35,973 nt of DNA, from the IMG/VR virus record IMGVR_UViG_3300037419_000651, positions 1 through 35,973 of that record, one strand, 5' to 3'. The DNA comes from a virus (taxonomy: Duplodnaviria; Caudoviricetes). This document shows, one piece after another, positions 1 to 35,973 of the stretch. The position numbers were made by a program, and so were the translations under genes. How positions within the stretch are numbered: the first letter of the stretch is position 1; each line of letters opens with the position of its first letter. The notes beneath the pieces were generated by a model. The model was given only the letters and a program-made list of their open reading frames with translations. It was not told the DNA's origin and ran no database searches.

Positions 1-127
1 GTGAAGTTTCCGCCATTGACAATGGTTCTCATATTTCCAGTTGTCGGATCGGGGGTATAGGTTCCCGATGATTTCGTGCCATCGGCAACGGCTGTAGCGG
101 TAAAGCCGCCTGACAGGCTGTCACCTG
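1..127. repeat. Terminal overlap identical to 35847..35973 (circular contig)
   Basis: First 127 nt match the last 127 nt exactly; a reading frame continues across the junction. Confidence 0.97.
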
Positions 128-818
128 ACCGCAGCACCATTTCATTGACTGTGGCTGGTGTTAGAGCCTTAGTGTTGTCAGTACGAGCCTTTGCTTCGGC
201 TCTAGTGGCAATGCTGATCGTGCCTGATACTGTATTGGATGATACAGGCGGGGTAGTGTCCAATACGATGTTGAATGTGTCTGTTTGTGAATTATAGCGT
301 ACTTCATAAATCACATTGGCTTGGAAATCATTGGCAACCAAATCCAATGATCCATTTTTGACAATACGTTTGGCACCAAGGCCATTTACATTCAGCGTAG
401 TTTGCCCTGTGCCTGATGATGCAACGGATGTTTTGAAGGCAATCGGCATTCCATCAGCATATGCAGTGATTGCAGGAACTACAGAGACTGCATAGGCATT
501 AGCCGTGCCTGTGGTGATACCAAAGTTAAATGCGCCGTCCTGTACCTGTGATGTTAACGGCAACTGGCTTCTGGCGGATGCAGCGCCATGACCGGTTAAC
601 TTGTACCCGCCCATTGGCAGATTTGCAGTCGGTTGATTGTCACCATTCTTTTGCCATGCGCCATTAATCGCATTGGCTATATCTTGGTCATGGGTATCTT
701 GGTCCTTTGATAAAATACCAAGACCTAAGTTTTCAGCTTCTTGCCAAACTTCTGAACCTGTTCGATTGCCGTCTGTTCTAATAAACGTTTTGTTGGGGGC
801 TGTTCCCATTAGGGGCAT
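1..818 (-). CDS. Tail fibre protein, 5' part (continues across the origin to 35648; about 338 aa in total)
   Basis: Not in the ORF track. ATG at 818 (MPLMGTAPNKTFIRTDG...GTANAYAVSVVPAITAYADG) is in frame with ORF 35648..35878; G/T/A-rich fibre-like sequence. Confidence 0.8.
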   Translation of the reverse strand, partial: MPLMGTAPNKTFIRTDGNRTGSEVWQEAENLGLGILSKDQDTHDQDIANAINGAWQKNGDNQPTANLPMGGYKLTGHGAASARSQLPLTSQVQDGAFNFGITTGTANAYAVSVVPAITAYADGMPIAFKTSVASSGTGQTTLNVNGLGAKRIVKNGSLDLVANDFQANVIYEVRYNSQTDTFNIVLDTTPPVSSNTVSGTISIATRAEAKARTDNTKALTPATVNEMVLRSGDSLSGGFTATAVADGTKSSGTYTPDPTTGNMRTIVNGGNF

Positions 819-852
819 AGTGGAAAATACCTTATTATAGTTCTTGTATCTA

Positions 853-859
853 TATTTAG
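853..859 (-). promoter_or_regulatory. T4-type late promoter motif CTAAATA
   Basis: About 35 nt upstream of the tail fibre ATG at 818. Confidence 0.7.
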
Positions 860-890
860 GCGTTTTCGACTTTTGGATAAAAACAACAAT

Positions 891-927
891 AAAAAAGGGA
901 TGGCAAATTGGAGTTACCCGCCATCCC
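891..927 (-). terminator. Rho-independent terminator
   Basis: GGGATGGC/GCCATCCC stem followed by T6 on the minus strand, downstream of ORF 1015..1458. Confidence 0.75.
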
Positions 928-1014
928 AATGGGCCACTATAGAGACAACCAATAGATTGTCGTTCAGGCCGGGTTCACTATGGACTAGCTTTATCCATTG
1001 GTTCGCCGCTTTGT

Positions 1015-1458
1015 TTAGTCGTCAGATGACTCGTCACTGCCATTTTCCCGATTGTATATAGCCAGTTCATCATTAAGGGCAGTCGTATACATATTCACCA
1101 ATTCGGACTTGGTGTATACATCCCGGATGTCTCGACCTTTCAGAGTAGCTTTTATCTGTTCGTCAAACTTTTGTTGAACCGTTCTCTCGACTTTCGTGTG
1201 CAACAAATATTCTTCAAGCTTCATCTTTAGTATTTTCAAAATGAATGTATCGGAAATGTATGTGGCATCGAGTTTGCTGATGTTTAAACGACCTTGTATA
1301 AAATTAACATGGTCAATCCGCTCACAATCAAACAATTCGTGACAAATTGCCGAAATAAATTCGTCAACATTGTTTGGCTGATATGGGAACCTTTCTCCAA
1401 GCAAATTGAGTGCCTGATTGATAGATGCCTTATCAAGTACGTTTGTGCCTTCATTCAT
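1015..1458 (-). CDS. Hypothetical alpha-helical protein (possible regulator)
   Basis: ORF; ATG at 1458 preceded by an AAGGA RBS; has its own TTGACA upstream and a terminator downstream. Confidence 0.65.
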   Translation of the reverse strand: MNEGTNVLDKASINQALNLLGERFPYQPNNVDEFISAICHELFDCERIDHVNFIQGRLNISKLDATYISDTFILKILKMKLEEYLLHTKVERTVQQKFDEQIKATLKGRDIRDVYTKSELVNMYTTALNDELAIYNRENGSDESSDD

Positions 1459-1590
1459 TCTAAAATATCCTTTTCTCAAATGTTTGCCTTATCTCTGACC
1501 ATCAGTGACAAACATCGTCTGATGCATACTAGATCATCTGTCAAGCAAAATTTGCGTTCTATATAATGAAAATGTAGAATGCCTACCTGT

Positions 1591-1613
1591 TTCTACATTT
1601 TAATTTTGTAGAA
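1591..1613. promoter_or_regulatory. Operator-like palindrome TTCTACA-N9-TGTAGAA (copy 1)
   Basis: Same arms and spacing at 19768 and 27079; extra half-site at 1573..1579. Confidence 0.8.
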
Positions 1614-1625
1614 TGCGAGAATACC

Positions 1626-1654
1626 TTGACTTAATCCGGCCTGAACCCTATCTT
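1626..1654 (+). promoter_or_regulatory. Sigma70-type promoter TTGACT-N17-TATCTT
   Basis: Near-consensus -35/-10 with a 17-nt spacer. Confidence 0.65.
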
Positions 1655-1659
1655 GGAAT

Positions 1660-1797
1660 TATTGGAAGCAAGCCATACATGAGGAATGAACGCAGATAGA
1701 CCGATGCAGAAATAATACTCCGATGATGCTTTTTTCTGAACATCATCGGCAACTTGGCACTGGAATGATTCCACCCGTCATCCAGTGTCCTTTTTTT
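1660..1797 (+). ncRNA. Candidate small RNA (about 140 nt)
   Basis: Lies between the sigma70 promoter and a terminator; internal hairpin CCGATGATG/CATCATCGG; no sizeable ORF. Confidence 0.45.
1756..1797 (+). terminator. Rho-independent terminator
   Basis: CACTGGA/TCCAGTG stem followed by T7. Confidence 0.7.
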
Positions 1798-1804
1798 ATA
1801 AATA
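1797..1804 (+). promoter_or_regulatory. T4-type late promoter TATAAATA
   Basis: Exact T4 consensus upstream of ORF 1869. Confidence 0.7.
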
Positions 1805-1868
1805 TATAGAGAATAGAAACAAGAGTGATATTTTTATTATGAAGGGATATTAGGAATGCATAGAATTA

Positions 1869-2312
1869 ATGCCATACAAGGACAAGAACAATCCAAGAGC
1901 AAGATATTTTAATCATAAAGCCAGAGCCAAGCGTAGAGGGATTCCATTTCTTCTAACATTCGATGAATGGTGGAAGATTTGGCAGGATTCGGGGCATTGG
2001 GAAGAAAGAGGGATCAGAAAAGGCCAATATGTAATGTGTCGCAAGGGGCCAGATATCGGCGCATATGAAATCGGGAATATATTCATAGCTACCAATGCAA
2101 GAAATTTGCATGATGCAAATGTTGGAAGAAAGCAAGGTGAAAAATCGCCTGTGGCTAAACTGTCAAATGAAGACGTGATTGCGATAAAGAAAGAATTACA
2201 AAAACCATTTTGGGGTATTCAGACGAAATTGGCTCAAAAATATGGTGTTTCACCGGTGGCGATTTCAGATATTCGTTGTGGTAGGAAATGGACTCATTTG
2301 ACCGTTGACTAA
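1869..2312 (+). CDS. HNH-related endonuclease-like protein with C-terminal HTH DNA-binding tail
   Basis: AKRRGIPFLLTFDEW...YVMCR...GAYEIGNIFI core; AKLSNEDVIAIK...LAQKYGVS...W tail typical of phage homing endonucleases. Confidence 0.65.
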   Translation: MPYKDKNNPRARYFNHKARAKRRGIPFLLTFDEWWKIWQDSGHWEERGIRKGQYVMCRKGPDIGAYEIGNIFIATNARNLHDANVGRKQGEKSPVAKLSNEDVIAIKKELQKPFWGIQTKLAQKYGVSPVAISDIRCGRKWTHLTVD

Positions 2313-2326
2313 GGCAGGCGCATAAT
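2298..2326 (+). promoter_or_regulatory. Sigma70 promoter TTGACC-N17-CATAAT
   Basis: 5/6 match at both hexamers with optimal spacing. Confidence 0.7.
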
Positions 2327-2346
2327 CAGCATAGGGAGCATCAGTC

Positions 2347-2439
2347 ATGACCAACACGCAATTCATCTTCTGGTCAATCCAATGGTGGATAGGGTTCTAT
2401 ATAGCCTATAAGTTTTTCCAGTGGCTTATGGGTTTCTAA
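2347..2439 (+). CDS. 30-aa aromatic-rich membrane peptide
   Basis: MTNTQFIFWSIQWWIGFYIAYKFFQWLMGF; GGGAG RBS and its own promoter; below the ORF-track cutoff. Confidence 0.6.
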   Translation: MTNTQFIFWSIQWWIGFYIAYKFFQWLMGF

Positions 2440-4057
2440 GACCCTGTGTCGCATTGGACGTGGCTAATAGCGCATCCAACAGTTTAGAGCGGGCAGGGCT
2501 TCTAGTGACCGCTTGAGGCACCGCCTGACCATTGTTCAACATTGCCTGTAACAGCTTGTCCAGATTGGATTGCTGCATTCCCTCTGCCGCCCTTCTGGCA
2601 ACATGACCAGTTACAGCCGCCCCAAAGCCCAATCCACCACCAATGACAGGGGCAGCAGGACCAAACATCAACGATGCCATGGTGCCAGCACCGATACCGG
2701 GCACCATGCCCCTATAGAACGTTCCGGCGATGGACGGCGGTCCCATCTTGCCTAGCTTGCGATAAGCGTTTTCCTTGGGTGTGCCTCTGACCAGATCGTC
2801 AATCGCCTGCTTTTCATCTGGTGAAAATAGCTTGGCAATATCAGGGTCATTCCTGAATTTATTTTTCAGGGCTTTGAATTCCTGTCTGATAGCAGTTTGG
2901 TGGCCTGCCTCTGTATAATTTGCCTGTAGACGGTCCCTTGCACGTTCCACCAAGTCATCAACAATCTTGGTCTTGTCGGCCAGAACCGATGAATCACGAT
3001 ATAATTTTCTGGCATCTAATAGAGCATCAACAGCTTCTTGTGATGGTCCTTTGGCAGAAGCAATATCCATTGGTGAAAGATTGGAGATATAATCATCCAA
3101 ACCATCTACTAACATTTTAGAATAGCGAATCTCTTTATCTGATGCATTCTTTGGAAGGTCACGCAAAGTCTGCCTGATGTTATCAAGACCTTTTAATGTG
3201 ACTGGTCCTTTTGCAACATCATCCAGCGCATTCAGTTTTGAATTTATGTTTGGAAAATTAGCGGCAAAAATTTTATTGTTTGTGCCTAATCCGGTATCAT
3301 CAATAATTTTATTTCGAATTGCCCCAAAAGCAGTTTGCATCGAATCCGGCTTAACCGTGATTCCCGCATTATCTGCTTTCTGGTAGGCGGCTTTAGCTGC
3401 CTGTTTGATATCAGCCGATTTGGCTTTCAGATCATCGAACATTTGAGCCTTGATATCTGGTGCTTTAGTGCGCCGTGCAAAGGCACCAGCGCCACCGCCT
3501 ACCAAGGCACCAGATAGACGTGCGAAAGGCTCAAGGGCGGTTCCCTCTGTGGCTTGGCCGAGTGACTCACTAGCAGCACCGGGCAGTGCCACATCGGCTA
3601 CAGCACGTTTGGCCAGTTCTTTGGCTGCACCTTTCACACCAGCGCCAACTAGGCCGCTAGTGCCACCTGTCAAAAGACCGGGCGCAAAGGATGCGATAGT
3701 ATCCGCATACTCGCCCGCCGTGGTCTGTGGTTCATAAAGTGGTCCTGTGTAGCTTTCCAGTTTCTTTTGCAGGAAATCGGATGTTGGAAAACCCGGTAGA
3801 TAACTTTGCTGTCTCTCATTGCCTGTGAGTTTGTCATAGCCATGGACGAGCAAATTTTCTGCATCGCCTAACAGACCTAATGTGTTTATCCCGCCTTTGA
3901 CCAAACCAACACCAGCGCTCTTAGCAATGTCCATTGCCGTTGACGACTGTTCAGCTTGAACCTGTGGCTGTTCCTGTGGTGCAGCCGGTTTATCGAACTT
4001 GTCAAAAAAATTATTTTTTTTAGGTTGGGTGTCGAATTTATCGAAAAAATTTGCCAA
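2426..4057 (-). CDS. Internal virion / DNA ejection protein
   Basis: 543 aa, A/G-rich helical, N-terminal NFFDKFD repeat, last gene of the virion operon; TTG start. Confidence 0.7.
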   Translation of the reverse strand: MANFFDKFDTQPKKNNFFDKFDKPAAPQEQPQVQAEQSSTAMDIAKSAGVGLVKGGINTLGLLGDAENLLVHGYDKLTGNERQQSYLPGFPTSDFLQKKLESYTGPLYEPQTTAGEYADTIASFAPGLLTGGTSGLVGAGVKGAAKELAKRAVADVALPGAASESLGQATEGTALEPFARLSGALVGGGAGAFARRTKAPDIKAQMFDDLKAKSADIKQAAKAAYQKADNAGITVKPDSMQTAFGAIRNKIIDDTGLGTNNKIFAANFPNINSKLNALDDVAKGPVTLKGLDNIRQTLRDLPKNASDKEIRYSKMLVDGLDDYISNLSPMDIASAKGPSQEAVDALLDARKLYRDSSVLADKTKIVDDLVERARDRLQANYTEAGHQTAIRQEFKALKNKFRNDPDIAKLFSPDEKQAIDDLVRGTPKENAYRKLGKMGPPSIAGTFYRGMVPGIGAGTMASLMFGPAAPVIGGGLGFGAAVTGHVARRAAEGMQQSNLDKLLQAMLNNGQAVPQAVTRSPARSKLLDALLATSNATQGLRNP

Positions 4058-4058
4058 A

Positions 4059-5156
4059 TTAATTTCCTAAGATTTTCTTCGATGCACCAGCACCGAATTT
4101 TTGGTCAAACTGGTCAGATAGTGAAGGGTTGGCTTTCAATGCATCGATTGCAGCCTGTGGAACACTGCCTAGGTCAACAGCGCCAGTTTTTGCCGCCGCT
4201 CTTTCTTGGTCCCATTTATCAGCCGCTTCTCGTGCTGTTCCAAGGCCATCACGCAAGCTTTCAATAATGTTGGTTCTCATGTTTCTGGCCTGTTCAATCT
4301 TTTCTGTCGAACTTCCCGGCGCTGGCAGAAGCATCTTAGTGACATTATCAACTTCATCTTTCGTGGCCGCCGCACCTGTCGTGATACGAATGTAGATATC
4401 TGCCAGTTGTCGTGCTGATTGCTCTGCTAACTGATACTGACTTGATTTCATGAATTCCCCAAGCACTGGAACATTGCCAGCAATATTTTCGGGCAACGAT
4501 GTTAGAGCCTGATCGTATTCATTCAGCACTTCATTAGCTGGAACACCCAATTTGTAGAACATCAGGTTCTTAGATTGCCATTGTTCCTTAACGCCATCGC
4601 CAATGCTGATATTCTGACCGCCAGATTTTTTCCAATCTTCAATGGAACCTGTAAAACCATGGGCCTTTGCATACTCGTAATCTTTTTGGAATGCTGTCTG
4701 ATCTTCCGGTATGACTCTTTTCCATGAACCATCCGGCATCTTTTGATGCCCGTTCACAATTTGTGGTTCTTTTGTAATCTGTTCAACAGCGCTCTTGAAT
4801 GTTTCTGAATCAGCCGAATATGCTGCCGCATTTTCAGGGCTTACACCAAGCTTCACAAGATAGTTTGTTCGGGCTTGCAGAAGCTGTTCACGTTGGGCTT
4901 GTTCATTAGCCTTCTCGCCCTTAATCAGAGCCATTTTTTCACGATCTTGCTTGACCGCATTATAATTTTGAATGGCTGATAACAGTGCAGCCCCAAAACC
5001 ACCGTTAGGAGCATCAGCCCTTACAGCGCCAGCCGATGAAAAGCCGCCAGCCTGTGCAGTTCCACCAACATTAGGTGCTGCTAATACTTCTGCCAATCGC
5101 TGTCTTGGACTATCTGTGCGGCTATCAAAAAAATATGATGGATAATTTGTGGCCAA
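4059..5156 (-). CDS. Internal virion / DNA ejection protein
   Basis: 365 aa, A/Q-rich; C-terminal AIDALKANPSLSDQFDQKFG motif; synteny. Confidence 0.65.
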   Translation of the reverse strand: MATNYPSYFFDSRTDSPRQRLAEVLAAPNVGGTAQAGGFSSAGAVRADAPNGGFGAALLSAIQNYNAVKQDREKMALIKGEKANEQAQREQLLQARTNYLVKLGVSPENAAAYSADSETFKSAVEQITKEPQIVNGHQKMPDGSWKRVIPEDQTAFQKDYEYAKAHGFTGSIEDWKKSGGQNISIGDGVKEQWQSKNLMFYKLGVPANEVLNEYDQALTSLPENIAGNVPVLGEFMKSSQYQLAEQSARQLADIYIRITTGAAATKDEVDNVTKMLLPAPGSSTEKIEQARNMRTNIIESLRDGLGTAREAADKWDQERAAAKTGAVDLGSVPQAAIDALKANPSLSDQFDQKFGAGASKKILGN

Positions 5157-5157
5157 T

Positions 5158-5439
5158 TTATTCTTCCTTGGGGTCTATATCTGTATTTATATTATCCGGC
5201 GTTGCATCATTATTCCTAGCGATTGCGTTCATAAAATTGCGGTCATCAAAGACAGCACCAAAAATATATGTTCCTATTAGTGAAACTCCGCCAGCTATCA
5301 GGGCAATGGACACTTGCTGAAACAGAACTGTATCCGAATTAGAAAAAATTATGTATGACAACCAAACGAAAATTACGATTAAACATAGGTCAAGCCGGAA
5401 TCTTCTTCTTTTCCATTCCGATTTTGGAATTTGTCTCAT
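5158..5439 (-). CDS. Putative holin (2 TM)
   Basis: Basic N-terminus, two hydrophobic segments, YIFGAVFDD motif, acidic tail. Confidence 0.6.
   Translation of the reverse strand: MRQIPKSEWKRRRFRLDLCLIVIFVWLSYIIFSNSDTVLFQQVSIALIAGGVSLIGTYIFGAVFDDRNFMNAIARNNDATPDNINTDIDPKEE
5184..5191 (-). promoter_or_regulatory. T4-type late promoter TATAAATA
   Basis: Embedded in the holin 3' end, about 28 nt upstream of the start at 5156. Confidence 0.65.
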
Positions 5440-5672
5440 TTACCGAATATTGCTTTAGCCAGACTCTGTAATGTGATGCTTGGTGGAGTTGCGTTATTTT
5501 TTGCTTCCATCGCTTTTTGATAGTTGTCAAACATGGATTGGATGCCTTGACTGATGCCGTCACTTTTCTGTGCAACAATATCTGGCACACCCATTGTTTG
5601 GGCCGCTGGTGCTTGCATCACATTTGGCGCTTGTAATGCCATTGCCAATTTTCTTAATTTGTCTTCATCCAT
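5436..5672 (-). CDS. Small hypothetical protein, possibly virion-associated
   Basis: 78-aa ORF tightly coupled to its neighbours. Confidence 0.6.
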   Translation of the reverse strand: MDEDKLRKLAMALQAPNVMQAPAAQTMGVPDIVAQKSDGISQGIQSMFDNYQKAMEAKNNATPPSITLQSLAKAIFGK

Positions 5673-5674
5673 GT

Positions 5675-7621
5675 CTATTGTCCAAAAAGTGAATTTAATA
5701 AATTTGTGAAACTAAAGCCGGTGGTTGGTGCAGGCAGTAGCGAACCGGCTCTAATGCGATTCTTGTTTGTAAAATCTCTAAGCTGATCTTGCTGTTGCAA
5801 TCTGTGCATATTCTTGGCCAAAATTTCATCGGCATAATATGGTGGAGCAACTTCCTGTGTTGGGTATTTTGCATCTGAACCAATACCACCACCGGCTAAT
5901 GCAGCAGCTAGTTTTGATTGCGCTGGTGTTTCTGGTGTTTCTGTCAATGGATATTTTGCATCAGAGCCAATGCCTAAACTGGTCACTGGTTTGGGTCTTT
6001 CAGATGGAACATCGACTGAAACAGGCAATAGGGCATAAGCCAGCTTTTCAGCCGGATTGGATGGAATTGGCTTAGACTGAATAGGCTGAACTGGTGCTGG
6101 CTTGCTGACAGGTGCTGGTGCATCTGGTTTGAATATATTTTCAATTGGAGAAAAAATATTTTTTATTCCCGTTGAAATGCCATCGCCAATATCCGAAACC
6201 ACGCCAGCAAAATTGGTGATCGGATTTTTGGTCTTATCCGCAATTGTCCATTGTGGTCTTAGAATGCCATCGTCTTGTTCTCTTGGAGAATGTTTTCTAT
6301 TGATTGGTCTAAGTTGGGAAATTGCATATTCCGTGTTTGGCCCAAATTTTCCATCCACGGTCAATGAATTGCCGTCCAATCCACGAGCGCCCAGATTATT
6401 AAGCGCTGCCTGTACAGCGGCAATTTCTTTATCAGATGAACCGGCTGATAGCGTTGGCGCTTTGTTCAGGGCTGCATCTCTAGCAGTCATGGTTCTGGGA
6501 CCGTCGATGCCATCAACCTTTAATGGGGAACCCCATAGGTCTTTGATGCCTGCATCGTTGAACGCAAGCTGCATGGCAGAAGGATCAAGGCTAGGGTTAG
6601 CCGTAGGAGTGCCTAGCACCGTTGTGCGGGCAGGGCGGATAGCCGAGTAGTCGCCGCCTAGAAATTGGTTGGTTGTCTGTAGTCGGGCTTGTTCTTCGGC
6701 ATCGCCGCCGCCGTAGCGCTCAAAGCGCCGCATACCAGCATTGGCACTGGCGGCATCCGTTGCATTGCGTAGAGCGTCACCAGCGGCCTTTTCTGTGGTA
6801 TTCAGTTCGTGGTTGAAAAATCCTACCTGTGCTTCCACGGATGCCGGATCGAGTCCTTGGGCCTTAGCCCATGCCCGCATGGCGTCCTGCCGGTCGCCGT
6901 TCCACTGGAACAAGCCATAGGAGCGTTCACCGGCATTATTGGTAGCGTTTGGATTGAAGCCGGATTCTCGGCTCATATTGGCAAGAATTGCTGCCTTGGC
7001 GTGTTCTGACCATCCTTGCTGGTCTAGCAGCGAATTGACCTGATCAAAGACACTCTGTTGGGTCTTATTCAAGCCAGAAGGCGTGATTGAACTGCCTGAT
7101 GGATTATCGAGTAAGCCAACGGATTCACCGGCTGATTGGGCTGCATTTTTGGTTATGCCCCATGCCTTGGCCCATTGGTCACTTAGACCATTTTCCCAAC
7201 TGCCTGCTTTCATTCCGAGTGCCGAACCGGCCAAATCAAAGTGCATTAAATCCATTGCACCATATTTGCCGCCTTTGCCGATGGAGCCGGAAAAATATCC
7301 GCCCCAACGCAAATCTTTGGCTAGATCGGGATATAGCTGTTGCTGGATGGAGCGCACATGATTTGCAAATTTTTGATAAATTCCAAAATTTTTTGAATCT
7401 TGGTAATCAGGAATTTCCTTACCGTCTTTGCCAATCAAAGTGATATCGACGGCATTGCCCTTGCCGTGCTGGCGTTTGTCGCCAACTCGTTTGCCTGATT
7501 TTATGTTGACTTTTGAAATGGATGGATCGTCATATGATACGATTGCCAACTGCATCAAATCTGCAAGTCTTGGATCGACTCCACTAAACGATTTACCGGG
7601 ATTGTAACCTAACTCTGCCAA
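5675..7621 (-). CDS. Multidomain peptidoglycan hydrolase (M15-like peptidase + phage tail lysozyme + PG-binding repeats)
   Basis: SGKR...HGKGNAVDI...DLMHF; ANMSRESGFNPNA...GLFQWNGDR; VDGIDGPRT and VDGKFGPNT motifs. Confidence 0.75.
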   Translation of the reverse strand: MAELGYNPGKSFSGVDPRLADLMQLAIVSYDDPSISKVNIKSGKRVGDKRQHGKGNAVDITLIGKDGKEIPDYQDSKNFGIYQKFANHVRSIQQQLYPDLAKDLRWGGYFSGSIGKGGKYGAMDLMHFDLAGSALGMKAGSWENGLSDQWAKAWGITKNAAQSAGESVGLLDNPSGSSITPSGLNKTQQSVFDQVNSLLDQQGWSEHAKAAILANMSRESGFNPNATNNAGERSYGLFQWNGDRQDAMRAWAKAQGLDPASVEAQVGFFNHELNTTEKAAGDALRNATDAASANAGMRRFERYGGGDAEEQARLQTTNQFLGGDYSAIRPARTTVLGTPTANPSLDPSAMQLAFNDAGIKDLWGSPLKVDGIDGPRTMTARDAALNKAPTLSAGSSDKEIAAVQAALNNLGARGLDGNSLTVDGKFGPNTEYAISQLRPINRKHSPREQDDGILRPQWTIADKTKNPITNFAGVVSDIGDGISTGIKNIFSPIENIFKPDAPAPVSKPAPVQPIQSKPIPSNPAEKLAYALLPVSVDVPSERPKPVTSLGIGSDAKYPLTETPETPAQSKLAAALAGGGIGSDAKYPTQEVAPPYYADEILAKNMHRLQQQDQLRDFTNKNRIRAGSLLPAPTTGFSFTNLLNSLFGQ

Positions 7622-7642
7622 ATTTCTGAAAACTCCAAAATT

Positions 7643-8722
7643 TTATTTTTTTTCAGGTTTTGGTTTCAGGTTTTCGGTTCTCTTATCAAGAGCCTTAACA
7701 GCAGCCATTGTATTGCCAAGCATGGAGACAACATCAATTGTTTCGCCATCGCCACCAAACTGTTTGGCCCAATCTTCGGCCATCGGTCCAGTACGTTCCT
7801 CTGGAACATTGAATAGAGCCTGTGCCAGAGACTTATATTTGTAGTCAGAGATTGGCAATTTCTCCATTCTTTTGAGAACGGATTCGCCTTCCACCGGGCG
7901 AAAATCTTCTTTATATTTCTTCGAGGATTTAGCTGCTAACGTAGCGCCAGCACCCAATATTCCAGCCATGCCTTGATTCTGTGCATTGTAGGCGTTGACT
8001 TGGGCATTATAGGAATTCCAATAGTTTCCGCTTACATCGGTGTTAGCGATGGCTGATGGTATCTGATTGGCAAAGCCGGGTTGCTGTACGCCGGGGGTTG
8101 CACCCTGAAACAGATTCATTTCGTCAAAGGGTAGGCGTCTTTCCTGTAGCTTGTTAGCCAAAAGGCGCTGGAACTCATTCCCGGCTGCTAGATCGGCATC
8201 CTGTGCCATACCTGTTACAGTTTCATTCTTGGCTTTTTCAAAGCGATTCATCTCATTATTGTAAATTTCCGAACCAATCGGAATGCCACGTTCTGATAAG
8301 GTTGCCTGTAGCTTTTTCTGTGCATCGTCAAATTCAGATTGCCGCAAGCCCATCTGCCTATCAAACATGGTCTTAGAAATGGCTGATGTATCAGGAATTT
8401 CGTCCAGCGAAAAACTTTCAGTTGGGAACTTGGCAAGCTGGTCAAGCTGGTGATTGGCCATCCCATTAGAGACGGCCAATTGCCGGGTTATAAAATCCTG
8501 TACTTCTGGACTGAATGTCAGTGTCTGACCTGTAGGCACAAGATCGGATTTGCCTACATTTCGAGGGTCATTCGGATCAAACAAGAATGTAGAGGAACCA
8601 AATGGCGAAAACAAATTGTATGCATTTAATCGAGCATTTTCACGGCCCGTAGCAATGTTAGATTTTGTCTGTTCGGCAGACACTTTCACCGGATCGGGAG
8701 CGGAAGGAGCGGAACCACCCAT
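7643..8722 (-). CDS. Virion/ejection protein with C-terminal S74-like intramolecular chaperone domain
   Basis: MGGSAPSAPDP start; KSSKKYKEDF...LPISDYKYK...GPMAEDW...coiled coil. Confidence 0.65.
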   Translation of the reverse strand: MGGSAPSAPDPVKVSAEQTKSNIATGRENARLNAYNLFSPFGSSTFLFDPNDPRNVGKSDLVPTGQTLTFSPEVQDFITRQLAVSNGMANHQLDQLAKFPTESFSLDEIPDTSAISKTMFDRQMGLRQSEFDDAQKKLQATLSERGIPIGSEIYNNEMNRFEKAKNETVTGMAQDADLAAGNEFQRLLANKLQERRLPFDEMNLFQGATPGVQQPGFANQIPSAIANTDVSGNYWNSYNAQVNAYNAQNQGMAGILGAGATLAAKSSKKYKEDFRPVEGESVLKRMEKLPISDYKYKSLAQALFNVPEERTGPMAEDWAKQFGGDGETIDVVSMLGNTMAAVKALDKRTENLKPKPEKK

Positions 8723-8749
8723 TTAGTACCTCGTTATATTATTATCGTA

Positions 8750-8756
8750 TATTTAT
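8750..8756 (-). promoter_or_regulatory. T4-type late promoter motif ATAAATA
   Basis: About 28 nt upstream of the ATG at 8722. Confidence 0.6.
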
Positions 8757-9232
8757 TTATGTTTTTTGTTCGGTCCACGTGGCCTAGCAGGCTGTAACAG
8801 CTTGTCTTTTGGCCAGCCTTTTTTCAGTCGGCTTAATAGCGTAGCCGGTATCAATCCATTATCATTGGCAACATCAGCGTAATGGCGGCGCTTACCGTCA
8901 ATGTACATATAGATTGACGTGCGTCTGTTTCTCTGACTTTCCAGCCATGTCACCCAAGCGCAATTTTCCGGCGAATAGCCTTGGTCATTGTTAAGCCGGT
9001 CTAAGACATATCCATCTGGTCTTGGTCCCATGTCGGCAAAAAAATTATCTCTGCCATCTTTCCCACGCCAACGGTCACAAACTGTAATTCCACGGCCACC
9101 ATAATGGCCAAAAAATTTATGATTTGGATTAAGGCATCGTGCCATCATATTGTAATAGACCTGCCGCAATGTAAGCCAATCTCTGTTTTCAGCGTAATAA
9201 TGCTTTGAATATTCTTCTCTTGAATGCTTCAT
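8753..9232 (-). CDS. HNH-family homing endonuclease-like protein
   Basis: MMARC...YGGRGITVCDRW...FFADMGPRP...LDRLNNDQGYSPENCAW motifs. Confidence 0.8.
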   Translation of the reverse strand: MKHSREEYSKHYYAENRDWLTLRQVYYNMMARCLNPNHKFFGHYGGRGITVCDRWRGKDGRDNFFADMGPRPDGYVLDRLNNDQGYSPENCAWVTWLESQRNRRTSIYMYIDGKRRHYADVANDNGLIPATLLSRLKKGWPKDKLLQPARPRGPNKKHK

Positions 9233-9263
9233 TTTAAATCTCCTTTTTATATGAAGTTATATA

Positions 9264-9271
9264 TATTTATA
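9264..9271 (-). promoter_or_regulatory. T4-type late promoter TATAAATA
   Basis: Exact consensus about 32 nt upstream of the ATG at 9232. Confidence 0.7.
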
Positions 9272-9298
9272 AAATTGGAGATTTTACCGTTTCTTGTC

Positions 9299-9751
9299 TT
9301 ATAGATTTTTAGATAGCCATTTGTTGTCACGTCGCAGCATCGAATAGATTAGAATATCTTCGCCGGGGCCAGCCCGATCACGGAGTCGACCTTCTAATTC
9401 AAATCCAAATTTTTCGATTAGTTTGATTGATTGATTATTATTTGGATGGACAGATGCGACAATTCGGCAGCAATCAAGATGGACAAATGCAAAGACTAGA
9501 AAGAGTCTGATGGCTCTACGAGTCATCCATACTTTGCCATCACCAGCCAAAGATATTTCGGCTTCCATCCCATGAGATAAAATTTTGATGTCATGGAACA
9601 CAAGGCCAGCTATCAACTGACCGTCATCATTTACAGCGCCGATTGTTCTGTAGAAATCTTCGCTAATTTCGCAGGGGAATTGGCGTCTTATCTGTTCAGT
9701 GACAAAATCTTTTATTTTTTCTTTTGGTTCTAGAATGTATGTGACTGACAA
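9299..9751 (-). CDS. GNAT-fold (RimJ-like) acetyltransferase-like assembly protein
   Basis: VHPNNNQSIKLIEKFGFELEGRLR motif; usual position after the podovirus nozzle gene. Confidence 0.8.
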   Translation of the reverse strand: MSVTYILEPKEKIKDFVTEQIRRQFPCEISEDFYRTIGAVNDDGQLIAGLVFHDIKILSHGMEAEISLAGDGKVWMTRRAIRLFLVFAFVHLDCCRIVASVHPNNNQSIKLIEKFGFELEGRLRDRAGPGEDILIYSMLRRDNKWLSKNL

Positions 9752-9754
9752 TGA

Positions 9755-11290
9755 CTAGATGACTCCGGCAACCGAAGCCACCAGTTCACAGGATTCCCAT
9801 TGTACGTTGTCGGCTTGTGAATAGAGTCTGATAACGGGCGAAACTGATAGGCCCATTTTGTTGACGCCATGCCAGCGCCGTACCACTTTAAGTTTTGATG
9901 ACCATAGCGAACCCCATGGTGAACCCCATGGCGTGATACCTGTACCAATGGTCATTCCATAGATAACGGTATCAATCGGTAATTCGTCAAAATCTACGTC
10001 AATCTGAAACTGGCCTTCCACCATCCCATCGGCTTTGACATTTGGCCGGATCATGGTGAAAAACTTGGTTCGTTCGTTCGTGATTGGATAAAAGTAGCCC
10101 TGTCTAGCAGTGGCTACAATTCGTTCGCCTGCATCAGTACCGCCTCTATGAATGCGAATATCAGTGCCAGCATTATCTGCAAAATATAAATCCGTGCCGG
10201 TAGATGCAAACTGTGCAACCGGCAATCCTGTGTATGTGGTCCATGCTGGTACACGAGTATTGAAGACATATTGTTTGGTTTCGCTGTTACCTGTGATGAT
10301 ATTAAAATAGACGATGCCAGCGTGATACGTGGCGCTCCATCCATCATTGAATCCATATCGCTGGTAATCGGCTTTCCAGCTTGGGGCTATCTTTCCCCAT
10401 GGGCCTAGCTTGGTTTCGTCATAGGCAAATCCCTGTGCGATAAGGGACAGGGGCAGGGGACCGTTTTGCGTGACCACAACCAATTCGCCGCCGATCTTGA
10501 CCGTGCAGCCGTATGAAGACGGGATAGGCGGTGGAGCGTTGAATCTGGCCACTAACTGGAAGCCAGTGGCATCACCTAGTCCCAAGCCGGGGTTGCCGGA
10601 ATAGACGAGAATTTCGCCTGTGGACATGACAAACACAGTGGTATCGGAAGGGCCTTCCCCGCCTGTCGCCATGGACCACGAGTTGATATCGACGCAGGTG
10701 CCGCCAGTGGCGATTTGCGATAGCTGGTGCTTGTTCAGAGCGCCGCCAACGGCTGATGAACCCGCATAGCAAACATCGGCAGAACCTTTGATGGTGAACC
10801 AAAGCCGGTCCCTGACAAGCTGCACAGTGGCCAGCTTGGCAACGTTGATGGAGTCACCAGTGAAGGATGCAGCGGCGAATGTGGTGCCGTTGTATATCCA
10901 TGGGGCATCAGTGCCATTAACGCCAACGATGTTGCCCGCTAGGTTTTCAGTATTCCAGCGGTCGTTGGTGATCGTTGTATTGGATATCTGGATAGGGCTG
11001 GTTCCAGAAACATCAAAAATCTTATTGTCGCCAGCCGCTAAAATGGTTCGTGCGGTTGGTGATGAATGGACAAAGATGGATTTATAAACAGTGTCGCCAG
11101 CGCAATGGGTATAATACCCCGGCCTGATATTGCACGATCCGGCATCCGGCAGGAAGTTCTCTAAAACTCGTGCTTCATCTGGCCTTAGTATGTTGAATGA
11201 GTCTCTGGTATTCAAACCTTGGAATGGTGCTGGAATAGATACGAGTTGACCGGCACCTTGGGATTCGGGAAAAATCTTTCTATTTGCCAT
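9755..11290 (-). CDS. Tail nozzle / head stabilisation protein (P22 gp10 / T7 gp12-like)
   Basis: 511 aa, beta-rich, PAPFQGLNTRD start, synteny. Confidence 0.75.
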   Translation of the reverse strand: MANRKIFPESQGAGQLVSIPAPFQGLNTRDSFNILRPDEARVLENFLPDAGSCNIRPGYYTHCAGDTVYKSIFVHSSPTARTILAAGDNKIFDVSGTSPIQISNTTITNDRWNTENLAGNIVGVNGTDAPWIYNGTTFAAASFTGDSINVAKLATVQLVRDRLWFTIKGSADVCYAGSSAVGGALNKHQLSQIATGGTCVDINSWSMATGGEGPSDTTVFVMSTGEILVYSGNPGLGLGDATGFQLVARFNAPPPIPSSYGCTVKIGGELVVVTQNGPLPLSLIAQGFAYDETKLGPWGKIAPSWKADYQRYGFNDGWSATYHAGIVYFNIITGNSETKQYVFNTRVPAWTTYTGLPVAQFASTGTDLYFADNAGTDIRIHRGGTDAGERIVATARQGYFYPITNERTKFFTMIRPNVKADGMVEGQFQIDVDFDELPIDTVIYGMTIGTGITPWGSPWGSLWSSKLKVVRRWHGVNKMGLSVSPVIRLYSQADNVQWESCELVASVAGVI

Positions 11291-11982
11291 TAAATTCCAA
11301 AATTAACCTCTGGAATGTTGGCATACATAGAATGTCGTTTGCGGCTTAGGTCGATTATAGGCTTTGGCCTATCAGCGCCTTGGATAGCGTCTATTGCTGC
11401 AATATAATCTGCTTTCAGTTCCGAATATGGTAATCCCTTGTTTGCAACAAATCTAAATTTTATGCCTCTTGCGACCAAATCACCATCAAATCGGCAGATA
11501 TCGGAATCCAATGAAAAATCTTTTTTTGGATTGCCGTCGATATCTTCAACATAGCAATTGGAATAGTAGTTAAATGATACCGTCTGTGCTGATGTTGGCA
11601 CCGGCATAAATTTTAATTTATTTTCTTCAATGATGAAACGCTTCAAGACGCTGGATATCAGCCCCGATTGAATTGCTTTCCATTCACGGTCGCCAGTTAC
11701 CGTAATTGATTCAGCAGTGGTATCATTCCAGAACGTCAATGAAATAGGTGACTGATAATCCGATGGAAGGTCATAGGCAGCTTGCCCCGGAACGGTCGTG
11801 ATTGTGTATGTGCGCTTAAGTGCCTGCCAAGTGTAATCTCTGTTAAGTTCCTTGCAAATTTGTGATGCAAATGCTCTTAACAGGATTGCATCTGGACTCT
11901 GATTTCCAACGATTGATTGCAGTTCATAACCAAGAAATTCACGTGCAACCACTTGGCATAGTTCCAAGAGGTTATCCGCCAT
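11290..11982 (-). CDS. Head-tail adaptor protein
   Basis: WQAL...TVPGQAAYDLPSDY...FMPVP motifs; synteny. Confidence 0.7.
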   Translation of the reverse strand: MADNLLELCQVVAREFLGYELQSIVGNQSPDAILLRAFASQICKELNRDYTWQALKRTYTITTVPGQAAYDLPSDYQSPISLTFWNDTTAESITVTGDREWKAIQSGLISSVLKRFIIEENKLKFMPVPTSAQTVSFNYYSNCYVEDIDGNPKKDFSLDSDICRFDGDLVARGIKFRFVANKGLPYSELKADYIAAIDAIQGADRPKPIIDLSRKRHSMYANIPEVNFGI

Positions 11983-11990
11983 TTATATTT

Positions 11991-12383
11991 TTATTCCTCT
12001 TTTTCTTTAGTCGCCTTAGTTGGCTTTGCCTTTTCTGCATCAGCTAATTTCTTTGCAACTTCGGCATCAATTCTGGCCTTCAATTCGGCTTCCTGTTTGG
12101 CCTGTTCAATTTCTCTGTTTTTCAGTTCGGATTCATAAGCATCAAAGACTTTTGAAAATCTGTCTCTGATAGCTGCAAATTCATGTGGTTCCCACTTGCT
12201 GGCAACAGCCCATGTATAGGAAACATCACGATTGATATTCTCTCCACCTTCAACCTTATGTTCGATAGCTGGAACCCATTTGTCGCCTTTCTCAAATTCG
12301 ACCATCCTGCCCCTGACAATTTCATTGGTATCTGGAACGGGATCGTTTGACCGGAACCACTCTGTAACTTGTCTAATTCTCAA
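11991..12383 (-). CDS. Hypothetical protein
   Basis: 130-aa ORF with AAAGGA RBS and charged C-terminus. Confidence 0.65.
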   Translation of the reverse strand: MRIRQVTEWFRSNDPVPDTNEIVRGRMVEFEKGDKWVPAIEHKVEGGENINRDVSYTWAVASKWEPHEFAAIRDRFSKVFDAYESELKNREIEQAKQEAELKARIDAEVAKKLADAEKAKPTKATKEKEE

Positions 12384-12410
12384 TATTTTTTCCTTTCAAT
12401 AAATTCCTAT

Positions 12411-12448
12411 AAAAATGGGGCATCTGTGGTTTGCACAGACACCCCATT
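12411..12448 (-). terminator. Hairpin/terminator after the capsid genes
   Basis: ATGGGG..TCTGTG/CACAGA..CCCCAT stem followed by T5 on the minus strand. Confidence 0.65.
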
Positions 12449-12453
12449 GAATC

Positions 12454-12461
12454 TATTTATA
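12454..12461 (-). promoter_or_regulatory. T4-type late promoter TATAAATA followed by GATTC
   Basis: Exact consensus, intergenic, co-oriented. Confidence 0.7.
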
Positions 12462-12481
12462 CGTTTCCTAATGTTCAGAAA

Positions 12482-12754
12482 TTAAGCCTGACTACCAGTG
12501 TCAATTTCATATACCCAACCGTAACCGTTGGCAGGAAGGGAAACAGTAGTCTGGAAATTGCCGCTGGTGTTAGCCGTGGCCACGAATGAACTGGAAACCT
12601 TGACAACCGTATTAGCGGCAATAAGGGCGCTGGCCTGAACATAGACATAGCGTCTCATGTCGTTAGCTAGAGCCTGATCACCTATGGCTGTTTCGGGAAC
12701 CGTACTGGTGCGGGAAAGTGAAAAGCCCACTTTCCCATCTGTAATAAACGCCAT
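12482..12754 (-). CDS. Capsid decoration/cement protein
   Basis: 90 aa, beta-rich, YVYVQA...GYGWV, directly after the major capsid gene. Confidence 0.6.
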   Translation of the reverse strand: MAFITDGKVGFSLSRTSTVPETAIGDQALANDMRRYVYVQASALIAANTVVKVSSSFVATANTSGNFQTTVSLPANGYGWVYEIDTGSQA

Positions 12755-12765
12755 GTCTGTTACCC

Positions 12766-13722
12766 TTAGCCTACGATGACAGCCTGATTTCTGCGACCAG
12801 AAACAGTCATGTTGCCGCCCCAGAAAATAGGAATCACATAAGCATCCTGATTAACTGAATCCTTGGCCTTGCCAGTGATAAAGTTTCTCTTTTCATGCGG
12901 TCTAAAGTGAATGAACTTGGTGTTAAGAACATACATTCTAGTCGCCGCACAATTAGGGTCATAAGTGACTACAGCCTTTTTGTACTTGTAGCCGTTAAAT
13001 GAAGCCTGTGCAGTATCCGCATCAACGAACATCTTTTGTTCACGCATCGCCTTTTCAAAGAAGCCGAAATATGTAGCGCCAGCTACAACCAAATCTGGAA
13101 CGGATGAACCGAAAGATACATTCATGTATGCATCGTCAAGAGCATCGATAATGGTATCTTTTGATGCAGTAGCTGAATGGTCTGAAAAATCATAAACGTA
13201 GTTTTTCCAGAACGTATTAGCGCTGGAATCGATACCGCCGACCGTGCCAACACCAGTATCAGATACAAGGTGCTGTAGACCACCAATGGCCTTACCCGAT
13301 GCTTCCGAGTTGGAATAGAACAGGGCAGCGCCGATGGCGTTAGACAAAGCGGTTTCGGCGTTTGAAATTTTCGCCCTGAAAAAATCATGCATCTTGGATT
13401 TACCAGCATGAATCATTTCATCACGGCCAGAGAACGTTACGTGTGCAGCAGCTTGCTTGATGGCAAAGTTTGCAGTCGTAAGAGATTCTTCCTGATCGGT
13501 ATTCAGAGTTTCAGCGCCAGAGTACCAAGCGGTAGACAATGAGCCGGCGTATGAAAGATTTTGCAGGATTTCGGCACCACCGTCGAACGTATTGACGTTG
13601 CCATTTTTCGTTACGTATGAAAGTAGCGCATTGTTTTGAGAAATGTTGTCTGCGAAATTCTTTGAGTAGTTAGCAATTGCAGCAGATAACGCTTCCGAAT
13701 AGTTATTGTTTGGAGAAGCCAA
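12766..13722 (-). CDS. Major capsid protein
   Basis: 318 aa; FADNISQNNALL, WYSGAETL, GTVGGID, NQDA motifs; follows the scaffold gene; TTG start. Confidence 0.9.
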   Translation of the reverse strand: MASPNNNYSEALSAAIANYSKNFADNISQNNALLSYVTKNGNVNTFDGGAEILQNLSYAGSLSTAWYSGAETLNTDQEESLTTANFAIKQAAAHVTFSGRDEMIHAGKSKMHDFFRAKISNAETALSNAIGAALFYSNSEASGKAIGGLQHLVSDTGVGTVGGIDSSANTFWKNYVYDFSDHSATASKDTIIDALDDAYMNVSFGSSVPDLVVAGATYFGFFEKAMREQKMFVDADTAQASFNGYKYKKAVVTYDPNCAATRMYVLNTKFIHFRPHEKRNFITGKAKDSVNQDAYVIPIFWGGNMTVSGRRNQAVIVG

Positions 13723-13748
13723 TTTAATTACCTATGTTGTTATTATTG

Positions 13749-14834
13749 TTAGAGTCCATATTCCCCAAGTGTTTCTGAAATAATATCATCTAAAGACATA
13801 TTGGCTTTTACGGCTGGAACATGTGAGCCAACTTGTGGCTTGATTGTTCTAGCTGCTTTGCCTCTTTCTGCCTCTAAAGCGGCCTTTTGTCTCTGAACTT
13901 CCATTTCAACAAATTTGTTATGATTTTTGGCAATTGCCAAATCATAAGCCATTCTGAATTTTTGTTCAGGGTCAGCCATGGATTTAATCGCTGGCGTACC
14001 AGTGATAATATCGGCCATGGTATCCGCTAATTCTTCATCGAAATGTGGAAAGACAGGATTGCCTTCCTCATCCTTGAGATTAGCCGCATTGTTCACATAT
14101 GTCTGAAAGTGGTCAAACTGCGCTTGCTGTTGTGCCTGTTGCCAAGCATTCTGCATTTGCGCATTAAACTGTTTCACACCATTCAGTTCATCTTGGAGTT
14201 TTTTCACCATCGGATCAACAAATGTATCATCTGTTTTTTCCGCTGATGTTGTGGTTCCAAATAGCTGTTCTGGTTTGAGTCCGACTTGCTGCATTACCAT
14301 CTTGATATGTGCAACCGGATCGTTAATCAGGTTGGTGTAGCCTTGAATGATTTGATTGACAAAATCGGTTTTAGAAATACCGGATTGCCCCAACATCTGT
14401 TCAAAGTTTTTCAAGTTGGCATCTACAGCTTCCCAACTCTTACGTTGTTCAGCGTATTTTTCACCCTGTTTGCTTAGTCCACGTTCAGCATCTTTTGCCT
14501 GATGTAACCATGCCTTTTTGGCTTCTGGTGACAACGTTTCAAAGATTGCCTTATGTTCACTAGGCCAGTGTTCAGGAGGATTCAGAATATCCGCCTTATC
14601 GGCAGACTCATCATCTTCTGTTTTTTTTGCTTTTGCTACTTCCTCTGGAATATCCGCATTTGCAGACTCCAAATTCGTGTTATCGGCATTTTCTACAGTT
14701 GCCGAACTGTCGTTCTCATTAGCTTCAAAATCGTCCAGCGCTGAATTGATAATTGAATCTAAAGAATTGTTATCGTCATCCTGACCAGCATTGCCCTTTT
14801 CAGAGCCGCTTTCAGTCGAAATGTCTTTTGTCAT
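13749..14834 (-). CDS. Capsid scaffolding protein
   Basis: Acidic N-terminus, PPEHW motif, coiled coils; located between portal and capsid. Confidence 0.8.
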   Translation of the reverse strand: MTKDISTESGSEKGNAGQDDDNNSLDSIINSALDDFEANENDSSATVENADNTNLESANADIPEEVAKAKKTEDDESADKADILNPPEHWPSEHKAIFETLSPEAKKAWLHQAKDAERGLSKQGEKYAEQRKSWEAVDANLKNFEQMLGQSGISKTDFVNQIIQGYTNLINDPVAHIKMVMQQVGLKPEQLFGTTTSAEKTDDTFVDPMVKKLQDELNGVKQFNAQMQNAWQQAQQQAQFDHFQTYVNNAANLKDEEGNPVFPHFDEELADTMADIITGTPAIKSMADPEQKFRMAYDLAIAKNHNKFVEMEVQRQKAALEAERGKAARTIKPQVGSHVPAVKANMSLDDIISETLGEYGL

Positions 14835-14839
14835 GAATC

Positions 14840-14879
14840 TATTTATCTTTCCTTTTTATAGTTGACGTATATATTTATA
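14840..14879 (-). promoter_or_regulatory. Tandem T4-type late promoters (ATAAATA 14840..14846; TATAAATA 14872..14879)
   Basis: Two motifs upstream of the scaffold/capsid operon. Confidence 0.7.
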
Positions 14880-14913
14880 AAATATTTGATTTCACGATTC
14901 CTTGGTGCTGATG

Positions 14914-15222
14914 TTATTCCGGATCAACCCAACTCGTAGGCGTATCGGCAGCAGCCGCTAGAGCCGCCTTGTGCCGCTTGTCAGCCTGACCCATGATATC
15001 CAGATCACGGCCAACCTGATAAACGTGGCGGCTCTTTTCATAATCTCTTAGCTGTGAACGAGATGAAATCAGAACATCATCTATTGGGGATACAAATTCC
15101 CCAATATCCTGCATCAAGGTTGGTGCTTCTGGTTTCCAAGCTTTTAGTTCTTTTTCGGAAAACATTGGTTGGTGGTTTTCATCCACCATCGTTTTTAAAT
15201 TTTTATCCCAATGGTACTTCAA
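14914..15222 (-). CDS. Hypothetical protein between portal and scaffold
   Basis: DIGEFVSPIDDVLISSRSQLRDY motif, recalled from podovirus head modules. Confidence 0.65.
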   Translation of the reverse strand: MKYHWDKNLKTMVDENHQPMFSEKELKAWKPEAPTLMQDIGEFVSPIDDVLISSRSQLRDYEKSRHVYQVGRDLDIMGQADKRHKAALAAAADTPTSWVDPE

Positions 15223-17359
15223 TAGTCGGCGCTCTTTCCTGCTCGTATATTTTCAGTTTCTTTAGTTCTAGTTCCAGTTCCTTGATTCTTGCATCCATGG
15301 CCTTGTTCTGCATATCAAGGGCGGTTGTCTCATTCTTTTGAGATAGAACCGCAATCTGCATTTCAATTTCTTTTTGTTTCAGTTGCAAATTGATTTGCGC
15401 TTCCTGAACGGCCAATTCAGCAAGTTTCTGTTCCTTGGCAATTTTGATTTGTGTCAGTTGTGCGTCTTGCTCTAGTTTCTTTCTTTCCAGTTCTATCAAT
15501 GGGTCTTGTGTTGCTGGTGCTGGTGGCATCTTCATTAGCTGGTCCATTGTCGTTTCAATGGTATCTTCCAATTGACGGCCAACTTTGAATGATTTGGAAA
15601 TGAACAGAATTGTTTCTTTGACCATCGGTCCAAGGGCAGGGGCTTGCTGCATTGCAGGGATAGACGTTTGCAACAGCGATTGAATGGTGGAGACGAACTC
15701 CATCCGTTGGGCTTTTTCAGTTTCCGAATTTTCGAAGGCGGTAATGTCTGTTTCGACATTTATCGAATAGTTTCTACGGTCATCGGAACGGATGATTTCT
15801 GAAATTTCTTCCCATGAAACGGCGTTTGCCAGCGCCTGCATTTCGGCTACGGCTTCCGGTGGTAAATGCGCCAATGGGTCTTGTGGCAGCATCTGCATGG
15901 CAGCAGCGGCCATCTGGGGGTTCTGTTGCGCTGCCTGTGCTATTTGCGGATTGCTGGCCATCTGTTGGGCCTGTGCCTTGGCAGCTTGTGCCTGTGCGCC
16001 CATGGCCAGCAGTTGGCGGATTTGGTCACGCTTGGCCGCTGTAGGCATGGAAATGCCAGTCATGATTTCAAGCTGTTCACGGCTGAAATGTTCAGACATG
16101 ATTTCGACCATCATCCGCATCAACTCACGAATGAAATCCTGAACAGCACGTTTCTTGCGGTCAAAGCGTTGGGAACCTGCACGAGCCTTGATTTCCTGTG
16201 CAGCAGCGGTTTCGTATTCTTGGCCTTGGCCTCTTAGAATGTCTGATATGCCAGTCAGTTCGTAGATGGTTTGAAGGGTCTTATCTCTCTGGACGTGCAG
16301 CCCTTCCAATGTGGTGATTATGGGGGTCAAGTCTCGAACCATAAATGCAGCAGAAATGCCGCCTCGCTCGGCTATGTAACTGGCACCAGCGAACGGAAGG
16401 AATTGACCGTCTTTCAGTTGGCCGATATTCGCTAATGTTTCGGCATCCTGTGTGTTCTTGTCATAGACGCCACAGTATTTTAGCTGTTCGGTCAGTTCCG
16501 AAATTCTATCATTAATATGGTCAAGTTCATTGGCCTGATCCTGATACAAAGCAAATTCTGGCCTTGGAACTAATGTGCTTGTAGTCGTGATCGCAAACAA
16601 TGGTTTTGGGCACGGAAAGAAATCTTGCAATCTGTAAGGGTCATCATCGACCTTGAGGATTACATCGCATCCTTCCGACACATATATTCTGGTTTTAGAC
16701 GCCTTGTCCCAAATCTCCCATACCTCTGCCCTTTTACCGGCATCGGTGCCATCTTTGTCAGCTTTCTTGAAATCAGCATCGGTAGCCGTATAGCTGATGC
16801 GATCTTCGAATTCTTCGAACTCTCTCTTGATATCGTCTTTGGAAAATAGATGCTTTCTGGCAACCCACGGAACATTGTTCCAGCGCTTGGCTGAACCATG
16901 CCTGAAATCCTTCCAATCGACATGGACGGTTTTCACAGATTTGGAATTTTCATTTACATCTAATTCAATCCAGCAGGTGCCACGCCCCGGCAGCAGCATG
17001 TTTTCAATGGCTGCTTCAATCTCGCCTGTGAAATCGAAATGACTGATGCATGAGACAAGAGAACGCTCCATCACAATGGCAGCGGTCTTTGTTATCTTTT
17101 CATCATGTCCGGGTTTTGGAAACTGGCGTCTAACATCAGGATTACCAGCCCTCGTGAACAGAGCCGGTTTCATAACTTCTGTGTTAGCCCAAAGGATGTT
17201 TACCTTGTTATCGGAACTTTCATGTTCTTCTTGTTCATCCCGATAACGTGCAACAATGGCATCGCCTGCCTTGTGCCAGTTTTTTTCACGCCTTTCCGAA
17301 AGTGTTAGTTGTGTAAGCCAATGGCTGGATTCGCTTCCAGCTTCTAGTTTTTTTGCCAA
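15203..17359 (-). CDS. Portal protein (long, with C-terminal coiled-coil barrel)
   Basis: 718 aa after terL; NILWANT, VWEIWDK, FFPCPKPL, ELTGISDILRG motifs. Confidence 0.9.
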   Translation of the reverse strand: MAKKLEAGSESSHWLTQLTLSERREKNWHKAGDAIVARYRDEQEEHESSDNKVNILWANTEVMKPALFTRAGNPDVRRQFPKPGHDEKITKTAAIVMERSLVSCISHFDFTGEIEAAIENMLLPGRGTCWIELDVNENSKSVKTVHVDWKDFRHGSAKRWNNVPWVARKHLFSKDDIKREFEEFEDRISYTATDADFKKADKDGTDAGKRAEVWEIWDKASKTRIYVSEGCDVILKVDDDPYRLQDFFPCPKPLFAITTTSTLVPRPEFALYQDQANELDHINDRISELTEQLKYCGVYDKNTQDAETLANIGQLKDGQFLPFAGASYIAERGGISAAFMVRDLTPIITTLEGLHVQRDKTLQTIYELTGISDILRGQGQEYETAAAQEIKARAGSQRFDRKKRAVQDFIRELMRMMVEIMSEHFSREQLEIMTGISMPTAAKRDQIRQLLAMGAQAQAAKAQAQQMASNPQIAQAAQQNPQMAAAAMQMLPQDPLAHLPPEAVAEMQALANAVSWEEISEIIRSDDRRNYSINVETDITAFENSETEKAQRMEFVSTIQSLLQTSIPAMQQAPALGPMVKETILFISKSFKVGRQLEDTIETTMDQLMKMPPAPATQDPLIELERKKLEQDAQLTQIKIAKEQKLAELAVQEAQINLQLKQKEIEMQIAVLSQKNETTALDMQNKAMDARIKELELELKKLKIYEQERAPTIEVPLG

Positions 17360-17395
17360 AAGATTGTACCTTAGGTGTGCCTTTCCGTATGAATC

Positions 17396-17402
17396 TATTT
17401 AG
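17396..17402 (-). promoter_or_regulatory. T4-type late promoter motif CTAAATA followed by GATTC
   Basis: About 37 nt upstream of the portal start. Confidence 0.7.
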
Positions 17403-17409
17403 TTTCCGA

Positions 17410-18894
17410 TTAAAGTCTCTGCCTTCTGGAATTCTCAACAATGACCATATTAGTCAGTTCACCCATCGTTGGGTTCCTAAAAACAGGCTTTGGCTTGGGT
17501 GCATTTGTTGCTGATGTCCATGGACGTGACATACAGCCATATCTAAGAGCATCAGCCAAGTGATCTTCGGCAGGCCGGGTAATCATATCTTCCGGCTTTT
17601 TAGGGTCGTGTTGCTGCAATGGCAGTGTGCGAATTAGGTGTTCACAGCTATCGAAGATATACAGCATCGGCCTGTCATGGGTGCCTCTTAGACGCTGCCT
17701 GACAGCCAACCATCCGGGAATGCGGGTATTGTCGCCCCTACGAAAATAGACGTTAACGGAAGCCGCCATTTCCATCCAAGATGGTCCGACCGTGTGATTG
17801 CGGGCAGCAGGGTCAATCACCCTGTCATCGGCCCTGTCATCTGCCAGCCGTTCTATCTTTTTAATTTCTAGCGCAATCTCGACTGGCGTTAGGCGTTGGC
17901 CTTCATTGAATTTCAGCTTGCCATTTTTATCGTATGTGCAGCCGTAATATTCTCGATAAACGACAAGAGCATCCTTAGGAATGAACTTACCTGATGATGT
18001 TATGTGGTCTTCGGAAGCTACAGCCAGCCATAGGAACGCAAACGGCTCTGCAAAGCCAACGTCGCCAGCACAGATGCGATTCCAGTGCTTGGGAATTTCG
18101 AACGGCTCTATGACATGCTTGGCTGTAGAGAATTCCGAGAAGAATGCACCAGCCAGAATGTTCCAATCGCCGTAGCGCATGGCCCTGACCAGTTCGGGCG
18201 ATCCCAAGCCTTGGAGCGAGTCCACATAGGTTGGGTCTTCTTCCATCAGGGTAGGGTTATCCTCGACCAGCGCCGGGATGAATTGACGCTTTCTGGAACC
18301 TTCCTCTGGCGGCATCTGGCGGATTTCCAGCGGCAATGCGCCGTCAACGAACATCTGCTTAAGCCATGCGTGGCCTATGCCACCGGGGTTCGATGAAATC
18401 AGGATTCTTGGAAATTTTCCCCTGTACTGTGGGGGTATCTGCAAACCGGTCATACGAACACGGCCACGCAATTGTTTGTACATGCTTTCAGTGAACGATG
18501 ATGCTTCATCGATCATGAGAACGTGAAATTCGTTTGAAAGGAATTTGGCAACATCTTCTTCCAAGGCAACACCTTTCAGGAAGATGCGGGAACCATTCGT
18601 GAAACGGATTTCTTCGGCCAGCACCTTGACGTGACCTGACCTGACCAATGGATTGAGAAGGGCTATAAAGCCAGATGGTCCCTGAACATGGGACTTGTAC
18701 AATTCATCAAATGTACGTCTGAAAAGATAAATCTGGATGCCGGGAATTTGCAGGCACCATGCAATAGCGGAAACACGCATCAAATATGATTTGCCGCCAC
18801 CGGCAGCGCCGCCATACAGAATTTCAGTGGCGGGTGATGTAAAAGCTATTGCCTGCTTATCGTGCAGTTTAAAATCTAGAGTTGGTACTGACAT
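17410..18894 (-). CDS. terL: Terminase large subunit
   Basis: Walker A YGGAAGGGKS, Walker B MIDEA, SSNPGG coupling motif, nuclease DVGF...DHLADALRY. Confidence 0.95.
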   Translation of the reverse strand: MSVPTLDFKLHDKQAIAFTSPATEILYGGAAGGGKSYLMRVSAIAWCLQIPGIQIYLFRRTFDELYKSHVQGPSGFIALLNPLVRSGHVKVLAEEIRFTNGSRIFLKGVALEEDVAKFLSNEFHVLMIDEASSFTESMYKQLRGRVRMTGLQIPPQYRGKFPRILISSNPGGIGHAWLKQMFVDGALPLEIRQMPPEEGSRKRQFIPALVEDNPTLMEEDPTYVDSLQGLGSPELVRAMRYGDWNILAGAFFSEFSTAKHVIEPFEIPKHWNRICAGDVGFAEPFAFLWLAVASEDHITSSGKFIPKDALVVYREYYGCTYDKNGKLKFNEGQRLTPVEIALEIKKIERLADDRADDRVIDPAARNHTVGPSWMEMAASVNVYFRRGDNTRIPGWLAVRQRLRGTHDRPMLYIFDSCEHLIRTLPLQQHDPKKPEDMITRPAEDHLADALRYGCMSRPWTSATNAPKPKPVFRNPTMGELTNMVIVENSRRQRL

Positions 18895-18908
18895 TTTTCC
18901 TTATGTTG

Positions 18909-19085
18909 TTAATTCCATGTGCCGTCCAATTTCGCCTGAATGAAATCCTTGACAGCTTCATTGTAGAGTTCTTCTGAATTTGGAAATGGCATATGTCTAA
19001 TCCGATTCAGTTTCATGTAATCTTCATCGTCTTCCAGATCGTCCAATAGGTCGATATATTTTCTCGCAATGTCGCCAGCCATCAT
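18909..19085 (-). CDS. Small hypothetical protein (58 aa)
   Basis: MMAGDIARKYIDLLDDLEDDEDY...; ATGA overlap with the terS stop; fills the gap; below the track cutoff. Confidence 0.6.
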   Translation of the reverse strand: MMAGDIARKYIDLLDDLEDDEDYMKLNRIRHMPFPNSEELYNEAVKDFIQAKLDGTWN

Positions 19086-19543
19086 TCGCTATCCTCTTTG
19101 TCGGTTTCAGCATCAATCGTGACCTTTGGAGTTTCATCAGAACCAAGAGAAATGTTCACCACAGGCTGAACATTGGTCTGGCCAAATTCGGCATCCTGAT
19201 AAAGTCCCATAATTCTAATCAATTTGTCCAAGGCGGCTACCTTGTCAGATGATTTCAGCTTCTTTCCATCGGCCTTGGTATAGGCAAGCTTGTTCAGTTC
19301 GACCAAGATCGGAACCTTGGCCTTGGAAAGCTTGTCATAGACATATTCCTGAACATCAGGGTCGTTCTTTAGCCGAGTGGCCATGGCCGACATAGAACCC
19401 TTTGTGGAACCCTTGTAGCCCGCTCTTTCGGCGGCAGCAGTGCCGTCAAAGTCCAATAGATATTCCTGTGCGAATCTAAGCTTCTTTCCGCCCAAACGCA
19501 TTTCAAGAGGGCGGGTTGACTTCTTATCAATGTCTTTGGCCAT
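19082..19543 (-). CDS. terS: Terminase small subunit
   Basis: FAQEYLLDFDGTAAAERAGY motif and DKVAALDKL. Confidence 0.9.
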   Translation of the reverse strand: MAKDIDKKSTRPLEMRLGGKKLRFAQEYLLDFDGTAAAERAGYKGSTKGSMSAMATRLKNDPDVQEYVYDKLSKAKVPILVELNKLAYTKADGKKLKSSDKVAALDKLIRIMGLYQDAEFGQTNVQPVVNISLGSDETPKVTIDAETDKEDSE

Positions 19544-19697
19544 TGTTTCCCTCTTTTGCCTTTACCCGTTGCCAAAACGCAATCATGGCATCAGACATGG
19601 CTTTGCGATGTTCAGGGGTTCTAACTTTTCCCCTTTGTGATTGCCGGATTTTTTCCAATCCTTCCGGTGTGTGCTTTCTCTTTTTTTCTGAATCCAT
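19527..19697 (-). CDS. 56-aa NUMOD3-like DNA-binding mini-protein
   Basis: MDSEKKRKHTPEGLEKIRQSQRGKVRTPEHRKAMS...: two NUMOD3-like repeats; directly after a late promoter motif. Confidence 0.6.
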   Translation of the reverse strand: MDSEKKRKHTPEGLEKIRQSQRGKVRTPEHRKAMSDAMIAFWQRVKAKEGNNGQRH

Positions 19698-19725
19698 ATG
19701 TGCATCTTATCGTTGAACCTATATG

Positions 19726-19732
19726 TATTTAG
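19726..19732 (-). promoter_or_regulatory. T4-type late promoter motif CTAAATA
   Basis: Heads the packaging operon. Confidence 0.7.
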
Positions 19733-19767
19733 CAAATAGGGTTCTTTAATATGCGGGTATATAGACG

Positions 19768-19790
19768 TTCTACATTATTTTTATGTAGAA
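19768..19790. promoter_or_regulatory. Operator-like palindrome TTCTACA-N9-TGTAGAA (copy 2)
   Basis: Extends to CGTTCTACAT/ATGTAGAACG; between the divergent packaging and replication operons. Confidence 0.8.
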
Positions 19791-19801
19791 CGCATTTTTC
19801 C

Positions 19802-19840
19802 TTGTTTTAGTTGGTCGTTAAGATTATCTTTTGATAAATA
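19802..19840 (+). promoter_or_regulatory. Sigma70-like promoter TTGTTT-N17-TATCTT followed by late motif ATAAATA (19834..19840)
   Basis: Upstream of the replication gene; same layout relative to the palindrome as at 1626. Confidence 0.55.
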
Positions 19841-19904
19841 TTGATAGAGAGAAAACATACTAATCGAGACTGCATTAAGACAGTCCGAGAAAAAAAGAAT
19901 TTAA

Positions 19905-21587
19905 TTGAATATCGATTTTATCAACGGATTAGCCGGTTCCGGCAAAACCCATCAGGCAATCATCACTGGCGCTTGGTCTTGGGTACAGCGTGGCGAAAGG
20001 TACATTGTAGCTGTTCCCACCATCGGCCTGATCAAGCAGATGATGGCTGATCTTCCCCACGATCCCAGAATTTCAATGATCGTCTCTGATGACGAACTTG
20101 GAATGGATGGCAGGCGGCTATCCGTTGGCCAGAAGATCAAGAAGGTGATGGAGACACCAGCGACACAGGGTCAATTGGTGTTCGTCACTCACGCTGGCCT
20201 GAAACTAATCCCATACATCGGCAAGACCGATTGGAACCTAATCGTTGATGAAGCGCTGCCGATTACGGATTTATACGAAATCCCGTCATCCGATGAACAG
20301 CTAATCAAGCTGGTGAAGGAATGCAGGATAATAGCTGAACACGATGGTTTCAGGACGCTAAGGACGACAAAGCGGCCACCTGACATCTTTGGTAATGAAT
20401 ATCCGGCTGATCCTGCCAAGCAGACAGACGTTCATAAGCTGGCATGGCGATTGTACGATAAAAATTCGTTCGTCTATGTCACTGATGATTTCAGCACCAA
20501 TGAAGACGGTTCCATCAATGAAAATAGTCATTTTTTCTGCCTGACCACCGAGAAGATTCTAGCGCCATTCAAAGACATTATGATGATGGCCGCTAATTTC
20601 ACGGATTCATTGGTCTACAAGCTTTGGAAGGCTAAGTTTCGTGCTGATAAGGCAATTACCAAGAAACTTAAGTTTCAGGAACATGATGGCAGAAATGCCA
20701 AAATCAATTATCTGTTCGATAATGGCTGGTCCAAGACATTTTACGAAAAAGAATATAATGGAAAGACGGTAATGGATGCCGTTCTAGATAAAATCAATCT
20801 TGTATATCAGGACAGGGCCTATCTTTGGGTAGGAAATAGGGGAATTGGCGATGATGCCTTATCGGGCACCAGATTGCCGAATATCTCGCATGGGCTGAAT
20901 TGCTATCAGGACCACGATTCCATTGTTTTCCTATCAGCATTGAATCCATCGAACATGGAAATCAAGTTTTTCAAGTTTTTGGGAATTTCCAGAGACGATA
21001 TCATGATAGCCAGATATTTTGAGGCAATCTATCAGGCTGTAATGAGAACTGGTCTTAGAAGGAATGATGGAACACCAGTCAGAATCATTGTTCCTGATAA
21101 AGATGCGGCTGAATATCTGCAAACCAAGCTAATTGGGTCTTCAATTGAGAAATTGGATTGGTTCAATATCGAACATAGGGCGGTTGGTCGTCCTGCTACT
21201 GGAAAAGCAATGACTCCAGCCGAGAAACAAAAGGCATATCGAGAAAGGAAGAAGGCTGAAAAAGCCGGTCCCCCGGCCAATACAGAGCGTTACCAAAATA
21301 CCTTAAGAGATACTATAGATATTATAGTAACGGATTCAAACATCGTTCGAGGTTTCAATTCTATGTTGGCCGAAAATGCAATCACATATTACAGGCAGCA
21401 TTGCATGGAAAAGGGCAACAGACTTGGAAACAGATTGATATTCACACTGGCCCTGAATCTACAGAAATCCAATATGGAGCCATCCGATATCAAATCGACG
21501 CTGGAATCCGAAGCCAGCATGTCAGCCCTAAAAAAAGAAGACTGGAAAAAGAATATAAAAACGACTTTGAGGAAACTTAAGATATGA
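19905..21587 (+). CDS. Helicase-like replication/origin-binding protein with PriCT-like C-terminus
   Basis: Walker A GLAGSGKT, Walker B LIVDE, QAVMRTGLR motif VI; C-terminal GNRLIFTLALNL. Confidence 0.7.
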   Translation: MNIDFINGLAGSGKTHQAIITGAWSWVQRGERYIVAVPTIGLIKQMMADLPHDPRISMIVSDDELGMDGRRLSVGQKIKKVMETPATQGQLVFVTHAGLKLIPYIGKTDWNLIVDEALPITDLYEIPSSDEQLIKLVKECRIIAEHDGFRTLRTTKRPPDIFGNEYPADPAKQTDVHKLAWRLYDKNSFVYVTDDFSTNEDGSINENSHFFCLTTEKILAPFKDIMMMAANFTDSLVYKLWKAKFRADKAITKKLKFQEHDGRNAKINYLFDNGWSKTFYEKEYNGKTVMDAVLDKINLVYQDRAYLWVGNRGIGDDALSGTRLPNISHGLNCYQDHDSIVFLSALNPSNMEIKFFKFLGISRDDIMIARYFEAIYQAVMRTGLRRNDGTPVRIIVPDKDAAEYLQTKLIGSSIEKLDWFNIEHRAVGRPATGKAMTPAEKQKAYRERKKAEKAGPPANTERYQNTLRDTIDIIVTDSNIVRGFNSMLAENAITYYRQHCMEKGNRLGNRLIFTLALNLQKSNMEPSDIKSTLESEASMSALKKEDWKKNIKTTLRKLKI

Positions 21588-21593
21588 AGAATG

Positions 21594-21600
21594 CTAAATA
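21594..21600 (+). promoter_or_regulatory. T4-type late promoter motif CTAAATA
   Basis: About 20 nt upstream of the ATG at 21620, heading the small-gene cluster. Confidence 0.6.
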
Positions 21601-21619
21601 TATACAGAAAGGAACAGAA

Positions 21620-21802
21620 ATGAAAAATGTTGATAGAAAAGGACAAAAGAACAATCTGGCTAAATTGACCACTGCACAGGTACTGGAAATCAGAGAATTA
21701 TATAAACAGGGTGCAAAGCAGGTTGATTTAGCAAGGGATTATGGAGTTATCCAAGGCCATATTTCACTAATCGTCAATAGAAAAACTTGGAAGCACATTT
21801 AA
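21620..21802 (+). CDS. Small HTH DNA-binding protein (homing-endonuclease tail type)
   Basis: AKLTTAQVLEIR...LARDYGV...ISLIVNRKTWKHI; similar to the C-terminus of 1869..2312; AAAGGA RBS before ATG 21620. Confidence 0.75.
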   Translation: MKNVDRKGQKNNLAKLTTAQVLEIRELYKQGAKQVDLARDYGVIQGHISLIVNRKTWKHI

Positions 21803-21816
21803 AGAAAGGAAAAAAT

Positions 21817-22092
21817 ATGGAACAAAAAACACATACATTAGAAAATAAACATCCAAATTTTAAATTGATAGATACAAGCAATAATGGTCCATCAACGCCA
21901 TTGGATTGTTTGCGGCTGATCGTTGAACTAAAGCAGATTAAGAAAAAAATTGTAGAAGATGCTTGGGATAATCCCAAACAAATGAACAGCGTCTTTCTCA
22001 TTGATATACGTAATGAAATTACAAATCTGGAACAATTATATTGTCTGTACAGGGAAATAAGAGAGAAAAGACAGGAAAAGGAAAATAAATGA
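21817..22092 (+). CDS. Hypothetical protein
   Basis: ORF with AAAGGA RBS, coupled to the next gene. Confidence 0.6.
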   Translation: MEQKTHTLENKHPNFKLIDTSNNGPSTPLDCLRLIVELKQIKKKIVEDAWDNPKQMNSVFLIDIRNEITNLEQLYCLYREIREKRQEKENK

Positions 22093-22328
22093 ATAAAACA
22101 GAAATCCACCCGGCACCAACCGAATTCACAGAGGAAGAAATCAAGGCTGATCAAATCTTGCAATTCTTCCACTATTCGCATTTGCCGGAAAAGCTTCAAT
22201 CGAGAAGCAAGCCATTCTGTGAAATGGCCAGAAACATCATCGATACCACACCACGCAATGCAGAGCGTTCAACAGCCCTTAGAAAGCTGTTGGAAGCCAA
22301 AGACTGTGCGATACGGGCAGGGTTATAA
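22089..22328 (+). CDS. Conserved phage helical-hairpin protein (possibly Acb2/Tad1-hairpin-like)
   Basis: FFHYSHLPEKLQSRSKPF...PRNAERSTALRKLLEAKDCAIRA; family assignment is tentative. Confidence 0.55.
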   Translation: MNKTEIHPAPTEFTEEEIKADQILQFFHYSHLPEKLQSRSKPFCEMARNIIDTTPRNAERSTALRKLLEAKDCAIRAGL

Positions 22329-22348
22329 CAACAAAAGGAAATAAACAT

Positions 22349-22693
22349 ATGGAACACAAGACACTCACAAATCACGAATATTACAATATTAAAAAGAACC
22401 CAAAGATGGCATTGCATCCAACAATTGCAGCCTATCTTGAACAAAAGATCAGTGACCTAAAATCACAGGGTTATGATTGCAGACTGTCAATTGACATTCT
22501 TGGTGAAAGACATGGGGAGAATATTTTATATATTAGGCCAACCAATGAACAAGGAATTGGTAATGAAATTATCTTCCTGAACACTGACCCGGATAACTTT
22601 GCATCATTCATGGACGAACGAATTGCCGATTATAAAAAAACACTTAATAGCTTTCTGAAAGTCAAGGATTGGGTCATCAGGGCAGGACTATAA
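22349..22693 (+). CDS. Hypothetical protein
   Basis: ORF with RBS in a tight operon. Confidence 0.65.
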   Translation: MEHKTLTNHEYYNIKKNPKMALHPTIAAYLEQKISDLKSQGYDCRLSIDILGERHGENILYIRPTNEQGIGNEIIFLNTDPDNFASFMDERIADYKKTLNSFLKVKDWVIRAGL

Positions 22694-22696
22694 GAA

Positions 22697-22981
22697 ATGA
22701 CAGAGATTACATTTGAACTGGTCAGGGATGTTCTTGATCAAACCATGAAAGGTTACATCAAAGATAAAGAATATGAAGTGGTCAAACAGACTGATGGTGT
22801 TTTGGCCAGTGGCGGCAAGGTCCACGTAATCACTCTTGCTGATGTGAATACCGGCAATCGCTACTGGATTCAAGTCAGTGAACAGCAAGCGAAATCCTGT
22901 AAAGATATGAATGCAGTTGACGAACTTATCAAACGTAAAATTGAGTGCTTTGAAACGATACTAGAGAAGGAAAGCAAATGA
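22697..22981 (+). CDS. Hypothetical protein
   Basis: ORF in a tight operon. Confidence 0.65.
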   Translation: MTEITFELVRDVLDQTMKGYIKDKEYEVVKQTDGVLASGGKVHVITLADVNTGNRYWIQVSEQQAKSCKDMNAVDELIKRKIECFETILEKESK

Positions 22982-23365
22982 ATGGCTACAACCTATGAAG
23001 AACTAAAAGACATTTTGGATGAATTGTTAGACACATGGATGAAAGAAAATGATTTTCGAATTTATCAATCCGCTGAACTGGATGGCGAATATATTATCAC
23101 CGTTTGGAATGGTGAAGCCTGTGCATGGATAAGGGTACATAGGAAAGATGTTGGAACCCATTCTGAAAATCCAAGAGAGTTTATCAGAATGAAAATTCAT
23201 AATCTAGATGTTTCCTTAGCCCATCTATACAATACACGTGAGGCGGAAAGAATGATAGATGCTGGTCGAGAAGAAAAAGAAGACGAAAACAAGTGGATAG
23301 TGCGACACGAAACATTACTAGAAAGGAAAACGAATGAATTTATTGAAAATACTGAAACTATGTGA
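22982..23365 (+). CDS. Hypothetical acidic protein
   Basis: ORF in a tight operon with RBS. Confidence 0.65.
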   Translation: MATTYEELKDILDELLDTWMKENDFRIYQSAELDGEYIITVWNGEACAWIRVHRKDVGTHSENPREFIRMKIHNLDVSLAHLYNTREAERMIDAGREEKEDENKWIVRHETLLERKTNEFIENTETM

Positions 23366-23822
23366 AAATGTTTTAAGGCGATTTGTACCCGAATTGAATT
23401 GCAGCGTTGTATCTACTGAAAATGATGCTGATGAATTCAGGTTTGTTGTGAAAGATAATGTTACAGGGTTTGTAGCTAACGGCAGAATTCCATTATCGAT
23501 TGAAAAAGCTGGTAAAAAGATATCTTTAGTCGATTGTTCACAGGAAGAAATTCTCGCTGTGATTCATGAAGGAATTATTCGTGTTATGAACTGGTCCGGT
23601 TTGGACTATGTTAGGGAGTCTAAGGAGTTTCAAGAGAGTGTTGCCGCTGGTTATCGCTACATCATTGGCGAGGGTGAAGAATGGAATGGAATTTATACAC
23701 CCAAAATTCATAAGGATAATGTGAAGGATGGCGATAACGATATTACCGATGAATTGATGATAATTTATGGTTCAAATGGATCAGTCTATGAAAATGCAAA
23801 ATGGAGAAAGGAAAACGAATGA
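23334..23822 (+). CDS. Hypothetical protein
   Basis: ORF with AAAGGA RBS. Confidence 0.65.
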   Translation: MNLLKILKLCENVLRRFVPELNCSVVSTENDADEFRFVVKDNVTGFVANGRIPLSIEKAGKKISLVDCSQEEILAVIHEGIIRVMNWSGLDYVRESKEFQESVAAGYRYIIGEGEEWNGIYTPKIHKDNVKDGDNDITDELMIIYGSNGSVYENAKWRKENE

Positions 23823-24076
23823 CATACACTATCTTTCATCCAGAACATATGTCCATCTTGAAGAAGAAAATTGAGAAGATAGAGGAAAAGGGATTCAAGG
23901 TATCAGTTTCCGAACATGTCAATTTGGATGCAGCCATAATCACCATTTGGAAGGATGATGAGTCCGCAACTGTGATGATATCAGGGCTAGATATTATGCG
24001 GGCAGGAAATGAATTTGGGTCATTGGTTGATAAAAAGCTAGGAACAGCAATCAAGCAATGGGCTGCATCTATATAG
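23819..24076 (+). CDS. Hypothetical protein
   Basis: ATGA overlap at 23819 with AAAGGA RBS. Confidence 0.65.
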   Translation: MTYTIFHPEHMSILKKKIEKIEEKGFKVSVSEHVNLDAAIITIWKDDESATVMISGLDIMRAGNEFGSLVDKKLGTAIKQWAASI

Positions 24077-24173
24077 AAAAGGCAGTTTTCATATTTTTAT
24101 AAATTTGCGCAAGCCTGCATGACTTTTCTTTTCTCTTTCATTTCCGATTCGATGGTCAATCCCAATAGCCCTG

Positions 24174-24803
24174 TCAGTCCCTTGCCAATATCCGGCTGAC
24201 TGTCTTCATATCCATGCCGATTGCCTTGCCGATCTTGGCATAGCTAAGACCATCAGCCCGCATTGCCTTCATCTGCCCAAGGATGGCTTGCTGTTCAGGG
24301 TTAGCCACCAACTGGCCATCACTGACTTGATAGCCAAAGGGCACACGGCCACCAAGATACCGGCCATTGCTGGCCTGATACCGCTTAGTCTCCCTAATCC
24401 TCTCCCTGATCCTGTCACGCTCTTGCTCGGCTACAGCCGATAGAATGGTGAACACCAGCTTGGATATCCCATTGCCGCATACATCGCCGCCAAGGTCTAT
24501 CATGTGCAGTTCAACGCCAATGGCTTTCAATTCCTCTAGGGTAACGAGTGCATCAGCAGCCGAACGAAACATGCGGTCCAGCTTGGCAGTGATGACGATA
24601 TCACCAGCTTTCAGCACGGATATCAGCTTATTGCCTTCTGGCCTGTCAGACAGGGGAATAGAGCCGCTTACAGCCGTTTCCAGATAGGTGTGGGTAATGT
24701 CCCAACCCTTCATCATGGAATAGCCTGTGATGGCTCTGCCTTGGGTTTCTAGGCCATTGTCTTGCTGATTGGTGGAAACCCGACAATACGCATAAACGGC
24801 CAT
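24174..24803 (-). CDS. Small serine recombinase (resolvase/invertase family)
   Basis: YCRVST catalytic motif, KLDRMFRS, C-terminal HTH. Confidence 0.92.
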   Translation of the reverse strand: MAVYAYCRVSTNQQDNGLETQGRAITGYSMMKGWDITHTYLETAVSGSIPLSDRPEGNKLISVLKAGDIVITAKLDRMFRSAADALVTLEELKAIGVELHMIDLGGDVCGNGISKLVFTILSAVAEQERDRIRERIRETKRYQASNGRYLGGRVPFGYQVSDGQLVANPEQQAILGQMKAMRADGLSYAKIGKAIGMDMKTVSRILARD

Positions 24804-24818
24804 TGATTCAGTCCTAGG

Positions 24819-24863
24819 TTATGGCTGTGTATCTACAAGGCCATAAACTAACCAATGCCATAA
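24819..24863. promoter_or_regulatory. Candidate res / autoregulatory site
   Basis: TTATGGC-N14-GCCATAA (28 bp) plus a third GCCATAA, directly upstream of the resolvase. Confidence 0.5.
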
Positions 24864-24875
24864 GGATTTACAAGG

Positions 24876-24915
24876 AAAAAGGCAGCTACCAGAAAGGATT
24901 CAAAGGGTAGCTGCC
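24876..24915 (-). terminator. Rho-independent terminator
   Basis: GGCAGCTACC/GGTAGCTGCC 10-bp stem followed by T5 on the minus strand. Confidence 0.8.
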
Positions 24916-24997
24916 AGCGGATTGCAGTCGCAATCGGCACCCTGATTATAAGAAGGAGAAAACATGTAGGGCTAGAACTTAGCCCCATCAGGGTATG
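24876..24997 (-). ncRNA. Candidate late-promoter-driven small RNA (about 120 nt)
   Basis: Bounded by TATAAATA and a terminator; nested stems; single-stranded CAUGUUUUCUCCUUCUUAU. Confidence 0.55.
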
Positions 24998-25001
24998 CAT
25001 C

Positions 25002-25009
25002 TATTTATA
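25002..25009 (-). promoter_or_regulatory. T4-type late promoter TATAAATA
   Basis: Exact consensus, intergenic. Confidence 0.65.
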
Positions 25010-25237
25010 CATTTGTCACTGTTATCTGACATTTGTTAAAGAAAAGATATGTTTAGACATAGAAATAGGTCAGCATTACTGACCTATCTGATTGATAACA
25101 TTAGCTTGGGCTGAAAAAAGGGGTAGTTTTGGGGAAAGAGACAGGCGGGGGCAGAGTCGCCTGCCTTTACACTGAATTGAACCGAATGGTGAACGATAGC
25201 CAAAGACTGTTCACGATGAATGAACAATAGATATTGC

Positions 25238-26965
25238 TCATCCAGCCTGTTTGGAGATTGTAACAATCTCTCTCATATCCTGATTGTTGCCCATGTTTAT
25301 GACCTTGAATGCCTTCGTTGGGTCATTGCTGATCGGGAAGAACACTCGTGTTGCCCCGCCTCTAAACCTGACTGTTATCCTCGTATCAATGCCATCCTTA
25401 TCGATGCCATCCTTGTAGACATTGGCCATGCGAATATCGCCTGCCTTCTCTAGCCTGCTTTGAATGGTGCCCTGTACCCGGACCAATCTGATTTCTTCAA
25501 TGATGCTCCTGATATGTTCAGCAGCCTTTGCCCTAAGCCCATACAGTTCCTGTTCAGATACATCATCTGGAAATTTGAATATCTTTTTATCATTCATTCC
25601 AGCAATACGATGATCTTCCTGAACTGATAGGCGTTCATCATTCAGCAGCTTTATCCGTTCATCCAGTTCATTGATTGCCTTCTGATAGCCATTCAATTTC
25701 TCACTGACCATATCAATGGCGAAATCATTATGTTCGAACAGTGTCAGCAATCTATTGGCCTTCTGCTGGATATCAGCCTTCTCTCCCTCTAGCCGGTCAA
25801 TCTTTGTAGTCAGTTCAGATAGCTTTGAATTGGTTCCACCATTGATGACTGACTCTAGGTCAATCTCATTCACAAAAGAAAGCATGGCTTGTTCAAAGCG
25901 ATTGTATGACCATTGTCGGCTATCACAGGAACCATTCTTGATCCCATTGCAATAGATATGGCCACGGCCCTTGTTCGTCCACATTGGGCCACCGCAACAA
26001 TCACACTTGATTAATCCGGCAAAGATATTCGTTAATTTGCTTCCCTTCCTACCTTTGCCTACAGACCTTCTCCGTTTGATTGCTGACAAATGTGCATAAA
26101 ACATTTCTTCTGAAATGATGGCTGGATAATATCCCTTGATTGGTTCACCAACTGGCATTCTTTCTGATGCATTGTTCAAACGCTTCTTTGGCTGATATTC
26201 TCCAATCAGGGTTCTTTGTGTCATCTGCAATTGCAGATTGTTATATTTCCATTCCTTTGTTCCATTTAAAGTTGGAATCTTTTCCTGATTGAATGTCTTG
26301 GCAATTTTATAAAGGCCATATCCATCAGCAGACATTTGGAACATGCGGCGAATGATGGCTGCTTTCTTTTCATCGACTATGAAAGATTTCCTATCCTTGG
26401 ATAGTGACAGCCAGCTTGGGCATGTTCCAGTCAGTTTGATTCCATCATCGATTGCTTTCTTTCTTTTGCCTTCCCAATTGGCTTTACCCCGCTGTCTCTT
26501 TTTTTCTGATTCCTCATGGGCCATAGACATTTTGATGATGGAACCAAACAGTGTCATCATGTCCATCTGACCAGTGCGATATTCGATACCGTCTTGAAGG
26601 GTAACGACGATAATTCCTTTATTGACGATGGAAAGGAATGTGTTCGCCGCCACTGCGGGTTGTTGCCTCGATAGACGGTCATGGGCCTCTACCAGCAGAT
26701 ACGAGCCGGGTTTGATATCCCCATTGTCGATTGCCTGAATGAATGTTCCGAGTGCCGAACCATCAGACAGGTTCTTGCCTGTATAGGCTGACTTGCCTTC
26801 ATCCCGCATGGTTTCGACCAGTTCCAAGCCGTGTTCGGCTGCATATCGTTCAGCAGCTTCCATCTGGCGACGGTTGGAATCACCATCGGATTGAATGGCT
26901 GATGACCAGCGAATGTACGAATAGGCCAGCGGCTTGGGGGTAGGGGATTTTGATAATGAAAACAC
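25238..26965 (-). CDS. Large serine recombinase (integrase)
   Basis: YIRWSS catalytic motif, DRLSR, recombinase domain YYPAII, zinc ribbon CDCCGG...C...C, coiled coil. Confidence 0.93.
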   Translation of the reverse strand: MFSLSKSPTPKPLAYSYIRWSSAIQSDGDSNRRQMEAAERYAAEHGLELVETMRDEGKSAYTGKNLSDGSALGTFIQAIDNGDIKPGSYLLVEAHDRLSRQQPAVAANTFLSIVNKGIIVVTLQDGIEYRTGQMDMMTLFGSIIKMSMAHEESEKKRQRGKANWEGKRKKAIDDGIKLTGTCPSWLSLSKDRKSFIVDEKKAAIIRRMFQMSADGYGLYKIAKTFNQEKIPTLNGTKEWKYNNLQLQMTQRTLIGEYQPKKRLNNASERMPVGEPIKGYYPAIISEEMFYAHLSAIKRRRSVGKGRKGSKLTNIFAGLIKCDCCGGPMWTNKGRGHIYCNGIKNGSCDSRQWSYNRFEQAMLSFVNEIDLESVINGGTNSKLSELTTKIDRLEGEKADIQQKANRLLTLFEHNDFAIDMVSEKLNGYQKAINELDERIKLLNDERLSVQEDHRIAGMNDKKIFKFPDDVSEQELYGLRAKAAEHIRSIIEEIRLVRVQGTIQSRLEKAGDIRMANVYKDGIDKDGIDTRITVRFRGGATRVFFPISNDPTKAFKVINMGNNQDMREIVTISKQAG

Positions 26966-27078
26966 GGCTTTAAATTCCTTCCAATATCCCTGTCAGATTG
27001 GTGCGCTTGGCTGAATGCGCAAGCCCTTGGGTATTGTCAGAATTGTCTACCCTATCCTAATCGGGCTGACAATATTTT

Positions 27079-27101
27079 TTCTACATTCTCGGATTGTAGA
27101 A
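27079..27101. promoter_or_regulatory. Operator-like palindrome TTCTACA-N9-TGTAGAA (copy 3)
   Basis: Between the divergent integrase and 27249 genes. Confidence 0.8.
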
Positions 27102-27248
27102 AGGGAAGCGTTGGCCATCCGATAGAATGGATTCTTTCGACCATTCTTCCAATGAATCATTCCCTCTTGGGGAATTTGAATTCCCTCTTTTCAAACTTTG
27201 ATTCCTTGATTATAAGAATCGTATCTTTTGAAAAGGAAGGGAAACCCC

Positions 27249-27578
27249 ATGGCTAAAAGTGCGTTGGAACAGATTCAGGAACTGACTGCCCAGATGGAGA
27301 AAATCAAGGGCGAGGCTTTTAAAGAGGCATTGGCCAAGGCCGAAGCTGCCGTTAATGAATTGAACGCTCTTGGTTACACTTATCGGCTGTCACAGTTGGA
27401 AGATCGGCCATCCAAGACCAATAGGGCTTCTGGCACTCGTGCTCCTATCGTTTGCAAAGTCTGTAATTTCGCTACTGTGCCCGGTCATAATGCCCGCCTG
27501 CATCAGAAGCATCAGGGCAATGACCACAAGCCGTTCACGGATGGAGAATTGGCTGCTTTGGGACTAACCAAAGCCTGA
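27249..27578 (+). CDS. Protein with H-NS-like N-terminal coiled coil and C-terminal Cys2His2-type zinc motif
   Basis: ALEQIQELTAQMEKIK...AVNELNALGY; CKVC-x8-H-x4-H; AAGGAAGG RBS; monocistronic. Confidence 0.6.
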   Translation: MAKSALEQIQELTAQMEKIKGEAFKEALAKAEAAVNELNALGYTYRLSQLEDRPSKTNRASGTRAPIVCKVCNFATVPGHNARLHQKHQGNDHKPFTDGELAALGLTKA

Positions 27579-27597
27579 TTTTTCTATCATCGATAAC

Positions 27598-27626
27598 AAA
27601 AGCCCCGGTTTCAGCCGGGGTTTTTT
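27598..27626. terminator. Bidirectional rho-independent terminator
   Basis: AAAA-GCCCCGG..CCGGGG-TTTTTT between convergent genes. Confidence 0.85.
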
Positions 27627-27638
27627 ATTGGTCTATCG

Positions 27639-30600
27639 CTACTGTTTCCATTGGGTTCCATTCCAATGGCGCATGGTCCTTCGTTGCCATACCGTTCCTG
27701 TCCATTCTTTCATAGTTCCTCGTTTCCAGTCAGAACCCGTCCAATATTTGGTTTTGCTGAAACCACCTTCGGAAAGCAAGCTATCGTCATCCTCATAGCC
27801 GTTGAATGCAGCACGAGTTGTGACAATGACAGTGGTCAATATCGTATCGTCATCATCCGATAGATCGGCTTGACCATGGACATACAGGCTACCAGTGCCT
27901 GTAGCTGTGTCGTCATCATCATTGCTGGTGGATTTGCCAGCAATAACTATCTTGGTTGGGGCAATCAGATAGTCGCCCATTTCGATGATATCGGCTGCAC
28001 CATGGCTATGCAGGCTTGCCGAACCCGACAATGTATCATCATCTTCCGAATGATCTACCGTGGCATGGATAGCGCCAAACGGAATGGCAAAGGCGCTTAC
28101 CGTATCGGATGCATCAGCCTTCGAATAATTGGCAGATATTTTTATCTTCGATGCACTGGATACGGTATCACTGGCTTCTGTCAGTGTCGCATTCGCTCTG
28201 GTGGTCTTATAAGCTGTTGCTGAAACTGTATCGCTGGCTTCTGTTGAATTCGAATTTGCCTTGATCGGCAGGGCGGCAGAAGATGCAACGCTATCATTGC
28301 TTTCCACGACATTCAGGCTTGACCTATTGGTGCTGATTGCCCCACCGCTAGGATAGTCACCTTGTTCTGTCAGAATGGCAGCGGCTTTTATCGAAACATT
28401 GGCAGCAGACAAAGCCGTATCGTCGGCTTCTGATGCAGTCAGATAACCGGACACAGATGGTACGGCCAATGCCAACGGAATATCATCATCTTCTGTGGCC
28501 GTGAAATTTGCAGAAATTTGCAGGCTTGCTGCCGCTGTCAACCAATCCGATGTGCTGGTCTTTTGCAGTCTGCCGCCAGTCTCCAAACCGGTAATTGCAG
28601 ATATGGAATCTGCATCCTCATCCAAATTCGATGCACCATTCAGTTTCAGGCTTGATGCACTCGTGCTGGTATCACTGGCTTCTGATAGGGATGCCTGACC
28701 TGAAATTTTTATATAAGCCGCTGCATTGACGGTATCAGCCGCATCATTTCCATTCAGGCCAGCAGCCAATTGTACATTAGTCGTTGCTGATATTGTATCA
28801 TCAGCTTCTATCGCAAAAAGACTACCGGCAGCGATTGGCTTGGATGATGAAAGCAGAGTGTCGGAATCTTCCGAAACATTCAGGCTACCAGTGTTCTTTA
28901 GATTGGCAGATGCCGAGATGGTATCGGATGCTTCTGTTTTGGATAGGTTTCCAGAAAGTTTTATAACAGAATTGCTGGATACCGTATCATTATTTTCTTG
29001 TCTCGTAAGATTGCCGACAAGTTTCAGATTGGCAGATGCAGAGACGGTATCGGATGCTTCTGCCATATTCGCATTGGCAAAAGCTTCTGAATTTTTGATT
29101 GTAGATGATGAATCTAATGTATCACTGGCATCTGATAGGGAAGCCTGTCCAACGATCTTGATAACGGCAGTGCTTGCTAGGCTATCATCCTGTTCAAGTT
29201 TTAGTTCTTGCGTCGAATATAGATAGTCGCCAAACGGAGCGGCAGCTAGTTTAGAGCCATCAGAAGAAGATGCTACAGCAAGCCAGTTCTTTGCATCGGC
29301 ACTGATTTGGTTCCATGTGACACCAGAATCCGTTGACGAATAGATATAATCAGAAGTACCCGTAGCCGCATATAAAGTGGTTCCATCCGCAGAAGATGCA
29401 ATGGAATTCCATGTCTTTGAACCGGAACCTGTTTGTTGCGTCCAAGTCGCACCAGAGTCTGTAGACGTGTAGATATAACCGGGAGACGTGCCAGCTACCA
29501 GCTTTGTACCGTCTGCCGAAGATGCAACAGATTTCCAATATTGCGCATAAGTTCTGGTAGTCCAAGTGACACCGGAATCTGTTGACGTGTAGACATAAGC
29601 GCCATTGTCCACGGCAACCAATTTTGTACCGTCATCCGATGATGCAATGGATTGCCATAATCTGGAACCAGCAACAGTTCTTTGTGTCCAAGTGACACCG
29701 GAATCTGTTGACGTGTAGATATATCCGCTCTGAACGGCAGCAGCTAATTTTGTTCCATCGGCGGATGATGTAACTGATATCCAGTTTCTAGAACCGGATG
29801 CAGCTTGCAATGTCCAATTGGCACCAGAATCTGTTGACGTGTAGATATAGGATGGTGACGCAACACCAACTAATTTTGTTCCATCAGCGGATGATGCGAT
29901 GGACCGCCACGTCCTTGAACCCGATGTAAATCTGGCAGTCCATGTGTTTCCATAGTCATCTGATGTGTAGATATACGAGCCGCTTACACCGGCAGCTAAT
30001 TTAGAGCCATCAGCAGAAGATGCTATGGCTTGCCAATTTCTGGAACCGGAATTCAGTCTCTGTTGAAGTGAAGAAGAATCCTCAACACGGCCATATGCAA
30101 TTTTACCGCCGCTGGATGACAGAGTATCAGCCGCATCATTGATTGAAGAAGAAGCCTGAATTTTTGTTAGGAATGCATCACTCTGGAAAGCACCAGATTG
30201 GAATGCTTCACTTTTTGCAGTAGCCCCATATCGAGATAGGGCTAGAAGCGTATCGCTTTCCGAACCACTGGCAGATGCTGAAATTCTTGGATTGGCTTTG
30301 GATGATAGCTGGTCACTATCTTCATTGATCGAGCCGGAACCGTTCGAAGGATCGGGAAAGGGGGCTAAGGCCAGCAGAGCCGTACACCAGCCGCCAGAAG
30401 CCACGCCAGTTACCGTCTTGGTTCCTGTATCGCCCGCTGTAGCCTGTGGCTGGTAATGCAGCCATATCGATAGGCCGGTTGTTCGGTAGTCGTTATCCGT
30501 GCCTGATGTCGTATCTTCGAAAGCTGTAGAGAAGCCGGATTCCATAATGACGGCATCAGAAACATCCAGTTCGCCAGCCATCAGGATCATGCAGTTATCG

Positions 30601-30989
30601 ACGGTAGTCGTTATAGCCGCATGTGTGGCGCTGGTGGCCGTTCCTACGGTTGTCGCACCAATCTGGTCAAAAGGGGAACCATCGGTTTTGCAGCCACGGA
30701 AAGCGGCCATAGCAGCCATGATGTTACTTGCCGCTGATGGACTATAGGTAACTGTAGCGGTTGGAACCGTGCCGCCGCTATATCGACACCAGAAAACTTT
30801 TAGATCACCGGTAACATCGATAACTTCGGTCCAGCCTGCACCCATAGAGGCATTCAGGCCGGTATTTCTACAGCCTGCAATGACAATAAGAATGTCGTCT
30901 GCTTGGATTCCGGCTGGTGCGGCTGGTGTTAGATTTGCTCCACTACCGGCAGTCGCTTTGGCACCAGCACCAACAAAGCTAATTGCCAT
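27639..30989 (-). CDS. Large repetitive tail fibre/adhesin with a 7-blade beta-propeller
   Basis: 1116 aa; seven W..[IV]ASSADG.KL...YIYTSTDSG repeats; many E-x-S-D-T-V-S-A stalk repeats; W-rich C-terminus. Confidence 0.75.
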   Translation of the reverse strand: MAISFVGAGAKATAGSGANLTPAAPAGIQADDILIVIAGCRNTGLNASMGAGWTEVIDVTGDLKVFWCRYSGGTVPTATVTYSPSAASNIMAAMAAFRGCKTDGSPFDQIGATTVGTATSATHAAITTTVDNCMILMAGELDVSDAVIMESGFSTAFEDTTSGTDNDYRTTGLSIWLHYQPQATAGDTGTKTVTGVASGGWCTALLALAPFPDPSNGSGSINEDSDQLSSKANPRISASASGSESDTLLALSRYGATAKSEAFQSGAFQSDAFLTKIQASSSINDAADTLSSSGGKIAYGRVEDSSSLQQRLNSGSRNWQAIASSADGSKLAAGVSGSYIYTSDDYGNTWTARFTSGSRTWRSIASSADGTKLVGVASPSYIYTSTDSGANWTLQAASGSRNWISVTSSADGTKLAAAVQSGYIYTSTDSGVTWTQRTVAGSRLWQSIASSDDGTKLVAVDNGAYVYTSTDSGVTWTTRTYAQYWKSVASSADGTKLVAGTSPGYIYTSTDSGATWTQQTGSGSKTWNSIASSADGTTLYAATGTSDYIYSSTDSGVTWNQISADAKNWLAVASSSDGSKLAAAPFGDYLYSTQELKLEQDDSLASTAVIKIVGQASLSDASDTLDSSSTIKNSEAFANANMAEASDTVSASANLKLVGNLTRQENNDTVSSNSVIKLSGNLSKTEASDTISASANLKNTGSLNVSEDSDTLLSSSKPIAAGSLFAIEADDTISATTNVQLAAGLNGNDAADTVNAAAYIKISGQASLSEASDTSTSASSLKLNGASNLDEDADSISAITGLETGGRLQKTSTSDWLTAAASLQISANFTATEDDDIPLALAVPSVSGYLTASEADDTALSAANVSIKAAAILTEQGDYPSGGAISTNRSSLNVVESNDSVASSAALPIKANSNSTEASDTVSATAYKTTRANATLTEASDTVSSASKIKISANYSKADASDTVSAFAIPFGAIHATVDHSEDDDTLSGSASLHSHGAADIIEMGDYLIAPTKIVIAGKSTSNDDDDTATGTGSLYVHGQADLSDDDDTILTTVIVTTRAAFNGYEDDDSLLSEGGFSKTKYWTGSDWKRGTMKEWTGTVWQRRTMRHWNGTQWKQ
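29210..30060 (-). repeat. Coding tandem repeats (about 120-126 bp) for Asp-box/BNR propeller blades
   Basis: Recurrent GAATCTGTTGACGTGTAGA at DNA level; boundaries approximate. Confidence 0.8.
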
Positions 30990-31007
30990 TTATTAAATTA
31001 TCCTAAG

Positions 31008-32240
31008 TTAAAATTTCTGCCAGCGATATCCGCATATTGTTGTTTCATTTTCGCAGCTTGAAGTTCCCGCCTTCTTTTGAATTCCAAATCCATGACCAAA
31101 ATAATTTGTTGCGCCGGTAGGGATATTGGTTGTGTGTTGTGTTCCTGTGAATGTCCAAGTTGCGCCATAATCTGTCGAATAGAAAAATTCGACATTCGTT
31201 CCATCGCCATTCACGAAAGTTCCGAGATAAAACAAAGTTGTCGTGTCAACTGTCAAAGGACTATCGGTATAAGTTGCGACTCCGCCTTTCATTGTTGTAG
31301 TTCGCCATGTGGTGGAATTTGGCCGGTCGTACACCCAGCCGATCATGTTTTGTAAATTTCCGGCTGCACCATCAAAGAAGCCTGCCATCGATAAAAATTC
31401 GTTGGTTGAGTCAGAAAGTTGCAGGAGAAATGAACTGCAAACTGACAATAGAGAACCGTAACCACCATGAATGGTCCAATCGGTACTAACAAATGCACGT
31501 CCAGAAGTTGTTGTTCCTGTGTACGTAGAAAGAATCGAATGCTGCAATCCTTCAATGGTGATGGCACCGTTTGCAAAGCCGCCCGAATTGCTTCCGTTAT
31601 TCCAGAACCAAGCACCAGAGCCAGCATCGCCAACCATTGGGATATCAAAAATGTTTGAAACAGGACCAATTCTGTTCCCACTCAAAACATTTAAATTTGT
31701 TCCATTAAAATATATTTCAATTTCGTCACCCGGCATCAGGAAAACAGGGATGCCTTGAACATTAGTCGGCAGGTTCATTCTGTTTGCTGCTAGGCTAGAA
31801 GCGCTGTTACGCTCTAGGATAATCATTCTGGCGGATGCAGAAACTTTATCCGTGCCATTGACCAATCGAACACGCTTGCCGGTTTGCCAGCCTGTGGTAT
31901 CGATACCAGTTATCTTTATGCTGTTTGTCGGCTTGATAATTATGGTGGACAGAATTCCACTCTTGCCGCTGATACCAGTGGCGTAATTGTTCTGATTGGC
32001 TGATGGTACAAGCGTGACAACATCAGCGGCATCTACAGCCAACGTTGAACCCGACAAAGACAGGCCGGAACCAACGGATATTTCTTCCATTGGTCCAGTG
32101 CCAGCCGATGCACGGCCTGCAATCATTCCACCTTGAATGGAGGTTTCTAGATCAGCGTTCCAATCTGATGGCTGGATTAAATTGGTATTTCCAGAATCAG
32201 CAACGCCAGAAACCTTTGCGTGCTTGATCTTGATTGCCAA
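31008..32240 (-). CDS. Tail fibre/spike protein
   Basis: Probable start is TTG at 32240 (MAIKIKHAKVSGVAD...QPSDWNA); beta-rich C-terminus. Confidence 0.7.
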   Translation of the reverse strand: MAIKIKHAKVSGVADSGNTNLIQPSDWNADLETSIQGGMIAGRASAGTGPMEEISVGSGLSLSGSTLAVDAADVVTLVPSANQNNYATGISGKSGILSTIIIKPTNSIKITGIDTTGWQTGKRVRLVNGTDKVSASARMIILERNSASSLAANRMNLPTNVQGIPVFLMPGDEIEIYFNGTNLNVLSGNRIGPVSNIFDIPMVGDAGSGAWFWNNGSNSGGFANGAITIEGLQHSILSTYTGTTTSGRAFVSTDWTIHGGYGSLLSVCSSFLLQLSDSTNEFLSMAGFFDGAAGNLQNMIGWVYDRPNSTTWRTTTMKGGVATYTDSPLTVDTTTLFYLGTFVNGDGTNVEFFYSTDYGATWTFTGTQHTTNIPTGATNYFGHGFGIQKKAGTSSCENETTICGYRWQKF

Positions 32241-32242
32241 TT

Positions 32243-32647
32243 TTATGAATTTCCAGAATTGAGAACAAAAGTGGTAACAGTGAAAGCCTGACCAGTGGCA
32301 AAAGACGTATTGTCCACGGTCATATCTCCACCACCACCAGTGGCAGTAACGGTTCCCTGCATGTGGCAAACGCCGGTTGAGTCATAAAGTCTAAAGTGAC
32401 CAGCCGTACCAGAAGCATCGGCGGAAGTGTCTTCCCATGTGCCAGCCTTGGCCTTGGAACCGCTAGAGGCAGCAGCCATCCAGTCGGCGGGCAGGGCACA
32501 GGTAGCCAGCACTGTACCAGCATTAGCAGCGGCACAGGATGCAGGGGCAGCGCCCGAACGGATTGTTAGAGTTGGAGAAGTGCCAATTGCTGTTTCAACA
32601 GCATCAAGTTTGGCATTACGAACGGTCGTACTATATTGAAGGGCCAA
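32243..32647 (-). CDS. Virion structural protein (fibre-associated)
   Basis: RNAKLDA...ADASGTAGHFRL...QGTV motif; A/T/G-rich. Confidence 0.7.
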   Translation of the reverse strand: MALQYSTTVRNAKLDAVETAIGTSPTLTIRSGAAPASCAAANAGTVLATCALPADWMAAASSGSKAKAGTWEDTSADASGTAGHFRLYDSTGVCHMQGTVTATGGGGDMTVDNTSFATGQAFTVTTFVLNSGNS

Positions 32648-32681
32648 AATTATCCTACCTAAAAAAGATTGTTGATGAATC

Positions 32682-32688
32682 TATTTAG
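32682..32688 (-). promoter_or_regulatory. T4-type late promoter motif CTAAATA followed by GATTC
   Basis: About 35 nt upstream of the start at 32647. Confidence 0.7.
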
Positions 32689-32705
32689 GTATTTTTGATA
32701 TTCTG

Positions 32706-32921
32706 CTACTTTGTCAGAGACGAAAAGAAATTCTGAATGGAGTCCCAGAAAGCAAGAAGTGTGATGATACCGCCAGCAGCTACCAAAAGAACATTTCTGA
32801 AATATTTTCCAAGCCAGCCCAAGGCTTCCTGCTTCTTAATCATCTCACGCATGATTTCAAATTCTTTGCGTGGCAGCTTTACATCCACTAGTTCATCTTC
32901 TTTGTTAATATCATCAATCAT
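32706..32921 (-). CDS. Small membrane protein (lysis-cassette associated)
   Basis: Single C-terminal TM segment; follows the spanins. Confidence 0.6.
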   Translation of the reverse strand: MIDDINKEDELVDVKLPRKEFEIMREMIKKQEALGWLGKYFRNVLLVAAGGIITLLAFWDSIQNFFSSLTK

Positions 32922-33196
32922 GCGCCGGAACCCCTAAATTTTATCGAATCAGCTAATGCCTTATGTTTATCTCCACATACAATTAGATTTTTTCTGTCAA
33001 TCATCCAATATTCTTCAACTTCCATTTGGGCCAATGCCCTTTCTGGAATCTTGATTGGTCGCTTGCAATTTTCCATCAGCTTTGAATCAAAATAGGGTTC
33101 TACACTGGTAGGCGGAAGAACCCTTACTGATGTCGTTTTGCAGCCAGCCATTAAAAGTGCAATGAATGCAATTAGAAATATCCTATAATTCATCAT
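32918..33196 (-). CDS. o-spanin (Rz1-like lipoprotein)
   Basis: Lipobox LMAGC; C..P...W..DR..L..C...H pattern. Confidence 0.75.
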   Translation of the reverse strand: MMNYRIFLIAFIALLMAGCKTTSVRVLPPTSVEPYFDSKLMENCKRPIKIPERALAQMEVEEYWMIDRKNLIVCGDKHKALADSIKFRGSGA

Positions 33197-33549
33197 CTGA
33201 CTCTATTTATTCTCTCGCTGGATTTACCAGATATCCCGCATTTATCTTTATCAGGGTCAGATGCAGCTTCGGCCTTATTCTGTTCCATCAGTTCATCAAT
33301 TTTGCTTTCGGCATCCTGTAGCTGTTCGATTAGAGTGGCTTCATGTTGTTTCGCTTTTTTCTCGCTCTGAATCAGCTTTTCCAACTGGCCAGAATATTCT
33401 TGTTCCATCTGAATTTTGATTGCAGAAATTTGAGTATCAGCTTTGGCAGAACCATATGAAAAGCCGATACCGTAGGCTTTCAGAAGGGCTAGAGCGAATA
33501 GGATTATTCCAGCGATGGTCATCCAAATAGAAGGGATTTTGAACGGCAT
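33193..33549 (-). CDS. i-spanin (Rz-like)
   Basis: N-terminal TM, coiled coil, C-terminal Cys; ATG at 33549. Confidence 0.75.
   Translation of the reverse strand: MPFKIPSIWMTIAGIILFALALLKAYGIGFSYGSAKADTQISAIKIQMEQEYSGQLEKLIQSEKKAKQHEATLIEQLQDAESKIDELMEQNKAEAASDPDKDKCGISGKSSERINRVR
33204..33210 (-). promoter_or_regulatory. T4-type late promoter motif ATAAATA followed by GAGTC
   Basis: Just upstream of the o-spanin start, inside the i-spanin 3' end. Confidence 0.4.
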
Positions 33550-34505
33550 TAGTTTGTATCCAGCCACCAATCACCAACTCTAGGTGATGAAGGCGGGCTA
33601 GACCCTGTAGAAAGTTTTGGCGGATCGTAAACGGTTGTCGTGGTCAAGCCGAAAGCAAAATGGGCTTCATCCGAAATCAGATAAGTTCTGCCGGGTTCGA
33701 TATCGCCGCCAGCCATCAGAGCATTCAGGGCAGCACGAGTCAGAACGAATTCTGTTGGTGCAAGGGGAATAGAAAAGTTCAGGACAGCGGCGGTTGACGT
33801 GCCAGTGTTGACCACATTGGCAGGATTACCGGCTGGCACTGTTTCTGTGCTGCCTACAGAGATGGTTCCTGATGGCCCTGTGTCGCCTTTGGCACCCTTC
33901 GGCAGCACGAGATTGAGCGTTTGCGCTGGTGCGGTCCCTGTGATGGTAGCATTGGCTGTAGCGCCGCTTGTGACTGTTCCAATGGCTAAAGAATTGGGAG
34001 AGCCTACAGCACCCTTATCAGCGACAATGGACCAGTTGGCGGAAGGCGGCGCTGAATTGGTGTTGGCGTTGACGGCTATGTAAGATGAACCGTTGTAGCT
34101 GACTAGATCGTCCACGGCATAGCTAGTCAGTGATGACCATACGCCTTTCCAGTTCATGGCCACGTTGTTACCGGCGTTCAAATCGCCTGACAGCGAACCC
34201 GGAGTCATCGTGACCTTACCAGCCACGCCTTCAACGAAAATGGAAATATGGGAAGCGTTCGGATTGATGCCTATCAGGCAGGGGCTGTTATAGGTTCCTG
34301 CCGATACCTTCATTGAATTTGTGGTATCAGCCAACACCGAAGCATCACCAGTGACCAGATAATAGGCTGTCTGCCCCGTCCCTAAGCTTACCAAACGGAT
34401 TGTTGGATTGCCGGAAGGCAATGGCGGCAACTCAAATCGTTGTGCCTCTGTCGTTAGATTGACTGTGTTAGATGGTCCGTAGGGCGCAAAGATAGGCGGT
34501 ATCAA
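33549..34505 (-). CDS. Fibre protein with carbohydrate-binding-like module and short collagen-like segments
   Basis: WKGVWSSLTSYAVDDLVSYNGSSY; KGAKGDTGP; GDWWLDT end. Confidence 0.7.
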   Translation of the reverse strand: MIPPIFAPYGPSNTVNLTTEAQRFELPPLPSGNPTIRLVSLGTGQTAYYLVTGDASVLADTTNSMKVSAGTYNSPCLIGINPNASHISIFVEGVAGKVTMTPGSLSGDLNAGNNVAMNWKGVWSSLTSYAVDDLVSYNGSSYIAVNANTNSAPPSANWSIVADKGAVGSPNSLAIGTVTSGATANATITGTAPAQTLNLVLPKGAKGDTGPSGTISVGSTETVPAGNPANVVNTGTSTAAVLNFSIPLAPTEFVLTRAALNALMAGGDIEPGRTYLISDEAHFAFGLTTTTVYDPPKLSTGSSPPSSPRVGDWWLDTN

Positions 34506-34976
34506 TTAAAGCTTGGATGCCTCTACAAAAAAATTATCTATTTGTTCTGATGTAAAGCCAAGGGCTGCAAAGCCAGATTGCATCATTGGTTCCGATTTAA
34601 CAAAAGTACCAGATGATTCATAGGCAATCTGAATATCTCTGGATTGAGTAGCAATCCAAGCTTCGACGGAATCAATCAAATCATCGGCCAAAAGCTGCAA
34701 CTTGAATTGTCGTGATGTTACTCGCTCTGGAACTGGTTCAACAGCATCTTCCGTGTGATTGACATAAGTCGGAACTCCGTTGACCATTTCCACGGTAACA
34801 GATTTGACTTCCTGCCCATCAGGAACCGGATCACCATTTTGGATTCGCATTAGCGTATATTCACCATCGGTCCAGCCATCCCTAGCTGGCGATCCCCTGT
34901 CACCATTCGGCAGTTCGAACCAACCGCTTTCATAAATTTTTGAAATTATCTGATTGTCTTTTATGAGTGCTAACAT
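34506..34976 (-). CDS. Tail fibre assembly/accessory protein
   Basis: VPERVTSRQFKLQL...IDNFFVEASKL pattern typical of genes after fibre genes. Confidence 0.6.
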   Translation of the reverse strand: MLALIKDNQIISKIYESGWFELPNGDRGSPARDGWTDGEYTLMRIQNGDPVPDGQEVKSVTVEMVNGVPTYVNHTEDAVEPVPERVTSRQFKLQLLADDLIDSVEAWIATQSRDIQIAYESSGTFVKSEPMMQSGFAALGFTSEQIDNFFVEASKL

Positions 34977-34988
34977 TTGTTTCCTATT

Positions 34989-35648
34989 TTATGCCCATGC
35001 ACAGGCCAATAATTTTCCGCCAGTGCTACCCGGCGCTGAACTGACTGTGGCCGAAACGGTAGTGTGGTTTAGTTTTACATTGCTTGCTGATGCAAATCTG
35101 GCATCGCCAAGGCCACCATCAGCAGATACACCAGCCCATGTTATCGTAATGCCTGACCATGAGTTTCTAGCGGCACAAGCTATAATGACCGCATTTGGTG
35201 GCATCGTTACGTCCAGCGAATATGTCGTTAAGTTGCCAACATTGGAACTGGCAAATACCGGAGTCGCTGATGTCACGCCCTGCAATGAATATACAGCGAT
35301 ATCACCATCACCCACATTAGCGGTACTGATGCCAACAAATGCAGCCGTTGTTCCTGTGACGTTCGTAAAAGTCCAGAACGATACCGTTTGTTCTCCACCG
35401 GAACCCGATGGAACATTCAGAACACGAGTTCCAGCCACACCATTGCATGTCAGATTTGTAAATGATCGGCCTCCTGTACCCGTTGTGCCGACTGTGACAC
35501 AAACAATGATGCGGCCAGCAAAATCTTTTCCAATGTTGCGTGTTCCAAAATTATGATTGGTGCTAGTTCCAGCGGAATCCGTGACCATATCAGTTTGGGT
35601 AGTGCTTTTATATATAATGGGAGTGCTGAACGGGAATGGAAATGTCAT
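34989..35648 (-). CDS. Tail fibre-associated (receptor-binding-like) protein
   Basis: 219 aa, T/G/S/V-rich beta protein coupled to the upstream fibre gene. Confidence 0.6.
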   Translation of the reverse strand: MTFPFPFSTPIIYKSTTQTDMVTDSAGTSTNHNFGTRNIGKDFAGRIIVCVTVGTTGTGGRSFTNLTCNGVAGTRVLNVPSGSGGEQTVSFWTFTNVTGTTAAFVGISTANVGDGDIAVYSLQGVTSATPVFASSNVGNLTTYSLDVTMPPNAVIIACAARNSWSGITITWAGVSADGGLGDARFASASNVKLNHTTVSATVSSAPGSTGGKLLACAWA

Positions 35649-35973
35649 TACTGCATGGCATCCACGGTTAGCTTGCAGAATGTTCCAATTTTTGTGATAA
35701 AAAATAGAAAATCATCACCTGATGTTGTCGTTAATGGATAGCCATCAACTTTGGAAAATCCCGAAAATGTGATTGTGCCTGCCGATGCATTGTTCGTGAC
35801 CTGCACAATCATTGTGTAGTCACCGGCCACTGTCGGCTTTGCCAGCGTGAAGTTTCCGCCATTGACAATGGTTCTCATATTTCCAGTTGTCGGATCGGGG
35901 GTATAGGTTCCCGATGATTTCGTGCCATCGGCAACGGCTGTAGCGGTAAAGCCGCCTGACAGGCTGTCACCTG
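35648..35973 (-). CDS. Tail fibre protein, 3' part (starts at 818 across the origin)
   Basis: In frame with the 1..818 segment via the 127-nt overlap. Confidence 0.8.
   Translation of the reverse strand, partial: GDSLSGGFTATAVADGTKSSGTYTPDPTTGNMRTIVNGGNFTLAKPTVAGDYTMIVQVTNNASAGTITFSGFSKVDGYPLTTTSGDDFLFFITKIGTFCKLTVDAMQ
35847..35973. repeat. Terminal overlap identical to 1..127
   Basis: Exact match. Confidence 0.97.

Follow-up and report, generated by a model that had tools for sequence, protein, structure and literature searches.

A podovirus-type phage wired to T4-type late promoters: a candidate self-packaging parasite of a T4-like phage

Satellites of the P4, PICI, cf-PICI and PLE kinds carry an integrase, are triggered by a helper phage and take their capsids and/or tails from it; the late promoters of P4 are switched on by Ogr, an activator from its helper, and ICP1, the helper of PLE, counters with CRISPR-Cas. 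The T7 islands, reportedly described by Chen and Schneider in 2006, are said to be integrated elements with promoters for the transcription machine of a lytic phage. Lavidaviridae combine a double jelly-roll capsid with a eukaryotic host and a giant-virus helper. T4-like phages are the best-studied lytic phages, and the full 8 bp consensus of the T4 late promoter is TATAAATA.

The virophage mavirus builds its own virion and uses the late promoter of its helper CroV, its integrated copy being latent until the helper's late factor arrives, and virophage helpers may carry a sequence-based counter-defence, MIMIVIRE (PMC6723459). T4 late transcription employs gp55, gp33 and gp45 at a short AT box without a −35 element; on supercoiled plasmid DNA, gp55 by itself supports basal transcription, so that a foreign circle can be read (PMC2988020). 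The Streptomyces satellites MiniFlayer and MulchRoom encode a capsid of their own but not key replication genes; they need a virulent helper, towards which their base composition is shifted. MulchRoom is thought to use helper tails, and MiniFlayer, which has no integrase, attaches to its helper (PMC10690885). Virus-borne mini-arrays have one or two spacers, their own promoter and no adjacent cas genes, and target another virus (PMC6858448). A literature search of main texts found no satellite living on the late sigma factor of a T4-like phage.

The window, by which we mean the whole stretch of DNA analysed (35,973 nt), is a soil phage genome of about 36 kb with a podovirus-type gene set; it is classed as complete with terminal repeats, and with a 127 nt overlap between its ends it is a circle of 35,846 bp. 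An earlier note on this DNA had called it a podovirus-like prophage, of which the first half holds; since the genome is circular and no host flank was seen among the matches listed, its prophage status stays that of a candidate. The distant relative G002 is classed as a provirus, and among 401 genomes of the Kaistia order we found no close integrated relative of the window, a capsid search there giving two distant matches (48 and 38 % identity) with 0 and 1 TAAATA per 4 kb. Plasmid integrase matches (≤36 %) were uninformative as a host clue, and blastn found no match to cultured phages for 19.7–27.6 kb. The claim that the phage has virion genes of its own is borne out by PHROG and Pfam matches, which give capsid, portal, terminase, adaptor, tail lysozyme and fibres. 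The main genes are:

5675..11982, minus strand, podovirus-type tail/ejection block with tail lysozyme, virion proteins, a GNAT-like protein and an SU10-type adaptor
12766..13722, minus strand, major capsid protein, Mx8/BUCT555-like (phrog_9953; 32–35 % identity to cultured phages)
15203..17359, minus strand, portal (phrog_12082)
17410..19543, minus strand, terminase large and small subunits
19905..21587, plus strand, SF2 helicase-fold protein (phrog_2467); no other replication-type gene was found in the window
24174..24803, minus strand, small serine resolvase (PF00239)
25238..26965, minus strand, large serine integrase (PF07508, PF13408), with no TAAATA upstream

The head and tail gene types are those of the Mx8/ppBjS10J-1/BUCT555-type podoviruses, whose capsids are 32–35 % identical. 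Eighteen of the 44 ORFs have no PHROG match, two of which we looked at more closely, and no window gene matched a repressor or antiterminator family. Loose ends at 18779–18821, which lie in the conserved ATPase motif of the terminase, were disregarded.

In encoding a predicted set of capsid, portal, terminase and tail genes the window departs from P4, PICI, cf-PICI and PLE, and its tailed-phage head, portal and terminase and T4-like candidate helper separate it from Lavidaviridae. The T7 islands, which are said to use T7 RNA polymerase and to have no virion genes, are nearer to the small helicase islands discussed below than to the window. Like mavirus, the window has its own virion genes and a late promoter in common with a larger virus that occurs alongside it, here the phage G411, which encodes the reader; latency and activation are proposed for the window. 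Mavirus and CroV are eukaryotic systems with another virion type and a giant-virus factory, whereas the window is a tailed phage of bacteria that would rely on host RNA polymerase redirected by a sigma factor. MiniFlayer and MulchRoom were not among the best 30 of 54 capsid matches, and the window differs from them in its full head–tail set, integrase, helicase and T4-like helper, promoter capture not being described for them in the available part of the source (PMC10690885).

The feature that sets this genome apart is the hexamer TAAATA. All 15 positions at which the earlier note had placed it carry the word on the strand given there, and a sixteenth copy, overlooked then, lies at 8754 on the minus strand:

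853..858, minus strand, TAAATA before the tail-fibre/collar gene (ATG 818), head of the block wrapping the origin to 33193
1799..1804, plus strand, TATAAATA before an HNH-like gene (1869–2312)
5184..5189, minus strand, TATAAATA before 4059–5153
8750..8759, minus strand, two overlapping TAAATA before a virion gene (7643–8722)
9264..9269, minus strand, TATAAATA before an HNH gene (8753–9232)
12454..12459, minus strand, TATAAATAGATTCA, then a strong hairpin (z −4.3), before 11991–12377 and the adaptor/tail block
14840..14877, minus strand, two TAAATA (14840, 14872) before the putative scaffold and major capsid genes, kept in relatives L002, L011 and L012
17396..17401, minus strand, CTAAATAGATTCA before the portal gene
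19726..19840, no single strand, divergent TAAATA pair (19726 minus to terminase, 19835 plus to helicase) with a 10 bp dyad between
21595..21600, plus strand, CTAAATA before ATG 21620 and the small-gene block at 21.6–24.1 kb
25002..25007, minus strand, TATAAATA before a structured 137 nt stretch (z −6.3), then the resolvase
32682..32687, minus strand, CTAAATAGATTCA before 32243–32647 and large tail-fibre genes
33204..33209, minus strand, ATAAATA before 32918–33196

The full TATAAATA occurs in six of the 16 copies, and the base preceding TAAATA is A in 11 and C in five, so that all are [AC]TAAATA, the form in which the shorter boxes also resemble those at G411 virion genes. With first-pass gene starts, 13 of the 16 have a co-oriented gene beginning no more than 100 nt downstream; revised starts make this 15 of 16, the copies at 853 and 21595 being counted only via the next in-frame ATG (818 and 21620), which was chosen after the motif had been seen. 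Every copy had been described as co-oriented and some 5–70 nt upstream of a gene or small RNA, which is true of 15 at distances of 5–76 nt; that at 25002 is 199 nt from the resolvase. Likewise nearly all operon heads carry a box, as had been claimed, the exceptions being the integrase, a 147-aa ORF and a 109-aa ORF.

TAAATA ranks first of all hexamers for upstream placement, above Shine–Dalgarno words (background 0.062). The sense motif is present in 13 of 44 gene-upstream windows and the antisense motif in none, while dinucleotide shuffles of the same upstream windows gave 4.0 ± 1.8 (maximum 10 in 1000). Coding interiors contain no TAAATA on either strand, compared with 6.6 and 6.7 in synonymous-codon shuffles (about 13 expected). 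The total of 16 equals the Markov-model expectation and the signal thus lies in position, not abundance; the positional enrichment itself is strong. No −35 consensus goes with the boxes, the closest sequence agreeing at no more than 4 of 6 positions; they are short AT boxes with co-oriented genes downstream, as in T4-type late promoters. There is a purine at the predicted +1, which under T4-type geometry is about 6 nt past the box, in 15 of 16 boxes, and an A at −4 in 15 of 16, compared with two of nine G411 late sites. The window departs from the T4 late system in that most of its boxes are a 6–7 nt core and in that none of gp55, gp33 and gp45 was detected in it.

The earlier reading that the genome has no sigma factor or DNA polymerase withstood profile searches. 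Six-frame searches of the window gave no match to gp55, sigma-70 region 2, gp33, PolA or PolB, none of these being found across G000–G003, while G411 matches all except PolA; with Aeh1 and JSE gp55 the best tblastn match in the window had an E-value of 0.29, in short pieces only. The missing DNA polymerase is not itself evidence, being ordinary for a temperate phage. A novel activator may be among the 18 unannotated ORFs, and two were considered:

1015..1458, minus strand, 147-aa orphan with no TAAATA upstream, not found in G001
27249..27578, plus strand, 109-aa coiled coil with a Cys2His2-like domain and no TAAATA upstream, kept in G001 and G008

No likeness of the 109-aa protein to a sigma factor was found; Foldseek with its model gave nothing at an E-value of 0.001, and the fold search otherwise returned generic coiled coils (Z about 5). 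In the ESM Atlas both proteins gave unnamed clusters or no usable match (TM ≤0.39).

A search for a co-occurring T4-like phage, as the earlier note had advised, found G411, a complete 242 kb myovirus from the same metagenomes as the window and with the same late word. It is assigned as T4-like by a gp23-type capsid, gp20 portal, gp55, gp33, gp45, clamp loader, PolB and gp41/61/59/32, and thus encodes late sigma, co-activator and clamp together with polymerase, helicase, primase and clamp loader. TAAATA is first among its upstream hexamers too, with boxes at 9 of 16 virion/lysis genes and 3 of 14 replication genes; only about one-third of its TAAATA copies are upstream of genes, and none of nine listed virion-gene sites has the full 8-mer. 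G411 and the window share genes of the tail and lysis regions at 38–82 % identity, and the shared segments of the window are:

5158..5439, minus strand, small hydrophobic protein, 75 % to a G411 protein
27639..30989, minus strand, long tail-fibre-like protein with repeats in common with G411 (at most 51 % in protein; DNA patches of 29–47 nt at 86–95 %)
32243..33570, minus strand, block also present in G411, with a virion protein at 82 %, a small protein at 71 %, a 92-aa protein at 53 % and an Rz-like spanin at 38 % identity

The only CRISPR array of G411, which we take to be of type I-C with TTC as its PAM, consists of two repeats and two spacers with TAAATA upstream, and both spacers match the window:

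8232..8266, plus strand, protospacer 2, with TTG as its 5′ flank, 30/35 to the second spacer and, in relative L002, 33/35
34033..34067, plus strand, protospacer 1, 35/35 to the first spacer, 5′ flank GAC (TTC in relative G008)

By comparison, 48 spacers of other viral arrays reached at best 22 of 33 positions in the window and 24 of 33 in the elements compared, and thus match none. Apart from G411 and its fragment G412, viral contigs yielded no further TAAATA-driven array with this repeat, and the sole cas family searched for in G411, Cas7 (PF05107), was not found. Array-bearing G411 contigs occur in all four runs checked, although these may belong to one campaign and two are possibly the source of the window DNA. 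The mini-array targets described in earlier work are close relatives competing for the host, whereas those of G411 lie in an unrelated small phage wired to its late promoter (PMC6858448).

Boxes without a detectable reader of their own, and a co-found phage with both the reader and matching spacers, make it likely that the window is a parasite of G411. From the sequences we consider it likely that the window is a self-packaging parasite of a T4-like phage, its boxes being read by host RNA polymerase modified by the helper's gp55 and gp33; the helper is most likely G411 or a close relative. What the spacers, the common genes and the co-occurrence establish is a common host and a conflict; they do not establish dependence, for mini-arrays are also known against competitors that are independent (PMC6858448). 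The spacers are an indirect sign that the small phage costs the helper something, and the dependence is something we infer. Alone, the phage would inject and integrate through its serine integrase, one of the three box-less genes, and would stay silent with no need of a repressor. In the helper's late phase the boxes would fire through the gp55/gp33-modified polymerase, and the helicase would open the circle so that it can be replicated, probably by the replisome of the helper. That replisome would also load gp45, the clamp by which late transcription is activated. The phage would then assemble virions of its own, competing with the helper, whose mini-array, behind its own TAAATA, would yield late guide RNAs with which a host Cas complex cuts the parasite.

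The same wiring is found in the near clade, in unrelated podo- and siphoviruses, in a provirus and in alphaproteobacterial islands. TAAATA copies are upstream in 5/10 cases in G001, 16/18 in G002, 10/12 in G003, 9/11 in G005 and 7/10 in G009 (same-letter control words in these genomes, 0.18–0.32), and boxes are kept at orthologous places among the window's relatives; counts for L146–L148 were left out because their starts are extrapolated from internal matches. Ordinary capsid relatives (metagenomic, <53 % identity) lack the wiring: their 101 loci hold 65 copies, of which 3 are upstream. That the near clade and unrelated virion types share it argues for an outside reader common to all.

The window could instead be an independent temperate phage. 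In that case TAAATA would be read by an unrecognized phage or host protein, and G411 would be no more than a competitor for the same host. The 18 unannotated ORFs, the independent viruses that mini-arrays target (PMC6858448) and an extended downstream pattern unlike most G411 late sites speak for this. We nevertheless hold it improbable, as most unannotated genes are themselves behind TAAATA and the box-less trio is the integrase, an ORF not found in G001 and the 109-aa coiled coil with its small zinc-finger-like domain, whose one homologue in the 401 Kaistia-order genomes sits in 40 kb of 66–67 % G+C DNA with only two TAAATA; moreover, one word serves podo- and siphoviruses that are unrelated, and bare islands too. 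That the phage runs a weak lytic cycle from promoters for the host's sigma-70, TAAATA adding a surge when a T4-like phage co-infects, seems quite improbable. Sigma-70-like sites do exist (e.g. TTGACT-17-TATCTT at 1626), six of 16 boxes contain TATAAA, near a −10 element, the phage is present without visible host flank, and four dyads resemble operator sites:

1557..1613, no strand, two copies of the dyad TTCTA[CT]A-N9-TGTAGAA, also at 19768 and 27079

Such sigma-70-like sites are, however, no commoner than in shuffles (18 versus 20.6; 5 versus 5.4), the boxes are without a −35 consensus and repressor and antiterminator matches are lacking. That AT-rich intergenic DNA yields TAAATA by chance is hardly credible: this DNA is 64 % AT and words of the same letters are also upstream-enriched (about 0.2), but the matched nulls given above, with the antisense strand and coding interiors empty, contradict it, as do the boxes kept at orthologous places and the AT-rich capsid relative L038 (32 % G+C), with 0 of 19 TAAATA upstream.

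Beyond this one parasite, we lean towards a widespread, polyphyletic class of bacterial virophages, integrating elements ranging from full podo- and siphoviruses down to helicase-plus-resolvase cassettes, which would be silent without a repressor until a T4-like late sigma acts, would drain the helper and thereby shield the host population, and would be opposed by the helper's late mini-arrays, the parasite answering with a PAM change. If this is true, a six-letter word is enough to read the defined trigger of a class of 'cryptic' prophages and islands; there is a named helper–parasite pair with a CRISPR arms race, testable with cloned gp55/gp33; some phage mini-arrays are anti-parasite defence, not superinfection exclusion; and the virophage lifestyle arose independently in bacteria. 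The window is then a satellite virus in the broad sense, and what is new is the resource taken, transcription rather than parts, and the helper family.

The proposed dependence on a T4-like helper is weakest where replication is concerned, since the helicase is missing from G001 and no homologue of it occurs in G411. The window helicase is, we infer, a likely replication initiator; a UL9-like origin-binding role found no support, the top solved folds being XPD/DinG (TM 0.36–0.42), and the dyads upstream of helicase genes (9 of 16 loci, unrelated sequences, no null for comparison) are not claimed as origins. Its cultured relatives are in T4-like and jumbo myoviruses. G001 apart, the helicase is common to the wired podo- and siphoviruses, the provirus and the alphaproteobacterial islands. 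Of 19 helicase loci, 16 have a sense TAAATA no more than 250 nt from the start of the gene, where 2.7 are expected and the antisense word occurs in two.

The TAAATA wiring of the window is a real feature of this genome. All 15 copies of this T4-type late-promoter core (the box) listed in the earlier note are present on the strands it stated, and a 16th lies at 8754. With the first set of gene starts, 13 of the 16 are no more than 100 nt ahead of a co-oriented gene (background 0.062), and TAAATA ranks first among all hexamers for upstream placement; its total count is unremarkable. The boxes at 853 and 21595 also fit the upstream rule if the next in-frame ATG is the start, a choice made after the motif was seen, and the box at 25002 is 199 nt from the resolvase gene, with a structured 137-nt stretch (z -6.3) directly after it. 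The sense motif occurs in 13 of 44 upstream windows and the antisense motif in none, compared with 4.0 ± 1.8 in dinucleotide shuffles (maximum 10 across 1000). No TAAATA falls within coding interiors (genes minus their first 15 nt and last 60 nt), where 6.6 and 6.7 copies would be expected on the two strands, and no -35 consensus was found beside the boxes. The T4 late-promoter box lies at -13 to -6, and with this geometry the predicted +1 is a purine at 15 of the 16 sites and A at 14. Three genes have no box: that of the integrase, one for a 147-aa orphan that was not found in the complete relative G001, and one for a 109-aa protein that is conserved both there and in the compared genome G008. 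The model of the 109-aa protein has a long helix and a small Cys/His domain and gave no match in fold searches; a search of 401 alphaproteobacterial genomes found a single homologue, in high-GC DNA where 40 kb contains two TAAATA copies.

Other sequence features of the window
24860-24996, minus strand: structured stretch just past the 25002 box, a candidate small RNA or resolvase leader
1557, 1591, 19768 and 27079: dyad TTCTA[CT]A-N9-TGTAGAA, adjoining the three box-less genes and also lying between the divergent boxes 19726/19835
21800-24170 and 30992-32268: small-gene blocks, together with the resolvase and a fibre gene, skipped or replaced in contigs from other runs and thus variable accessory regions

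An Rfam search of the window gave no match. The dyad, a candidate operator or helicase-binding site, is retained at two orthologous sites of G008 and was not found in G001 or in G411, the large T4-like phage described below.

A 127-nt overlap of the window ends closes it into a circle of 35,846 bp, which is classed as complete with terminal repeats. Family scans of 44 ORFs, chosen among 263 listed, identified head genes (terminase, portal and Mx8-type capsid), tail and lysis genes (SU10-type adaptor, tail lysozyme, fibres and an Rz-like spanin) and HNH genes. Two serine recombinases, a small resolvase and a large integrase, are also encoded, as is a single helicase-type gene. A PHROG match is missing for 18 of the 44. 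None of the 44 was recognised as a repressor, antiterminator or stand-alone endolysin, although one protein of the virion block has a match to an amidase-labelled PHROG. In six-frame family searches the window and its relatives G001-G003 gave no match to gp55, sigma-70 region 2, gp33, PolA or PolB, in agreement with the proposal that the element lacks the gp55 sigma. No host flank was seen among the matches listed in six alignments of public contigs to the window, which is thus a temperate-looking phage of undemonstrated prophage status. The metagenomes holding its sequence are from soil and rhizosphere.

Capsid relatives with at least 58 % identity keep boxes at orthologous gene heads, whereas at 53 % or less only 3 of 65 TAAATA copies are upstream (101 loci, 915 kb, some duplicates). 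Most of these more distant relatives are GC-rich, but locus L038 (32 % GC) has 0 of 19 upstream. The GC3 of the capsid gene is 0.82-0.95 across five ordinary relatives but 0.44 for the window and 0.37 for G411; the low value in the window would fit adaptation to the helper, or a different host. Same-letter control words in the compared genomes have upstream fractions of 0.07-0.32.

TAAATA copies lying upstream of co-oriented genes, of all copies
Compared genomes: G001, 5/10; G002, 16/18; G003, 10/12; G004, 2/3; G005, 9/11; G008, 5/11; G009, 7/10
Near capsid relatives: L002, 7/7; L011, 5/6; L012, 2/4; L072, 2/3; L071, 0/0

A search for a co-occurring T4-like phage, which the earlier note had proposed, yielded a candidate helper. 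Among public contigs aligned to the window, a 39-nt piece at 34031-34069 has a repeat on its flanks. Two viral contigs contain this repeat, and one is G411, which is 242,456 bp long and has terminal repeats. G411 encodes gp55, gp33, gp45, PolB, clamp loader, helicase, primase, loader and SSB, together with a portal and a gp23-type capsid; 24 tRNA genes were also called. Its capsid is closest to that of Ochrobactrum phage vB_OspM_OC (62.7 %), but cyanophages are equally near and a Rhizobiales host is thus only a lead. TAAATA is the top upstream hexamer in G411 (70/227), and is found ahead of 9/16 virion or lysis genes versus 3/14 replication genes (some labels being our own reading); in vB_OspM_OC, placed among sigma-encoding jumbo phages (PMC7824862), the corresponding figures are 6/10 and 0/7. 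The 12-mer at the box of the G411 tail-sheath gene is common to four window sites.

The only array of G411 consists of two repeats with CTAAATA upstream. Spacer 1 matches the window at 35/35 and G008 at 34/35, and its target is flanked by TTC in G008, which we take to be a type I-C PAM, and by GAC in the window. This difference, which also changes one residue, may reflect escape. Spacer 2, whose right end is inferred, matches the window at 30/35 and capsid relative L002 at 33/35. Neither spacer matches the rest of G411 (best 23/35), 48 spacers of other viral arrays reach at best 22/33 against the window, and Cas7 (PF05107), the sole Cas family searched, was not found in G411. Contigs bearing a G411-type array were present in 4/4 runs examined, of which two may be the source of the window DNA and all may belong to one campaign. 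G411 and the window also have in common a virion protein of 134 aa (82 %), a pair of small proteins (75 % and 71 %), a spanin region (53 % and 38 %) and repeats of the tail fibre, which include DNA patches at 86-95 %. One repeat of the same CRISPR family lies in a 300-kb viral contig (L179, 401-432), and the sequence beside it matches none of the elements compared.

The T4 late promoter is described as a short box without a -35 element that requires gp55, with gp33 and the gp45 clamp as activators coupled to replication; gp55 polymerase also gives basal transcription of supercoiled plasmid DNA (PMC2988020). Late transcription of the window phage is probably helper-dependent. The phage would integrate and then remain off without a repressor until the helper's late polymerase turned it on; its helicase would initiate replication, probably passing to the helper's replisome, and it would then assemble its own virions, the G411 array being transcribed simultaneously and using host Cas proteins. 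Support is thinnest for the replication step, because G001 lacks this helicase and G411 has no homologue of it. The earlier note's model of a self-packaging parasite is supported in every part that sequence can address, integration excepted.

Two points count against the helper-dependent reading: a downstream pattern common to the window boxes is missing from most G411 late sites, and mini-arrays are also described as aiming at independent competitors (PMC6858448). That the boxes are read by a factor of the window phage itself or of its host is unlikely. Facultative use of the boxes by an otherwise independent window phage seems slightly less likely still.

P4, PICI and PLE satellites take structural parts. 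The window phage would work like mavirus with CroV, but is not in the virophage family (PMC6723459). MiniFlayer and MulchRoom are capsid-encoding satellites of virulent phages, and the account consulted mentions no promoter capture (PMC10690885). In the mostly open-access literature searched, no satellite or prophage under the control of a T4-type late sigma is reported.

The window helicase has an SF2 fold, XPD/DinG-like with low TM, and lacks an extra domain, possibly an AEP-type primase from its motifs, found in 800-aa family members (alignment columns about 600-800). Searches against cultured phages gave 177 matches at 24-27 % identity, the best 40 all in Atu_ph07 or large T4-like phages. 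The homologues of Aeh1 and JSE are unannotated helicase-fold genes between 55.2 and gene 55, immediately ahead of the latter (3995-6018 of L130 and 4001-6044 of L131, respectively). At 16 of 19 uncultured loci the helicase start has a sense TAAATA no more than 250 nt away (2.7 expected, 2 antisense; two of 21 loci with short flanks are omitted), or at 11 of 14 with six near-copies merged. Whole phages with the helicase and unrelated virions include siphoviruses G002, classed as a provirus, and G005, and podovirus G003. Box-bearing homologues also occur in small cassettes of alphaproteobacterial chromosomes, possibly virion-less members of the same class, for which T7 islands are the nearest idea. 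Cassettes with TAAATA ahead of the helicase (L056-L060, L062-L066 and L070) were seen in Terasakiella, Sphingopyxis, Caulobacteraceae, Aestuariivirga, Microvirga and Rhodospirillales; several of them lie close to resolvase or restriction/defence-like genes. The left end of G003 is flanked by an HK97-type capsid gene (phrog_10; L136, 367-1638) in 58 % GC DNA, which suggests that G003 was inserted next to a gene-transfer-agent cluster or another prophage.
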